A DNA stretch of 63,179 bases, counting the filler, from Guillardia theta CCMP2712 (taxonomy: Eukaryota > Protista > Cryptophyta), in NCBI RefSeq assembly GCF_000315625.1. It is 5 parts of 5 records of this genome, joined end to end, with 100 filler letters (N's around TTAATTAATTAA, not from the genome) between each part and the next. Parts side by side here need not be neighbours in the genome. Positions count along the whole stretch, not along the records: positions 45,386 to 57,674 come from NW_005434412.1; 4 more parts are not named here. One strand, written 5' to 3'. The position numbers were made by a program, and so were the translations under genes. Under the pieces are notes generated by a model. That model worked only from the letters and a program-made list of their open reading frames with translations. It searched no databases and was not told the origin of the DNA. Each line of letters begins with the position of its first letter. Positions within the stretch are counted from its first letter, which is position 1. This document shows, piece after piece, positions 1 to 63,179 of the stretch.

Positions 1-2444
1 TCGGTCACGTGTGTGTCACGTGACCGCAGGTGAGCCTGTCAGCCGGGTCACGGCCCCTGTCAGCCGGCTGACATGTCACGGGCCTGCTGACACGGTCCGC
101 TGACCGGTCACGGCCGCCCGGAGAGATCAGGCCCCCGGCCAATGTCCGGACACTTAGCCTCCTGGCGGGCCTCCAGGGGGTCTGAGGCGGGGTTGAAGGC
201 TGCAGTCGGTCTACTGACGGGCCCGGGCCGGCAGGATCCGTCCTAGAAACAGGGGGGGTCATAGGGAAGGTTTTTTCTTCCCCCCTGGGGAAGAAAAAAT
301 GTTCCCTAATGGGATCTGCGATATAAAAAAAGTCTTGTCTCGGTCACGTGATGTGTCACGTGACCGGTCAGGTGAGCCTGTCAGCCGGGTCACGGCCCCT
401 GTCAGCCGGCTGACATGTCACGGGCCTGCTGACACGGTCCGCTGACCGGTCACGGCCGCCCGGAGAGATCAGGCCCCCGGCCAATCTCCGGACACTTAGC
501 CTCCTGGCGGGCCTCCAGGGGGTCTGAGGCGGGGCTGAAGGCTGCAGTCGGTCTACTGACGGGCCCGGCCGGCAGGATCCGTCGAGAAACAGGGGGGTCA
601 AGGGAGGTTTTCTTCCCCCTGGGAGAAATGTCCTATGGGTTTTTGGATCTGCGATATAAAAAAGTCTTGTCTCGGTCACGTGATGTGTCACGTGACCGGT
701 CAGGTGAGCCTGTCAGCCGGGTCACGGCCCCTGTCAGCCGGCTGACATGTCACGGGCCTGCTGACACGGTCCGCTGACCGGTCACGGCCGCCCGGAGAGA
801 TCAGGCCCCCGGCCAATCTCCGGACACTTAGCCTCCTGGCGGGCCTCCAGGGGGTCTGAGGCGGGGCTGAAGGCTGCAGTCGGTCTACTGACGGGCCCGG
901 CCGGCAGGATCCGTCGAGAAACAGGGGGGTCAAGGGAGGTTTTCTTCCCCCTGGGAGAAATGTCCTATGGGTTTTTGGATCTGCGATATAAAAAAGTCTT
1001 GTCTCGGTCACGTGATGTGTCACGTGACCGGTCAGGTGAGCCTGTCAGCCGGGTCACGGCCCCTGTCAGCCGGCTGACATGTCACGGGCCTGCTGACACG
1101 GTCCGCTGACCGGTCACGGCCGCCCGGAGAGATCAGGCCCCCGGCCAATCTCCGGACACTTAGCCTCCTGGCGGGCCTCCAGGGGGTCTGAGGCGGGGCT
1201 GAAGGCTGCAGTCGGTCTACTGACGGGCCCGGCCGGCAGGATCTGTCGAGAAACAGGGGGGTCAAGGGAGGTTTTCTTCCCCCTGGGAGAAATGTCCTAT
1301 GGGTTTTTGGATCTGCGATATAAAAAAGTCTTGTCTCGGTCACGTGATGTGTCACGTGACCGGTCAGGTGAGCCTGTCAGCCGGGTCACGGACCCTGTCA
1401 GCCGGCTGACATGTCACGGGCCTGCTGACACGGTCCGCTGACCGGTCACGGCCGCCCGGAGAGATCAGGCCCCCGGCCAATCTCCGGACACTTAGCCTCC
1501 TGGCGGGCCTCCAGGGGGTCTGAGGCGGGGCTGAAGGCTGCAGTCGGTCTACTGACGGGCCCGGCCGGCAGGATCCGTCGAGAAACAGGGGGGTCAAGGG
1601 AGGTTTTCTTCCCCCTGGGAGAAATGTCCTATGGGTTTTTGGATCTGCGATATAAAAAAGTCTTGTCTCGGTCACGTGATGTGTCACGTGACCGGTCAGG
1701 TGAGCCTGTCAGCCGGGTCACGGCCCCTGTCAGCCGGCTGACATGTCACGGGCCTGCTGACACGGTCCGCTGACCGGTCACGGCCGCCCGGAGAGATCAA
1801 GGCCCCCGGCCAATCTCCGGACACTTAGCCTCCTGGCGGGCCTCCAGGGGGTTAGAGGCGGGGCTGAAGGCTGCAGTCGTTCTTACTGACGGGCCCGGCC
1901 GACAGGATCCGTCGAGAAACAGGGGGGGTCAAGGGGAGGTTTTCTTCCCCCTGGGAGAATGTCCTATGGGTTTTTGGATCTGCGATATAAAAAAGTCTTG
2001 TCTCGGTCACGTGATGTGTCACGTGACCGGTCAGGTGAGCCTGTCAGCCGGGTCACGGCCCCTGTCAGCCGGCTGACATGTCACGGGCCTGCTGACACGG
2101 TCCGCTGACCGGTCACGGCCGCCCGGAGAGATCAGGCCCCCGGCCAATCTCCGGACACTTAGCCTCCTGGCGGGCCTCCAGGGGGTCTGAGGCGGGGCTG
2201 AAGGCTGCAGTCGGTCTACTGACGGGCCCGGCCGGCAGGATCGGTCGAGAAACAGGGGGGTCAAGGGAGGTTTTCTTCCCCCTGGGAGAAATGTCCTATG
2301 GGTTTTTGGATCTGCGATATAAAAAAGTCTTGTCTCGGTCACGTGATGTGTCACGTGACCGGTCAGGTGAGCCTGTCAGCCGGGTCACGGCCCCTGTCAG
2401 CCGGCTGACATGTCACGGGCCTGCTGACACGGTCCGCTGACCGG
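1..2444 (+). repeat. 332-bp GC-rich satellite, about 7.3 tandem copies
   Basis: Near-identical unit (tcggtcacgtgatgtgtcacgtgaccgg...gatataaaaaagtcttgtc) recurs every 332 bp; shadow ORFs start at 368, 700, 1032 and 1364. Confidence 0.98.
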
Positions 2445-3588
2445 CATAGCGTTGTCGGGTCAAGGAACTTGCTGACAATTGGGATTTGTACCAGATCCAG
2501 GCGTTTTCCAGTACAAAATTGTGTGTGAGTAAAAAATCCAAGGATTGGAAGGTTTGAAAATCCATTTCCAGCCTGCACGTTCAACGGCAACCAGGGGTAA
2601 TTGAGAGCTCAGATAAGTAAACAATCGTTCCTATTTGTCTTTGGATAGGGTCACATAGCGCTTGTATAGTGGAGTAATGATTCGTACCAGAACCTGATGG
2701 GTAGGCGTGGTAGTATTTCAAATGATTCGAACCAAACGGACGCGACAGGGGGGTGGGGGGTAGAGGTATTGGTCTGGTACTGTAATGGGTACCTTATAAA
2801 ATACATTTAGCAGAGGGGGTCTCCCTCCCCATCTCCCTCCCCTCAACACTTGCGCATCCCTGTCCTTCCCTGTTCATGAAGCTCAGACTCTTGTCACACC
2901 TTCCCTGATGACCCTCAACTTTCTTTGACGCTTCTGTCTGCCTTGTCCTTCCCCAACATGCTGGAAACTCAAACTCTGAAACCATGCGCATGACTTGACT
3001 AGCACTGTGTTTCTCGGTTTGAATGCGGGAGGAAAAATGATACATGGAGTGCAACTAAGACGTTCATGTTTCAACCTCATAGATACAAGTAGTATTGCAT
3101 TGGTAAATGACTGTCATTTTACTTCTCATTGACACAGCATCAAGAACTTGCTTTGGATCGATCATTGCTTGGAAAGTGTCATTTTTCAGACAGAACTTCG
3201 AGTTTATCTATATTCTGTGTCCATCCACACGATCAAATCTGCTTTGATACACTTTTTTAGCAATTCTTAAGTTGAGCACATAAAAGGCCATGAAAAAGAT
3301 ACATGTTTGCAGACGCTCTCCTCCGCCTGATCCCCTCCTGCCCTCCACGAACCTTCTCTTCTCTTGGACTCCTGCTCCTCTACCATTCATCGTCCTCTCC
3401 TTTTGTGTGAGTTGCTCTCGGACTAGGGGAGGGGAGGAGAAGCCGGGAAGGGAAAGGTGAGCCTGGGAGGTATTGATATGCTGATCGCGAGAGAGTAGAT
3501 GCCAGAGGAGAGACGGTTTACTCAAGACCACTACCGAGGAAGGGAGGAAGGCGACGAGAGAAAGGAGAAAGCTTCGGGTAGAGACGGC

Positions 3589-3882
3589 TTACTTGATACC
3601 ACTAGCGATAAAGGGATGTTTCAGAGCCTCCTGTGCTGTCATCCTCGTGCGGAGATAGATGTCGAGGCAGCGGTTGAGGAAGTCCCAGATCGCATGTTTC
3701 TCCTGCCCTTGCATCCCGCATCCGCGCTCAGGGAGCTTGACAAGGTCCGCCATGTTTGCTTCAAACCGCGGGCATAGCTGAGATGCTCTTCCAATGGTCC
3801 GAACTGAATGGCATCAAGTTAGCAACCTCAGGCTTTTCGCCTCCATATCACCCTCATTCTCATCCTCAGGATAATAGAACTT

Positions 3883-3918
<36 letters not shown>

Positions 3919-4161
3919 AATTTTACCTCAACTTTGAGCTTGAAATCTTTAATAACATCCGGAAGGAGCGAGAGCTGGCCGTAGAATCATCAGAGGGCAA
4001 GCTGTAGCCGTTGCTCTTCGTTACTGGGAAACTCTTGCTCATTGACCCTGACTTTGTGCTGCGGCGTGATGAACTCGATTGACAGTGTCCTTTGGAAATA
4101 TCTTCTCTGCCAGCCCAAAGTCCACAAGCAAGTACTTGTTGTTCCTTCTGTCGTAGAGGAA
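3589..4161 (-). pseudogene. CDC7: Captured, truncated and frameshifted CDC7-like kinase fragment inside element 1
   Basis: Manual minus-strand translation gives FLYDRRNNKYLLVDFGLAEK (from 4161; Cdc7-type subdomain VIb-VII) and DFLNRCLDIYLRTRMTAQEALKHPFI..* (ending 3589; subdomain XI). A GT-AG intron at 3926-3804 contains (GTTGTC)n and a GCTAAC branch point. Confidence 0.75.
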
Positions 4162-4541
4162 GGATCAGTAGGGGTGGGACAAACAAACAAACAAAGCAAA
4201 AAGCAGTACGAGGACAAACAATCAAACCAACAATCATGGGTCAACAGTCCATAGGGTCAACAGGTTGACAAACAGACAAACAAACAAACGAACAGGTGGG
4301 CTCCGCTCTATTGAATACTTATTGAACAGGTGGATGCCTTTCCAGGTAATTGGGTAAATTTCCCGGGGCGGGCTTGATTTTTCCACTTCCATGGTTTGAG
4401 TGGGGATGAGGAGATTAGTCCTTTCAAATTTTCCGAAGGGGTTTTCAAAATTCCGAAAGTTTATCCTTTAATTTCAATATTATTTATTAATGTTCAAATA
4501 TTCAAAACATTCTATTGAAATTTTCCCGCCAATTGATCATC

Positions 4542-7147
4542 ATGCTGCCCCCACAGCGACAGATCACGACATCTCCTGCCCGCAATGCTCCCATCATCAA
4601 CTTCAAGGATCTCGACCTGTTGTCATCACCCAAGGTCCCTGGTTCAACGTGGTACTCTTCTTCATCTGAAAATTTTCTGGGTAGATTGATGTGTATGTTA
4701 TAGGTATGATGCGTTCATTGCCGCCACAGGGCCAGGGCATGGACCCCCTCCCTACATTTTCGCACCGCAAGCATACAAGTGGGCTTTAAGTGCGACTCCT
4801 GTATTACACGGTGATCACTTTCCATTGGATGCCCAAGCAATTCTGGGATTTCAGACAAGGGCAGCTCTGGAAGGCTACTTTGACAAGGATAGTAAGAGTC
4901 CAGACGTGATTAGATTACTCAACGACATGGGTGCCAATCATAACGATTTTTGGAGAAAATCTGTGCTGGGCAAAAGTTTGGCCATATCTGCTATACATGC
5001 CGAAAAGAATGAAGAGCTCAAGGCAAAAATTGCAAGTCTCGAGCACCAGATTAAAGTACTTCAACAGGAAGTCAAGAACTTGAAAGCTGCTAATGAATCC
5101 TCTCCTCCAAGGCCACGCTCTGCATCTACTATTGACTTCAGGGAAGTGATCAAGTCAGAGGAGCAATGCAACATTTGGGTAGAAGAATTGAAACCGTACT
5201 TTGAACGGTTTGCCAACCTCACAAAAGAAGTCACAGAAATAAACTATCTCCCATGCTCTGAAGAACATAAGGATGAGCTTTTCTATTATGCACTAGCGCA
5301 ATTGACTTACGGCAGACGTCTTGGACAAAAGAGATTGTTCAATTTTCATTCGTTCTGCAAGGGATTTCTTGGGCGTGAAGAGTTGAAAACAAAACTAAGA
5401 GAGACTTTTGACAACAACGCGAGTATAAAACGAATCTTTGTTCACGTGTGCAAAACCTCTCTTGTGAATCATATGGAAGATGTTAGCAAATCGATCATAT
5501 CCAGTGGAGTGCCTATTCGAAAGTTCGACAAAGTTTGTCACGCTTTGGGCCGCTCGATGTGTCCGAGTGTCAAAGCACTTTGCGCGAGAAACCGAGAATA
5601 TAAGCGCATGATTGAAGACGAACTTGGTGTGTTTCTGATGGAGAATGGAAGTGGGTTGGACTTAGAAAGGACAGTAGAATTGATACACGACGACAATGCA
5701 GAAGTTTTCAAAGATGCAGAAAACCTATATTTACATATTATTTTCGACGGTTGTAGAATAACTCAAACTGGTAAATATCAGGTATACTTCTGTGCAATAC
5801 TCTCACCGACGGAGGATATCACGGACCCTAGTATGTTGACGAAAGCGAAACGCCAGTATTCCTTCTGTGTGATCGACGGTCACGACACGATTGAAAATAT
5901 CGATGCAAATTTTATCAAAGTCTATGCACCTTTTCTTGCCGTGTTCTTGAAAGGATCAGACGGCGAGATTACACCTGGAATTCATATTTTTGAAGGCAGA
6001 GCGAAATTTGGGAGACAGCGCAGCCGGAACGGTGAAGTTCCGCACAGAATTATTCATGTGATCGGAGTGATTCGGAGCGACATGAGTGGGAGCTGGAAGA
6101 TAATGAATCATGGGGGACTCCATGATCCAATTGGGGCATGTTTCCTCTGTGATCAACCTTCTTGTCAAAGACATATTTATTATGAATTGGTGGTTGTTGA
6201 TTCAGATATTGCATGGGATGATATTCCGACAAGATTTCAAATGCACCAGGATACTTTTGCAATGGTGAATGGACTTCGCAAGGTAGATGGCAACGTTTTG
6301 AACTTGGAACAATATGACAATCTGGACAGTCTGGGCATCGATGTGGAGAACGTTGTGATCTGCTCCATGCACATGGTGTTTCGTGTATCGATTGCATTTG
6401 TCTTGTATGTATGCAACACCGCGAAAGAAAACAAAACGTTTCCTGTTGTGCAGAGAATGCTGGCAGAAATCAATATTCACGTCAAAGATTCAAGATCGTT
6501 TGCAATGCATGATATGCCTCAATTGATCGGTGAAAGTACCAAAAGGTTCCTCAAGGCATTTCCTGACTTGATAGTTGCTGCCCGGGCCAAAAATGCTGAC
6601 TTGTGGAAAGATCTCTGTGAAAAATGGGCATCAATAGTCTCAAGTGTTCTTCAGACGGACATTAAGAAAATGAGTCAAACAGAAATTGATTCTTTTGCTA
6701 TGCGATGTAATGATTTCTTGGCAAGATATGTCCTTCTTACAGACAGACTGGAATACTGCAGAGGGATCTACCTACATTTCCTTGCGGTTGGACATGTTAC
6801 AGATCAATTCAAAAAATTTGCAGAAAAGAAGATTCCTCTTGGTCTTCTGAACATGAGCGCGATGGAGAAGAGGCATTTGGTGAGTTCAGACTTACACTGC
6901 TTCATCATTTCTAAAACATTGAGCATTTGTGTAGGAAGTTTCTAAACCATCGTATCACCAAGGGGCAACGGCAGCATGTGGCTCAAAGCGAGGCAGGGAG
7001 CAGGAACCAAATGGCCAGGAAATGTCGTCTGACCAGAAGAGATTAGCCAGTACTATGATCTATCAGGCTGCAGGCTCCTTCAAGAACATATGTATGCTGT
7101 GCCGAAACATGCAACCTGTCTGTACATGTCGGCATCATGGCTCTTGA
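4542..7147 (+). CDS. DDE transposase of the CMC (EnSpm/Mirage/Chapaev)-Transib/RAG1 group; predicted exons 4542-4680, 4730-6879, 6935-7147 (about 833 aa)
   Basis: ORF 4825-6945 shows the motif order IIFDG ... RSDMS ... CFLC ... CSMH ... YLHFLAVGHV ... LGLLNMSAMEKRH. Two short GT-AG introns (49 and 55 nt) keep the frame by manual check. The last exon ends in CMLCRNMQPVCTC. Confidence 0.85.
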
Positions 7148-7285
7148 CCTTTAGTACTGTACAACTCATTGAACACGCTATGTTATAAACCTACTACCGT
7201 GTTATTCAGGAGGATAAGTCCAAATTTCTTCTCTTGATGCGCCTAACAGTACAAGTCTGTTGACCTACAAGGGATGAAGTCCATG

Positions 7286-8377
7286 TCAGCTTATGATGTA
7301 ATATTCATCAACAACTTTCATCACCTCAATGAATAAGCTTTCACTCTTGACAACAAAAAAAATAGGAAATTTGATGTAAATGGCAACACCTGACTCGCGA
7401 ATTACAAGAGGTGCATCAATTGTTGGGATTGCAAGATAATTTCGTTTGAACATCTCCTGCCTCCCAACTGTTTCAGGCAGAATCCAACAATAGTGCATCC
7501 CATTCTTACGCTTGCATTCGACTTGTCTCTGAAAAGCAAGCGGCAAGTCCTCAATAATTTGTCGCACGCTGACATTTTTGACTTCAAATCCACGTTTTCT
7601 CACGCTGGAAGGATACCCCAGCGCTGATCTGTATGCAAGCCAAGTAAACATTTCCCTCTCTATTGATACCCAGATTGTTGTCGCACATGGCGTTCGTAAA
7701 ACTTCTGAGGCAAGACAAGGTCTGAAATTCCCCCACCGTACAGATTCTCGCCTCCGATTGTTTTCAATAAACATGATCCAACCAATGACGAAGAAAAGTT
7801 GGCCCGACCTTGGTATATCGTATTCTTTACGAAATGCATCTATTCTTTCTGCTGCATTCTCTCGCGGGTAGGTATTTCCAGTGCGAGGCGTCAACCGTAA
7901 AGTAGTTGGAGCAGAAAATTGTGGAAATTCTATACAAGCCTGCTCAAGGATGTCTTCATGTGGCACCTCATCAGTATAGATAGATTGAAGGCACTGGTTT
8001 TCGCCGAGACCATCCACATATTTTGTAAATTGATGAGAATTGTTAAGCCCGCCCTCATGACTGACTCTTTGCAGCAAAGTTTTCCTATACAACCACACGA
8101 TAGTACATGTCTCTTCCTTGACATGCTTGATGATCCCTAGTTGCTCATGTGAGTCAATATCTCGAAAGATCACAGCGGTCCCTGCAGCGAACCGGTGATC
8201 GTCCGAGTCCTCCACAGCTCGAGAATGGGGCCTCTGGGTCTGACATATTTGCAGTGGGATCGTGAGTTGGGGCGGAGGCTGCTTGTTTTCAAGACGCTCA
8301 TCAGCAGATTCTCGTATTCTTGCCTCTCTTTGTCTTCGCCTAAGCTCTCCTGCAGCTGATGCATCACGTCTGCGCAT
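7286..8377 (-). CDS. Transposon accessory protein with a BAH-like domain (363 aa)
   Basis: Intact ORF convergent with the transposase. The segment AGTAVIFRD..QLGIIKHV..CTIVWLYRK..ENQCLQSIYTDEVPHEDILEQACI follows the BAH pattern (G.I ... V.W.YR ... NE.F.S...D.V....I). Confidence 0.65.
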   Translation of the reverse strand: MRRRDASAAGELRRRQREARIRESADERLENKQPPPQLTIPLQICQTQRPHSRAVEDSDDHRFAAGTAVIFRDIDSHEQLGIIKHVKEETCTIVWLYRKTLLQRVSHEGGLNNSHQFTKYVDGLGENQCLQSIYTDEVPHEDILEQACIEFPQFSAPTTLRLTPRTGNTYPRENAAERIDAFRKEYDIPRSGQLFFVIGWIMFIENNRRRESVRWGNFRPCLASEVLRTPCATTIWVSIEREMFTWLAYRSALGYPSSVRKRGFEVKNVSVRQIIEDLPLAFQRQVECKRKNGMHYCWILPETVGRQEMFKRNYLAIPTIDAPLVIRESGVAIYIKFPIFFVVKSESLFIEVMKVVDEYYIIS

Positions 8378-8806
8378 TGCAAATGCAGGGAGGAGGGAAG
8401 AGAGTGGCCTTTTCTTCTCCAGTCTGTGACTTGAAGTGATTCACATACCTCCGAGAGGGTAGGGTCCATGCTAATTTGACCCCGTCCGAGACCCCGCTAG
8501 CTCAGGGAAAGAGGTGGGTCCAAAGCATTGATGTTTGAACTTTGAAATGTAGACCATAAGCCGTTGTGGTACAAGTTTTCCTGTGGTACTTCAAATAGTA
8601 CCACCACAATTGTACCGTTGGTACAGATATTTTCTACCAGGAAGTACCCTACCCCCTCAAACAGGTCCCAACAAATTTGAATCAGCTCCCAGCCGTCTGA
8701 CCCACCCCAGACCCCAACTGCCATTTGCTATTCACATATGTGGAAGGATACCCCCACAGAAAACTATTGAAAACCAGAGGGGTCAGTTGAGAGCGACAAC
8801 GCTATG

Positions 8807-10406
8807 GGTCACGGCCGCCCGGAGAGATCAGGCCCCCGGCCAATCTCCGGACACTTAGCCTCCTGGCGGGCCTCCAGGGGGTCTGAGGCGGGGCTGAAGG
8901 CTGCAGTCGGTCTACTGACGGGCCCGGCCGGCAGGATCGGTCGAGAAACAGGGGGGTCAAGGGAGGTTTTCTTCCCCCTGGGAGAAATGTCCTATGGGTT
9001 TTTGGATCTGCGATATAAAAAAGTCTTGTCTCGGTCACGTGATGTGTCACGTGACCGGTCAGGTGAGCCTGTCAGCCGGGTCACGGCCCCTGTCAGCCGG
9101 CTGACATGTCACGGGCCTGCTGACACGGTCCGCTGACCGGTCACGGCCGCCCGGAGAGATCAGGCCCCCGGCCAATCTCCGGACACTTAGCCTCCTGGCG
9201 GGCCTCCAGGGGGTCTGAGGCGGGGCTGAAGGCTGCAGTCGGTCTACTGACGGGCCCGGCCGGCAGGATCGGTCGAGAAACAGGGGGGTCAAGGGAGGTT
9301 TTCTTCCCCCTGGGAGAAATGTCCTATGGGTTTTTGGATCTGCGATATAAAAAAGTCTTGTCTCGGTCACGTGATGTGTCACGTGACCGGTCAGGTGAGC
9401 CTGTCAGCCGGGTCACGGCCCCTGTCAGCCGGCTGACATGTCACGGGCCTGCTGACACGGTCCGCTGACCGGTCACGGCCGCCCGGAGAGATCAGGCCCC
9501 CGGCCAATCTCCGGACACTTAGCCTCCTGGCGGGCCTCCAGGGGGTCTGAGGCGGGGCTGAAGGCTGCAGTCGGTCTACTGACGGGCCCGGCCGGCAGGA
9601 TCCGTCGAGAAACAGGGGGGTCAAGGGAGGTTTTCTTCCCCCTGGGAGAAATGTCCTATGGGTTTTGGATCTGCGATATAAAAAAGTCTTGTCTCGGTCA
9701 CGTGATGTGTCACGTGACCGGTCAGGTGAGCCTGTCAGCCGGGTCACGGCCCCTGTCAGCCGGCTGACATGTCACGGGCCTGCTGACACGGTCCGCTGAC
9801 CGGTCACGGCCGCCCGGAGAGATCAGGCCCCCGGCCAATCTCCGGACACTTAGCCTCCTGGCGGGCCTCCAGGGGGTCTGAGGCGGGGCTGAAGGCTGCA
9901 GTCGGTCTACTGACGGGCCCGGCCGGCAGGATCCGTCGAGAAACAGGGGGGTCAAGGGAGGTTTTCTTCCCCCTGGGAGCATGTCCTATGGGTTTTTGGA
10001 TCTGCGATATAAAAAAGTCTTGTCTCGGTCACGTGATGTGTCACGTGACCGGTCAGGTGAGCCTGTCAGCCGGGTCACGGCCCCTGTCAGCCGGCTGACA
10101 TGTCACGGGCCTGCTGACACGGTCCGCTGACCGGTCACGGCCGCCCGGAGAGATCAGGCCCCCGGCCAATCTCCGGACTGACTTAGCCTCCTGGCGGGCC
10201 TCCAGGGGGTCTGAGGCGGGGCTGAAGGCTGCAGTCGGTCTACTGACGGGCCCGGCCGGCAGGATCCGTCGAGAAACAGGGGGGTCAAGGGAGGTTTTCT
10301 TCCCCCTGGGAGAAATGTCCTATGGGTTTTTGGATCTGCGATATAAAAAAGTCTTGTCTCGGTCACGTGATGTGTCACGTGACCGGTCAGGTGAGCCTGT
10401 CAGCCG
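8807..10406 (+). repeat. 332-bp satellite, about 4.8 copies
   Basis: Same unit as 1-2444. Confidence 0.98.
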
Positions 10407-12802
10407 CATTACGTTCGCTTATAGCTTTAGTTAATTCTCGATCCTGTCCTTCTGGTACTAATCATGGACACGGCTCTAATTGCAATTTGTACCAGTCCTT
10501 CCCCCCCTGATGGCGCCTGGGGGTCTTCAGCCCTTGCCTGGAGTAGACCCCACCCTCACTCTCCCATGGGAAAAGAGTAGGTCGGGTGGGCGACTTGGCT
10601 GGGGCAAGGGTAGGTTGTGAACCTTTTATTCCAAGTATTTGCATGCAGAAATTTGTATCGGCGGCGTGCTATTCTTAGATTCAAACTGTACTGCATGACG
10701 ACAATAAAATCAATTCTACACGCCTTCGTGGTACAAGAATAGTACCGAAAATCCTATCGACCCACCCATGCTTTTCTCTGTTGGATACAGGAGGCATAAC
10801 CCCTGGTCAGAGGCGTGTATTCAAAATTTGAACTTTAACGTAAGGTACCCACCCTTGCTCATGTGTCATAATTCCCTAAAACAGGAGGGTGGTCGATACG
10901 GCACTCAATCTTGGGATCAGGGGGTGGGTGGTAAGGAATCCCCAACCCATCCCTCCCTCTCGATGCATGATGAATGTTGCCCATCCAGCGACCATCAGGC
11001 TACTGAAAGATGCCAAGACCAACATGGTGACAAAGGTCAAACATGAGAATCAAAGATGGTGGGTTTGAGTGGTATGCATGCTCACTGTGCAACTCTGATA
11101 CTTTAGTGACAGATCCTGCTTCCCGGCGAGCAGTCATCGTGCATGGATCAGGATGCCCAAAGCTCTGCCCTTTTCAACGCTGCACTTGCACATATTACAT
11201 GTGGTGATGCACTCAGGTTGGCATTGCTACTCCACATACAGGTTGATGACAGACGTTATATTGTCTAGATTGTTTAGAACCCCAATTCCAGCTTGAACAA
11301 CATTGTTGAAGACGTGCAAACTGTTAGCGGCAATCTGTTTCTCAAAAACAGATCCCATCACGAATCACGGTGAGCTGAGATCAAGTGAAGATTGATCTTC
11401 TAATGTTTGTGTATCAGGTAAGCATCGTGCATCCACATGAACAAGCAACACAGCATTTTTTTCCTTGGCACCTTCCTTCCTAGCAGAACAATGAACACAT
11501 GTAAGATATTACATGCTCGTGACGATATCGACAGCAGACAAGTTTTACGACAAAAGAAAATTATGTAGGGATGATCTAAGTGTATCGAATACTTGCTGTT
11601 GGTGCTCAACATGTGGAGAAAAGACGATTTGAATGAATTCATGACAAATCATGACAGTGGATCACTTCTGAAGCAACGTATCTCAATGTTGCATACATAG
11701 CTTGACTTCATATCCTTACATCGTGAGAGTTGACAACCTGTATGGAGTGAGCTTTTCTGCGTCACATCATGCTGAGATCTGCATGCAACTTTCCAGCGCA
11801 GTTGCAGAGTCATGTGCACAGGAGTTCTCTTGCAAGTAAACTAATTCCAAATCATGCTTAATGAAATGCGTACCGTCTGTTGATGCCTTGACCGAGAACA
11901 ATCGTGTTACAGAGTATTGCTACTCGCTGCATGCGAAGCTGCTACTGTCTACAACACTCTAGAGTTCTGAACATCATATCAGTCCACAGCATGCAGGTTG
12001 CAAGGTTCCGAACGAACCGCGCTTCAAAGCAGGGCCATGAGCTTTGAATCATGCTTGATAGAACACGTACACTCAGCTCAGTTCATGCTTTCGTGACCCT
12101 AGTTGGATGTTCATACACCTTGCCAATGCCCGTGAAACATGTTGCCTCTCCCATTCAAATGTATACTGTAAATCTGAGGCACAAAATTTCTAACATCAAA
12201 TATCTTGAATTATGCAAAATCAAAATCCTTGATTACACTATGATGAGGCAAGAGCAGGATGCTCGTTGTCCCATCTTGTTTGTGAGGGCACGAGTGAAGG
12301 TTGAGCTGCTTTGACAAACAGCACTGGATATCTAGTGCAATACTTTACATCTCAAGCATTTGTTTATTGATAAAACATAACATTGTCGACTATGCGAATG
12401 AAAAATCATCACAGCAACACTTGGATGGTGCTTGATTCTGAACTTGCAAGATTAGATTACGATAATGATGATTGTATTCACAAAAGCAACACAACGACCG
12501 TGTTATCAAGATATCTCATCGACATTAACTTCGAATCTTGATGGTCTATCCTTCTTCGTCATTGATTAGCGTTGTGCATATCCCTGCACCATCGCGAGAG
12601 GGCTGAAGGGAGGGGGGAGGGGCTCGGGGGGTCTACCATCATAAAATGCTGGACTCTTAAAAGTATTGTAATTTGTACCATTAAAACAAATAAATTAGTA
12701 TTACAGGACCCACCCCTGTGCATTTCCCTCTTCAAACTCTACCACGCCTGTATCAGAGCCCCACAGGAAAAAGAACCCCAAAACCAACAAGCGAACGTAA
12801 TG
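10407..12802. mobile_element. Non-autonomous or decayed 2.4-kb TIR transposon (element 2)
   Basis: Perfect 14-bp TIR CATTACGTTCGCTT (10407-10420) / AAGCGAACGTAATG (12789-12802). 2-bp CG duplication (10405-10406 / 12803-12804) with the satellite in phase. No long ORF. Confidence 0.93.
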
Positions 12803-12950
12803 CGGGTCACGGCCCCTGTCAGCCGGCTGACACTTCATGTCACGGGCCTGCTGACACGGTCCGCTGACCGGTCACGGCCGCCCGGAGAGATCAGGCCCCC
12901 GGCCAATCTCCGGACACTTAGCCTCCTGGCGGGCCTCCAGGGGGTCTGAG
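12803..12950 (+). repeat. Partial 332-bp satellite unit
   Basis: Continues the unit interrupted by element 2. Confidence 0.95.
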
Positions 12951-13785
12951 AATGAAAGGGTTGGATTTTATAAAATCCAGAGTAATGATTTGTTCAGTGG
13001 GAATCGCAGTGTCCATCAATAGTATACAATTCAATGGTTTGCCTATACATTTAAGTACTTTATTCTTTTTCACACTTGAAGCACATGACAAGTGCATCGG
13101 TTGTTGCTACCAGTTGAACTCAAATAAACTATACCCGCGGAGCAAGCCGCCTTTATTGACCTTTAGTCAATCTCAAGCCCGCCTCACATAACAAACTTCC
13201 ACTGCCCTTAAACTACAACCCCAAACTACACCCGCGGAGCAAGCCGCCGAAGGCGGCAAGCTTTGGTTTACACGCTAGACTTGACTACAGTCAAACTCAA
13301 ACACGCCTCAAGTTTGAATATTTGAATTAGATAATCGATTTAATCTCAAAATGCTTAAGACAACCCAAGTCCGCCTCACTAAAACTTTACCCCAAAGTCC
13401 TTAAATTTAACCAAAATCCACCTAAAATAACAACCATATGGTTATTTTTCTATAATTTTGTATAATTTTCTAATTTAACCACAATCCGCTTAAAATAACC
13501 CAAATCTGGCTTAAATTTTAAAAGTCCTAATTATAAATTTCAACATTATGCACGATTTCAAAATTTTTAACCCACATTATGCCTTTTTGGACCCCCCAAA
13601 AAATGACAAGGACCAAGTGTCGTCTTCTCGGCGCTATCTGGCTGGCACGGCTGGCATGCGATCCGTCAGGAAGGCGGTCGGGGGCTTCTCAAGAGGATTT
13701 TTTCTGGCTCGGCCATACTGATCCGAGGCTGGAGAACAACCTTTGCATGAAGGCGGACTGATGAGGGCTCAAATTCAATCATCTG

Positions 13786-15279
13786 ATGAGAGTACGATCG
13801 TTTTTGGCATTACTTACGGTCGCATACATAATCCCAGCTTGCGATCTGTATCTTGGGTGGGACCTCAGATTGAATAGATTTCGACGTCTACAAAGCATCA
13901 AAGTCAGAAATTTTGTTGGCTCATGCGTCGCGCCCAACAAAAGCACGCTTATTGAAATCAATCACTGGTCGGATCAATTCCTTGCCCTTCAACATGTTTG
14001 CATCAGTGAGTCCGGAACCCGGAAAGTGCTTCACATGTTTGATTCCTTGGATCCAGTATGCAGCATTGCTGCTACCATGAAGATTGGCAAAGCAGCAGCG
14101 GACTTTTTTTCGCAATTCAAAAAAGCTTACGTGGCTTGGGATTCGGACATTTCATCTTTTTGCCCATCTTGTACACCATTTCTTGATGTTGTGATAGAAT
14201 TTCACGAGAATATCACCTTCGACGTATTCGTTAGGTCAATGGTGCAGACATCATATTCCCTGGTGAACGGTACATCGTTTCTAGCTGAACCCCACCATCC
14301 TGACAACAACTTTCACCTTCTGAACGATTTAGTCTTTCCTTTGTTGGATGATGCTATCAAAAGTGATTCAATGCATTTATCTCACAGAACACTCTTTCTT
14401 TTGCACGGGTCACGTAAGCGGTATATGAAACGAGCTTTGTGGTATGAAGTTTTACATCATTGGTTCACTATCGTATATCCGTTTGAACTTTCTCTGCGGC
14501 AAACAGGTGTCATATGCCTGGATAGATTGATATGGGCACAAAGCCGTTTCAATCAACCCTTTTACACGCTGGTTGGAGGGAGGTTCGGTAGATTGAATCG
14601 ATGGAGAGGAATTGTTTCAAATATCCGAAGAAAGATCCTCATTTCTTGGGGGATTCGTTGGTTGCAGGAATCGAATCAAGTGCACATGTTAAAGAACCCC
14701 AATTTGACTTGGGTAACACGACCTTGTGAAAAACACCGACCGAGATGTATGATCAATGAAGGTGATCTGATGTCTACGCTTGGCAATCATTTTTTTGTCA
14801 CTGAATTGTCTTTTAAATCTCAAAGTGATCGATCGAAACAGTTGTATAGATTGTTAGAGCAGCTGTCCTCGACACAGATTCTTGCGGGTGTACATGGGGC
14901 TGGATTGACCAATGCTGTTTTCCTGGAGAGGGGAAGTATCTTATTAGAGGTCAAGGAAGTTTCAGAACGACACAAAAAATTATTTTTGAACGTTGCAAAT
15001 CATGGAGATTTATCATATTACATATTTGATGCTGCTGTTTTTCACCTCAAAGGAGCAGGAATTTGGCTCGACAGAGCACGCATGCAGAGATTAGGGATGG
15101 ACTTGCACTCAATCTGGAAAACACATGTTCATTCCAGTCCTGGCAAGGTTGATTGCTTGTTTCCACAGTATCTGAATCGCGATTCGAGACTCAGTCTGAG
15201 TAACGAAAGTAGCTGTTATTTAGAATTAATACAGGGCAATTGGATACAATGCGCACATTACAGCCCTGATTGTCCCTAG
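13786..15279 (+). CDS. Glycosyltransferase family 61-like protein (EOGT/POMGNT2-type), intronless
   Basis: N-terminal hydrophobic signal/anchor; NNFHLLND and ILAGVHGAGLTNAVFL motifs typical of GT61/DUF563. Confidence 0.85.
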   Translation: MRVRSFLALLTVAYIIPACDLYLGWDLRLNRFRRLQSIKVRNFVGSCVAPNKSTLIEINHWSDQFLALQHVCISESGTRKVLHMFDSLDPVCSIAATMKIGKAAADFFSQFKKAYVAWDSDISSFCPSCTPFLDVVIEFHENITFDVFVRSMVQTSYSLVNGTSFLAEPHHPDNNFHLLNDLVFPLLDDAIKSDSMHLSHRTLFLLHGSRKRYMKRALWYEVLHHWFTIVYPFELSLRQTGVICLDRLIWAQSRFNQPFYTLVGGRFGRLNRWRGIVSNIRRKILISWGIRWLQESNQVHMLKNPNLTWVTRPCEKHRPRCMINEGDLMSTLGNHFFVTELSFKSQSDRSKQLYRLLEQLSSTQILAGVHGAGLTNAVFLERGSILLEVKEVSERHKKLFLNVANHGDLSYYIFDAAVFHLKGAGIWLDRARMQRLGMDLHSIWKTHVHSSPGKVDCLFPQYLNRDSRLSLSNESSCYLELIQGNWIQCAHYSPDCP

Positions 15280-15782
15280 CTTGGGCAAGAGGACAAGTCT
15301 TCCAGACGGATCGCAGCATCACACTGCTCATCCCGGTTTTGTTGCAGCTTGGAAGGCACTCTACTGCTAAAAATAAACTAAAAATAAAATTCCTCAATAA
15401 TGTATGGCATTGGGTTGAGAGCGTTTTGTAGGCAGTGTGTGGAGGATGAAATTCGTGTGAATGATTCTGTACTTTTGTATTCTTTTAATAGAATTTCAGG
15501 GGTTTTGATAAGAAAAGCCCTCCAGAAATGGAATCTTCCATCGAGATTTGAATCCTCTGTTACATGCTCGTAATTCTATGCTGAACTGCGCCCGAATTCA
15601 ATCAAGATACGGCCTAAGAAGTTTGACGTGCATTTAACCACCTTCAATCGCCCATCGATATAAAAACGAGGTCCTCAGGCTTGGGCTTTGTAAGTAAACT
15701 TGCTCGCAAAGACAAATCAACACACGATTCTGTCCTTAGAATCCCTCCCCTCCGTCGTCCTGACCCCCACCACCCCATCACC

Positions 15783-16380
15783 TCTCCAGTATCATTGAAT
15801 ACCTCTCCGCGACCCCTCGGCTCAATCGCCAACCTGGCATTTTGTCAGGAGGCTCATAACCTGTTTCCACGGAATTGATCGGAAATTCTCTCCAAAAAGT
15901 CCTGATTATGCCTCTTTGCTTTGGATCGGCCTGATTGACATCCTTTGGGCATATTCCGGGCCTCTCCGGCGAGCTCCAGGCCCGTGCGGGCCGTCCGGGC
16001 CCGTGGAAATAGGTTATGAGCCTCCCGACAAAATGCCAGTGTGGCGCTTGAGCCGAGGGGTCGCGGGGAGGTATAAAATGATATGGGAGAGAAGCCGGGA
16101 AGAAAAAACTTGCAACGTACTAGTTATACGTATAGGATTTTTTTCGAGGTCGAAACTCAACTGGAAATTGAGTTGAAAATCCAGGGTTTTTCTACCTATA
16201 CACCAGTTCATGTACTAATTGATCGGAAATCTCTCCAAAAAGTCCTGATTATGTCTCTTTGATTTGGATCGGCCTGATTGACATCCTTTGGGCATAATCC
16301 GGGCCTCTCCGGCGAGCTCCAGGCCCATTCCGGGCCGTCCGGGCCCGTGGAAACAGGTTATGAGCCTCCCGATAAAATGC
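15783..16380. repeat. Second repeat family: direct copies at 15873 and 16218 (345 bp apart) plus an inverted partial copy at about 15783-15872
   Basis: aattgatcggaaat...gagcctcccga.aaaatgc occurs twice; 15799-15872 is the near reverse complement of 16001-16074. Confidence 0.9.
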
Positions 16381-16849
16381 TATATATACTGAGGCGGGCC
16401 CGCAGGGCCCGCCTTACAAAAAACTCGTGACGTCGGGAGCCCCACTGCAAACATACCCCCAGATCCCCTCCCACCTTCCATCTAAGGTCATGGAGAGGCT
16501 CATTGGCCTCCATCTAGACTGATCTGATACCTCGCCTTGTGTCATCCGACTCATATATATACTGAGGCGGGCCCGCAGGGCCCGCCTTACAAAAAACTCG
16601 TGACGTCGGGAGCCCCACTGCAAACATACCCCCAGATCCCCTCCCACCTTCCATCTGAGGTCATGGAGAGGCTCATTGGCCTCCATCTAGACTGATCTGA
16701 TACCTCCTTGTGTCATCCGACTCATATATATACTGAGGCGGGCCCGCACGCCTTAGAAAAAACTCGTGACGTCAGGAGCCCCACTGCAAACATACCCCCA
16801 GATCCCCTCCCACCTTCCATCTGAGGTCATGGAGAGGCTCATTGGCCTC
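16381..16849 (+). repeat. Third satellite, about 172-bp unit, about 2.7 copies
   Basis: tatatatactgaggcgggcccgca...gtcatccgactca repeated near 16381, 16554 and 16725. Confidence 0.93.
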
Positions 16850-16856
16850 AATCCAG

Positions 16857-18202
16857 TGGGAGAAATGTCCTATGGGTTTTTGGATCTGCGATATAAAAAA
16901 GTCTTGTCTCGGTCACGTGATGTGTCACGTGACCGGTCAGGTGAGCCTGTCAGCCGGGTCACGGCCCCTGTCAGCCGGCTGACATGTCACGGGCCTGCTG
17001 ACACGGTCCGCTGACCGGTCACGGCCGCCCGGAGAGATCAGGCCCCCGGCCAATCTCCGGACTGACTTAGCCTCCTGGCGGGCCTCCAGGGGGTCTGAGG
17101 CGGGGCTGAAGGCTGCAGTCGGTCTACTGACGGGCCCGGCCGGCAGGATCGGTCGAGAAACAGGGGGGTCAAGGGAGGTTTTCTTCCCCCTGGGAGAAAT
17201 GTCCTATGGGTTTTTTGGCGGGCCTCCAGGGGGTCTGAGGCGGGGCTGAAGGCTGCAGTCGGTCTACTGACGGGCCCGGCCGGCAGGATCCGACCTTGTC
17301 AGCCTGCTGACATGGGAGGTTTTCTTCCCCCTGGGAGAAATGTCCTATGGGTTTTTGGATCTGCGATATAAAAAAGTCTTGTCTCGGTCACGTGATGTGT
17401 CACGTGGCCGGTCAGGTGAGCCTGTCAGCCGGGTCACGGCCCCTGTCAGCCGGCTGACATGTCACGGGCCTGCTGACACGGTCCGCTGACCGGTCACGGC
17501 CGCCCGGAGAGATCAGGCCCCCGGCCAATCTCCGGACACTTAGCCTCCTGGCGGGCCTCCAGGGGGTCTGAGGCGGGGCTGAAGGCTGCAGTCGGTCTAC
17601 TGACGGGCCCGGCCGGCAGGATCCGTCGAGAAACAGGGGGGTCAAGGGAGGTTTTCTTCCCCCTGGGAGAAATGTCCTATGGGTTTTTGGATCTGCGATA
17701 TAAAAAAGTCTTGTCTCGGTCACGTGATGCGTCACGTGACGTCAGTGAGCTGTCAGCGGGTCACGGCCCCTGTCAGCCGGCTGACATGTCACGGGCCTGC
17801 TGACACGGTCCGCTGACCGGTCACGGCCGCCCGGAGAGATCAGGCCCCCGGCCAATCTCGGGAGTCCGGACACTTAGCCTCCTGGCGGGCCTCCAGGGGG
17901 TCTGAGGCGGGGCTGAAGGCTGCAGTCGGTCTACTGACGGGCCCGGCCGGCAGGATCCGTCGAGAAACAGGGGGGTCAAGGGAGGTTTTCTTCCCCCTGG
18001 GAGACCGGTAGTATGGGTTTTTGGATCTGCGATATAAAAAAGTCTTGTCTCGGTCACGTGATGTGTCACGTGACCGGTCAGGTGAGCCTGTCAGCCGGGT
18101 CACGGCCCCTGTCAGCCGGCTGACATGTCACGGGCCTGCTGACACGGTCCGCTGACCGGTCACGGCCGCCCGGAGAGATCAGGCCCCCGGCCAATCTCCG
18201 GA
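16857..18202 (+). repeat. 332-bp satellite, about 4 copies with several small indels or rearrangements
   Basis: Same unit as 1-2444; more variant copies. Confidence 0.95.
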
Positions 18203-19331
18203 AATTATAAATCGATTTATAAAACAGATAAAAATTATGATTTATTCGCAAAAGTTGTCTCCTCACGTTTCATTACAATTAAGTGCATGCGTCGATTACT
18301 TGGCATTGTCTGAGGTGAAGCTTCCTCCTATCAGGTGCTTCAACACCCTCCTTTGGCTCTTGTGTGCCGATGCCAGCATTGTTACTTTGCCGCGCCTCCA
18401 TTGACGGTGTCAGGCTTGTCAAATTTGACTATGCCTTTCAAATGACCTGCTGCGGTTACAAGCAAAGAAGTGTGGCTCAAGTGCACAGATGCTTAGAGCC
18501 TCGGAATGCATCCCTGGAGAGGACAGCAACAGCTACAATAAGGACGACGTAGGAGAATCATGAAGAAGACAGCAAGAACTTAGGACTCGTGGATGGCAGC
18601 AGGAGATAAGCGAGTCAGCTTATATCAGTCCACGACAGGACAGCAGATGACACGGTGGCAGGATATGGCTACGCTCAAAGGGAGATTGGAAGTATCACCC
18701 CTGAAGTCATGGACATCGGAGAACAAGGGGTCTGATCAAAGAAGACCGTGGCAGTACTATCATGATCATCTTAGCGGAGGACTTACAAGGGCAACGCACG
18801 AGACCACCTCCAAGCTTGACTCTAGCGGAGACACAGGACCTGTCAAGGTCAAGGGAGCAGCTACATCAACTTCACAGAGAGCGTTGGATGGGAATCGAAG
18901 ACCTCGTCATGTCAAGCCTATGACTCTTTCTCAGGGAACCCTCAAGGTACGGAACCAGGCCTCGGACCGGTCGAAGAATCATATTGCAGTCGGTGCTATC
19001 ACTGTCTACTTCGGGTGTCATTGCCACTGTGTCACCGTCTGTGGAGAGAAGGTTACTGGGAACTTCAACAACCCCTCCTTTCTGTAGCCAAGAGACGCTA
19101 CCCCTGGCTCCTTCCTGGAAGCTATAAACCTTTCGTGTGTGTGCCACGATTGTTTGAGACGTCTTTGTGTGCGTCATCTTGTCTTGTGTGTGTGTGTGTG
19201 TGAAAGAAATAAAAGAGAGTTAGATCTCCTTCTGTTTCACCGCTTTCCCTCTTAGTAGAAAAATCCAACGTTAGTTCTTGTTGAACTGCGCTTGAAGGTC
19301 CTCTCGAAAATCTTCGAGGTGTGACACACGC

Positions 19332-20141
19332 ATGAATACCACATGGCGAAGCGTAACAAAAGATGGTGACATGGAGAACGATGAAGGTAAATGTACCAGT
19401 ATAAACACGATCATTGCCAATTACATCGGTATCTTGGAGAAAATTAAAGAAAGGAACCAGGCAACATTCAAGGTTCTCAATAAAGCGATCGAGTTCATTA
19501 TGGAGCTTGAAAATCGTCTTTATAGAAGACTAAACATCAAGGCGGCCAAGGAAGAGCCTAAAGTACTCACAGAAGCTCACGATAGATTGAAGCACAACAA
19601 GGTCAGGGCTTGTCTGACAACGGTGATACAGAATGAGCTTGAAAGCACAGACAACATCTTGCTTATCCCACTCGCTGAAATTTTCGACGGATTTGATGAG
19701 CGAAACCAGCTCGGAACCATCGTGAGTATCGTGGACGATGACGAGAGAACGGACAGACAAGAGCGCCGCTATAACCCAGACAACAACCCTATCACCAGCC
19801 GGTACACGTATATCCTTTCGAGAATCAAGAAGAAGTTTGTCCAACTTCGACGTGCGGCACGCAGTGTTATCGACAACATGTATCAGGTGAAGCATTATGG
19901 CATTGACGGCATAGTGATCAGGTCTTACCAAAGCTACCAGAAAAGCATCAAGCCGCACACCCCTCTGGCACCGGACGACATCCTTGCCACGAATGAGTAC
20001 GGACCCGCCACAGTATTGGTACAGCTTTGGAATTTCTACGATATGAAAGGCAACAACGCGGTAAAGGAATGGCTGTCCAAGTACATCACCGCAAGCATCC
20101 GTCATCACCCACGGGTTAAAGAACCTTTTTGTCCCCATTGA
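19332..20141 (+). CDS. Hypothetical protein (269 aa), possibly retroelement-associated
   Basis: ATG-initiated intronless ORF with protein-like composition; no motif recognised. Confidence 0.45.
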   Translation: MNTTWRSVTKDGDMENDEGKCTSINTIIANYIGILEKIKERNQATFKVLNKAIEFIMELENRLYRRLNIKAAKEEPKVLTEAHDRLKHNKVRACLTTVIQNELESTDNILLIPLAEIFDGFDERNQLGTIVSIVDDDERTDRQERRYNPDNNPITSRYTYILSRIKKKFVQLRRAARSVIDNMYQVKHYGIDGIVIRSYQSYQKSIKPHTPLAPDDILATNEYGPATVLVQLWNFYDMKGNNAVKEWLSKYITASIRHHPRVKEPFCPH

Positions 20142-20150
20142 GAAATACGA

Positions 20151-20726
20151 GTGGGATACAGGCGGTTTCCACAACTACCTGCTACGGTACAGTCCACGGT
20201 CGTTCTGTACACCAAAGAGCTTGTCATGCACACGTCACAGGCGCTGAGGCAGAAGGCCGTTCCAGATCAAGTGAACAAGACGCTGCTTTGTGTCTACATC
20301 TATTTGAAACATACAAAAGATCTACGTGCTGTACCACGACAAGATGTACATGAGCCCGCAGCAAGAGTTTTACCTGTCGTTCATACTGAAGAACTTCCTA
20401 CCCATATCCGGGTTCAGCCGTGTTGCGATACAGCAAATGCAATGAACATAATGAGGATCTTCGAGCACATGATTTGGTCGACGGTGAATGACAGGGAATT
20501 GGACCGTAACACCCGCCGGCTCGAGAAGTTGTTCCACTATCACGCGACGATCATGAGGCAAAGATTCTATGAGTACAGCGAGTACACCATCAACAACATA
20601 CCAAGCATCGTCCAACGTGACACTCTAACACAGGATAATGCCGATATTTGGAGCTGTGATGAACATGCACCCCCAACGTGCGAAAGAGCGCATCCCAGAA
20701 CTGGGATTTGGACTCTTATTAGTTGA
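20151..20726 (+). CDS. Hypothetical ORF (191 aa), possibly a continuation of 19332-20141 after a stop codon
   Basis: Same reading frame as the upstream ORF, starts 10 nt after its stop, non-ATG start. Confidence 0.3.
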   Translation: MGYRRFPQLPATVQSTVVLYTKELVMHTSQALRQKAVPDQVNKTLLCVYIYLKHTKDLRAVPRQDVHEPAARVLPVVHTEELPTHIRVQPCCDTANAMNIMRIFEHMIWSTVNDRELDRNTRRLEKLFHYHATIMRQRFYEYSEYTINNIPSIVQRDTLTQDNADIWSCDEHAPPTCERAHPRTGIWTLIS

Positions 20727-20776
20727 ACACCACGGAAGGTCAGTTGGAATGCAGATTCGTTGGCGACCCACGTGAC

Positions 20777-21045
20777 TAGCCATCTTGCGAGCCGTGGAGA
20801 CAGTTCTGGTTGGGTGCTGAGCCTCACCAAACTGTGGTGATCGGTTCTTACTTGGAAGCGCCTGCCTTAGAGGTAGTAGGCGAAATGTTTCAAACTCTCC
20901 TTGAGCGCCAATAGCTCGCGTTCATATGTAGAGTAGTTGCACTCTGCGGCAATTAGTTTCCCATAGAATGCAATCGGGTATTCAGTGCCGTCTTCATCGC
21001 GTTGATGCAAGGCCGCCCCCATTGCAAGGTCGGAAGCTGTCGTAG
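20777..21045 (-). pseudogene. Ty3/Gypsy pol RNase H relic
   Basis: Manual translation: TTASDLAMGAALHQRDEDGTEYPIAFYGKLIAAECNYSTYERELLALKESLKHFAYYL*GRRFQVRTDHHSLVRLSTQPELSPRLARWL. This is the Gypsy RNase H signature with one stop codon. Confidence 0.9.
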
Positions 21046-21498
21046 CGCTGCTTTAGCGACTGCAAGGCTTGTGAGGTTGTGTGTACAACAGTGCTGCGTG
21101 CCAAGGTCAGGAGAGACGTGCCGGTGACGCCATGTGTAAGAACATAGAACTCCCAATTGTACGGTATCAGTATTTCTAGGACAGATAGTCTAATACGACG
21201 CTCTCTCTTCATTTATCGTAGTAAATGTTTTGGATAGCACAAAATTACCAAGTTTTGCTCCATCGTGCGTGAAATTACGGTGCTGTGCAAGTGACAGGAA
21301 GCGAGCTTCAAGTCCTATCGAACAGCAGTAACCTGCCCCTCTGGTTAAGTTTTAGAAAGACCATACCTAAATGGTATAATGGGGTAAGTAACACAACGAA
21401 TGTGATATGAATGCCTTGGACTTGTGAACCTGACGAAATACAAGCATGTAAGAATATCTTCAGAGAACATCAAGCACAAAAATTTCATCAGCTTTCTA

Positions 21499-22521
21499 TC
21501 AACATGAGCTCTTGTGTCTTCGAAAAACCATGGATGTACGTGTAAACCAATCATAATTGTCAGAGGCCTTGCGGAACATTCGTTCACTCCGAAAATCTCT
21601 GAAATACTTCAGATCTCTAAAAATTGCCTCAATGTAGTCGTTGCCATGATTATTGATGTGATTATGACCACCCTGTCCAAGAATTGCCCAACTCAAAACA
21701 ATTCCCTTGCAATTGTGCCGATGCAGATTTCGTATTACAACACCCTCAAAACGACTTGGGACGTGTTCCCCTACCTCTAACGACACTACCCATTCCTTAA
21801 TGGGAAGATTGAATGGGATCGTCAAATCTAGAAATCGGACAAAGCCATTGGTGTACTCCTGTACATTGCCAGCACCGTCAAATGCCTGATAGTCAAGTTT
21901 GGGAAAGAATTTCAAAAGCTCACATCCATATTGTCCAACACCAGCTCCAAAATCGTACAGTGACGTGATATTCTCAGTTAGAATCAAACGTTTCAAAGCT
22001 AGAAGCACTTGCTGTGATGCTTTTACATGGCGGGTAGGGCCAGGGATAACGTATCCTTCAGGAGTGACAATACTCCATAGCTTTCCAGGTTGTAAACACC
22101 ATCCGCCTGTGCCTGACACACTGTCATTGAGTCCAAGGCAAAGCTTACGAGATGCTGAATGACGATCATTCAACATCTTTTCTAGGAACGAATAAAGCTG
22201 TGGAGAAACTTCAAATCGAGCACTGTCTTCAATGTCGGAAATATTGTAATGCCTTGGACAATCGACCCTAGTTTGAGGGCATCCACATTTTGTTGGACAA
22301 CCCAATCCATACTCGGCAGGTCCAATCAATTTCTCGTTTATTTCCTTCAAATGCTTCAAGGAGTCAATCGTCGTACTGTAAAATTCACTCTTGTACACCA
22401 GAAAACGACTTCCATGCTTTGGCAATTTTGAGAACGCAAGAATCAGACAGAATGATACAATGAAAAAAACTGGAACAGAGTGATTACGTGCAAACCTAGA
22501 AGTAATATTGCCCGGGACCAT
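21499..22521 (-). CDS. Membrane-anchored class I SAM-dependent methyltransferase, intronless
   Basis: N-terminal TM (VPVFFIVSFCLILAF); motifs LYDFGAGVGQY, AFDGA, VVSLEVGEHVP and LSWAILGQGGHNHIN. First ATG at 22521 (the ORF track starts at a GTG, 22590). Confidence 0.85.
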   Translation of the reverse strand: MVPGNITSRFARNHSVPVFFIVSFCLILAFSKLPKHGSRFLVYKSEFYSTTIDSLKHLKEINEKLIGPAEYGLGCPTKCGCPQTRVDCPRHYNISDIEDSARFEVSPQLYSFLEKMLNDRHSASRKLCLGLNDSVSGTGGWCLQPGKLWSIVTPEGYVIPGPTRHVKASQQVLLALKRLILTENITSLYDFGAGVGQYGCELLKFFPKLDYQAFDGAGNVQEYTNGFVRFLDLTIPFNLPIKEWVVSLEVGEHVPSRFEGVVIRNLHRHNCKGIVLSWAILGQGGHNHINNHGNDYIEAIFRDLKYFRDFRSERMFRKASDNYDWFTRTSMVFRRHKSSC

Positions 22522-22848
22522 GGCACCAGTAGAGGTTTTATGGATGTAGGCTTGAATTGCGAAGTTTAGAGGGTCCTGTTGTTCGGGCACTAGGGGTTTT
22601 CAGGAAAATCCAAGCAAGTAGCATCCAGCCAGTAAGTTTGAATTTTCCGATTTCAAATTAGGCGAGATTTGAGAGGACGCATGAAAGTCAACCTAAATGC
22701 ATAGGAAGCACCTGTTACGGAATCCCCCTAAAATTTGTACCACGAAATGTTTTTTTTGGAACTGTCGATATATTCATTTTCCAGTAACTTGGGCGGGCCG
22801 AAGCCCGTCGCCAGATTTGAGCCGGCAATGGCAATGATGCCTGAAGGT

Positions 22849-23838
22849 GCCTGATCTCTCCGGGCGGCCGTGACCGGTCAGCGGACCGTGTCAGCAGGCC
22901 CGTGACATGTCAGCCGGCTGACAGGGGCCGTGACCCGGCTGACAGGCTCACCTGACCGGTCACGTGACACATCACGTGACCGAGACAAGACTTTTTTATA
23001 TCGCAGATCCAAAAACCCATAGGACATTTCTCCCAGGGGGAAGAAAACCTCCCTTGACCCCCCTGTTTCTCGACGGATCCTGCCGGCCGGGCCGGTCAGT
23101 AGACCGACTGCAGCCTTCAGCCCCGCCTCAGACCCCCTGGAGGCCCGCCAGGAGGCTAAGTGTCCGGAGATTGGCCGGGGGCCTGATCTCTCCGGGCGGC
23201 CGTGACCGGTCAGCGGCTCGGACCGTGTCAGCAGGCCCGTGACATGTCAGCCGGCTGACAGGGGCCGTGACCCGGCTGACAGGCTCACCTGACCGGTCAC
23301 GTGACACATCACGTGACCGAGACAAGACGGAAGTTTTTTATATCGCAGATCCAAAAACCCATAGGACATTTCTCCCAGGGGAAGAAAACCTCCCTTGACC
23401 CCCCTGTTTCTCGACGGATCCTGCCGGCCGGGCCGGTCAGTAGACCGACTGCAGCCTTCAGCCCCGCCTCAGACCCCCTGGAGGCCCGCCAGGAGGCTAA
23501 GTGTCCGGAGATTGGCCGGGGGCCTGATCTCTCCGGGCGGCCGTGACCGGTCAGCGGACCGTGTCAGCAGGCCCGTGACATGTCAGCCGGCTGACAGGGG
23601 CCGTGACCCGGCTGACAGGCTCACCTGACCGGTCACGTGACACATCACGTGACCGAGACAAGACTTTTTTATATCGCAGATCCAAAAACCCACAGGACAT
23701 TTCTCCCAGGGGGAAGAAAACCTCCCTTGACCCCCCTGTTTCTCGACGGATCCTGCCGGCCGGGCCGGTCAGTAGACCGACTGCAGCCTTCAGCCCCGCC
23801 TCGGACCCCCTGGAGGCCCGCCAGGAGGCTAAGTGTCC
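22849..23838 (-). repeat. 332-bp satellite in inverted orientation, about 3 copies
   Basis: Reverse complement of the unit at 1-2444. Confidence 0.97.
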
Positions 23839-26493
23839 CATTACGTCATGATCTTGAAATTTGGTCCATTTCTTCCTGAACGGGGTTGTTCGCAAACACA
23901 TCAAATTGTGGGGTGGGGTGGTCTACTACAGGTTTTAAAGTTGCTTTCTGGTACTGTTTACAAGTATGTAAAATTTCAAATCCAGTTTCAAATTGACTTC
24001 GAGTACTCCCCGGCTTCCCCTACACGCCCGACATGTCGCCATCTACACGCCGGCACGCAGTACCGAAGCGCCCTCCATGATGCATGGCGTCGGCGCATGC
24101 AAGAGCTGAAGCAACAGGCATTTGTGTTCTTCGTTCAAAGCAAACAAGTATCAAGTCTGACATGAAGAAATGGAGGTCTGAAGCAGGTGGTGAAGGAGTA
24201 TGATTGCGTAGAGGTACGTCACACCTCGATTATCGCTTCTCATGGGATTGAAGGCTGAGAATGCTGGTTTGGCATGAATGAAAAACTTGAGATTGATGCA
24301 ATTTTGGAGATGTTTGGAACAGGCAGCGTCTTCTTCTGAGTTAGAATGAAGCTGAACGATAGTTGTCAAGCCGCTTTAGTGCAAGCACCTCGAGATTTTC
24401 AAGATCTGCACTTCATGATTTGAATCATCTGTGGCGCCATGCAAGATGCCAGTCCGAATTCAAACGTCTTGAAGTTTTCATCATGATTTGCATCGCTACC
24501 TCATTATATTTTGACATTAGATAATGATGCTTCGCATGTGTAAAATGTTGGGATTACACTACAACCTTTCAGATGCATGTTCTTGTTCTAGACAAAGTAA
24601 CATCAATAGAATATACATACATGTCGTACAATTGTCACAATTATGACTATGTACAAGTTAGACTCGTGTCTGGCTGTAGATTTATTCCAAACCGCAAGTT
24701 ACACTCTCCGTCCTCTTTGGCTTTGAACTTCTTTCACCGACAGATTTATCATCTTAGCTGTGATGGGCTTGTTGCAATGGCTCTGCTTCCACTGCTCAGA
24801 GAAGTGCACTGATGCACAACGCCCGGCATTCAAGTCCAGCCTTCAACTATCAATACTTGAAAGCACGAGAGAAAACTCCTCGGCAATGGAATCGCATGAG
24901 AGAAGACTCTGAGAGAAGGAATGGCTAGTACAGCTCATGAGAGTTGTTTTCAAAAATCAACTGCAGTGCGACAGACAATTCTGGCGATCTCAATCATGAT
25001 TCAGCTTTCAAGTGGCTGATGCGTTCGCTGGCAGAGAGCTAACCTTGTCTGGAGGCAGCTGATGTCTCATGCTTTCTTCATCTTTGTTTGCCTATTCGAT
25101 TAGTTGCTTGTAAAGCTATATGTATGACCATCATGTGCACGATGCCAGGCTCAGTGCCCGGCATGGTGGAGTTGTGAATGAAACTGTTGCACGCTATCAC
25201 ATGCATAGTACCATGCTAGAGTATGTGACGTGCAAGTTCCTCATTGCATGAAATGAATGTCACCAACAGAGAGAGAGTCACATACATCTGCATACAATGT
25301 GCAAGCATCATTGGTGACGCCACTTTCTTTTGGCGTTCACCTGATTCAAATCCATCGCAAACATAGAAAAGCAACAGCAAGTATCTTCAAATCTGCTTCA
25401 CTTTCATCTCACGTAGCATTCTGGTACCAGGATGCTAGGGTGGCAACGCAACAAGGAGGATCGCATTTCCATCAAGTATTCGAAGGTTGCATCTCTCATC
25501 GCACCCTGATCCATTTTCCTCATGTTTTCCTTCTCAAAGTGTGAAAATCGCTTATATAACTAAGATACATCATCATCGAGGCGTCTCAGTGCAAACACAA
25601 GAAGGCAAGTGACATGCTTGTTGGGATAATGTAACCATGCAAATTTGAATCCTTGCCGCTCAAAACAGTATTTGATGCATATTTACACCATCACAAGATC
25701 AAGAAAGCAAACATCATCATTAACATACAGTTAAAACTATTCTCACCATGCTTCAAAGCTTCTTTGTATTCACAAGCAACTCAACGAACTCAGATTCAAA
25801 TCTTCTCTTTCCTCTTGGAATCCAAGAGTGGTTCTCAACCATTATGGATAGGTTCAAAGAGAAGTTTTCTATTCATCCACATGACAGTACACATAGATTC
25901 GAAGTCTCTCACCATTCAAATTGGTTGTCGCGCGCGAGCAAGGGATCGGTTCGCCATCTCTTGCTTGGTCGAGGGAGGGGGGATTTGGGGAAAGTGAAGG
26001 AAAGGGGTGACCCCTACCCCCTTTTTCTGTATTTCAAACTTGGAAAGCAGGGGGTGGAGGTGTCTTGTTTCCAATCACCTACCCTCGCATTCCCAAGAGA
26101 ACCTGGGGTTAAAATGGGGGTACTCATGCATGTAAATTCAAACCAGCCGTTTGTTGGGTGCGGGGGGGTGGAACACAGTTCACCATCACCCTGAAATCGC
26201 CTTAAAAGCGTATTAGAACTGTACGAGGAGCTCGAGATCCGGTACTAACAGGCTCCAAGAACAGCCTCAATTTGCCTTGTCTACCCCCCTTGAAGGACCT
26301 CACAACCACAAACGGGGTAGTGCTACACCACCCGACATTTGATAGGGGAAAGGAGGGTAGTCTAAAGCAGATATGTGTGCTTCTGGACCCCGGACGGCAA
26401 GCTATGCCCCCCTCAGGACTAATTGGATCTGGCCCACTGGGCCAGCCTTTGTACCAGAAGCATTATTGAGTAATTCAAGATCATGACGTAATG
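23839..26493. mobile_element. Non-autonomous or decayed 2.66-kb TIR transposon (element 3)
   Basis: Perfect 20-bp TIR CATTACGTCATGATCTTGAA (23839-23858) / TTCAAGATCATGACGTAATG (26474-26493). Satellite on both sides, but the flanks are out of phase and show no clean TSD. Confidence 0.88.
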
Positions 26494-26494
26494 A

Positions 26495-26597
26495 ACTGCA
26501 GCCTTCAGCCCCGCCTCAGACCCCCTGGAGGCCACTAATACATAAAGCGTAACAGAGAATCACAGAGCTAAGTGTCCGGAGATTGGCCGGGGGCCTG
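26495..26597 (-). repeat. Partial inverted satellite unit with an internal substitution, near the contig end
   Basis: actgcagccttcagccccgcctcagaccccctggaggcc ... gctaagtgtccggagattggccgggggcctg. Confidence 0.85.
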
Positions 26598-26633
26598 TGA
26601 GAGAATGTTCTGACAAAGGGGCTTTAGAATACG

Positions 26634-26733
26634 NNNNNNNNNNNNNNNNNNNNNNNNNNNNNNNNNNNNNNNNNNNNTTAATTAATTAANNNNNNNNNNN
26701 NNNNNNNNNNNNNNNNNNNNNNNNNNNNNNNNN
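26634..26733. other. Assembly gap with artificial TTAATTAATTAA linker
   Basis: N44 + TTAATTAATTAA + N44, identical at all four gaps. Confidence 0.97.
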
Positions 26734-29700
26734 AGATTGTAGACCGCCCCTCCTTCGGGTGTCATTATGGAAAGTCAGACCCCCGTCCGTGGACAAGTAC
26801 AAGCTGGCCCGCTGCTCCTGCTGTCCGGGCGCCTCGCAGACTACTCCTGACGAGCCTACCCCCTGCCCTTCCGTAGGCCTTCCCTTCTCTCCGAACTTGC
26901 ACACCACTCCACTGCCTGCCTCCCCTATCAAAGCTCCCCACACCGTCACCACCGTCGCCCCGCCCCCGGCTATGCCCCATGTTGGCTCTATCCTCTCCAC
27001 TCCCTTTCCTCCTGCTCCTGTGTACTGCAGTCGCAAAGTTCCCGGCCTTGAGTAGTCTACCCCGTTGTTGCTGATAGCTACAGTAATGTTTTTGTCAATC
27101 AATCGATGTTCTAAAATTGTTGGCAGAGCACATGTCAATACAGTGCTTGTTTTCCAATCACCGACTTTGATTTCATTAATTCCGATCTTGCAGAGATAAG
27201 AATGTTCGCTTGGGAAAATGAAGCCAACAATTTCAATTCTAGGTACATTTTTGTTTGACCAGTCAACATTAATCCTCTGCAGCGTTAGTTCTGGCAGGGC
27301 ATGTATTTCGAGAGTTGCTAGGTTGAACAGTTGTTTCTTGCTCAAAAGTATTTCAAAACGGTTGATTCCAACAGCATGAAAGGTTGGTGCAACAAAACCA
27401 ATTCTATTCTGAAAACATTTAGACGGCCCATCACCCATTGTGGCATTTGGTACAAGTCTAATCTTAACATCATATGTGCAAAGATCTTGAAGCGAATCGA
27501 ATTCCACAGATATAATGGTTCTAGATGAAACGTATGTGAGCGAAGGAAAGAAATTCGTTATCAAAAGTTTTTCCAATAAAGGAAGAGGGAATCAAATGGT
27601 CTTGAAAGATCGCTATGACCTTTGCATTTCAATAGCAGTCGTACTCTCACATATCCAGTTGTGCTTTTTGCGGGTGCTCTGCAAACCCATCCAGAATTCC
27701 CTTGATGGGAAGCAAAAACTGTATCATCCGCGAATAGACAGTTGCCCTCGCAGTCATCTTGATATTCCGACAAAATCTGAACTAAAGTGCCACCTTCAAT
27801 AGGTCCGCTCGAAGGCCAAATATTCATGCGGAGTGGACTTGATACAGTGGGTGAAAAACTGACAAGTGGTCCAAGCAAAATATCATTAGTGCAATCCACA
27901 TGTAAGCCTATTACGTGAAAACCTGGCACGAGTTTGGGATTTATGGAGAGGATTAGAGAAGAAGTCACAAGCCTCCCAGGCCAAGAAAGGTTTCCAAAAA
28001 GAACACGAATACCATTCGAATGAACGAAAAGATCAAAATGTTCACCTCGGATACTGACGAGGGTGCTTGAAAACGGATTTAGAATCGTAGGTTTCACACC
28101 AAGAATTTCAGGATATGATTTCATGTCAAAATATCTCTCAGAACAAGCCAGAATCTGTTCTTGATTTGTCAAACAAACCAATTCGATATTGTCAACCATT
28201 GCATCAGGCAAGCGACATTTCAAGATCGGAATTGAAACATCACTAACAGGGAACGTTTGTTTCATATCCTTTCCTTCTATCAACAACTGCATAATTCCAA
28301 GCTCATGTCCAATCTCCCAAAATTCTGCATCTAATTTTAGGATGAGAAAGGAATCATTCCCGGTAAGATTCAAATGATAAATTTCTGGAATTTGGAAAAA
28401 TGGATGAAATCTTCCACAATCCATTTGAATTGTTGATCCTTTATGACAAGCATGAACCATCACTGCAACTAATGGTGTCAAAGGTGGAACCTCACATCGG
28501 AGTAATGTACTTGCTTCCACCTTCGCTGTCACAACTGTTCGCCCAAATTTACATTGAAAATTAGACAAATTATCGTTTCCTTTCAAATAGATCCTGATAG
28601 GGTAGCCTCCAGAACTAGGGCCGTGGCTCTGGCTCATTTGACACTGATGCACAGGTGAAGTTAGTTCCAAAGTAAATGCTGATGATGCAAGCAGCATTTC
28701 ATTCACTTTTACATGAACGGTGAAATTGCCAAATGCATGGGTGGAAAGATAGCAAAACAATCTCTGCGAAGTGCAACGATCCAATACAAGCCGACATTTG
28801 TTGTTCCCCAAAAGCACTTCTATGTCGTCCTGCATTTCAAAAATACTGTCTGTGTTGACCGTGATTGCATGAGAGTGAATGCCAGCGTCCCAAACAGCGA
28901 ATGCTGAGGTGATAGATGTCCTTGGTATCAATTCTATACCAAACCATGCTGATTCCGCACCCATCAAATAGATCGAAACTCTACAAGGAACCCTGGAGGC
29001 TAGATGCTTTGGAAAGTGTGGTGCGAGACATCTGGCAGTCGTAGATGTGACGATTGAAACAGTCGTTCGATTGAAAATTCGATCAGAATCAAATCGAAAG
29101 GCGCAAGAATACTCAAGAAGGGGATGAAAAGTTCCAATCACTGTTAGAGCCACATGACCCTGCATTGAACTGATAGCCCTTGAAGGCAAGACGGCATACA
29201 GGATCGGAGACTCAAAATACAGGAACGAGTTTGCATCTGAGAAGGGCACCCAACGATCGGAACACTTGGCGAAGATACTCACTTCCTGTGTTGCATTTGA
29301 TGACAATACAATAGGTGGTATTTGACAATCGGAAGAGTTAGAATACAGATCAATAGTACAATGTGCCTGATTTCTTCCCACTTGCAGCATAGAAACTAGC
29401 TCCCATCCTATCCCTGTTATACGCACATTTGTCTGCAAATGCATGGGACCCATCGATGGTCTTATTTTCAAACTATGGCAGACATAACCAAGAAAGTTAA
29501 GAGCGGTACCCGAATTTGAGAAGTGCTCACCATCATTACTTACTTCCAGCGTCTGGTTTTTGGAGTAGAGTGAAGATTCAAGATACATTCGGCAATGAAT
29601 CAGTGTTGAAGAAATGTATATGGCATATCCCTTGCTGCACCTCAGGAACGGCGAGTCTTTGAAATATTGACCTATAACCTCAACGCTAATGTGTCCTGAA

Positions 29701-32700
29701 CCTTTGGACTGTTGAAGAATCGAAACTGAAAATATTTCTGGTAATTGTGAGTAAATGAATGGAAGTACCTCTTCACTAAAGTTCGTTCCGTCATTGCTGG
29801 TCCGAACTTCAACAAACACTTCAGAATGAAAGTTTGGCAAAATGCAGTTTATATGAGATTCCGACAAGATAGTGCTAGGAACAAGACGAAGAATCTCTGA
29901 CCCATCATTTATCCTTCTCCTTGCGTAACAACCAGCATTGCAACTTGAATAGAACCCAGATCCAACTGCTAATATCAAACCTTTGCCAACCGGTGCTTGA
30001 GAAGGTTCCAAACTGTACAGGGAAGGGGTTCGAAAATAATGAAACTTGCCTGAAAAGAGCACAGTGCCAGGTTGCAAATGGAACGCAAGATCAACTTCTC
30101 CAGCAGTTAAATTGGGTTTGGCAGGAATTCGGCATACTCGAAAATTATTAAGCATGAAAGATTTTGCAAAACCTATTCCATCGAAAGCACAATGCAAGTT
30201 TGATAAGGAAGGTTGACCTGAAATTGTGATCAGTGTTCCACCGTATACAGGTCCAGAATGTGGCAAATAGTCGAATTTTTCATACTTGCTCGCATCAATT
30301 AAAATCCTTGTTCCATCTTTGCTGAAGTCTAGTCCGTTATTGCTGACCTCAATGGAAATGTTTCCCGTCGTATGGAAACTCAATGAGCAAGCTACGTGAG
30401 TTGAACTAAAGAATGTATATGGGGATCGAGTGCTGCATGTGAAAGATTCAGAATTCCTGAAATGTTGCCCGAATATGTCGACTTGAATCCATTTTCCCTG
30501 GCGTGAAAAATTGATGAATTGAACTTCAACTTTGCAGCCCTTATTTTAGGCAAAAGGTCTACCAAAAATTGAAATGAACCGAAAAACTCAATACCATCGT
30601 TGCTTACTTCAACATTGAGATTTGTACTAGTCAGATTCGATGGAACTGAGCATAGAACTGAGGTTGAGCTGAGAAATGAATGCACGACGTACAGCACATT
30701 AAATGTTTCAGAAATAAATCTGCAAGTGAAGTTGGAAGATTCAAAAAAATCAGAGCCCATGACATGAATGTGACTGCCTGTGCTGATTGGACTGGCTGTG
30801 GGGCTTATTCCTACAGGAGCAGGACGTGGAATCACCCAAAAAATGAAGCTTTTCACGTTGAGATTCGAGAGAAGAAGTGAGACGTAGACTCTTCTTGCCT
30901 TACCATCCTTGGTGGACAAAAATGGTGCAAGACATTCCGTTTTGACATGGTCTACACTGTTGATTTGACATGGACCAAATCCATCGAAAACAATTCTTGA
31001 ATGGACCCGAGGCTTGAACGACAATCCTTGAATCGTAAGCAAAAATCGAGTACCTTCAGATATCAGGGTAGGCGAAATGCGAACCTGTTGTAAAGCTGCA
31101 AAACGATCAAATAGATTCCGTTCGAGGTATAAATCTTCCCGTCTGTGCTAATTTCCAGCGCGTACGAGCCATCCACTGAGGGAAAGATTGGACACAGACC
31201 TGAATCAGATCCAAATATCAAACCATTGGTTGGTTGACTCTTTCCCAATTTACAATAAAGCCCACCGGCAGAAGAGAACCCTTGTCCGAAAACCGTAACA
31301 ATACTTAGTTGTGAAACAGGTATTAAACAAGGCGTCAATGAAAGCACTGACAAAAGAGGCTGAAGTGAAGAAACATGTACTGATGCATTTTGCTCAAAAG
31401 AAGACCCTGAATTGAGAAGATGAACTGGCTCCGGAAACAAGCATCCCGCCCACATGATACGATTCGCCGACAAAGAGACATTCCACTCTGAAACGATGTC
31501 AACCGTCACATTGTGAAAAACGCAAGGAACCGTACATAACACTGAGGTCGAAGTTAAAATCACCACCTTCTCGAAGACTCGCGAACCAAAGCGACACCGC
31601 GCCCCTTCCACCGTATACTTGCTCAGCCCCGCCCCTATCAGCGTTATGCTCCCGCCCCCGTCTGCCGGCCCCCTGCTCGGGATGATGCCCGTCAGCGTCG
31701 CTGCAGCCTCGTACAGCACCTCTGCCCCAGCCCCCGTGTAGTCTACTCCGTTGATGCTCACGTCCACTTCCTTCGCTCCATGCATCCCTGGGCCCCCGGT
31801 CTCTATGCTCCCGCACCGCACCATGCTTGACGTGATCCCTACTCCTATCGCCTCCTCCCAGCTCAGCCCGCCCCCGCTCCTCATGTCCCAGTACTTGCAA
31901 CGTCCCTCCGCCCCGATCAAGAAGCCTCTTCCTACTACCGTCAGCGCCGTCCCCGTCCCCGCTGTAACGATCGAAGGCCTCACCCCCGTTACCTCTACCC
32001 CCCCGTAGTACATGTACCTTCCTCCGCTGCACCGGCCCTCTGTGCCTACTGCCTCGACGCTCACCTCGACCTCCCGCCCTGGCTCGCTTCCCCCTCCCCG
32101 TCTTGCCCCGGGCGTCTTGCATCGTACTACTCCCCCTCCGACAACCGTCCCCTCCACCCCTGCCTCCCCGTCGTACATGCAGACCGCTGACCCTCCCCCT
32201 GACCCTCCTGCTGTCGCCCAACCTCTCACCCTGACCTCCACTACCGTACCGCCCCTCTCTGGCCCCAGCGACGGCTCTACCCTTACCACCTCGCACCGCG
32301 GCTCTCTGTACTCGACCCGCCCTCCCGTGGACCAGTCCTGCCCGTTGAGGCTGACCTCCAGCGATGCGTTCCCTCTCCCATGTGCTGGCATCACGCACTC
32401 GATCCTCGACCCCTCTGACGCCGTCGTTCCTACCCACTCCTCCCCCTCTCTTATCCGACACCAGGCCGCCTCCCACCGTCCTCCTTTCCCTTGTACCCCG
32501 TCCATCGCTACCCTGACCACAAACCCTCCTCCCGTCGGTCCTTGACTCGGATACACCCCCGTCACCTCCGGCCACGTCCTGTACCTATACCCGGCCCCTC
32601 CCGTCGTCGCCGTCCCTTGCCCGTCCCTCGTTATTGACACTTCCACTGCCTCCTCCCCTGTGTGCTCTGGCGCGATGCAGCTCACAACGCTGCTCGACTC

Positions 32701-33129
32701 CCAACGCGCCCTCCCCTCTCGTCCTCCCATGCCTCCGAAACGGCACCCAAGCCCTTCTCCCCCCATCATCCCTGACCCGATCACCCTCACGCGTGTGCCT
32801 CCTGATACCGGCCCCTCGCAAGGCTCTAGCCGTATGATCGTCCCCGCTTGGATGTACTCAAACACTCGTCCGCTGTCTTCGAAAGTCAGACCCCCGTCCG
32901 TGGACAAGTACAAGCTGGCCCGCTGCTCCTGCTGTCCGGGCGCCTCGCAGACTACTCCTGACGAGCCTACCCCCTGCCCTTCCGTAGGCCTTCCCTTCTC
33001 TCCGAACTTGCACACCACTCCCCTGCCTGCCTCCCCTATCAAAGCTCCCCATACCGTCACCACTGTCGCCCCGCCCCCGGCTATGCCCCATGTTGGCTGA
33101 AGGCTGTTTGCAATGAAGGTTTCCATCAC
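26734..33129 (-). CDS. Internal part of a very large IPT/TIG-domain repeat protein (multi-exon; ORFs 31063-33129, 30392-31042, 27561-30383, 26734-27576)
   Basis: Many repeats of the type P..GP..GGT.V.V.G..F....C.FG ... S...C..P ... V.VS.NG.D, the IPT/TIG consensus. Consecutive same-strand ORFs. Exon boundaries not resolved. Confidence 0.85.
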
Positions 33130-33177
33130 CTGGAGTATTTTGAAGGAAGGGTAATCATCTGAGCAGCGCGCGGTCTT

Positions 33178-33277
33178 NNNNNNNNNNNNNNNNNNNNNNN
33201 NNNNNNNNNNNNNNNNNNNNNTTAATTAATTAANNNNNNNNNNNNNNNNNNNNNNNNNNNNNNNNNNNNNNNNNNNN
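33178..33277. other. Assembly gap with artificial linker
   Basis: N44-TTAATTAATTAA-N44. Confidence 0.97.
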
Positions 33278-33444
33278 ACCCGTTACTTGCCTCGAAGCAG
33301 CAGCAGGAGTCTTTGAATTCTTTTCAGCTTTTCTGACCGCAATCTGACTTGTCATTCAGATTGCTGACCTGCGATCTCAACATTGCAGATGAAATCTACA
33401 AGTCAACAACATCTGATGCTATAGAGTGTAAATATCCCGAACAA

Positions 33445-33476
<32 letters not shown>

Positions 33477-33564
33477 ATCTTTCAGAACATCCTGCGCAAC
33501 CTTCCCCTTTCTTGAGATTTTCTCGTCCACCGCGTCCTCGGCCTCATCCTTCTTGCCACTAGCA

Positions 33565-33708
33565 ATCATCATCATCATCCTCATCCTCATCCTCATCCTC
33601 ATCCTCATCCTCATCCTCATCCTCATCCTCATCCTCATCCTCATCCTCATCCTCATCCTCATCATCATCATCGTCATCGTCATCGTCGTCATCATCATCA
33701 TCATCATC
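33565..33708. repeat. (CATCCT)n/(CAT)n microsatellite
   Basis: Directly visible. Confidence 0.95.
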
Positions 33709-34568
33709 TTTCCATCTTCTCTTCGCTCCTCGTCGCTGCTTGTTGTCCTTGACACGTGAAGTGACATGACAAGGGTCAATCACATGCGATGAAGACGCGA
33801 GATAGTCGCGAGGACGAGGACAAGGCTCCTTCTTCTCTTGCTGATCTCCATCGCATCTCGTCCTCTCCTCTCCTTCACTTGGATCATCCGCACTGTCCTC
33901 CCCATCAAACTGGCGGATCTATAACTCACCGTAGAAGACTTTCACAAAGTCCCGCATCTCTCTCCTCTCCTCTCCTCTCCTCTCCTCTCCTCTCCTCTCC
34001 TCTCCTCGAACGAGGCAGCAGGAGGGAAGGGAGATGCTGGCGTGAAGCTTGTGAAGCGCTTGTAGCATGAAAGGCTGGAAGAGGTGTCGATAGGTTGTGA
34101 GATGAGCTTGTAGGATCATTGCAGTGCTGATGTGAGTGGAGATGTCGTATGATGCAAGATAGGATGATCTCAGACTCAGTGAGTAAGGTACTGTTGTGAG
34201 TGCAGCGAGGGATGCTTGAGAGCGTTTACAGGAGATGAGAGATGTTTGTTGGATGTTTAATGTGTTGATGTGAGTTTGTTGTGTGTAACAAAAACCGTCA
34301 CCGAGCGAGGACTGGGAGCTTTTCTCAGAAGCTATGTTACAGATCATACATGAAGTGGCAGGAAAGGATCGCAAAGACATGAGTTTCAATGATTCTGTTC
34401 AAACTTCGTCACCTTGAGATTCTATCAATTCGTCTAGCTGTTGGTATGCTGTGGTAACAAACAGACGGGACTAGCGATCTACTGAGATCTATGGATGTAC
34501 TAGATGTTGTCTGCTACGTAACATAGATGGGTAGTCAGACAACAACTGGAGTACACCATTGCAGCGCT

Positions 34569-37500
34569 TTATTGCAGCCATTCGAGAACAATCTTTCCAT
34601 TGTCTTGTATGATTGCATTCTGCTCAAACCTTTTCATTGCAGAGGAGACAAGGTCTCCTGCACCAAGCTTTCTCATCAGACTCTGCAAATAACAAGACAT
34701 GAGTTATAAAATACTAAGAAAAACAATCACCTTGCTTTCTTTTGAACTGAAACAAGCAAGAAGATTTAAAGCCGCTTGTAGCAAATCCTCGCTGGACAAG
34801 AAAGCCTTCATGGCTGCGAGCACGGCCTCGATGCCCCCGAGCCCCGCGATCTTGACCTTGTTGTCGTCGTTGGCAGCAAGCCTCATCAGCGCCCCGCACG
34901 CCTGCTGCTGTAGGGGCTGGCTGGCGGGATGTGCACGCATGGCTGCGAGCACGGCCTCGATGCCCCCGAGCCCCGCGATCTTGACAGAGTTGTCGGCGTT
35001 GGCAGCAAGCCTTAAAAGCGCCCCGCACGCGAGCTCCTGTACAAGCTGGCTGGCGGGATGTGCTTGCAAGGCTGCGAGCACGGCCTCGATGCCCCCGAGC
35101 CCTGCGATCTTGACCTGGTTGTCGGCGTTGGCAGCAAGCCTCATCAGCGCCCCGCACGCCTGCTCCTGTACGGACTGGCTGGAGGGATGCTTGCGCATGG
35201 CTGCGAGCACGGCCTCGATGCCCCCGAGCCCCGCGATCTTGACAGAGTTGTCGTCGATGAAAGCAAGCCTCATCAGCGCCCCGCACGCCTGCTGCTGTAC
35301 GAGCTGGCTGGCGGGATGTGCACGCATGGCTGCGAGCACGGCCTCGATGCCCCCGAGCCCCGCGATCTTGACAGAGTTGTCGGCGTTGACAGCAAGCCAC
35401 AACAGCGCCCTGCACGCGTGCTGCTGTACGGACTGGCTGGCGGGATGCTTGCGCATGGCTGCGAGCACGGCCTCGATGCCCTTCACGAACATGCTGGCGG
35501 GATGTGCTTGCATGGCTGCGAGCACGGCCTCGATGCCCCCGAGCCCCGCGATTTTGGCCGAGATGTCGGCGTTGGCAGCCAGGCTCAACAGCGCCCCGCA
35601 CGCGAGCTCCTGTACAAGCTGGCTGGCGGGATGTGCACTCATGGCTGCGAGCACTGCCTCGCTGCCCCCGAGCCCCGCGATCTTGGCACGGTTGTCGGCG
35701 TTGGCAGCCAGGCTCATCAGCGCCCCGCACGCCTGCTGCTGTACAAGCTGGCTGGCGGGATGTGCACTCATGGCTGCGAGCACGGCCTCGATGCCCCCGA
35801 GCCCCGCGATCTTGACACGGTTGTCGGCGTTGGCAGCCAGATTAGCTAGCGCCCCGCACGCCTGCTGCTGTACAAGCTGGCTGTCAGGATGCTTGCGCAT
35901 GGCTGCGAGCACGGCCTCGACCATGTTGTCGGCGTTGACATCCAGGCTCCATAGCGCCCCGCACGCCTGCTCCTGTACGGACTGGCTGGCGGGATGCTTG
36001 CGCATGGCTGCGAGCACGGCCTCGATGCCCCCGAGCCCCGCGATCTTGGCCGAGATGTCGGCGTTGGCAGCCAGGCTCAATACCGCGCCGCACGCGTGCT
36101 GCTGTACAAGCTGGCTGGCGGGATGTGCTTGCATGGCTGCGAGCACGGCCTCGATGCCCCCGAGCCCTGCGATCTTGACAGAGTTGTCGGCGTTGATAGC
36201 AAGGATCATCAGCGCCCCGCACGCCTGCTCCTGTACATCCTGGCTGGCGGGATGCTTGCGCATGGCTGCGAGCACGGCCTCGATGCCCCCGAGCCCCGCG
36301 ATCTTGACAGAGTTGTCGGCGTTGGCAGCCAGGTTCCGTAGCGCCCCGCACGCCTCATCCTGTACATCCTGGCTGGCGGGATGCTTGCGCATGGCTGCGA
36401 GCACGGCCTCGATGCCCCCGAGCCCCGCGATCTTGACGTTGTTGTAGGCGTGGGCAGCCAGCCTCAACAGCGCCCCGCACGCCTGCTGATGTACGAGCTG
36501 GCTGGCGGGATGTGCGCGCATGGCTGCGAGCACGGCCTCGATGCCCCCGAGCCCCGCGATCTTGACAACGATGACAGCGTTGGCAGCAAGGTTCCATAGC
36601 GCCCCGCACGCCTGCTCCTGTACATCCTGGCTGGCGGGATGTGCTTGCATGGCTGCGAGCACGGCCTCGATGCCCCCGAGCCCCGCGATCTTGACAGAGT
36701 TGTCGTCGTTGGCAGCAAGGATCATCAGCGCCCCGCACGCGTGCTGCTGTACATCCTGGCTGGCGGGATGTGCACGCATGGCTGCAAGCACGGCCTCGAT
36801 GCCCCCGAGCCCCGCGATCTTGACCTGGTTGTTGTCGTTGACAGCCAGGCTCCATAGCGCCCCGCATGCCTCATCCTGTACGAACTGGCTGGCAGGATGT
36901 GCGCGCATGGCTGCGAGCACGGCCTCGATGCCCCCGAGCCCCGCGATCTTGACACGGTTGTCGGCGTTGGCAGCCAGATTAGCTAGCGCCCCGCACGCCT
37001 GCTCCTGTACATCCTGGCTGGCGGGATGTGCACGCATGGCTGCGAGCACGGCCTCGATGCCCCCGAGCCCCGCGATCTTGACCTTGTTGTCGGAGATGCA
37101 AACCAGGCTCATCAGCGCCCCGCATGCCTCATCCTGTACATCTTGGCTGGCGGGATGTGCACGCATGGCTGCGAGCACGGCCTCGATGCCCCCGAGCCCC
37201 GCGATCTTGACACGGTTATCGTCGTGGATAGCAAGGTTCCATAGCGCCCCGCACGCCTGCTGCTGTACAAGCTGGCTGGCGGGATGCTTGCGCATGGCTG
37301 CGAGCACGGCCTCGATGCCCCCGAGCCCTGCGATCTTGGCACGGTTGTCGGCGTTGGCAGCAAAGCTCCATAGCGCCCCGCACGCCTGCTGATGTACGGA
37401 TAGGCTGGCGGGATGTGCACGCATGGCTGCGAGCACGGCCTCGATGCCCCCGAGCCCCGCGATCTTGGCACGGTTGTCGGCGTTGGCAGCCAGATTAGCT

Positions 37501-40122
37501 AGCGCCCCGCACGCCTGCTGCTGTGCAAGCTGGCTGGCGGGATGTGCTTGCATGGCTGCGAGCACGGCCTCGATGCCCCCGAGCCCTGCGATCTTGACCT
37601 TGTTGTTGTCGTTGCGAGTCAGGCTCATCAGCGCCCCGCACGAGTGCTCCTGTACGGACTGGCTGGCGGGATGCTTGCGCATGGCTGCGAGCACGGCCTC
37701 GATGCCCCCGAGCCCCGCGATCTTGACCTTGTTGTCGTCGTTGGCAGCCAGGTTCCATAGCGCCCCGCACGCCTGCTGATGTACGAGCTGGCTGGCGGGA
37801 TGTGCACGCATGGCTGCGAGCACGGCCTCGCTGCCCCCGAGCCCCGCAATCTTGACACGGTTGTCGGCGTTGGCAGCCAGGTTCCATAGCGCCCCGCACG
37901 CCTGCTCCTGTACATCCTGGCTGGCGGGATGTGCTTGCATGGCTGCGAGCACGGCCTCGATGCCCCCGAGCCCCGCGATCTTGACAGAGTTGTCGTCGTT
38001 GGCAGCAAGGATCATCAGCGCCCCGCACGCGTGCTGCTGTACATCCTGGCTGGCGGGATGTGCACGCATGGCTGCAAGCACGGCCTCGATGCCCCCGAGC
38101 CCCGCGATCTTGACCTGGTTGTTGTCGTTGACAGCCAGGCTCCATAGCGCCCCGCATGCCTCATCCTGTACGAACTGGCTGGCAGGATGTGCGCGCATGG
38201 CTGCTGAGCACGGCCTCGATGCCCCCGAGCCCCGCGATCTTGACACGGTTGTCGGCGTTGGCAGCCAGATTAGCTAGCGCCCCGCACGCCTGCTCCTGTA
38301 CGGACTGGCTGGCAGGATGTGCACGCATGGCTGCGAGCACGGCCTCGATGCCCCCGAGCCCCGCGATCTTGACCTTGTTGTCGGCGTTGACAGCCAGGCT
38401 CCCCAGCGCCCCGCACGCGTGCTGCTGTAGGGGCTGGCTGGCGGGATGCTTGCGCATGGCTGCGAGCACGGCCTCGATGCCCCCGAGCCCTGCGATCTTG
38501 ACACGGTTGTCGGCGTTGACAGCCAGGTTCCATAGCGCCCCGCATGCCTCATCCTGTACATCCTGGCTGGCGGGATGTGCACGCATGGCTGCGAGCACGG
38601 CCTCGATGCCCCCGAGCCCCGCGATCTTGACAGAGTTGTCGGCGTTGGCAGCCAGGTTCCATAGCGCCCCGCACGCCTGCTGCTGTAGGGGCTGGCTGGC
38701 GGGATGTGCACGCATGGCTGCGAGCACGGCCTCGATGCCCCCGAGCCCCGCAATCTTGACACGGTTGTCGGCGTTGGCAGCCAGGTTCATCAGCGCCCCG
38801 CACGCCTGCTGCTGTAGGGGCTGGCTGGCAGGATGTGCACGCATGGCTGCGAGCACGGCCTCGATCCCTTTGTGCTTTTCAATTTCGACTCTTGATTTGT
38901 CGTTGGACTCTGCCAGGTCTCCCAGTATTTCGCATGCGTACATCTGTACATCCTTTCTCAATTGATGTGCCTTCACAATCTTCTTTCCCATTGCTCTTAT
39001 GACAAGCTCTATTCCTCTTCGTTTCATCTCGCCCTTGTTTCCAGGTCTTTGCAGCTCCTTCAAGATTCTCACGATCTCCTCTGCGCTGCTCGCTTGCTCC
39101 AGTTGGTCTATCATGTGCTGTTTTGCCATGGAGCTGCTCGAGGTCTGGTTGGATGGCGACACATGGCTGGATTTCCTTTTTGAGCTTTTCGATTCTTCAA
39201 CACCTGCAGCACCCGAGTCTGACTTGTTTGCGTGAAGCTCCTTCTTCTGAGCCAATCCAACACCTCCTGATTCAGCTCCCAGCTTCGCCATACTTGCCTC
39301 TGTTGGTGCTACAGCATTCCTACCAGCCTCGCAAGCTGCTGTATCGATTTTGTCACCGTCTTGATCTTCATCATGACGTTCAAATCCTTCTGTCTTTACT
39401 TTCTTTCGCTGAGGACCTTCGTCTCCTGGTGGTCGATCGTGAGTGTCTTGCCGTCTGCTCCATGTGATCACATCGCTTGACACCCGAGCCAGCAGGTGAC
39501 TCCCAGGGCATGCAAACCGAGACAAGTCCTTGACATTCGCATGCAGCGAGAGGTTCCGACCCATCCAGTAGTACAGCTTCTTGGCGAACTTGATCGCGTC
39601 CTCGTCTGCTACTGCTGCCTCGTGCCCGATCACAAAGTCCACATGCTTGATCAGCTCCTGCGCTACGACGCCCGACCAGCACAAGTTGAGCACCACCAGA
39701 CGCAGCTTCTTGCTCCCCTTGACCACGTGACTCAGAGACCTTGCAAGCTGCTCAGCGGAGATGCTCTTGCCTCCTATCTCGATGTTGCCGCTCTCGGTGC
39801 CATGGCAGGCCAGGTGGAGGATGACGGGCTGATGATCGTCAATCTCACACATGAGGTCTCCGAAGTCCCGGTAGAAGCTCGACTCAAAGCTCATGCTCTC
39901 AGCAAACTTGATGAACGCCGCGTCTCCTTTGAGGCGAGCTCCTTTCATAAACTCCTCTCTGATCTCCTCAACATCCAAGTCGCTGCGCTCCTTCGCGTCG
40001 GCGAAGAAGAGGACCTTGTGAGGGAGGTCGGATGAGAAGAGAGGGTCGTTGGTATCGTCTGCTACATGGTCGAGCTGCTGGTCCTTGCAGCAGACGCAGA
40101 TCTTGCTGAGCGTACTTGTCAT
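34569..40122 (-). CDS. CHAT-like (caspase/HetF clan) domain plus about 32 tandem 43-aa armadillo repeats; one +1 frameshift near 38205; short 3' exon 34682-34569
   Basis: N-terminal VILHLACHG and LVVLNLCWS (His/Cys dyad pattern of CHAT). Repeats KIAGLGGIEAVLAAMRAHPASQxVQxxACGALxxLAxNxDNxV. ctgctgagca at 38201-38210 versus consensus ctgcgagca. Intron 34730-34683 joins ESK|SLMRKLGAG...WLQ*. Confidence 0.85.
34805..38868 (-). repeat. 129-bp coding tandem repeat (ARM units)
   Basis: gcatggctgcgagcacggcctcgatgcccccgagccccgcgatcttg recurs every 129 bp. Confidence 0.97.
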
Positions 40123-40318
40123 GGTCTGTCAGGTCATGGGGGAGGAAGAGGAGGGAAGGCGCTAGTGCGTCAAAATTGCCATGAGCTCCTGCCGCGATGA
40201 CCTCTGAGCATGGGCAGCGGCTCTCACGAGCGCCAATCAAATATATACATACTAGAGAAGCGGAGGATGAAGGGGAAAGAGGAGGAGGGAGAAGATTGGG
40301 AAGACTAGCTAGAGAGAG

Positions 40319-40671
40319 CAAGACAAGACGAGAGGAAGAGATCAAGACAAGACGAGAGGAAGAGATCAAGACAAGACGAGAGGAAGAGATCAAGACAAGA
40401 CGAGAGGAAGAGATCAAGACAAGACGAGAGGAAGAGATCAAGACAAGACGAGAGGAAGAGATCAAAACAAGACGAGAGGAAGAGATCAAGACAAGACGAG
40501 AGGAAGAGATCAAGACAAGACGAGAGGAAGAGATCAAGACAAGACGAGAGGAAGAGATCAAGACAAGACGAGAGGAAGAGATCAAGACAAGACGAGAGGA
40601 AGAGATCAAGACAAGACGAGAGGAAGAGATCAAGACAAGACGAGAGGAAGAGATCAAGACAAGACGAGAGG
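40319..40671. repeat. 24-bp minisatellite (caagacaagacgagaggaagagat), about 15 copies
   Basis: Directly visible; about 200 bp upstream of the CHAT-ARM start codon. Confidence 0.96.
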
Positions 40672-41181
40672 ATGAGAGCGGGAGGGAGGCGAGAGGAACA
40701 GAGAGAGGAGCAGAGAGAGGAACAGAGAGAGGAACAGAGAGGAACGGAGAGAGGAACAGGAGACTGGTGTATGAGGGGGTCTATCAATAGGGATTCGAAG
40801 GGGTAGTTAGAGTTAAAGTAGGGGGTGGGGGTCATTCCGGAGAATCATTCCTAGCAGGGTGACCCCACCTATGACTCATCAGCAATGAGGGGCCACCCCC
40901 ACTCCCCTGCCCGGGGCCCGCCGATCGGATGGCCGCGTGACACTGAGACTGGGGCGGCCGGCAGGTAAACCCCGGCATGTTTGGAAATGGGTCGGCGAGC
41001 GACCGTACCGTCCGATGCTGCCGTGCGACGAGGAGCCGCAGGAAGTTCCTCAGGAGGTTGCGACGAGGAGCCGCAGGAGGTTGCGACGAGGAGCCGCAGG
41101 AGGAGCCGCAGGAGGCTCCTCGGGAACCAGGGAGGGGAGGAGGAGGAGGAGGAAAGTCGGTTGGGGGGAGGAGCGGAAAGA

Positions 41182-42630
41182 TCAGGGTCGTTCATTAGCA
41201 GGGAGGCCTCGGGCTATCCTGGTGAGGACAACAGGATGATGGATCATGCCGTCCTCCTCTATGATGTAGTTGAACTGATCGCCCGAAGCTTCAGCCCTCG
41301 CACCGTAGAGTTGATCTGATGAGGAAGTGAGAAGGACGAGGAGGAGGAGAGGGAGGAGGAGAGGGGGGAGGAGAGGGAGGCGGCGGCGGTGGAGAGATTG
41401 AGGGGAAGGAGGGGCAGAGAAGAGGAAGGAGTGGGGGGACGATGCAGCGGAGGAAGTGAAGTGAGTGAGCGAGGAAGGAGGATTCGGACCTGCTGGGCAG
41501 CAAAGTTGAGAGGTTGGATGTCGTAGCTGGTGATGCTCTTGGTTGTCGTTCCTCCTGCAAAGCCAACGATGAGGAACAGAGAAAGAGACGAGAAGGAGGA
41601 GAGGAGAGGAGAGGAGAGGAGAGGAGATGAGAGAGGAGAGGAGAGGGGAGGAGAGGAGAGGAGAGGAGAGAGAGAGGACAGGAGAGGAGATGATAGAGGG
41701 AGAAGAGAGGAGAAGAGAGGAGAAGAGAGGAGAGAGGAGAGAAGAGAGGAGAGGAGAGGGGAGGGGAGAGGGGAGAAGAGAGGAGAGGAGAGGGGAGAGG
41801 GGAGAGGAGAGGAGAGAAGTACGAAGCTGCTCGCCTAAGAATGTATGTGATGTGATGAAAATCTCATCGATGTCGCGGGGAATGACCTGCAAACCTTTAG
41901 AGAAGCGCTTGCCTTGCTGCTGCTGCTGTCCTAGCTCCCCTCCTACTCCCGCGCTCCTGCTCCTGCGATCCACCTGCTTCCCTGCTCTTGTCTTCGCCTA
42001 GAACTTCCGCCTTTCTCACCTCAATCTTCACGATGTGATGATCCGCGTGCCATTTCACCATCCACGTGAAGACTGGAGCTGCTGTTAGCGAGAGAACGGA
42101 ACGAGACAAAAGCAACAAGAGCGATGTTGACATGCAAGTTGATACATAACATGTCCAAGAATGCATGTTGATACGTTACATGTTCGGAACATGTCACACA
42201 ACATCTTAAACATTGATCTATCAGATGTTGATAGCTCGAAATTCTCACATTCTTTCACAAGCATCATCGTGAACAGAACATTTCTCACCTATTGAAATCC
42301 CTCCTCCCAACAGAATCCACCATTTACTCATCAACAAACTTGCCCCTAAGACATTGACATCCATATTGAGCAAGTTGATTATTGAAATGCTGTGACAAAT
42401 CTCAGTCATCGAAACTTCCTTGCTTTTCCCCTCCACTTTCCCTTTCTCCCTCCTCTTTCCCTCCCTCCTCCATTCTCCATCCTTTCACCCTCCTCCTTCC
42501 TGCCGCCTCCCCCCCCCCCGGGTTCTCCTCACCTCCCCCACAGTCCAATCTGTCCAAGTCCGACTGTGGAGAGAGCAGCAAAGAACAATGTGCGAGGCTG
42601 CCTGCGTAAACATCAGGGCTCAATATTTTT

Positions 42631-42665
<35 letters not shown>

Positions 42666-42995
42666 CATCATCATTCTCTCCATGATCATCATCTCCATCC
42701 TCCTCCTCCTCCTCCTCCTCTCCATCATCATCATCCTCCTCTCCATCATCATCATCATCATATCATTCTCATCATCATCTTGATCATCCTCCTCTTCGTC
42801 GTGCTCTTCCTCCTCCTCTCCATCATCATCATCTCAATCCTCATTCTCCTCATCATCGTTATCGCAGCATCTTCTTACTCATAGATGCATGTCTTCACAC
42901 CGACGGGAATGTGCATAGTCGGGTTCTTCTTCGTGTAGTCTGCCCTACCCTTGCTTGCCTTCTTGGACATCCAACGAACATGCGCAAGGGCCTGC

Positions 42996-43037
<42 letters not shown>

Positions 43038-43258
43038 CCTATCAGCATCGCCATGCTGCCCACTGTCGTTCTGCTCCTCAGGCCCCACAGGCTCGAGGAG
43101 GCCGGCATGATCGGATGCAACCTAGAGTAGGACAGGCTCCGGAGCATGCCCGGCAGATAGTGGGCGCTGAACGAGGAAGAGCAGGGACGGCGAGAGAGGA
43201 CGAGACGGGCCCACCCCCTCGCATTGGCAGCCAGCATCGTGCTTGCCTGACATGACAA
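41182..43258 (-). CDS. Multi-exon gene for a probable mitochondrial membrane protein (tentatively TMEM70/186/223-like)
   Basis: First exon is an Arg/Ser-rich transit-like peptide (…HVRWMSKK). Later exon-like pieces VFTWMVKWHADHHIVKIEV, IDEIFITSHTFLGEQ and FNYIIEEDGMIHHPVVLTRI are separated by microsatellite-filled introns. Family assignment is weak. Confidence 0.4.
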
Positions 43259-43544
43259 TCAGGAGGAAAAAGGACACAAAAAGGACGAGGCAAGAATGAA
43301 ACCGTCCAATGCTTCTGATCAACCAACTTGAAACTTCCATCTCATCGACCCTCACCTATACACATCCTGATCACTTGACCGATCTACCACTCCATCACCT
43401 GCAGAGTTTGCTCCAACTTTCGTCTACATCTTGGCTGAGGTCTCTGCTTTTCTGAAGATCCTCTTTTCTCGCTCGCCTGCTTCTTTCTCAAACCCATCCT
43501 CCTGTCCCGCAACCGCCTGCCTGCTGCCTGATATTCCTTTTTCT

Positions 43545-43589
<45 letters not shown>

Positions 43590-44128
43590 CCATGTTCCCA
43601 GCATCAAGATCCTCGGCATTGTTTTCGTAGAGTAACTAAAACTTGCACTACATCATATTTAATACTTCTATAGTAAACCACCACCTAGTATCGATATACA
43701 TTGTATATTAAAGAAAATTATTCCCATCTTTAATAATAAATGATTTTATTTTGCCTTTCTGGTATAACAGCAAAAACTAGTTTTCAATGTTGCTATTGAG
43801 TCAGCAAGGATGATATTATATATGATATTGTAAATTTTTAATTGACTAAATTTACATACCAGGTTTTAAAAGTTCGCCCCGTCATAAAGCGGATGCTCTG
43901 GAAGCCCAGTACCCCCACCCTTTCCAGAAACATGCACCCCTGTATTGTGTACCCCTACCTACCAATTTGCTCTACCTCCCTTTGTTTGCTCTGTAAAACC
44001 AAGTCAGAATACAACCCAGATAATACCCCCACCCCTATTATTCACATCACCCTACCCCTACAAAATGTATTAGGACCCCACCCCCTTTATATGTTCCCCC
44101 CTTCCTTGTTCCAGTCGTACAGCGCGTT

Positions 44129-45285
44129 ATGGCCTCCTCCCTTCTCCTGCTTGTCAGCGTCGGGAGCGCAGGAGCGTTCCTGGCTCCCTCCCCCCTCTCC
44201 CCCATCTCCTCCTCCTCCCTCTCTAATGCCGCCATCTCCTCCTCCCTCCCCTCCTTCTCCTCCTCGCCCTCCAGGTCCGTTTGCGGCGGTCTGTACATGG
44301 CCAAGGGCAAGGGAGTTCCTATCAACATGAGGGGAGAGATGCAGAAACGTGCTCAGATGGAGCAGGTGAGGCAGCAGATGATGGGAGACGACAGCGATGG
44401 CCTTCCTGTCTTCAACGTCTTCGTCCGCAGCAAGAGGGCCGGCATCTGGTACCCTGCCGGCACCCTCAAGGGAGACGCCCGCTCTAAGTCTCTGGTGGAG
44501 GCCTGGAGGGACAACTCGCTCTTCCTCAAGGACCAGTACAAGGTGAGCCCATGCACATGCCAGCAGTCCTCCCCTCTTGCTCGCTCCTGCTGCCGCCGCT
44601 CCTTCCTCCCCTTGCTCGCTCCCTCATTGGTTTGTTGATCTTGTTGAACCTTGCAACTGCAACTGTTTCTTCCTCCGCTCTCTCTCCCGCACCCGCTCCT
44701 CCCCGCTCTCCTCCTCCTCTCTACCCATGTTCTCCTCATGGCTCTTCTCCTTCCCTCTCCTCCTCTCTCCTCATCTTCTCCTCTCTGACCATAGCGCAGT
44801 CGACCCTGGACAAGGGCATGGCCAAGTCACTCTTCGAGTCCAAGGACAAGTTTGTGGAGTCGGTCATCAAGATGTATCCTCAGCTCAAGAACTCGCGCGG
44901 AGAGCTGGAGTTCGGGTACAGGGTCAGGATCCCCGGACTGGAGGAGAAGATGAAGGCGGAGGGTAGAGAGGAGGAGCTCAAGGTGAGAGGAGTGGGAGGG
45001 AGGCGAGAGGTGGAGGATGGGGAGGTGGAGGCGGGAGGTGGAGGAGGCAGGTGGAGGAGGTGGCAGGTGGAGGTGGAGGAAGATGTAGGAGATAGAAACG
45101 CGTTCAAGGTGGAGAGTGAGCAAAGGAGGAGGAGAAGGAGATGGAAGAGGAGGAGGAGGAGATGGAAGAGGAGGAGGATATGGAAGAGGAGGAGGACGAT
45201 ATTGTTGTTGATGCACCTTCTGCTGACTTGTTGCTGGCAGACCTCTCTTCTCGAAGAGAACATGACGAAGGGATTCCTTGAGAAC
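44129..45285 (+). CDS. HHL1: Plastid-targeted HHL1-like protein; exons 44129-44542, 44800-44982, 45241 to gap
   Basis: Signal peptide + AGA|F + Ser-rich transit peptide. FNVFVRSKRAGIWYPAGTLKG...QYK|STLDKGMAKSLF...YPQLK...EFGYRV matches my recollection of HHL1-type proteins. Confidence 0.7.
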
Positions 45286-45385
45286 NNNNNNNNNNNNNNN
45301 NNNNNNNNNNNNNNNNNNNNNNNNNNNNNTTAATTAATTAANNNNNNNNNNNNNNNNNNNNNNNNNNNNNNNNNNNNNNNNNNNN
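45286..45385. other. Assembly gap with artificial linker
   Basis: N44-TTAATTAATTAA-N44. Confidence 0.97.
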
Positions 45386-45615
45386 CGAGGAGAACGGAGG
45401 ACGGAGGACGAGGAGGAGGAGGTTGTTTTTGTTGGGGGAGTGGGGTGGGGGGGAAGCGGGGTGGGCGGAAGGAGCATGGAGAGTAGCTTGATATATCGCA
45501 AGATGACAGGCCGTCAGCTCAGTCTTTGTGAGAGAAAACCTGACCTTGAATAGCAGGACTCGTGAGATGGAGAAGACGTTGCGATGAAAGAGCAAGTATC
45601 CGACCCACGTAGCAA

Positions 45616-46110
45616 GTGGTACATGTGCTTGCATGCGTTTTCATTCCTGTAAACCTTGATCCGATCAGGGGCAAGGACGAGGAGGTTCTCCAGAGCCTAG
45701 TGTTCATCCGACCTCAAGCATGCACGGTCGAGGCCGTCGCGCTGGTCAAGGCAACGCTGCAGGTCTACGGGCTGAGCATCGTGAGCGAAGGCGAGATCCC
45801 TTACAGCTACATCCGAGCCAAGAGCATAGTCGATCGAGTCTACTGCAAGCGAGCTGAGATGTACCTGGAGACGTCGATAGGAACAAGTCTGATAGGTTGC
45901 CTCAGGTCCTGCCGGGCCGATATGGATGACGTCACTGCTGTAAACGTGGGGCTCTTTGCCTCCTCCTTCCACATGGAGTGGGAGGAAGCAGTCCGATCAG
46001 GACGAGTTCTGAGTGCGAGGAAGGCGATGGAGAGCTTGAAGTGCTCGCCCAAGATTTTGAACGACATGTGCAATCAGGTGAGGGAGGAGGAGGAGGAAGA
46101 GGAGGAGGAG

Positions 46111-46145
<35 letters not shown>

Positions 46146-49100
46146 GGAGGAGGCCAGGGCAGTAAGACATGGTAGGGTAGAGGAGGGAGGAGGGATAGCG
46201 TAAGGACGGTAGAGACCTCCATGGTGTTGGGGATGAGGATGACGATGAGGATGGGGGAGGGGGTTGGGGGGTGGGGGGACGGCAGCATCGGGGAGTATTC
46301 ACGGGAACTTGTCAGGCGGAGGAGGAGGGGAAGAAGGTCAGGCTGAACGAGCACTGCGATTGCTTCGCGATAGGCAGCGGCGCCAGCAGGACGTTTGTGG
46401 TCAACGGTCAGTTCCCGCACTTGTGCGAGGAATTTCTTGCTCCTGCAGCCGCCGTCAAGTTCTTCCGAGTCTGCTGGGCGCGCAGGCAGCTGAGCTGGAG
46501 GGAGTTCGATACCCAGGTGATCGGAGGAGGAGCTGAGGACAAGCTGGAGAAGGGGTCGATCCGAGAGATCTTCCTGAGAGACTGGAAGGAGCTGGGACTA
46601 CCAGCCGCCCCCGCTGCAGATCTCGAGCTCGTCTTCGCCTCCTCGTCCTCCTGGGAGTTCCTGCGGGACAGGAGGCTGTGGCTGGGGGAGGACCTGGCAG
46701 GGGATGAGGACCGTCGGCTGTTGGTTGACAAGCTGTTTGCGGCCCGGGAGTTCGACCTGCTGCTGGAGAATCCTTTCTTCTTTGACCGCGGCGGCCGCGA
46801 AGTCTCCCTCCTCACCCTCGCTCGCCATCGAACGGCAGCGGAGCTGGTGGAGGCGATGCAGGATCGGGGGGAGGAAGTGCCTTGCGCCGCTGCCCTTCTC
46901 CTCCCTCCCTCCCACTCTGAGGACAAGCGCCTGATCCGGTGGATGCGCTCCTATGACGAGGCATCGTCTTCGAGGGTGGCCATGCTGGAGCGAGGATACG
47001 AGGAAGCGGTGGCGGAGGTTGAGGAGAGGAGCAGAGCGATGGAGCAGAAGGAGGAGGAGCAGCGAGAGCTGCTGGGGAGGCTGGAGCTACTGGGGAGGGA
47101 GCGGGAGCCTCTGGTCAGCAAGCTCCTGGATGCCCTGGAGGCCTATAGGATGGTAAGGAGGACGATGTTGGCGGAGGAGGAGGTCGGGATGGACTGCAGC
47201 GTGTCCCTGGTGGAGGATGCAAAGCTCGTGGCGTCCATCATGGAGGAGGTGAAGGAGGAGAGGAAGGAGGAGGAGAGGAGGAGGAGGGAGAAGGAGGAGG
47301 AGAACGCTCAGCTCACAGCCCAGCTGCAAGAGACTCGAGATTCGTTGGTCCGCATGGAGGAGAAAGTGAAACAGACAGCAAGGGAGCTGCTGGAGATGAA
47401 GGAGAAGTGCAACAAATGCCATGAGAAGAACGGTCAGTTATCCCCTCTCTCCTCTTATCCTCCTCCTCTCTTCCTTTCCTCCTCTCCTCTCCTCCCCTCC
47501 ACCTCCTCCTCCTGCTCCTCCTGCTCCTCACTTTTTCTACAGAAGCTCTGGCAGCAGAAGTCGCCCGTCTCATCGGCTCGCTGCAGCAGCTACGAAAGGA
47601 CTTCCAGGAGGAAGCGAACGAGCTGAGGGCGGAGGCGACGGCGCTGGCGCGGGAGGTGAACGGAGTTTTCCTACAGAAAGAGCAACTGGAGGAAGAGCGG
47701 TTGGCCATGATGCAGGACAAGCAGTTTCTGTCCTCTTGCCACTTGACTGTCGTAGAGGACGCGAAGATGCTGAGCATTCAGCTACAGGAGCTGAGGGAGG
47801 AAAGCGAGAAAGTGCGAGAGGGTAAGGAAAAGGAGGAGAAACGAAAGCAAGCAGCAGCAGCAGCAGAAGAAGAAGCAGCACATGAAGGAGCAAAAGGAGG
47901 AGAAGGGGGAGATGGGGGCGGAGGGAGATGGGAGGTGGGCGGGGAGCAGGAGCAGGAGAGCAGGAGCAGGAGAAGCAGCAGGAGGACGAGAAAGAGGACA
48001 AGACTTTGGTTAGCTGATTTTGTGATGTCAATGCAGGAAAGAAGAAAGCAGAAGAGCAGCTGGAAGAGCTCAGGGGCTCGCAGGTGAAGCTGGAGAAGGC
48101 AGCTGGGCGTCTGCTGAGGGCGATGAGGCCGGCGAGGGCAGGGGAGCAGGAGGAGCAAGACGACCAGACGTTGGCGCGGGAGCTGCTGAAGGAGCAGCGT
48201 CTTGACGAGATCTGTTCTGCATGCCAAGGACCGCCGGCAAGCAGCGATCAAGCGGCTAGACAAGAAGGAGCGAACAGCGGGGAGCAGGAAGCAAGACAGG
48301 AAGGAGCTGGGAGCGGGGAGGATGCGGAGAGATGGGTTGGGAAGCTCGAGAAACAGGTCGAGGAGCAGCAGGAGCAGAACGCACGGCTACTGAGGGAGCG
48401 AGAGCCGCTGATCGCCGAGCTGATCACCAGCATCGAGAGCTTCCGGCAGCTGGAGGCGGCGATCACAGGGGACGTGCTACAGTGCGCGGGGGTGGGGATG
48501 GTTCTGTTCAGGGAGGACGAGGAGTACGTGGTGAGGTCGATGGCGAGGGAGGGAGCGGCAGCGAGGAGCGAGCTGAGGCTGGGGGATGTGGTGGTGCGGG
48601 TGAACGAGGAGGAGATCAGAGGGAGGAGGAGCGAGGAGGTGAAGGACCTCGTGCTGGGCCCCGAGGGCTCGATGCTGGAGCTTCAAGTGCTGCGGTACCC
48701 ATGCACGTCCTCCTTCCCCGTCCGCCTCATGAGGGGAAGGAGGGGCTGGGACCCGACGACGGTCCAGGAGGAGACTCGTAACCTGCTCGAAGTTCTCAGC
48801 TCTATGCGCGAAGTCTCGAGCCGCAAGGACAGAGAGCTGGCGGCGCTGAGAAAGAGAGTCGAGCAGCTGGAGTCTAGCCGGAGGAAACCCAAGACTCCTT
48901 CTCCTGCTCCTTCTGCGGCTCCTGCGGCTCCTGCACTTCCTCCTACTCCCTGGGGCATCCTGCTGACCGAGAAGGCCCCTTACAAGGTGACCTCGCTGGT
49001 CAAGGGAGGGCTGGCGGAGTCTCAGAAGCTGCTGCTGGTGGGAGATGTTCTCGTCATGGTGGAGGGAAAGAACGTCAGCAGGATGCTGTGCAAGGACCTG

Positions 49101-49280
49101 CGAGCTCTGCTGCGAGACCCGAGGAGGCAGAAGCTGAGCCTCGTGGTGGAGAGAAGGGGAGGAGGAGGAGGGGAAGGAGGAGGCGGAGGGGGAGGAGGAG
49201 GAGGAGAGGGAGCTACTGAACACCTTCAACTGGTACTTCTCCGCCAGCCGAAGGAGGAGGAGAGTGCAGGCAACAGTTAA
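45616..49280 (+). CDS. Multi-exon protein: degenerate NDK-like domain, coiled coil and two PDZ domains (5' end uncertain)
   Basis: LVFIRPQA...IVSEGEI, LSWREF..VIG, GSIR..WKELGL and VFASSS resemble protist NDK-like proteins. GVGMVL..AARSELRLGDVVVRVN..GPEGS and WGILL..LLVGDVLVMVEG are PDZ-like. Introns filled with GAG repeats. Confidence 0.7.
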
Positions 49281-49309
49281 CAGGGTTTACATGAGATAGC
49301 TATACAACA

Positions 49310-49398
49310 TCACTTGACATCGGGAGTGTCGGCTCGTTTCACTTTGTACAATCGGTGCATCTGAAGAACCATGTGAGGAGGAGGAGGAGGAGGAGAGC

Positions 49399-49467
<69 letters not shown>

Positions 49468-52400
49468 GAGAGAGGGAGAAGATCCAGGAGAAGAAAGGGG
49501 AGGGCGGAAGTAGATGAGTGTGTGTAGGGGGGAGCAGACCTTGAGCTTGAGATCGTGGATTCTCTTATCGTGCAGCTGAATCTCCGCGATGATCCTCAGC
49601 CCGAGGTCATCGGTGAAGACAACGCAGAGGGTCAGGTCGCGGTAGCCGTCGGAGAGGTAGCCCGGGTCAAACTTGTTCTTGACCCGGCAGATCGGCATCC
49701 CTGTGTCAGGAGCTGAGAACCACCGGTACACCTCCAGCAGGTACTGCGGCCCCTCGCACACAACTGACACCCGGATCTGAGGGGAACCCGCCGGTCAGGG
49801 ATGACATTTCTCAGCTCGTGGATGGGTAGGAGAGAGAGGAGGGTTGTTGAGGAAGCGAGGAGGAGGGGGTGAGGGAGAGGTGAAGGAGGATGGGGAGAGG
49901 AAGGGTGAGAAGGGTGGGGGAGGGGGGTAGGACTTCTCTCAGCTCACCGGGTCGAGGATGCGGGCGCAGTAGGGCCAGGAGCACTTGTACGCCTCGTTTG
50001 TGTACTTGGACAGCTTGTCGTGCATTCGTTCGCGCGTCTTGATGCGGCCGGGGAAGAGATCGACCGAGGAGACGCCGTCGGAGAACGCGCAGGTGAGGTG
50101 AACGACGCTGGAGAAGTCGGGAGGGGGGAGGTCCTGGATGGAGGAGTGCTGCATGAGGATCTGGTAGACCCTCTTCTTGAAGGGGAGGTCGAGCAGCTCT
50201 GCTCGGGTGTGGAGCTGAGAGACGAAGTTGGTTTCGTTGCTCATCAACAGCCCAGAGGTGGAGGAGTGAAAGAGGTTCTTGTGCTTCTGAAACTCCAGCT
50301 CCAGCAGGTCCTCCTCGCTCACGCGCACAGCCCCAATCTGCAGGAGGGATCAGGGGGGAGAAGGGCGCGAGGATCACAGAGCGAACAGGAAACAGAGACA
50401 GCCATGTGGCAGCAACATGGCAGGAAGCTTGTCAACAGAGACGCAGCTTGTTGCTCTGACTGTCAACTCACCGCCGGGGAGTCTTGACGGGTGTCGTCGT
50501 AGTTGCTCGTGAGGTATCCTGTCCTTGCGATCAGCTCCTTGCCGTAGGGGTCGCTATAGATCTCCATGTAGCGGATGTGGCAAAAGTGAGCGAGGATGTC
50601 GAGGAGCTTCTGAATGATGCCCTTGAGCTTGTGGAACAGATCCATCCCCTGCTCCTTCCACATGTTCATCTTCAGCACATTCTCCACGAAGAAGGCAAAT
50701 CTTCTCTCGAAGTCATCGGTGAAGAGCTCAGAGCTCCTCAAGCTGGAAGCTATCTCCCCATCTTCGCTCGCTATGGAGCTCAGCTCGAGCGTCAGGTCGT
50801 ACCCCTGGGGCTCCTGCTGGGCCTCATCGTTGTCATGGAAGGAGTTGGTGGGTCGGAGGAGCTTCTGACAGGTCTCCAGCACGAAGTCGTGCAGCAGCTT
50901 GCAGTGATCGTTGTGTATCACGTACTCTTCGTGACTCACTCCGTTGAGGTGCAGCTCCCCAGCATCCGAGCCCACCCCTGTGCTCAGCCTCCGCATGCTG
51001 AACCGAGACAGGCTCGGGGTCTCGCGCTTGTGCAGGCCGTCGCGGAGCTCGCTGAGAAACTCGTAGAGGGCGTCGACGTGCTTGGCCTCAAAGTCCTCGA
51101 AGAGCGAGAAGTGAGCGCATGCCTCCAGGAACCTGCGACAGACAAGCAGCTCAGTCAGTGCATCGCAGCTCAGTCAGCGCATCGCAGCTCAGGACGCCTC
51201 CGGCCTGCCGCTCACCTCTTCTCGATCGTCTGCACGCCTTTGCGCCTGTCGAAGAAGCCTTTCTTCTCAGAGTTGAGCAGGAACCCGTCTTCTTCAGTCA
51301 GGCACAGGCGATGCCGCACGTACTCGATCTGCTTGCGAAACCTCTTGGGCAGCCCGTCCGTCATGTTCTTGCGCCTCTGCACCAGCGAGTACCACAGGCC
51401 GAAGCTCATCAGGGAGCAGATGGCGAGGGCGGCAGCGAGAAGGGAGACGACGAGGATCATGCTGCTGTTGGACTGCGAGGCCCCCAGGGAGCAGATGGAC
51501 CTGTTGATGTGGATCTGTCCTCCAGGCCACATAACCGCGTCTTGCAGCCACTTGTCGTAAGGCAGAGACTCTAGATAGATGGGATGGATCTCGTTGCTGT
51601 ACCACCTTGCGATCTCCTTCCACCCTTCCTTCGCATAGTTGATGACCAGGTAGGAGCCGCCCAGCCTGTCCAGGTTCTGGTCGAAGGAGACAGCCCCGGA
51701 TGCGCCATCGAAGCGAACGCTCCTGAGAGCATTCCTGACCTGAGTCCCGTCCAAGATGACATTCCCCTGTGACAACAAGTAGCCGATGGCATGCGCGATG
51801 GCGTAGATGGCATCATATGCAAACACGATGTAGATATGCTGCTGGCCTCTGTTGATCATCTCCTGCAGGCCTGACTTGAAATTCTGCTGCATGACGGTAT
51901 CGTACCCTGACACATCCAACTGCTTCCAGAAGTTGATCATGGCGTCCAGCTGCGGGCTGGGATCAGGGATGTAGCTTCGGAGAGAAAGGATCCCCTTGGG
52001 CAGGAGGGATGGGTCGGCGGTGGAGACGTCTTCTCCTGCTATCCAGGTGAAGTTGGAGGTGAGGTTCAACTTGTTGAAGGCGATGAAGATCTCTTGAGCG
52101 ATGTAGTAATGGATGCACAGAACGATCACTGTCGTGTTGCAGGTCTTGGTGGCAAAGTTCTGCATCAGTACAACTCCGTTGTTGTCAGCCACGAAGCTGC
52201 TCTCAGCCGTAGCAAGGACTAACTCGTCTGCTATCTTGACTGAGTTGGTCTTGACCCGGGACTTGAAGTTGTTCGCCAGGCCTTGGCAGTAAGAGTCATC
52301 ACACGTGATCAGCTTGATCGAGGTAGCTTCTATGTAGGCCGTCAGATCCGCCAGCGCGATCGCCTCGACCGCGCTTGAGTAGCAGACTCGGGAGAAGAAA

Positions 52401-54091
52401 GGATAGAGAGCCTTGTTGGAGAACGCAGGGCTGGCAGCTGTGTGGCTCACCAGCAGCCGCTTGTCTTGCGTGAACATCGGCGAGAAGACTTCAACGTCGT
52501 TGCTGTACCCGACGCCAGCAGCAGCCATCACAGGAGCTGATCCAGGGGGCGGGTCAGTCAGGTTGTTCATGACGGCCTCGAAGAAGAAGGTCTTGAGGTA
52601 GTTCTGTGGTGGAATCGCTCTGACTGGCGTGATGTTTTGAAGTTGAAGGAACAGCTTGATCTGAGGCAGGAGCGTCACGTTGCGATTGATCCTCTCGATC
52701 GCCACCAGGGCGGCTGCCGCATGCTCCCTGGACCAGTACTGGAAGATCCCCCCGACGTTGATGTACGACTCCGGCTTTCCGTTGAGGATGGATTGAAGCT
52801 GCTGCCCGTCCACCTGCACTCCAGCTGTGCTCGTCCATACACCGAGGCTGAAGAACTTCTGCCCGGACTTGCTGTTGATAACAAATCTGCACTAGAGCTT
52901 CAGACATTTTGTCAACAACATTTTACCTTACCTGGTGACTCCAAGATCGTTGTTGGAGTTGAACGAAATGTAGCCGCTGGCTCCTTCAAACTTCACCTGG
53001 CTTAACGCCCCCAGCATTGCCGTCGAGTTCCATGCCTGCTCAGCATCACTCCTCACCACCACATCCAATGCGTGTGCGACTGCGTAAACAGCATCGTATG
53101 CCGCTGATATGTACACATTGCTTGCGAGTTGTTCCAACCCCGGGTATGAACTGCTGGGCAGCGACGTCCACACACTCTGCAACTTCTGGAAGGCAGCAGT
53201 CGTCGTGTTGGCTTGGTAAGAGATTCCGATGTATGAGTCCGGGAGATGCTTGGCGTTCAGCGGCACGTCAAAGTCAGTGCTGAGCCAGGAGTACTCGTCG
53301 GATACTTGTATCAGCTCAACTTCGTTGAAGAAGGCGATCTTGGACCCAGTCGACATGAAAAGAAAGACGTTGGTTGAAAGCATTGAGAGCCTTGAGAAAT
53401 TTCTAACCAATACCTTCAGTTCCGTCTCGTTCCCAAAGTTCCAAGTGTAATTCTTTTCGATCCTGACCTTCCCAAGAACAGCGGCCTGGAACGATTGTGA
53501 AATATCAGAGTAGGCATGAGAATTCTCGACAATGATCTGGCAGCTGCGGATCTTCAACAACTCTGCGATGTCTGCCAATGCCTTTCCTGAGTCGGCAACA
53601 GAAGGGCAAACTCTCGAGTACAGAGGATACAAAGACTTGTCTGAGAACGCCGTGTCATCGCTACTGTACCCCATCAGCAATACACCGTGCGAGTCCAATA
53701 TCCTGGTCACCATCTTAGTTTCATTGGTGAATGCTGGTCCGATCATTGCAACAGGTTTACTTCGATTGATCTCCTGCTCTATTGTTGATCTCAACAGATT
53801 CTCCTTGACAGCAGCGATGGATTGTGTCGAGACATTGCTGATTGTACACAAGGACTCTGCGATAGAAGTGTCGACAAGATTCAGAGTCAACTTGACGCCG
53901 GATAGGATGGTCGAGTCTCCGTTGATGTTCAGAACAGCAATCCTTGCTGCGGACAATGCCTCGTTCTCCCAATACCGACCACCAAGCTCAGTGGCGAATA
54001 AACCCCCGATGGAGATGTTGCTGCCATAGCACGTTGGGGGGTTGAGAGCCAGGGAAGTGACGACGAGCAGCAGAATCAGAGATACTGACAT
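49310..54091 (-). CDS. Single-pass receptor: signal peptide, two ANF-receptor/Venus-flytrap domains, TM helix, cytosolic RelA/SpoT-like nucleotidyltransferase domain (multi-exon)
   Basis: Each extracellular unit has IGG(L/I)F, A..A...IN, S.K.LYP.(Y/F)SRV, AYDA(V/I)YA.AHA and F.GASG..SF. TM is MILVVSLLAAALAICSLMSFGLWYSLV. C-terminal motifs GRIKTRERMHDK, ILDPV|IR.SVV, RVKNKF, GYRDL, AEIQLH. Last exon 49360-49310. Confidence 0.8.
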
Positions 54092-55888
54092 CTTGAAGTC
54101 TGTGATGGTAAAACACTACCGATGCAACAAGCTTCTGATAGCCTTACAACTCCTCAACAACATCCTCATGCCCTGACAAATCTCAAAGTTCGAGCCAGGA
54201 GCCTCGAAACCAGTGCTTGTGCCGTTAGCCAGAAGCTCAGTGAAGCATCCCCTCGTCCTTCACAGGATTCTTGCAGGGAACTGCAATGATGTCACAGTAG
54301 TCACAGCGCTGTCACATGTACGACTGTCATCCCGGCCTAATCAACTTCCACATGCAGACCCTCGTGTTGCTGAGGTGTTGCGCAGGAGGAAGTCCTCCGA
54401 CGGCACTGAAGACAGCTCCGCCTACTGCTCTTCTCTATAGATGTAGTGAAGGATCTCCGAGGAGGTCAAGGTATGATGATTATCTCTGTTGCCTCGCTGA
54501 TGAGAGTGAAAGTTTCCGCTCTTGTTCCGTCACCTGCGCCTTATTCATGAGTCAATCACAATCAATGTTTGAGCGCATTCGCTTTCTCCCTCTCCTCTAA
54601 CAGCTGCTCGAGTTTCCGATCCTTCTTCATGCTTTCTAAACATATCTCTACCTTTCTTGCTCGGCATGTCTCACAATTCTTCTGCTTAAGAACTATCTGA
54701 CTTCCCAATAAAATCCCAATTGCTGAATTTCCATGCCTATCATGTGGAAGAATCCAGCCCAGCATCTCATCGGACTAACTCTCATCATCTTTGCAGACGT
54801 TCTCGCTATCACATTGTCATCGCAACCTGCCCTTGCTGAGTCGTGCCCAACCTAACGATCAATCAATTCGCCCCTCGAACCTCAACATGCTGGACTATCG
54901 TGCAAGCATCATTCCACAACAGCAGGAGGGATCGAAGGACAGGTGGATGCAGAGACGATGGCGAACTCTGAGCGTCTTCTCTGCATCCCCAGGTCTGTCT
55001 GCATAGAATCGAGGCAATTCGACAGATGTCGCCATTCCGCTAGGATGTGCTGCTGGATTGCCCAACATTGCACCACAAGTGGGGTAGCAGTTTCCTGATG
55101 TCAATCTATGAGGGTGGGGTACCCATCAATAGCCTCGTAAAAGGGTGGTGAAAGAATGAAGTAGAGGGATTTTGATGGGTAGGGTATATTTGTGTCCATT
55201 TGACTCAGTAGGGTGGGGTCATGCAAAGTAAGTATAGGTAGGGCAAGGTTGGTATCATGCAGGGTGGGGTTGGCAAGGGGTGTATCCTGTAGTGAGGTGC
55301 CATGAAGCAGGGGTGGGCCTCGTAGGGGTAGTCAAATTCCTTGGAATGCGAGGGAGTGACAAAGGCAGATTGACCAATAATAGGGGGTAGGGGTGGAAGA
55401 TGGAGGGTGGGGTGGGGTGAAGGAGATTTTCGGGGAGGGGTCACACCAGATCCAATGACCCCCCCAATTTACTGCCAAAGGATGGGGGGACATGGGAGGC
55501 CTTTAAGATATCGTCTGAGCCAAAATTACTACAAGGGGGATTTAAATAAATATTAATATTAGGAAAAGACTCTTTTTCAAACTTCACCTCAAATTGTCGA
55601 CGAGGGATTGGGGATGGGAAGACATAGCAAGGTAGGATCAGTGCAGGGAGGGAGTTGGATCAGAATGGGAAGAGACGATGCTGAGTCGGAGAAGAAAGGA
55701 AGGGCAAGAGGAGAGAAAGATCATTCGGAGGAGTGTAGAACTAGGGGGGAGTCAGAGGAGGGAGTTGGAGAATCAGTAGGAAGGGAAAGAGTGTGAGTTT
55801 CCTAGGAGATAGAGCAGCTGGAGGAGAGCAAAACGAATATAGAGGTAGAGATGGGAAAGTTGAGACATTGATTGCTTCCTGATGCATT

Positions 55889-56774
55889 TCATTTACAAGA
55901 CTTGAGTGAAAGTTCCAACCGTTCCCGACTGTGAGCAAGCCAGTGAGAACTAGCTAGAGGAGCATATGTCTCAAACCTGCGCTTGCATCCAACAAACGCG
56001 CGGGAGGATGCAGATTGGTTGTCCGACCTGAGCAGGGTTGAGGAAGGGAGGAGGTAATGAACGCTTACAGTCAGAAGGCCAGTGTTGTTCACGACAGGGA
56101 CGTCCGGGTTTGCCTGGAGCATGAGACTGAGTTTTCGTGCTGCTCGTCTTCTCCTTCTCTCCTCCTCCCTCCCCTCCCCTCCTTTGTCTTCTCCTTGCCT
56201 CTCTTCTCCTCCATCCTGTGCCACCCGTTCTTTCTCTCTGCTCTCTCCTCCTCTCCTCTCTCCCCATTCAGTGACAGACCTCTAAGATGTTGGTCGAGCT
56301 GGTTCCAAAGCGGGAGGCTAGGAGGTCGAGTGTATCTCCTTAAACAGGAAGTCAGTTCCTCTCCTGTAGGGAGGGAGCGGGGAGCAGAAAGCAGCAGCGT
56401 GTCCAACAGCCCACCATGTCGGGTAATATAGGTTGGGCCGAGTCTCAGCTCAGTCCATGCGCCCACGCTGAGGGCTCAAGTGAGCGCAGAAGGAAGAGGG
56501 GGAAAGTGTAGGAGCGAGTATCATGCTGACGTCATCAAACGTCACCTGTCCGGGGTGAGGATCGCAGGGTTGGCCCCCCAGATCTGACGGGTGGGTGAGA
56601 ACGACAGGAGGGCAGGAGGAGGAGGAGGAGGAGGAGGAGGAGGAGGGGGATGGGCGAACGAGTACCTGCAGCCAGTCGCTGTTGTACCTCGCAGCAGCTC
56701 CCATGATAGTCTAGTGGGACGAGGAGGTCAGATCGAGTGCTCACAAGCCATCTCGGACCCCTCCCTTATTCATT

Positions 56775-56817
<43 letters not shown>

Positions 56818-57674
56818 CTCTTTCCCCTCCCCACTTCCTTCCTCCAGTTTCTTGCCTTAACCCCTTTGCATTCCCTCCCTCCCCTCTCTTCTTCCTCTTG
56901 TTGCTCCTCTCTCCCCCCCCTCTCCTGGCACTGCCTCGCCTTCCCTTCATGCTCTCACTTCGTTCCTCCATCACCCTCGCTCTCACCTCTCCTATCGACA
57001 AGCAGTATCGACATTTCTTCACCAGTACAGAGAAGCACAGCTCCTGCAGGTAGAGTCAGTGAATGTCCTGTTTCCCCGCTTCGCTCCAGTTTGGCTCTCT
57101 GCCCGCCGATGATATTCCCGCCCTGTTCATCGCCTCCCTCCTCTCTCCTCTCTCCCTCTCTCCCTCCCTTTCTTCCTCTCCTCTTCCTTCACCTTTCCTC
57201 TCTGCTGACAGAGATACCCGATACACACTGGCAGCAGCAGCATGAGTGGGATCAAACAGCTAGAGAAAGGCACCGGAGTCAAATGCATGCACGCAAAACG
57301 AGAAAGATCTCGTCTCCATCCCTCGACGAGGATACCTTCAGCCAGAATCAGCCAGCAACCCCCCGCTTCTTGTACTTCTAAGCAACCTTTAAGATATCAA
57401 ACAAGCACCCTTTTTCAATATTCTTCAAGCGTCCTTCAGATGGGCATCCAACTCTGCTGATCGAGTCATATTACATCTTCACATTCATCCTATTCTAGTT
57501 CATACCTGCAATCCTCCGTTCACATTCACGCCTGCCCGCGCAAGCCGTCGAGCCGCAGGGTCGTGAGGTCTCGACAGTCCTGCCTCCTTCGACCAGGGAG
57601 AATTGGATCCCAAGTTCAAGATTGGTCTGCGAGACGTTCGCTGCTCGAGCTTCATGCGATTGTCTGACGGTCCC
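55889..57674 (-). CDS. Probable exons of an unidentified multi-exon gene (possibly the 3' part of the GH99-like gene across the gap)
   Basis: Complex-sequence blocks alternate with microsatellite-filled GT-AG intervals; no motif recognised. Confidence 0.3.
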
Positions 57675-57774
57675 NNNNNNNNNNNNNNNNNNNNNNNNNN
57701 NNNNNNNNNNNNNNNNNNTTAATTAATTAANNNNNNNNNNNNNNNNNNNNNNNNNNNNNNNNNNNNNNNNNNNN
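57675..57774. other. Assembly gap with artificial linker
   Basis: N44-TTAATTAATTAA-N44. Confidence 0.97.
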
Positions 57775-57811
57775 ACCTGCAATTCCATAGAGTCAGCGAG
57801 CTAGAGAGCAA

Positions 57812-58195
<384 letters not shown>

Positions 58196-58200
58196 CTTAC

Positions 58201-60099
58201 CATGTCAAGGCAGCCATAATCATAGAGGAAGAGGAGATGATTGAATGGTTGGCAACGACGTGCGGGGAAGAGAGAGAAAGAGTCTCACCTTGTCTCGGTG
58301 ACGTTCGGTTCCAGTGGGAGTCCTCCAGTATCCTCCCCTCCCTCTCCCTCACCTCCCGTCTGCCGTCTGCGGACGAAACCTCTGAAGCTGCCGCTGCATC
58401 GCACGACACCCCCCAGTCCGGCAGGAGACTTGAGTTCCCGCTCCCGCTCCCCCTCTCCTCCTCCCCGGCGACAAGATTCTTGAAGCTCCTCGTCCACTTG
58501 AGGTAGCTCTCCCCAAATTCCCTGCTCGGCTCGATCTGCGTTCCCTCGTGCCACTCGTTGAACGAGTTCACCAGCGCCATCGGCAGCCTCCCTCCCTTCC
58601 TCTCCCCCCCTTCCTCTCCTCTCCCCCCCCCTTGGCACTTTATCACCCTCCTCAACTCCTTCCATGCCTTGAGGTACTGCGCCCCCTCCGCGCGCTCGAT
58701 CGCTGCCCTTCCTCCTCCTCGCATCTTCCTGTCGTCGTACCCCGGGGAGACGTAAGGAACGACTCCCATCCCCGCCCTCCTCGCTGCCTCCCCGAACTTG
58801 GCGTGCAGGTACGCGGATTGCCAGGAGAAGGCTGCGTCCATCTTATCGGGCTGACCAGCATCGTAGAGGTTGTACCCGGTGACTGAGGACAAGTTGATCG
58901 CCTTGTAAAGGTCCCAGGGGAACTCCGAAGGAGAAGGGTTCCACCACAGGATGTCCCCGATGATGAAGAGCGGCCGTCCTATCCTCTCCTGCACTTTCTT
59001 GATGGCATTGTTCAGCGGCTCCACGAAGTTCTGAAAGTCTCGGAGGGTGTAGAGGAAGAGGACGGGGCATCCGTCGACCCTCATGTAGTTGGGATGAAGG
59101 AAGTAGTGCTCGGCCGCGTACAGCAGGTGGTGCTCGAGGATGCGGGGGTTGTCCCCCCGCATCAGGTCCACAGATCCTCCTCCCTCCCCCACCCCCAGCA
59201 CGTCCCTCACCTCGTACATGAGCGCCATCGGTACCCCGTCCTCTACCTCCAGGTGCCTCTGTATCAGTTGGTCCACCTCCCCCGAAGGACTCCACCACTG
59301 CAACGGCTCCTTCCATCCTTCCACCACGTACTGCTTCCCCCTCGCTGGCTCCACCTCCTTCCCCTCCCTCGTGCAGCGCGGCCTGCTGTGCTTGCCCTCG
59401 CTGTCCACTAGCTTACATTGCCCATCCACACTCCCCTGCTTGTTTGGCGCCCGCGTCCCATCCCCTCCCCAGGAGACTGCGAAGAAATCGATGCATGCTG
59501 CTCTAGCCCACTGGTGGTGCAGCTTCATGACGCTCGCGTCGAAGCTCTTGTACTCCCCTAGGACAGGCTCGAAGGGTCGAGGGAAGACCTGCAGCAGGAG
59601 CAAGGTCAGGCTCTGAAGCCTCCGGGAGGTCGTGACAGTGCCGTCAGAAATCCCCAGGATGCAGTCACTAGCACAAGACAGCGAAGGATCCCACTAAGAC
59701 TGCTCTGTGAATCCTAGTTCATGCTCCTTGGCGGCTTCACCAACTTCTGCACTGCAAGACTGACTGCAACATTCTTCTCATCATAGTCTCCTCGCATCAC
59801 ACTCTTTCACATGGCTTGGGCCCAGCCTCAACTCGTACCTCGCCAGCATACAAGGAACCTTCTCTCTTGCTTCTTTGCATTCATGCTCTTCTCTGACACA
59901 CATTCTCGTCTACAGCATCATTTTCCTCCTTTCGTCTTTCCTCCTCTCTCCTCCTCTCCCCCTGACTCTCCCCCTGACTCTCCCCCTGACTCTCCTCCTC
60001 CTCTCCTCACTGTATTGAGCTTGTCACCTGCCATTGTTCGCCGAAGCCATACCACGTGTAGTAGTAGGCCCCGAGCAGCATCGCTGCGGTACACGCCAT
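58201..60099 (-). CDS. GH99-like (endo-alpha-mannosidase/GH71-99) glycoside hydrolase; exons 60099-60028 and 59588-58201, continuing downstream
   Basis: GAYYYTWYG..WQ|VFPRPFEPVLGEY, IDFFAVSW, PGYDD and NSFNEWHEGTQIEP (GH99 catalytic ExxE motif). Confidence 0.85.
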
Positions 60100-60966
60100 G
60101 CCGCCGCCTCCAGCTCCAGGCTGGGCGATCCCAAGTAATCATCGCCCTCATTCTTTTAACTCATCGCCCTCACGCCACTCTGCCTCACACCAAGAGTCTG
60201 ACCAAGGCTTGAAGAGTGCTGCCAAGAGTGCTTGCTCAAACAGCACTGAGAGTGTCCGGGCCTTTCGCCAAAGTCCGAGACCGGGGCCGTTAGATCTTTT
60301 TCAACGGCCTGACTGTGGGGGTGGAGTCCGAGCGACCTCATGGTTCACAGGCATGTCGGTCTATGGCCCTCCAGCCGGAGGGGCTAAAAGGGGGGGTACT
60401 TGGAGTGAAAACATGGGGTGGTGCGATGCACTGACGTGCTCGCGGATTGACTGTCACGTTACCATGGGCACCAGTGAACTGCTTTTACTACAGGAATATG
60501 GACGTTTGAGGATTGCCTTCAATGACCGGTAGTTTTGAACCAGATAGGGTGGGTGCATTGCCAGTGAAAGGTAAGCTGAAACCACTCATTTTCGTATATT
60601 CATTGAGTCAGAGGATCAGCAGCACGGGAACCCGGTGCCCGGATCGGATTTAAGAGTCGAAAAGTTGTCTTTTGAGTCTTAAGAGAGTCATCACGTGGTC
60701 GTCGAAACGATGCTCTTCTGAAAGTTAAGAAAGGATGCGCTTTTGCAGTGAAATAGCCCGAGCTCAGCCCTTACTTATTCTCCTCGTCCTCGTCCTCGCC
60801 TTCGCCCTCGTACACGCCCACATCCTCGTGCTCCTTCGAATTCACCGTTCTCAGTGCCTTTCTAATCACCTCTGACCGCCTCCCTCCTCATTTACATCCT
60901 CCTTTCACAACCTCTCCACTCCCTTTCGACAGCGCTTTCCTAACATCTGAACAATCGTATCTTGCC

Positions 60967-61452
60967 ATGACGAACGAAGATATCATCGTATGCTCCTGCA
61001 ATTGCTCCTCCCCCACTTGCTGTGATCCAGCACCAAGAAACGTCTTTGAAGACTTCTTCGGATCAAACGCTATCATCGCAACTGTCTCGACCCGCTCTAA
61101 TCTCATCGTGGAATACAACTTCTGTGCCTACGGAGCAAGCCAGCGCAAGTGCATGGATGACTTTGAGAGCATGGGATACATGACAGCACTCCCTACCGTT
61201 GATACCAGCAAGACATGCGAAAAGGAGCGTGAATGTTGCTGCTGCATCGTCAGCACAAGCAAAGGCGCTGCTCCACAAAAGGTGGTCTGCGAATGGAACG
61301 GACCTGGTCAGCATGAGCAGAAACATGAAGAGAAGAAGATCTGCCTCGTCGGTCAGTCTGGTCTGGCCCCCGTCCGCAGGCCAAGCATCCCCGGAGTGAG
61401 GAGGATCAGGTGGGGTAGCTGGGGCGACTTGGTTCTAGACTTTGAGATTTGA
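60967..61452 (+). CDS. Hypothetical Cys-rich protein (161 aa)
   Basis: ATG-initiated ORF with host-like codon usage; no family recognised. Confidence 0.45.
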   Translation: MTNEDIIVCSCNCSSPTCCDPAPRNVFEDFFGSNAIIATVSTRSNLIVEYNFCAYGASQRKCMDDFESMGYMTALPTVDTSKTCEKERECCCCIVSTSKGAAPQKVVCEWNGPGQHEQKHEEKKICLVGQSGLAPVRRPSIPGVRRIRWGSWGDLVLDFEI

Positions 61453-62251
61453 GAAAGGAACTGTATTAAGTCACGACAATTATCATATGTAGATAACCTG
61501 AATGTAAACGAGTAACTTCAATGTTCCTGAACTTCAACACAAGTCTCATTCGTTCCATCGTCCGTCAGCTACCTGTGAACGCACGCGGCAGGCAGAATCA
61601 TGACAACCGAGCCCGACGGCCTGTGACGAGTCAACGGCCTCGGCGAAGCAAACCCTCCGAGTCCGATCAGATCACGGTATGTCTTTTCACTCCATGACTG
61701 TGATCACCGTACCAGCCAGGTCCGCAATAATACCGTACAGTGAATGTGACAACTTGACACGCCAGGAAAGAAGAGGGAAGGCAACCTTGAAGTTTTACAA
61801 ACCTACGAGCTACTTCCCGCCTCTGTCCTCCACAGAGTCTCCGCTCGCCTCGTACTAGCTTGCTCTCCCGTCAGTCTCCCGTCTAGGCTTGAATTCCTAC
61901 ATTGAACCTCCCCGTAATCCCACTGGCTCAAGACATCTGAATGGGCGTCAGAGCATGCAAGAAGCATCCCAAACGGTTTCACGGGAAGCGTTGGAAGCGT
62001 TCTCCTCCCCTTGCTGCAGCCTCCCATCGAGCGAGAGCGTGATCGGAAATTACGGCTGCGAATGATTTCGTGACGAAAACAGGGTAAGGAGGCGAGCACG
62101 GGTGTGCGCAGGAGAATGGGGGTAAGGCATGGAAGGGACACGGGGAGGGGATCTGGCAGAGTGACTGAGGATGGGGAGATGGAGGATGGGATGGAAGATG
62201 CAGAGGACAGCGATGGCGGCGAGGTTGATGACAGAATCAGGCAAACAGTGA

Positions 62252-62668
62252 ATGACAATACAGTGGAAGGACGAGAGCAGCTTACTCCCTACCAGTTTCA
62301 AATGGGTCAAGGCGAATACAAGAGCAATTTGTACACAATGGCATTTCGGAAACAGGGGGAATGGATATCCTGCTTACCAAACCTTGAAGCCTCGCCATTT
62401 CCACACCAAGGATCAGAAGAAGAGATTCAGTGACTTGCGGTTTCTTGTGAGGGAAATAGAAATAGAAGCCAGAGAACTAGGGGTGTATGTGGAGCAACCG
62501 GACGGGGTAGACGAAGCAGGGTTTATGTATGATCAGTGTGAAAACTCTCTTATGGAAATATACAAGGACGCAAGAGGAGAATGGGACGCGACGCCAAGGT
62601 TTGGCCATTTGTCGTGGATGACGGTGGTGGACTTGCTTAGGAAGAGCGGGGAAGGGCGAAAAGTGTAG
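62252..62668 (+). pseudogene. Crypton-like (Ndc10/GCR1_C-related) C-terminal domain fragment
   Basis: LPTSFKW...QWHFGN..GYPAYQTL...KKRFSDLRFLVREIE...LSWMTVVDLLRK resembles C-termini of stramenopile Crypton-type proteins as I recall them. An in-frame stop directly upstream suggests a frameshifted relic. Confidence 0.45.
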
Positions 62669-62893
62669 AGATGTTTTGGTGTAATTACTAGTGTAATACA
62701 TTAATGCGCATCACAGAAGAGCTCGGTGAATGTTAGGTACAGACGGATTGGAATATTCGATGATATGCAGCATGGAATAAGAATGACTCCTTGTGACTTT
62801 TGTAATGTTGACCGGGATGGGATAATGGCACAACTGCGGGGTAAGGGGAGAAGATGCGTTTGTGATAGGGGTGCGGATGATGGTGGATTGTGC

Positions 62894-63179
<286 letters not shown>

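Follow-up and report, generated by a model that had tools for sequence, protein, structure and literature searches.

On the path that led to V(D)J recombination, RAG1/Transib-like transposases acquired, a single time, a second subunit that senses chromatin. Chapaev elements duplicate 3-4 bp at their targets. [quoted passage not shown]

The window analysed here, a stretch of 63,179 nucleotides (filler included) from the cryptophyte Guillardia theta, contains at 2445-8806 an intact 6,362-bp DNA transposon inside a 332-bp satellite. On balance, we favour the view that the element moves autonomously by cut and paste and represents an undescribed algal lineage of the CMCT clade, in which the second gene, ORF2, would encode a partner subunit docking on chromatin. 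The lineage, set apart from Lanisha by description, probably shows a RAG2-like division of labour.

[quoted passage not shown] The CMCT histidine motif is quoted as H(3-4)H, whereas the spacing is 5 in G. theta and 4 in the metagenome and green-algal relatives. ProtoRAG/RAGL elements (including AanRAGL from Aureococcus, PMC9435367) likewise have a RAG1-like fold, two genes placed tail-to-tail and a cysteine-rich C-terminal tail; in contrast, the partner here is a BAH protein and not a RAG2-like kelch propeller, the TSD is 2 bp and not 5 bp, and the element starts with CAT and has a simple 13-bp TIR without RSS-like bipartite structure. Transib provides the best structural match of the transposase, but is a single-gene element with CAC ends and a 5-bp TSD; within the group studied, CAC ends occur only in the green-algal relatives. 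ESTA, from fungi, is RAG1-like by HHpred and has a 2-bp TSD, but duplicates TA only (PMC12730594), unlike the GG, CG, GA and AA found here. The fungal PlavakaB also has a 2-bp TSD and begins with CAT, yet its termini are CATCA..TGATG (PMC12730594) and those of G. theta CATAG / CATTA; the fungal hosts and TET/JBP cargo of both groups (PMC12730594) are further differences. CACTA-like ends and a 2-3 bp TSD characterize EnSpm/CACTA, and CACTAC ends are found in the Cymbomonas and Klebsormidium relatives but not in G. theta. The 2-bp TSD also departs from that of Chapaev. Finally, PIF/Harbinger resembles the element in the inferred need for a second, DNA- or chromatin-binding protein, but its transposase is unrelated and IS5-like and its partner is a Myb/SANT protein. 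The literature search found no description matching a transposase paired with a BAH partner, so the earlier note's failure to recognize the architecture as described holds so far.

Boundaries of the element

Both ends carry perfect 13-bp TIRs (CATAGCGTTGTCG), whose likeness ends at base 14, and GG flanks the element on each side where adjacent satellite units preserve the empty site with a single GG. The boundary is real, because this left end recurs elsewhere next to unrelated sequence. The perfect TIRs and 2-bp TSD proposed in the earlier note, made from the sequence alone, are thus confirmed, as is its remark that these CAT ends and TSD are unlike those of Transib/RAG. Its suggestion that they are closer to EnSpm/Mirage needs widening: they fit the CMCT clade generally, and the nearest named lineages, Lanisha, ESTA and Plavaka, had not been considered. 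Repeated GTACC-type motifs cluster close to both ends. Four elements have a 2-bp TSD (GG, CG, GA, AA); the third CAT-ended element of the window and one Cymbomonas copy are exceptions without a matching TSD. The 24 flanks lean to C/G and otherwise show no base preference. Termini of the form 5'-CA..TG-3' are present in the G. theta, Cymbomonas and Klebsormidium elements. Non-autonomous relatives of the window element have been copied recently.

Table 1 Features of the element and its flanks, in window positions
Feature	Position	Strand	Evidence or remark
332-bp satellite array, left flank, 7.3 units, insertion target	1..2444	+	
Left TSD copy (GG)	2443..2444	+	Compared with empty site in adjacent units
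Left TIR, 13 bp	2445..2457	+	TIR-pattern exact matches in genome: 57 vs 3 (reversed control)
Left subterminal region	2445..3253	+	Common to ~20 non-autonomous ~2.8-kb copies at 90-92%
Decayed C-terminal half of CDC7-like kinase gene	3589..4162	-	Cargo common to other families
Transposase exon 1	4542..4651	+	ATG at 4542 inferred; RNA contigs start 4587-4589
Transposase intron 1, 52 nt, GT..AG	4652..4703	+	RNA contigs, 2 runs (X1, X5)
Transposase exon 2: coiled-coil N-part, RNase H-like core, LysM-like insert	4704..6879	+	
Exon 2 motifs	D 5746, D 6079, CxxC 6139-6150, YxHx5H 6769-6795, E 6865	+	MH also present
Transposase intron 2, 55 nt, GT..AG	6880..6934	+	RNA contigs, 3 runs (X1, X5, X7)
Transposase exon 3: CxxC..CxC tail and stop	6935..7147	+	Tail also in sister family P0002
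ORF2 exon 2 and stop	7202..7264	-	54 bp from transposase stop
ORF2 intron, 60 nt, CT..AC as read on +	7265..7324	-	RNA contigs, 2 runs (X1, X5)
ORF2 exon 1: basic N-helix, BAH domain, C-terminal alpha/beta domain	7325..8377	-	
BAH-fold domain, residues ~50-220	7718..8227	-	Structure comparison
Right TIR, 13 bp	8794..8806	-	End comparison
Right TSD copy (GG)	8807..8808	+	Compared with empty site in adjacent units
332-bp satellite array, right flank, 4.8 units, back in register	8807..10406	+	

The transposase and its relatives

Both genes of the element are transcribed and spliced. Raw-read run X14 barely covers the element, with 24 reads, and gives neither expression level nor strand. The whole spliced transposase has 832 aa, and its CxxC..CxC tail is in frame only once the second intron is removed. 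Counted from the frame at 4825, its motifs are D308, D419, C439xxC442, M515-H516, Y649-x-H651-x5-H657 and E681. They are kept over 25 relatives, including the DDE triad with C(2)C after the second D; every row extending this far has the paired histidines ahead of the last E. The intact motifs, and the splicing that RNA contigs reveal at both introns, agree with what had been read from the sequence. By analogy with RAG1/Transib, the CxxC and two histidines would form the zinc site of a DDE transposase that recognizes the short CAT/CAC termini, cuts the element out and reinserts it at target cuts staggered by 2 nt.

The structural model supports a RAG1/Transib-like fold. The first 49 Foldseek matches are all Transib, RAG1 or BbRAG1L (best E 5e-5), led by HzTransib, and the top six VIA matches are likewise of Transib/RAG1 type (Z 8.7-10.5 over 305-334 residues, rmsd 14-20); the model itself is modest (pLDDT 67, pTM 0.42), with low TM-scores to RAG1-like structures, and, as folds and searches ran on single exons, it excludes the C-terminal tail. 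The earlier note had expected Transib, RAG1 and Chapaev; the first two were recovered, and no EnSpm, Mirage or Chapaev transposase is among the structure matches. To our knowledge, these three lack a solved structure and therefore cannot be ranked by fold. Pfam and PDB sequence searches with both proteins and their alignments returned nothing except coiled-coil noise. The window transposase and its relatives have no Transposase_21/TNP2-type Pfam match, and no Pfam family of the named CMCT groups is above cut-off for the transposase. Among relatives, LysM is matched in Pfam, and those from metagenomes show a weak trace of DUF1280 (best E 0.0075).

A convergent ORF2 homologue is present at 23 of the 26 G. 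theta transposase loci, which represent at least 12 families; the three loci without it include one N-terminal piece and one deletion that keeps the first codons of ORF2. Freshwater-metagenome relatives have a partner homologous to ORF2 (hhalign E 7e-6 and 1.4e-5; probability 80-84%), found at 21 of the 33 loci with at least 1.5 kb downstream and not seen at 12; these 33 were not dereplicated, and 15 of them built the profile. L061 and L068, both from metagenome assemblies, match G. theta copies at 99.7% and 91% and were not counted as other organisms. TIR scans of the metagenome contigs gave no convincing ends. In Klebsormidium, the transposase lies in a 13.7-kb element with CACTAC ends and an AA duplication; a convergent gene inside the same element encodes two DUF7081/MBD-like domains and matches BAH in Pfam at E 7e-4, which does not reach the cut-off. 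Neither this partner nor that of Cymbomonas has a significant alignment to ORF2 and, judging by sequence, both could be separate captures. A quick tree, with neither outgroup nor named CMCT families, shows clustering by host and nothing further. The transposase-ORF2 pair is a trait of the lineage. The absence of ORF2 from related elements, which the earlier note would have held against its reading, is not what these G. theta and metagenome loci show.

Another possibility is that the element is Lanisha, or a Repbase family filed under EnSpm or another name, in which case the lineage would be known and only its BAH gene unnoticed. Lanisha shares the RAG1-like profile, the K. nitens homologues and a position beyond the range of Repbase BLAST, and the transposase profile obtained here also reaches a K. 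nitens protein; word-index searches found only G. theta-like proteins. Nevertheless, against the dimensions of Lanisha the G. theta elements have 6-6.4 kb, 13-bp TIRs and two genes plus a remnant, a distinction of description and not of sequence, and the Klebsormidium relative also differs in length. Moss, fern and conifer account for none of the 30 nameable profile matches, and the CMCT tree of Repbase families includes no G. theta family. We thus regard this identity as rather unlikely and retain the undescribed lineage. A model cryptophyte thereby gains a transposon group that had gone unannotated and spans at least 12 families.

The convergent BAH gene

The 363-aa ORF with a BAH-like segment reported earlier keeps its BAH assignment, but its intron brings the spliced protein to 371 aa. 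BAH-domain proteins make up all 50 Foldseek matches listed, as the earlier note had expected, and in VIA 19 BAH entries precede the first different fold (Z 10.3, rmsd 3.0 over 111 residues against the ORC1b BAH); the model, folded from a single exon, ends 20 residues short. No kelch propeller is among the structure matches, the C-terminal alpha/beta domain has no fold match in the structure searches, and G. theta ORF2 has no Pfam match. Close copies show an ORF2 dN/dS of 0.19-0.20 (p about 1e-5), which marks purifying selection, and both genes are under lasting selection.

The earlier note also took ORF2 for a chromatin reader; that it reads a histone mark is not supported by comparison with H3K27me3-reading BAH domains of the AIPP3/EBS type. 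These need Tyr-Trp-Tyr plus His and Asp, the aromatic cage of AIPP3 being Y149/W170/Y172 (PMC7718874). In a by-eye register to the AIPP3 segment, made without structural superposition, one of the three positions is kept across ORF2 families, the last, invariant Tyr; of 15 rows, 13 carry R at position 79 and just 2 carry W at position 95. The methyl-lysine cage of ORF2 looks incomplete, and by this register ORF2 does not match readers of this type. BAH domains without a cage, such as those of Sir3 and yeast Orc1, bind nucleosomes all the same. The most likely role of ORF2 would be that of a required partner subunit, in place of RAG2L in ProtoRAG or the Myb/SANT protein in Harbinger: its C-terminal domain may bind the transposase while the BAH domain anchors the complex to chromatin; like the BAH of Orc1/Sir3, it would contact the nucleosome surface or a chromatin protein more probably than a methyl-lysine.

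Alternatively, ORF2 could be an anti-silencing or self-regulating factor that sits on the element's chromatin and sustains its expression, contributing neither to cutting nor to the choice of target, comparable to VANC of Mutator elements and the TET/JBP cargo of fungal transposons. The partners' modules, of BAH, MBD-like and, judged by eye, Tudor-like type, are typical of silencing machinery, ORF2 stays intact in a copy without transposase (C8), and anti-methylation cargo is found in fungal CMCT elements (PMC12730594). Yet TET cargo occurs patchily and is exchanged among superfamilies (PMC12730594), whereas ORF2 stays tail-to-tail with transposases whose mutual likeness is only 20-25%, which looks closer to the behaviour of a core subunit, and we judge this explanation improbable. 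With ORF2 as a chromatin-docking subunit, the algal lineage appears to be a second, independent solution, built on a BAH domain, and its intact, transcribed copies are clonable. Whether accessory subunits of RAG-like transposases choose targets, escape silencing or build the complex becomes testable, with a transposase that resembles the enzyme building human antibody genes.

Target choice and kinase cargo

The satellite amounts to ~479 units in the assembly, or ~0.18% of the genome. Five of 20 left ends lie inside it, an enrichment of ~115-fold even leaving out the window copy. This may reflect survival in gene-poor DNA, since the other 15 ends lie outside and copies of an unrelated LTR element also adjoin satellite arrays, and for the same reasons, together with the seemingly incomplete methyl-lysine cage, the earlier proposal that ORF2 steers integration to the satellite is not supported. 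It seems doubtful that ORF2 is a purely structural cofactor for the ends or the transposase, with the BAH domain a protein-protein surface without chromatin role and the enrichment a survival bias. The lost cage positions, the GTACC-type motifs by both ends, the mostly dispersed insertions and the LTR neighbours all speak for it; the cage-free nucleosome binding of Sir3 and Orc1 and the size of the enrichment speak against. Docking on chromatin would rather produce a soft bias to repeat-rich, gene-poor chromatin, with no site-specific targeting. The insertions point to the satellite as a candidate centromeric or heterochromatic satellite of G. theta. As a small-RNA gene array (a Dada-type target) it was rejected, having no Rfam match.

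The two-gene content given in the earlier note stands for the intact genes but overlooked a CDC7-like kinase remnant (Table 1). Intact kinase frames of 483-495 aa occur at C307:7658, C389:7618 and C276:32326. Several G. theta families carry such a kinase, which is best explained as their optional cargo; the literature search found no published account of a cell-cycle kinase as transposon cargo, and one is here shown moving as such. A more ambitious reading is unlikely: a widespread algal superfamily whose RAG1-like transposase independently gained a chromatin-reading BAH subunit, in the place of RAG2's kelch-PHD, that targets satellite- or origin-rich chromatin, with a working CDC7 added in Guillardia. 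If true, the Orc1-like BAH and CDC7 would be two borrowed replication-initiation modules tying transposition to replication. The remnant runs from the catalytic loop to DFG, an insert and the end of the domain, with a broken frame and the APE segment missing. Among solved kinases, the best match of the cargo is human CDC7 (E 1e-23), with CK2 at 2e-18.

An intact, transcribed, spliced and mobile element with a second gene under selection

The element, from the cryptophyte Guillardia theta CCMP2712, is real and intact. As the earlier note had described, its terminal inverted repeats (TIRs) match perfectly and its target site duplication (TSD) has 2 bp, exactly GG, as checked against the empty site visible in neighbouring satellite units. 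The assembly contains 57 matches to the TIR pattern and 3 to a reversed control, and 12 TIR pairs outside the window enclose non-autonomous copies of ~2.8 kb, with a median mutual likeness of 97.6%, that have the left 809 bp of the element in common with it at 90-92%. Since the TIR pairs enclose near-identical copies bearing this left end, the group has been mobile recently.

RNA contigs from three studies map to the element with zero mismatch across the transposase; the runs behind them are presumed to be RNA and the skipped segments bear splice ends. They bear out the predicted spliceable transposase and give products of 832 aa (transposase) and 371 aa (ORF2, the convergent minus-strand gene), with stop codons 54 bp apart; ORF2 is thus the expected tail-to-tail gene, but longer after splicing than the 363 aa first proposed. 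The window transposase matches GUITHDRAFT_149210 and, because the assembly contains no second near-identical transposase copy, the window copy is probably the transcribed one. A raw-read run of 2026 barely covers the element; its expression is therefore not general. Between close copies, the dN/dS of ORF2 is 0.19-0.20 (p about 1e-5), synonymous sites being saturated between families. The content of two genes was correctly recognized, but a kinase remnant had been overlooked.

Features of the window and of related loci (C, contigs of the assembly; L, individual related loci)
Feature	Position	Strand	Remarks
332-bp satellite, left flank	1-2444		Resumes in register at 8807
Transposon, 6,362 bp	Between satellite pieces ending 2444 and restarting 8807		Perfect 13-bp TIR
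Broken C-terminal half of kinase	3589-4162	-	Best solved-structure match CDC7
Transposase introns	4652-4703, 6880-6934	+	RNA contigs
ORF2 intron	7265-7324	-	RNA contigs
Second CAT-ended element	10407-12802		14-bp TIR beginning CATTACG; about ten near-full genomic copies, 98-99%
Glycosyltransferase family 61 gene	13786-15279		Intronless; Pfam E 6e-9; non-satellite block between satellite pieces
173-bp tandem repeat	16381-16853		Separate from the 332-bp satellite
LTR retroelement remnant	18910-21060		LTR about 18910-19327; gag-like frames; RNase H-like end
363-aa frame	21499-22590	-	Intronless; methyltransferase-like by eye, no Pfam match; amid satellite and transposon pieces
Third CAT-ended element	23839-26493		20-bp TIR
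Right end with BAH gene	C8:1178368-1179970 (L002)		BAH gene intact, 97% alike, dN/dS 0.20; no adjacent transposase match
Nested left ends	L030:260-640		Left end of kinase-carrying family 380 bp inside left end of the window element's family
Downstream gene, metagenome relative	L065:6212-6838		Tudor-like segment by eye
Downstream gene, metagenome relative	L133:8718-9458		By eye Tudor-like (no confirmation by Pfam), then BAH-like segment
CDC7-like kinase, intact-looking	C307:7658-8614, C389:7618-8574, C276:31370-32326
Further CDC7-like kinase loci	C252, C101, C64

The transposase, its BAH-fold partner and their affinities

Searches and folds of both proteins were run exon by exon. Pfam and PDB sequence searches with the transposase were blank. 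Its AlphaFold model, built from an alignment of 20 family members (pLDDT 67), agrees with the RAG1/Transib-like enzyme suspected earlier: HzTransib, RAG1 and amphioxus RAG1L fill the first 49 Foldseek rows and the same groups the first six VIA rows, with poor global superposition. The D, D, CxxC, H, paired H and E are retained in 25 relatives. The insert after the CxxC contains a LysM-like module, and a Pfam LysM match in the Klebsormidium relative falls just under the cut-off (E 9e-4).

The BAH identity of ORF2, first indicated by a language-model search and presumed in the earlier note, is supported by its model, in which residues ~50-220 are predicted to adopt a BAH fold. Every one of the 50 Foldseek rows shown is a BAH protein, as are the first 19 VIA rows (best Arabidopsis ORC1b, Z 10.3, rmsd 3.0, 111 residues) and nearly all rows of the Atlas comparison; the C-terminal domain had no match in these structure comparisons. 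The BAH domains that read H3K27me3 use a Tyr-Trp-Tyr cage (PMC7718874). With ORF2 placed in register by eye, the last Tyr alone does not vary, most families have Arg at the first position and Trp is rare; because two of the three positions are not kept in this register, methyl-lysine reading of that type seems unlikely. BAH domains without the cage bind nucleosomes.

The G. theta genome has 26 transposase loci (23-39% identity to the window transposase, at least 12 families), 23 of them with a tail-to-tail ORF2 homologue. A transposase profile search also reached Hanusia phi, Cymbomonas, Klebsormidium, Mesostigma, Coleochaete and many metagenome proteins. Among freshwater metagenome loci with enough sequence, a partner lies downstream in 21 of 33 (20 convergent), a redundant and partly circular count, and the metagenome partner profiles align with ORF2 from the BAH region through to the C-terminus (E 7e-6 and 1.4e-5). 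In Cymbomonas, a ~6-kb element that has CACTAC/CACCAC ends and contains a convergent gene can be delimited from two copies; a GA TSD flanks one of them, and the other has none. In Klebsormidium, the transposase lies within a 13.7-kb stretch, bounded from one copy, that has CACTAC ends and is flanked by an AA duplication. The stretch also holds a convergent gene, which has two DUF7081 (MBD-like) domains and matches BAH below the cut-off (E 7e-4). Neither green-algal partner aligned significantly with ORF2. Judging from these sequences, the transposase-BAH pairing is a lineage trait.

The CMCT clade is defined by DDE/C(2)C/H(3-4)H motifs, CA..TG ends and 2-5-bp TSDs, and its published tree includes no G. 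theta family (Kojima 2025, PMC12730594). The window element has the DDE/C(2)C motifs, the ends and the TSD length of this clade, with a spacing of 5 between its paired histidines (4 in the metagenome and green-algal relatives), but departs from the features of Transib, ProtoRAG, ESTA and PlavakaB. Lanisha resembles it in being RAG1-like and in having Klebsormidium homologues but, compared by description only, is 10-12 kb long with TIRs of 35-40 bp, and its 5-8 ORFs include no reported BAH gene. Literature searches, with most subscription journals and Repbase Reports outside their coverage, returned nothing relevant on BAH-encoding or CDC7-carrying TIR transposons, or on such elements in Guillardia. 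The distinct lineage postulated earlier differs from Transib and ProtoRAG and had no matching description in the literature searched. Most likely, with Lanisha compared by description only, it is an undescribed CMCT lineage that spans cryptophytes and green algae, has a conserved BAH-fold partner and carries CDC7-like cargo in G. theta.

Target choice and the role of ORF2

Five of the 20 left ends of the window element's family lie inside the 332-bp satellite, whose ~479 units account for about 0.18% of the assembly. With the window copy excluded, the enrichment is about 115-fold, a ratio that collapsed satellite in the assembly would raise. The other 15 lie outside, and the insertion flanks contain no target sequence motif. 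The earlier note had hypothesized that ORF2 steers integration; survival in the gene-free DNA of a gene-dense genome can yield the satellite pattern too. The window's satellite contains two further CAT-ended elements, one with a CG duplication; against steering, copies of an unrelated LTR element directly adjoin satellite arrays on C137.

By analogy with RAG1/Transib, a zinc-containing DDE enzyme would cut and paste the element with a 2-nt stagger. We lean towards ORF2 being a required partner that would tie the transposase to chromatin, with a soft bias toward repeat-rich regions. It is doubtful that ORF2 acts as an anti-silencing factor, and a structural cofactor without chromatin role also seems improbable.

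The satellite forms long arrays on a few transposon-rich contigs (the window's left flank, C105, C114, C137) and may be a centromeric or heterochromatic repeat in G. theta. The second CAT-ended element, which has the CG duplication and no coding match, probably belongs to the same lineage as a non-autonomous member; the third lacks a TSD and the satellite repeats to its left and right are not in phase, which suggests a flanking deletion. The glycosyltransferase gene could be the cargo of a different mobile element. LTRs related to the window's retroelement remnant cluster on satellite-bearing contigs.

The CDC7-like kinase cargo

The CDC7-like kinase is a recurrent transposon cargo. A sister family with the TIR CATAGCGTTGCCG carries the C-terminal half in a dozen or so copies, 99% alike, and a rearranged copy on C252 has the N-terminal half fused to a transposase tail within TIRs. 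At the three intact-looking loci, candidate cargo of a third family, both halves form a single frame of 483-495 aa that lies ~2 kb past that family's transposase and BAH genes. Because the kinase copies (76-90% alike in DNA) are far closer than their carriers' transposases, the gene was either captured repeatedly or handed between families, as TET genes pass between transposon families in fungi (PMC12730594). Between two copies its dN/dS is 0.35, a value that could stem from selection either on the cargo itself or on a donor gene of the host, for which the candidate loci are C64 and C14. At L025, the kinase cargo is interrupted by a chromodomain-bearing copy of an LTR element related to the window's remnant. 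Families match at 95-97% over a 60-bp piece around the kinase catalytic loop, against about 80% in its surroundings.

What the first reader, a model, noticed from the sequence alone, without database searches (positions are those of the whole stretch)
2445..26493. Three different CAT..ATG-ended elements all sit in the same 332-bp satellite: a satellite-targeting family
Seen: termini CATAGCGTT, CATTACGTT and CATTACGTC share the consensus CATWRCGT. The TIRs otherwise differ and the interiors look unrelated, so these are independent insertions of related subfamilies. All three are flanked by satellite, at different positions in the unit. I noticed no such termini in the 36 kb of gene-rich DNA (by eye only). 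Inference: region- or chromatin-level targeting to a safe harbour rather than single-site specificity.
Basis: partly seen in the sequence, partly recalled or inferred. Interest (0 to 1): 0.85.

Follow-up and report, generated by a model that had tools for sequence, protein, structure and literature searches.

The report
Cryptophyte RAG1-fold transposons in a satellite
Three related cut-and-paste transposons of a previously undescribed Guillardia theta family, whose transposase folds like RAG1, do sit in one 332-bp satellite, but about four fifths of the family's copies lie elsewhere, so it is not a satellite-specific family.

Summary
The window is a Guillardia theta nuclear contig. A 332-bp satellite of about 63% GC is interrupted by three TIR elements ending CATAGCGT, CATTACGT and CATTACGT. 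They share no other sequence except a subterminal TTGTACC motif.

They are subfamilies of one family. Each TIR type is linked to the same tail-to-tail gene pair, which occurs at 24 or more loci. One gene is a DDE transposase whose model matches RAG1, RAGL and Transib (Z 18). It carries conserved D, D, CxxC, Hx5H and E residues but has no Pfam hit. The other gene, ORF2, is about 370 aa. The window's 6.4-kb element E1 is a full-length copy, and both of its genes are transcribed and spliced.

Satellite targeting is not supported as stated. Of about 48 copies whose flanks I read, 10 lie in the satellite and 2 lie beside it. The rest are in unique DNA that is GC-rich (63% against 52% nearby).

The enrichment over the assembled satellite share (0.17%) is real but hard to interpret. 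Read depth suggests roughly 10,000 units, against 452 assembled. The satellite has 12 times the local CCGG density, and 6 of 10 in-satellite insertions sit at CCGG. Unrelated DNA also interrupts the array. Target duplications are short and variable (0–2 bp).

The parts
1..2444 (+). 332-bp satellite array, 7.3 units, about 63% GC
   Evidence: TRF; composition. 452 units are assembled genome-wide.
2445..8806 (+). E1, a full-length two-gene TIR transposon of 6362 bp. 13-bp TIRs CATAGCGTTGTCG at 2445-2457 and 8794-8806. 2-bp target duplication GG at 2443-2444 and 8807-8808.
   Evidence: The uninterrupted site ...GCTGACC|GGTCACGG is seen in 42 DNA contigs of run X1. About 20 non-autonomous 2.79-kb relatives share its ends.
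3425..4162 (.). A piece of another repeat family inside E1, upstream of the transposase gene (probably nested)
   Evidence: Matches about 15 other loci at 78-97% identity. Contigs diverge at 4103 and 4162.
4590..7147 (+). E1 transposase gene. The RNA-supported frame is at least 816 codons and is still open at the 5' end of the RNA contig. Introns at 4651-4702 and 6879-6933. Conserved residues on P0001 numbering: D406, D517, C537/C540, C611/H614, H749/H755, E779.
   Evidence: ORF. It is GUITHDRAFT_149210. Spliced RNA contig. Translation. Motifs. Fold match to RAG1/RAGL/Transib.
7202..8377 (-). E1 ORF2, 371 aa after removal of the intron at 7263-7322. It lies tail to tail with the transposase gene. 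Function unknown; a BAH-like N-terminal part is only a lead.
   Evidence: CT..AC joint. The spliced C-terminus ...EIWTYPPE resembles ...EIWRFPPIT, the end of the consensus of the four-sequence ORF2 alignment, which I assign to the L049/L050 ORF2s from their 52-54% vs 21-24% identity split though no call shows those sequences individually. Homologues. BAH lead.
8807..10406 (+). Satellite array, 4.8 units
10407..12802 (+). E2, a non-autonomous element of 2396 bp. 14-bp TIR CATTACGTTCGCTT. Target duplication CG, the centre of a CCGG site.
   Evidence: About 10 near-full copies at 98-99% identity elsewhere. 29 exact termini genome-wide.
12803..12950 (+). Satellite fragment between E2 and the next block
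12951..16856 (+). Block without CAT-type ends. It holds a single-copy GT61-like ORF (13786-15279) and a 173-bp tandem repeat (16381-16853) that belongs to a second repeat family.
   Evidence: Pfam PF04577, E 5.8e-9. TRF. Genome search. The stretch is held in many RNA-like runs.
16857..18202 (+). Satellite array
18203..22845 (.). Mosaic block without CAT-type ends: pieces of at least two other repeat families plus unique DNA. The satellite flips orientation across it. One TTGTACC motif lies 110 bp from its right edge.
22846..23838 (-). Satellite array in inverted orientation
23839..26493 (+). E3, a non-autonomous element of 2655 bp with 20-bp TIRs. No target duplication. The right flank is rearranged satellite.
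26494..26600 (-). Rearranged satellite: unit positions 102-63, then 31 bp of filler, then positions about 52-20

Best explanation
E1, E2 and E3 are three subfamilies of one DDE cut-and-paste transposon family that I found only in cryptophytes. Full-length members carry two genes lying tail to tail. One is a transposase with a RAG1/Transib-like fold and a D-D-CxxC-Hx5H-E signature. The other is a conserved ORF2 of about 370 aa. Both lie between TIRs that begin CATWRCGT and have TTGTACC motifs just inside the ends. E1 in this window is such a full-length copy and is expressed. E2 and E3 are non-autonomous relatives. (Shown.)

Inferred mechanism: the transposase excises the element and joins it into target DNA with a very short stagger, leaving duplications of 2 bp or less.

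The family is not satellite-specific. About four fifths of the copies sit in unique DNA. Insertion sites are GC-rich throughout. Inside the satellite they fall mostly on CCGG palindromes. (Shown.)

Inferred: the satellite collects many copies for three reasons. It is a dense array of such sites. It is far more abundant in the genome than in the assembly. Insertions there are tolerated. Sequence-level target preference plus tolerance is therefore the most likely cause, rather than recognition of the satellite or its chromatin.
For: One family:
- The terminal 8-mer is shared.
- TTGTACC occurs 8 times in the window, and 7 of these lie within 330 bp of a CAT-type end. The motif is also subterminal in the metagenome elements L049 and L050.
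- The E1-type TIR flanks the transposase and ORF2 in the window.
- An E3-type TIR at C105:128125 lies 312 bp from an ORF2 copy and next to a transposase copy.
- E2-type TIRs at C320:7574-10052 enclose an ORF2 fragment.
- The metagenome homologue L048 is 48% identical in the transposase and 52% in ORF2. It has the same layout and a conserved right end...CAACGCTATG.
- The two genes lie tail to tail at 24 or more loci.

Transposase:
- Foldseek's top 49 PDB hits are all RAG1, BbRAGL or HzTransib, best E 1.8e-8. Hermes is next at E 0.09.
- VIA-align gives RAG1 Z 18.0 over 407 residues, BbRAGL 17.6, Transib 12.2 and P element transposase 11.2.
- D406, D517, C537/C540, H749/H755 and E779 are conserved in every sequence that covers them.

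Activity:
- A spliced RNA contig covers both E1 genes, while a DNA contig of X1 spans the two transposase introns unspliced and none of the listed X1 pieces shows any of the three splice joints (the ORF2 intron is not spanned by a listed piece).
- E2 copies are 98-99% identical to each other.

Not satellite-specific:
- Flank analyses.
- The non-satellite flanks share no repeats with one another.

Target preference:
- Flanks average 63% GC against 52% in nearby DNA, p 3e-13.
- The satellite has 27 CCGG per kb against 2.2 per kb nearby. 6 of 10 in-satellite sites are at CCGG, against 13% expected, p 7e-4.
- Three different subfamilies hit the same GACCGGTC within 3 bp. Two hit the same TCCGGA.

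Under-assembly: summed depth on the satellite is 845,049, against 62.7 on single-copy DNA in run X1.
Against: - Measured against the assembly, the enrichment is large: about 21% of copies in 0.17% of the bases. The 12-fold CCGG excess cannot account for that on its own.
- The read-based abundance is only an order-of-magnitude figure. The tool itself warns that it is not a copy number.
- Outside the satellite, CCGG lies at the junction in only 2-3 of about 18 sites, so the motif preference rests mainly on 10 satellite sites.
- Target duplications are not uniform: 2 bp in 8 of 28 complete copies, 1 bp in 10, none in 10. This is untypical of a simple staggered-cut model.
- The control repeat families differ among themselves: 0 of 25, 1 of 15 and 2-3 of 18 copies lie next to satellite. 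They were scored only from incomplete coordinate lists.
- The transposase shows no sequence-level match to any known transposase profile.
- Transposition itself was not observed.
Confidence: 0.65

Rival explanations
1. True region-level or chromatin-level targeting. The transposition complex is steered to satellite heterochromatin. One possible route is through ORF2 acting as a histone-mark reader, as chromodomain integrases do for chromoviruses. Copies outside the satellite would then be off-target events or lie in other heterochromatin.
For: - About 21% of copies lie in 0.17% of the assembly.
- There are ten independent insertions from three subfamilies.
- 8-9 of about 27 transposase-bearing loci lie within about 7 kb of satellite, judged by coordinates only.
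- ORF2 is strictly conserved beside the transposase.
- ORF2's nearest language-model neighbours are BAH-domain proteins, score 0.87, with all of the top-ten hits that carry a family assignment agreeing.
Against: - About four fifths of copies lie in unique non-satellite DNA.
- The BAH lead has no Pfam or PDB sequence support, and the ORF2 model is unusable at pLDDT 31.
- The satellite region holds a gene that appears to be transcribed, as well as the expressed E1 genes, so it is not plainly silent chromatin.
- Insertion sites inside the unit cluster on a sequence motif.
- The satellite's true genome share is probably 10 to 50 times the assembled share.
- At least one other repeat family is also found next to satellite.
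Confidence: 0.15
2. Purely passive accumulation combined with an assembly artefact. Integration is essentially random. Insertions in the gene-dense remainder of the genome are purged. The satellite that did get assembled is mostly the part anchored by transposons or unique DNA, which inflates the apparent enrichment.
For: - Non-CAT blocks and other repeats also interrupt the arrays.
- Many arrays end at contig ends.
- The satellite is far deeper in reads than in the assembly.
- The older E1-type family (about 91% identity) is more often in satellite (5 of 21) than the young E2-type family (2 of 21).
Against: - Flanks are markedly GC-rich even outside the satellite, p 3e-13.
- In-satellite sites cluster at CCGG, p 7e-4. 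Different subfamilies reuse the same 3-bp window. Retention alone does not predict this.
- Two control repeat families show 0 of 25 and 1 of 15 copies near satellite.
Confidence: 0.15
3. The shared CATWRCGT ends are coincidence, and the three elements belong to unrelated transposon families.
For: The interiors and the rest of the TIRs are unrelated.
Against: - The subterminal TTGTACC motif is shared.
- Each TIR type is linked to the same transposase and ORF2 gene family.
- A homologue only 48% identical keeps the same terminal sequence.
Confidence: 0.02

Closest known systems
RAG-like (RAGL) transposons: amphioxus ProtoRAG and Aureococcus AanRAGL (PMC9435367)
   Same: - The transposase model superposes best on RAG1 and BbRAGL (Z 17.6-18.0, about 405 residues).
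- The spacing between the two D residues, the CxxC, the H pair and the E is close to RAG1's. The RAG1 residue numbers are recalled from memory.
- There are two genes lying tail to tail between TIRs.
- A RAGL transposon is already known from a unicellular alga.
   Different: - No sequence-profile similarity to RAG1 or Transib.
- ORF2 shows no likeness to RAG2 and is not predicted to be all-beta.
- Target duplication is 0-2 bp, not 5 bp.
- The TIR starts CATWRCGT, not a CAC heptamer with a nonamer-like second element.
Transib transposons (HzTransib)
   Same: - DDE core with a RAG1-like fold (Z 12.2).
- A pair of zinc-binding motifs.
- Cut-and-paste TIR elements whose ends begin with CA.
   Different: - Transib has a single gene, a 5-bp duplication and CAC-type TIRs.
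- No sequence-level match was found here.
CMC superfamily (CACTA/EnSpm, Mirage, Chapaev)
   Same: - Short 2-3 bp duplications (from my knowledge of the superfamily).
- Subterminal repeated motifs.
- A CxxC after the second D, and a C-x2-H motif.
- Atlas structure neighbours include Transposase_21 and DUF1280 clusters at TM about 0.5.
   Different: - No Transposase_21 hit, even at E 10.
- The ends are CAT..., not CACTA.
- The duplications are irregular.
- No solved CMC structure exists to compare with.
Region-targeted elements, such as chromodomain-bearing chromoviruses and centromeric retrotransposons
   Same: Over-representation in a satellite, and a possible accessory protein that reads chromatin.
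   Different: - Those are retrotransposons with demonstrated reader domains, and most of their copies lie in the target compartment.
- Here most copies lie elsewhere, and the reader domain is only a lead.

Membership tests
Transib/RAG1-like transposases | RNase-H-fold DDE core with RAG1-type domain architecture | tested here: met
   Foldseek's top 49 hits are RAG1, RAGL or Transib, best E 1.8e-8. VIA Z 18.0, rmsd 4.8, 407 residues aligned, model 313-798. The model has pLDDT 66 overall and 80-95 in the core.
Transib/RAG1-like transposases | Zinc-binding CxxC after the second D, and a pair of H residues before the catalytic E | tested here: met
   C537/C540 lie 20 and 23 residues after D517. H749/H755 lie 30 and 24 residues before E779. 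All are conserved in the family alignment. The comparison with RAG1 C727/C730 and H937/H942 is from memory.
Transib/RAG1-like transposases | Detectable sequence similarity to RAG1 or Transib profiles | tested here: not met
   No Pfam RAG1 family at E up to 10. No PDB sequence hit with the family profile.
Transib/RAG1-like transposases | 5-bp target site duplication | tested here: not met
   Of 28 complete copies, 8 have 2 bp, 10 have 1 bp and 10 have none. Known empty sites in the satellite show 2, 2, 1, 1, 1 and 0 bp.
Transib/RAG1-like transposases | TIR beginning with a CAC heptamer (like an RSS) | tested here: not met
   The termini are CATAGCGT and CATTACGT. Only the CA is shared.
RAGL two-gene transposons | A convergent RAG2-like (Kelch propeller) partner gene | tested here: inconclusive
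   A convergent partner gene is conserved at 24 or more loci. It has no Pfam or PDB match. Its model is unusable. Its language-model neighbours are BAH domains, not Kelch.
CMC (CACTA/Mirage/Chapaev) | Match to a Transposase_21-type transposase profile | tested here: not met
   No hit at E up to 10. Only Atlas structural neighbours at TM 0.47-0.50.
CMC (CACTA/Mirage/Chapaev) | 2-3 bp target duplication | tested here: inconclusive
   A 2-bp duplication occurs in 8 of 28 copies, against a chance rate of 1 in 16. The rest have 1 or 0 bp.
CMC (CACTA/Mirage/Chapaev) | CACTA-type termini | tested here: not met
   The termini begin CAT.
   10 of about 48 copies are in the satellite and 2 more are beside it.
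   Controls were scored by coordinates only: 0 of 25, 1 of 15 and 2-3 of 18 copies near satellite. The satellite lists were incomplete, and no more genome DNA could be fetched.

The most novel reading that the evidence does not exclude
This is a cryptophyte two-gene transposon built like the RAG ancestor. A transposase with the RAG1 fold is paired with an obligatory convergent partner. That partner, ORF2, would be a BAH-like chromatin reader that steers integration into satellite heterochromatin. It would be a functional parallel to RAG2's PHD finger that arose independently, and would represent a new superfamily-level lineage beside Transib/RAGL and CMC.
Probability: 0.12. Interest if true: 0.85.

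Novelty: new variant of a known kind. Interest (0 to 1): 0.55.

Why it matters
Cryptophyte transposons are almost undescribed, and the papers I could search mention neither this family nor the satellite. This family gives a transposase with a clear RAG1/Transib fold and zinc-motif signature that sequence profiles miss. It is always paired with a second conserved gene. It is expressed and has been recently active in a model alga that can be cultured. That makes it a usable system for asking how RAG-type transposases choose targets and what partner proteins contribute.

For genome annotation, about 25 'hypothetical protein' gene pairs in G. theta are transposon genes. The 332-bp satellite is also far more abundant in the genome than the reference assembly shows.

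The specific claim that prompted the finding, satellite targeting, should not be carried forward without long-read data.

Tried and rejected
- Word-based protein searches found only the protein itself, for the transposase, for ORF2 and for the ORF2 profile.
- Pfam at E up to 10 gave only coiled-coil noise for the transposase family and nothing for ORF2. Profile searches against PDB sequences were blank.
- The AlphaFold model of ORF2, built from 4 sequences, had pLDDT 31 and was not used. No complex prediction was sent, because ORF2 does not fold and I do not claim that the two proteins bind.
So links between TIR types and gene pairs at C105 and C320, and the distances from transposase loci to satellite, rest on coordinates only.
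- The search for related loci in metagenomes failed with the alignment and found nothing with P0002.
- A fixed 2-bp or 3-bp duplication model was rejected. Shifting the element boundary by one base rescues only 5 of the 10 one-bp cases (reasoning from the sites listed).
- No position-specific target logo was found.
- The ORF at 21499-22590 is not related to ORF2.
- RNA raw reads of run X20 gave almost no cover of E1, but only about 6% of that run was read, so this says nothing.
- The spliced exon models were joined and translated only inside a script. The joined proteins were not sent to any search tool.
- Paper searches found nothing on Guillardia transposons of this kind or on the satellite.

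Full report
**What the window is.** The 706-aa ORF at 4825-6945 is 98% identical to GUITHDRAFT_149210 of Guillardia theta CCMP2712. The window is contig C296 of an 87.1-Mb, 669-contig assembly.

**Checking the observation.**
- Tandem Repeats Finder finds a 332-bp satellite at 97-99% identity at 1-2444, 8807-10406 and about 16857-18202, and in inverted orientation at 22846-23838. GC is about 63% in the satellite and 42-48% in the interrupting blocks.
- CATWRCGT occurs 7 times, against 1.8 expected.
- Six of these are the paired ends of three elements:
  - E1, 2445-8806, 13-bp TIR.
  - E2, 10407-12802, 14-bp TIR.
  - E3, 23839-26493, 20-bp TIR.
- BLASTN and TBLASTX find no similarity between their interiors.
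- Two further non-satellite blocks, 12951-16856 and 18203-22845, have no such ends.

**The three elements belong to one family.**
- TTGTACC occurs 8 times in the window, and 7 of these lie within 330 bp of a CAT-type end.
- E1 carries two genes. The 706-aa ORF has about 25 paralogous loci in G. theta, a homologue in the cryptophyte Hanusia phi, and a few in metagenomes. I found it nowhere else.
- The 363-aa ORF2 on the other strand (7286-8377) has homologues lying tail to tail with the transposase gene at 24 or more G. theta loci. The same is true on the metagenome contigs L048, L049 and L050.
- L048 is only 48% identical in the transposase and 52% in ORF2. Its right end still reads ...GGTCAATTGAGAAAAGCAACGCTATG, against E1's ...GGTCAGTTGAGAGCGACAACGCTATG.
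- An E3-type TIR at C105:128125 lies 312 bp from an ORF2 copy and next to a transposase copy.
- E2-type TIRs at C320:7574-10052 enclose an ORF2 fragment.
- All three TIR types are therefore tied to the same gene pair. The C105 and C320 links rest on coordinates only, because no more genome DNA could be fetched.

**The transposase.**
- No Pfam or PDB sequence search recognises it.
- The family alignment has conserved D406, D517, C537-x2-C540, C611-x2-H614, H749-x5-H755 and E779.
- An AlphaFold model (pLDDT 66 overall, 80-95 across the core) gives RAG1, BbRAGL or HzTransib as its top 49 Foldseek hits in the PDB. The best E is 1.8e-8, and Hermes follows at E 0.09.
- An independent all-against-all alignment gives RAG1 Z 18.0 (407 residues), BbRAGL 17.6, HzTransib 12.2, P element transposase 11.2, ISCth4 8.2 and Hermes 6.7.
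- The spacings are D-D 111, D-to-CxxC 20 and 23, H-pair-to-E 30 and 24, and D-to-E 262. They are close to those I recall for mouse RAG1 (108; 19 and 22; 25 and 20; 254).
- Atlas neighbours also include CACTA-type (Transposase_21) and DUF1280 clusters at TM about 0.5. No CMC structure has been solved, so a CMC affinity cannot be excluded.
- A RAGL transposon with a 5-bp duplication is already known from the alga Aureococcus (PMC9435367). The present family differs from it in its ends, in its duplications and in having no detectable sequence similarity.

**ORF2.** Its fold is unknown, because the model reached only pLDDT 31. Its language-model neighbours are BAH-domain proteins (score 0.87, with all of the top-ten hits that carry a family assignment agreeing). 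The stretch ...WLYRKTLL...CLQSIYTDEVP... looks BAH-like to me. Neither Pfam nor PDB sequence searches support this, so it is a lead only.

**Expression and recent activity.**
- An RNA contig of run X4 spans 4589-8330 and skips three segments:
  - 4651-4702 (GT..AG).
  - 6879-6933 (GT..AG).
  - 7263-7322 (CT..AC, which is an intron on the minus strand).
- A DNA contig of run X1 spans 4108-7144 unspliced, covering both transposase introns. No listed X1 piece spans 7263-7322, and no X1 contig shows any of the three splice joints.
- The spliced transposase frame runs to 7147. It ends in a Cys-rich tail that the metagenome homologue P0002 shares.
- The spliced ORF2 ends ...EIWTYPPE. The consensus of the four-sequence ORF2 alignment ends ...EIWRFPPIT. 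I take that tail to be the L049/L050 ORF2, which form the more distant pair of that alignment, but no call shows their sequences individually.
- The joined exons were translated only in a script and were not sent to any search tool.
- E1 is the only full-length copy of its subfamily in the assembly. About 20 non-autonomous 2.79-kb relatives at about 91% identity share its ends.
- E2 has about 10 near-full copies at 98-99% identity and 29 exact termini genome-wide. E3-type termini number 11.

**Where the copies are.** I read the flanks of about 48 loci.

| Subfamily | Loci read | In satellite | Beside satellite |
|---|---|---|---|
| E1-type | 21 | 5 (window, C319, C137 twice, C105) | – |
| E2-type | 21 | 2 (window, C452) | 2 (C138, C154) |
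| E3-type | 6 | 3 (window, C509, C410) | – |

- The remaining flanks share no repeats with one another. They are independent sites in unique DNA.

**Why there are still so many in the satellite.**
- A 25-mer specific to the satellite counts 452 units in the assembly, which is 0.17% of the bases. About 21% of copies in 0.17% of the assembly is a large excess.
- The satellite is under-assembled. In DNA run X1 the summed contig depth on the satellite is 845,049, against 62.7 on single-copy E1 sequence. The tool warns that this is not a copy number, and overlapping short contigs inflate it. It still points to roughly 10,000 units, which would be a few percent of the genome.
- Many arrays stop at contig ends. 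The assembled satellite is therefore biased towards the parts anchored by transposons or unique DNA.
- The elements sit in GC-rich DNA everywhere. The 50-bp flanks average 63% GC, against 52% in nearby sequence, p 3e-13.
- The satellite unit has 9 CCGG sites, or 27 per kb, against 2.2 per kb nearby. Six of the ten in-satellite insertion sites are at a CCGG, against 13% expected, p 7e-4.
- E1 (window), E2 (C452) and E3 (C410) entered the same GACCGGTC within 3 bp of one another. E1 (C319) and E3 (window) entered the same TCCGGA.
- Outside the satellite, CCGG, GGCC, TCGA and CTAG palindromes also recur at junctions, but the numbers are small.
- Other DNA interrupts the arrays too. This includes a single-copy GT61-like gene with a second tandem repeat, and a mosaic of other repeats. 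Another non-CAT element abuts the satellite in C137.
- Control repeat families, scored from incomplete coordinate lists, had 0 of 25, 1 of 15 and 2-3 of 18 copies near satellite. The comparison is inconclusive.

**Target duplications.** Where the empty site is known from the satellite, the duplication is GG (E1, confirmed by 42 uninterrupted contigs), CG (E2), one base (three copies) or none (one copy). Over 28 complete copies, 8 have 2 bp (chance rate 1 in 16), 10 have 1 bp and 10 have none. This irregularity is unexplained.

**Verdict.**
- This is a real and previously undescribed family of cryptophyte DNA transposons. It has a RAG1-fold transposase and a conserved partner gene, it is expressed, and it was recently active.
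- The three window elements are independent insertions of its subfamilies.
- The family is over-represented in the satellite but is not specific to it.
- A preference for GC-rich, CCGG-type sites, combined with an abundant and tolerant satellite, is the most economical explanation.
- Chromatin-level targeting remains possible but has no direct support.

Noticed in passing
window 12951-16856: A single-copy ORF of 497 aa (13786-15279) has a Glyco_transf_61 match (E 5.8e-9). It lies between satellite blocks. Many RNA-like runs hold 58-68% of the words of 12951-15500, the stretch that contains it, so a transcribed gene seems to lie inside the satellite region.
   Followed up: partly
window 16381-16853, and C170, C114, C282: A 173-bp tandem repeat belongs to a second repeat family. 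That family forms long arrays elsewhere and often lies within a few hundred bases of the 332-bp satellite.
   Followed up: partly
window 8807-8900 (read laying, run X1): Summed contig depth on the satellite is about 13,000 times the single-copy depth. The satellite is therefore vastly under-represented in the reference assembly, which holds 452 units.
   Followed up: partly
window 18203-22845: The satellite changes orientation across this block. Its left edge is at unit position 46, next to the TCCGGA hot spot. A TTGTACC motif lies 110 bp from its right edge. It may hold a truncated relative of the family, or it may mark an inversion.
   Followed up: no
window 26494-26600: To the right of E3 the satellite restarts at unit position 102, not 42. 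About 40 bp of satellite therefore stands on both sides of E3. It is followed by 31 bp of filler and another satellite piece. This rearrangement is unexplained.
   Followed up: no
window 16856/16857 and L032:4944/4945 (C137): Two different non-CAT sequences join the satellite at the same phase, ...|TGGGAGAAATGTCC. This could be a second insertion hot spot or a natural array boundary.
   Followed up: no
window 4590-7147 compared with gene model GUITHDRAFT_149210: The RNA contig supports a different 3' end from the deposited model: a longer Cys-rich C-terminus that the metagenome homologue shares. The model's first exons are not covered by the RNA contig.
   Followed up: partly
L004 (C154 end) and L009 (C32:628002): Two E2 copies have the same 30 bases of left flank (all that was compared). 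This suggests a segmental duplication or the same locus assembled twice.
   Followed up: no
satellite unit (window 8807-9138): The unit is packed with short palindromes: 9 CCGG, 8 GGCC, GTCACGTGAC twice and CAGCCGGCTG.
   Followed up: partly
E2-type loci L010-L017: Many E2-type loci are short fragments of 57-540 bp with only one end, yet are 99-100% identical to E2. This fits frequent abortive repair or deletion of young copies.
   Followed up: no

Follow-up and report, generated by a model that had tools for sequence, protein, structure and literature searches.

Receptor guanylyl cyclases of the natriuretic-peptide-receptor type and receptor adenylyl cyclases are built from a flytrap ectodomain, one helix, a cytosolic regulatory part and a C-terminal enzyme that makes a nucleotide signal. 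The RelV or exported alarmone synthetases, which include VpEAS, VcRelV and SaEAS, are bacterial proteins of about 257 amino acids that are exported whole (PMC12691689); VpEAS of Vibrio parahaemolyticus RIMD 2210633 is reported to be GTP-specific, with (p)ppGpp as its only product, and SaEAS to make both alarmones (PMC12691689). Synthesis of (p)ppApp is described for Tas1/Apk1 and MuF-Apk2, and RelA/SpoT-like domains are described in XopAD-type effectors (PMC3482391). Among eukaryotes, a synthetase domain is found in the plastid RSH1-4 proteins of plants and algae (PMC6881373), and the hydrolase Mesh1 and scattered synthetase-only "divRel" proteins of Dictyostelium, fungi and diatoms are on record (PMC3153485); the word "transmembrane" does not occur in the accessible text of either source. 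Alarmone signaling in eukaryotes has so far been viewed as a plastid inheritance, and the source of cytosolic (p)ppGpp is an open question.

We analyzed a gene of the cryptophyte Guillardia theta CCMP2712 within a window of 63,179 nucleotides (the whole stretch of DNA under study). Whereas RelV-type enzymes are exported bacterial proteins, this eukaryotic gene is predicted to place such a domain in the cytosol, behind two sensors, a helix and a 300-aa linker. Our search of the literature found no description of this receptor-synthetase protein or of its family.

Gene structure and predicted receptor architecture

The gene lies on the minus strand (54091-49310) and has six exons, whose open frame of 1389 amino acids ends at a stop codon (Table 1). 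Its five introns, all GT..AG, are 45 to 179 nt long, and the predicted protein is a letter-for-letter match to G. theta GUITHDRAFT_121912 (record P0001). The first-pass annotation had proposed one gene with one transcript, and this was borne out by a single contig (X1 record 2, 4747 nt) in which all six exons are joined and the introns are gone; the contig runs X1-X6 were taken to be RNA by guess ("RNA?"), none being on record as RNA. Run X2 gave two overlapping contigs, one with exons 2-6 and the other with exons 1-2, and among runs X3-X6 the joints of introns 2-4 were found in 4/4 and that of intron 1 in 2/4. Exon 6 is supported by X1 record 2, X2 record 8 and loose read ends in the raw RNA reads of X17, where one read spans intron 4 and six loose ends at 49540 match exon 6. 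Splice joints were seen repeatedly in runs from five studies, and the helix-enzyme joints in 6 of the contig runs, which come from four studies; the unlabeled run X12 contained no splice joint. The gene flanking this one at its 3′ end encodes PDZ domains.

Table 1. Features of the G. theta gene, in window coordinates
Feature	Position	Strand	Content
Transcribed 5′ leader, ~450 nt	54092..54542	-	contig ends: X3 at 54542, X4 at 54538
Exon 1	52932..54091	-	N-terminal hydrophobic stretch, aa 1-23 (54091-54023); Venus-flytrap domain 1 aa 46-383 (53956-52943)
Exon 2	51216..52886	-	Venus-flytrap domain 2 aa 444-806 (52717-51629); predicted transmembrane helix ~aa 864-886 (51457-51389)
Exon 2, after helix		-	basic stretch, then beginning of conserved juxtamembrane segment
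Exon 3	50472..51132	-	all-helical cytosolic linker (predicted) aa 945-1164, common to receptor family
Exon 4	49948..50337	-	predicted synthetase fold begins; K1264, R1268, K1272 (50040-50014); predicted catalytic D1293 (49953-49951)
Exon 5	49540..49776	-	R1296; KNKF (49680-49669); GYRD acceptor loop (49647-49636)
Exon 5, EIQLH	49584-49570	-	predicted catalytic E1359
Exon 6	49310..49360	-	HRLY motif and stop codon
Short 3′ UTR	49272..49309	-	poly(A) end at 49272 (3 raw RNA reads); X2 contig also ends there

Two ANF-receptor-type domains and one transmembrane helix had been claimed for this protein, and both were recovered: Pfam's ANF_receptor matches aa 46-383 (E 1e-32, exon-1 frame) and aa 444-806, and the strongest hydropathy peak, at aa 864 (KD19 2.55), is the sole strong one. 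Two lower peaks fall within the second flytrap domain (1.73 and 1.61). The claimed signal peptide corresponds to a hydrophobic N-terminus that is indeed present, with a weaker peak of 1.82; it is judged by hydropathy and is therefore termed putative here. N-glycosylation sequons number 17 in the 863 aa that precede the helix vs. 2 in the 507 aa after it. The protein is predicted to have type I topology, with its catalytic domain on the cytosolic side. Targeting to plastids follows a bipartite transit-peptide rule; because flytrap-like sequence begins at about residue 25, there is no space for a plastid transit peptide.

Matches to the ectodomain include mGluR4 (E 1e-9), taste receptors and CaSR, and its flytraps are like those of class C GPCRs and iGluRs, but the G. 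theta protein has one helix vs. seven. A sensor ectodomain, one helix and a predicted cytosolic enzyme within one chain give the protein the layout of an enzyme-linked single-pass receptor. It shares with the receptor guanylyl and adenylyl cyclases the order of flytrap, helix, cytosolic regulatory part and C-terminal enzyme, but has tandem flytraps and, according to the structural model, a pyrophosphokinase fold as its enzyme. Pfam detected no kinase-homology or class III cyclase domain.

Fold, motifs and type of the C-terminal domain

An AlphaFold model of the 500-aa cytosolic part (pLDDT 85, pTM 0.83) gave as top structural matches YwaC (Z 12.7, rmsd 4.0, 155 aligned), RelP (12.6) and SAS1 (12.2), followed among alarmone synthetases by CapRel (11.2), Tas1 (10.1) and SaEAS (9.9). 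Small synthetases span VIA Z 9.9-12.9, vs. 7.4 for the first unrelated row and at most 7.5 for polymerase-beta-like rows, and the model thus supports a RelA/SpoT synthetase (SYNTH nucleotidyltransferase) fold. Pfam PF04607 (RelA_SpoT), the profile that the first-pass annotation proposed as a check, had no match in the protein at E ≤ 10 and matched 0/43 relatives at E ≤ 1; RelV-type proteins themselves score 25-32 bits against a PF04607 cut-off of 27, and the domain family missed by Pfam comprises 460 clusters at E ≤ 0.001. Searched against the PDB, profile A1 found only YwaC, at E 0.38, and profile A2 found no synthetase. A weak NCBIfam match to PRK09169, at aa 1258-1382, lies far below the cut-off (E 0.001-0.005). 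We take PRK09169 to contain SKWP/XopAD-type effectors, and this match is the likeness of the G. theta domain to that type. Chance was excluded as the source of the resemblance to RelV proteins: with a profile built from 18 Vibrionaceae/Shewanella-group proteins, aa 1261-1378 reached 33.3 bits and the best of 500 shuffles 3.7. The exon-3 linker model had no Foldseek match at E ≤ 0.001, and its best VIA hits were generic helical bundles (Z up to 6.7).

All motifs named in the first-pass annotation are present, starting at 1261 (GRIK), 1293 (DPIR), 1338 (GYRDL) and 1359 (EIQLH), with the correction that the arginine sits four places after the lysine of GRIK, not three. With the register of catalytic residues taken from the profile and hhalign alignments, only three of 187 columns are invariant across 143 cluster representatives: D1293 (131/131), E1359 (97/97) and Q1361 (97/97). 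R1296 (129/130), K1264 (116/118), R1268 (114/117), K1272 (118/121) and D1341 (93/100) are nearly so, against a median column of 0.54, and the predicted acceptor-stacking Y1339 is kept in 116/138. The family motifs KxxxRxxxK, DPxRxS, GYRD and EIQxH stand in place of the long-RSH set (RxKxxxSxxxK, DxxAxR/DxxGxR, GYxSxH, EIQIRT), which is absent. The donor site is rearranged: the arginine of the canonical RxK is proline in 77/109 rows, and the canonical serine, glycine and arginine (S70, G93 and R95 of FaRel2; PMC11782079) are arginine, arginine and serine. Extra helices N-terminal to the synthetase core are conserved (E1199, Q1205, R1209). Long RSH proteins have a hydrolase domain; Pfam gave no HD match in the G. 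theta protein, and its two HD dipeptides are not conserved.

By sequence comparison, the domain is of the Vibrio RelV-type exported-synthetase kind, and not of the long RelA/SpoT or plastid-type RSH kind. The original call of a RelA/SpoT-like synthetase stands as to fold, upheld by the model and the invariant D and E, and gives way to the RelV type as to the long RelA/SpoT form. An hhalign comparison with the Vibrionaceae/Shewanella-group alignment reached 98.5% (E 4e-15, 124 columns). The cryptophyte profile scores RelV-group proteins at 27-58 bits, one Gram-positive small synthetase at 16.6, an Apk2-type phage protein at 5.3 and 4 long RSH proteins at 0.4 or less. The motif set KxxxRxxxK, DxxRx[ST], KN[RK]F, GYRD and E[IV]QLH is shared with RelV and exported synthetases, and 89/110 distinct cores found by a GYRD/EIQLH pattern, itself derived from this G. 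theta protein, also bear the three motifs outside the pattern. The sole V. parahaemolyticus RIMD 2210633 entry (Q87Q55) in supplement 2 of PMC12691689 has the identical five motifs and, given the strain and its being the only entry, is probably VpEAS.

Motifs alone do not fix the product, because swapping Apk2 motifs did not convert that enzyme's product, SaEAS makes both alarmones, and GYRD also occurs in a phage head protein. The acceptor loops of (p)ppApp enzymes do differ (GYSGVN in Tas1; GxN and YH in Apk2): two places after the tyrosine, 93/100 representatives have aspartate, vs. glycine in Tas1 and the Apk2-type protein. The G. theta protein shares the DxxR arrangement with Tas1/Apk1 and MuF-Apk2, but compared with these and the XopAD type it has GYRD rather than GYSG or GxN and is without a toxin delivery domain. 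We considered the DxxR motif as a sign of (p)ppApp and dropped it, as the RelV group has the same motif together with GYRD. In a quick tree (66 rows, 139 columns, plastid RSH left out), canonical RSH proteins separate at SH-aLRT 95; the eukaryote rows lie on the side of the whole GYRD/MuF set, among phage and toxin-like rows and on long branches, and the tree does not place the Vibrio proteins as their sister group.

Receptor family, proposed mechanism and alternatives

The helix, linker and synthetase are common to at least 6 named G. theta loci and to records of Hanusia, Geminigera and Cryptomonas. Ectodomains are swapped across the family, with 1 or 2 ANF_receptor, CHASE, Phosphonate-bd or Cys-rich Ephrin_rec_like domains on one cytosolic module, which supports a receptor reading. 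A helix precedes the catalytic motifs in 24 records (some of the same gene); in most of these, Lys/Arg are more numerous after the helix than ahead of it. No synthetase match was found in P0102, P0118 and P0167, and the motifs of P0062 are decayed.

The best reading is that members of the family are receptor alarmone synthetases, which would operate in the manner of receptor cyclases. For the G. theta protein, we give roughly even credence to a single-pass receptor with two flytraps outside and a RelV-type fold inside, likely ligand-controlled and with cytosolic (p)ppGpp as its predicted product. The protein would enter the secretory path as a type I membrane protein, and a small ligand would close the flytrap lobes. 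The membrane helix would pass this change on to the linker, itself helical and conserved, which may open or shut the synthetase. D1293 and E1359 would hold Mg2+, K1264, R1268, K1272 and R1296 would bind donor ATP, Y1339 would stack the acceptor base, and pyrophosphate would be transferred to the 3′-OH of GDP or GTP. A separate enzyme would presumably end the signal, as no hydrolase domain is recognized in the protein. The broader proposition, held a little short of even odds, is of a new class of cell-surface receptor in cryptophytes derived from a bacterial RelV/toxin-type enzyme, in which (p)ppGpp or a related 3′-pyrophosphorylated nucleotide is a ligand-gated second messenger beside cAMP and cGMP and several sensors feed one alarmone pool.

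The same receptor and chemistry might instead serve another acceptor, yielding (p)ppApp, both alarmones, a new 3′-pyrophosphorylated nucleotide or a modified tRNA 3′ end, as with Tas1, Apk2, SaEAS, CapRel and FaRel2. This is rather unlikely, yet a real contender: the DxxR/ExQxH type is common to Apk2 and SaEAS, CapRel and Tas1 are near the best fold matches, the eukaryote rows sit among phage and toxin-like rows, and the conserved N-terminal helices could hold a larger substrate. The RelV-like GYRD loop and the low score of the Apk2-type protein relative to the RelV group speak against it. It is improbable that an active synthetase resides in an internal membrane (the ER or the outer plastid membrane continuous with it), with lumenal sensing or no ligand control. 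Topology cannot separate plasma membrane from ER, and the known algal RSH enzymes are plastid-linked (PMC6881373), but four kinds of sensor-type ectodomain are swapped on one module, and the early start of the flytrap stands against a plastid transit peptide.

More doubtful still is a pseudo-enzyme or nucleotide-binding scaffold that signals by protein contacts, its fold merely binding ATP or GTP. Although the canonical donor-site residues are replaced and the domain is missing or decayed in some records, the active RelV group, Tas1 and SaEAS have the same replacements, and no column is invariant other than those of the predicted catalytic D, E and Q. That receptor and enzyme exons come from two genes is already contradicted and has a negligible probability. 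Hanusia records P0002 (the closest orthologue record, 81% over exon 2, ending at the intron 3 position without the enzyme) and P0023 do break off at intron positions that lie ahead of the enzyme or within it; against this, all six exons are on one contig, the helix-enzyme joints recur across studies, and the cluster of P0023 has a complete 1381-aa member with the enzyme.

If the receptor synthetase reading holds, an enzyme type of bacterial export and toxin systems would have been re-employed as a receptor output, and this sensor-coupled family would offer candidate cytosolic (p)ppGpp sources, with D1293 and E1359 as catalytic-dead controls. Relatives sought in viral contigs with the family alignment were not found, and tblastn of record P0024 against phages and plasmids gave no match at E ≤ 1. 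Atlas searches returned, as leads only, unnamed eukaryote clusters at 0.95-0.97, whose few members on record include ciliates and diatoms, and clusters at 0.91 in which 34% and 24% of members bear RelA_SpoT.

Gene, transcript and topology

Splicing in silico of the minus-strand locus joins six exons across GT..AG introns into a single open frame of 1389 aa, and the product is identical to the protein GUITHDRAFT_121912 of Guillardia theta CCMP2712. In contig set X1, one contig (record 2) covers the complete series of six exons and lacks the introns; in X2, the intronless exons are spread over two contigs, and in X12 no exon-exon joint of this gene was seen. The joints of introns 2-4 recurred in four of four further runs, and that of intron 1 in two. 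Although the RNA origin of these contig runs is a guess, we accept the splicing because the joints fall precisely on the predicted introns, which is hard to explain otherwise. The single transcript proposed in the first-pass annotation was thus borne out, and a division into separate receptor and enzyme genes was rejected because the X1 contig spans all six exons and joints recur across runs. Raw RNA reads place the poly(A) end within the last codons of a PDZ-domain frame that converges on the receptor gene, and the two therefore overlap at their 3' ends.

Pfam and hydropathy analysis recovered the two ANF_receptor (Venus-flytrap) domains and one transmembrane helix noted earlier: the N-terminus is hydrophobic and a single strong helix lies at aa 864. 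Because of this helix, the distribution of sequons (17 N-terminal of it vs 2 C-terminal) and the basic residues behind it, we infer a type I topology with a cytosolic C-terminus.

Fold and type of the C-terminal domain

Modelling gives the C-terminal domain an alarmone-synthetase fold. The cytosolic 500 aa, searched against all cluster representatives, yielded 460 matches at E ≤ 0.001 (150 listed). An alignment of this query and 114 relatives produced an AlphaFold2 model (pLDDT 85, pTM 0.83) whose four Foldseek matches at E ≤ 0.001 were all RelA/SpoT superfamily (RSH) enzymes; in a wide structural search the top eleven ranks were all RSH-type entries. Z scores were 12.7 for YwaC, 12.6 for RelP, 12.2 for SAS1, 11.2 for CapRel, 10.9 for Rel, 10.1 for Tas1 and 9.9 for SaEAS, with the first unrelated row at 7.4; small-enzyme matches span model residues about 300-499 (aa 1190-1388). 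Across 143 representatives with a match, retrieved by similarity and including many fragments, so that counts are per covered column, D1293, E1359 and Q1361 were the sole invariant columns of 187 scored, and R1296, K1264, K1272, R1268, N1328, K1327 and D1341 were kept in 93-99%. The predicted fold ranking and these three invariant residues uphold the RelA/SpoT synthetase-type domain of the first-pass annotation; the Pfam profile it named, RelA_SpoT (PF04607), matched neither the protein itself nor any of 43 members. Profile matches to solved enzymes were marginal: one profile, A1, reached YwaC at E 0.38, and a second, A2, found no synthetase.

Relative to long RSH enzymes, compared using FaRel2 numbering (accessible text of PMC11782079), the family has Arg for Ser at K+4, Arg for Gly/Ala at D+3, Ser for Arg at D+5, GYRD vs GYxSxH and EIQxH vs EIQIRT; the D+3 spacing equals that of SaEAS D121/R124 (PMC12691689, accessible part). 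A DNA pattern for GYRD...E[IV]QxH, restricted to the GGC glycine codon and scanned over 29 of 64 genome parts, found at least 124 genome loci and 16 viral loci. The majority belong to Vibrio, Photobacterium and Shewanella and encode proteins of 255-275 aa. Three motifs outside the search pattern, KxxxRxxxK (103), DxxRx[ST] (103) and KN[RK]F-like (94), recur among the 110 distinct cores, 89 of which have all three. Five Vibrio/Shewanella-type proteins tested matched RelA_SpoT at 25-32 bits; in V. mytili the GYRD-type locus is the third of three such matches, the others being long RSH, as would be expected of RelV. Profile against profile, the cryptophyte and Vibrionaceae/Shewanella groups matched at 98.5% (E 4e-15). 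In reverse, the bacterial profile gave aa 1261-1378 a score of 33.3 bits, with none of 500 shuffles exceeding 3.7, and it reached 90 of the 150 listed representatives at E < 0.001.

The cryptophyte domain shares its five-motif set with the exported RelV-type synthetases; all five occur in the one entry, probably VpEAS, that the accessible part of the PMC12691689 supplement gives for strain RIMD 2210633. In contrast, the acceptor loop is GYSGVN in Tas1 and GPYKGVN (with EMQYH) in an Apk2-type phage protein, in agreement with the accessible text of PMC12226406. RelV-like motifs and the GTP specificity of VpEAS (strain RIMD 2210633) make (p)ppGpp the best guess for the product, but not a safe one, since SaEAS makes both alarmones (PMC12691689, accessible part) and motif swaps left the product unchanged (PMC12226406, accessible text).

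A quick tree was built from 66 cores: 23 hand-picked eukaryote-type rows, 34 pattern hits, two phage head proteins and seven canonical RSH/SAS enzymes, with neither plastid RSH nor Tas1. The canonical enzymes split off with an SH-aLRT support of 95. Opposite them are the eukaryote rows, nearer phage than Vibrio rows, on long, weakly supported branches.

Several related loci were seen in passing. GYRD-type synthetase domains occur within long phage or bacterial proteins (L125, L138, L024, L077, viral L126-L140) beside ParB-like, inorganic-pyrophosphatase-like, eCIS-core or VgrG-like domains. A Bordetella phage gene of this type (L153:583-2848) lies downstream of a portal gene; next come a small gene and one for a metal-dependent phosphohydrolase, a layout equal to that of Apk2 loci but with a RelV-type loop. 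Two RelV-type genes lie ~1 kb apart in Photobacterium (L001, L012, L014, L031, L038, L047, L067, L073). Many RelV-type Vibrio proteins (in the clusters of P0196, P0211 and P0216) bear the source name phosphoribosylglycinamide formyltransferase, which looks like misannotation.

A putative cryptophyte receptor family

The order of single helix, juxtamembrane segment, helical linker and synthetase also occurs in GUITHDRAFT_133234, _122367, _162182, _110646 and _165711, in Hanusia phi (P0155), in Cryptomonas paramecium (P0166) and in metagenomic records; 24 records, some redundant, pass a strict helix-then-motifs filter. Geminigera P0183 has flytrap, linker and synthetase, with no helix above the threshold used. 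Structural search with the all-helical linker model found no specific fold match. Ectodomains comprise two or one ANF_receptor domains, CHASE (P0006), Phosphonate-bd (P0007), ANF plus Cys-rich (P0032, P0187) and Cys-rich repeats (P0178); in P0003 Pfam recognised no domain. P0003, P0006 and P0007 align with GUITHDRAFT_121912 in the linker and synthetase, but across the flytrap region their similarity does not rise above noise. Receptor cyclases and kinases combine constant output with variable input; by analogy, this is the pattern of the cryptophyte family, which swaps ectodomains on a constant synthetase.

Some records count against this pattern. The closest orthologue record, P0002, stops where intron 3 would fall, and P0023 where intron 4 would (both Hanusia), which looks like intron retention because P0023's cluster includes a full-length member. 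No synthetase match was found in P0102, P0118 or P0167, and the motifs are altered in P0062 and P0010. The domain serves other settings too, as more distant relatives (P0188-P0191) join it to ankyrin, BspA-LRR or LRR/ARM/TPR repeats.

The flytrap-synthetase architecture is real and well supported; it joins two known parts in a new combination and exists as a family. Full-text searches, covering a minority of subscription papers and of supplements, listed no paper that describes an alarmone synthetase on a membrane receptor, or this family; a comparative-genomics supplement may mention it. In their accessible text, PMC6881373 considers algal RSH enzymes likely to be plastid proteins, without the words "transmembrane" or "Guillardia"; PMC3153485 reports divRel proteins with only a synthetase domain from certain amoebae, fungi and diatoms, without "transmembrane"; PMC3482391 describes RelA/SpoT-like toxin domains; and PMC10083569 and PMC11646218 add nothing on eukaryotic receptors.

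Proposed signalling, alternatives and neighbouring features

For this protein the gene and its transcript, the order of domains, the fold, the conservation of key residues and the existence of a family are established. The protein would enter the secretory pathway as a type I protein and bind a ligand through its flytraps, which are related to those of mGluR, taste and calcium-sensing receptors. The signal would pass via helix and linker, pyrophosphate would move from ATP onto GDP/GTP, and a separate hydrolase would remove the product. We give this entire chain an even chance; if activity and ligand control hold, it would be a new signalling pathway.

A receptor synthetase with a different acceptor is a lesser though serious possibility, against which stands the GYRD loop, like that of the RelV group and unlike those of Tas1 and Apk2-type proteins. 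We consider it rather unlikely that the enzyme is internal or unregulated, and a little less likely still that it is a pseudo-enzyme. A gene-model artefact is scarcely credible given the six exons of X1 record 2 and the joints repeated in four further runs.

The IPT/TIG-rich frames tabulated below are perhaps one large surface protein.

Features of the joined stretch
Position	Strand	Feature
1-2444; 8807-10406; 16908-18198; 22849-23838		four arrays of a satellite-like GC-rich unit, 332-341 bp, 94-99% alike within arrays
13765-15279	+	glycosyltransferase 61 frame
27561-33225	-	frames rich in IPT/TIG repeats
34704-40128	-	long ARM-repeat frames, built from a tandem unit of 129 bp that occurs about 23 times at 35925-38865; upstream of them a weak CHAT match (E 0.019)
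48018-49280	+	PDZ-domain frame, two PDZ matches
49272	-	poly(A) end of receptor mRNA
54091-49310	-	receptor gene, six exons
58197-59693	-	glycoside hydrolase 99 / WbsX-like frame
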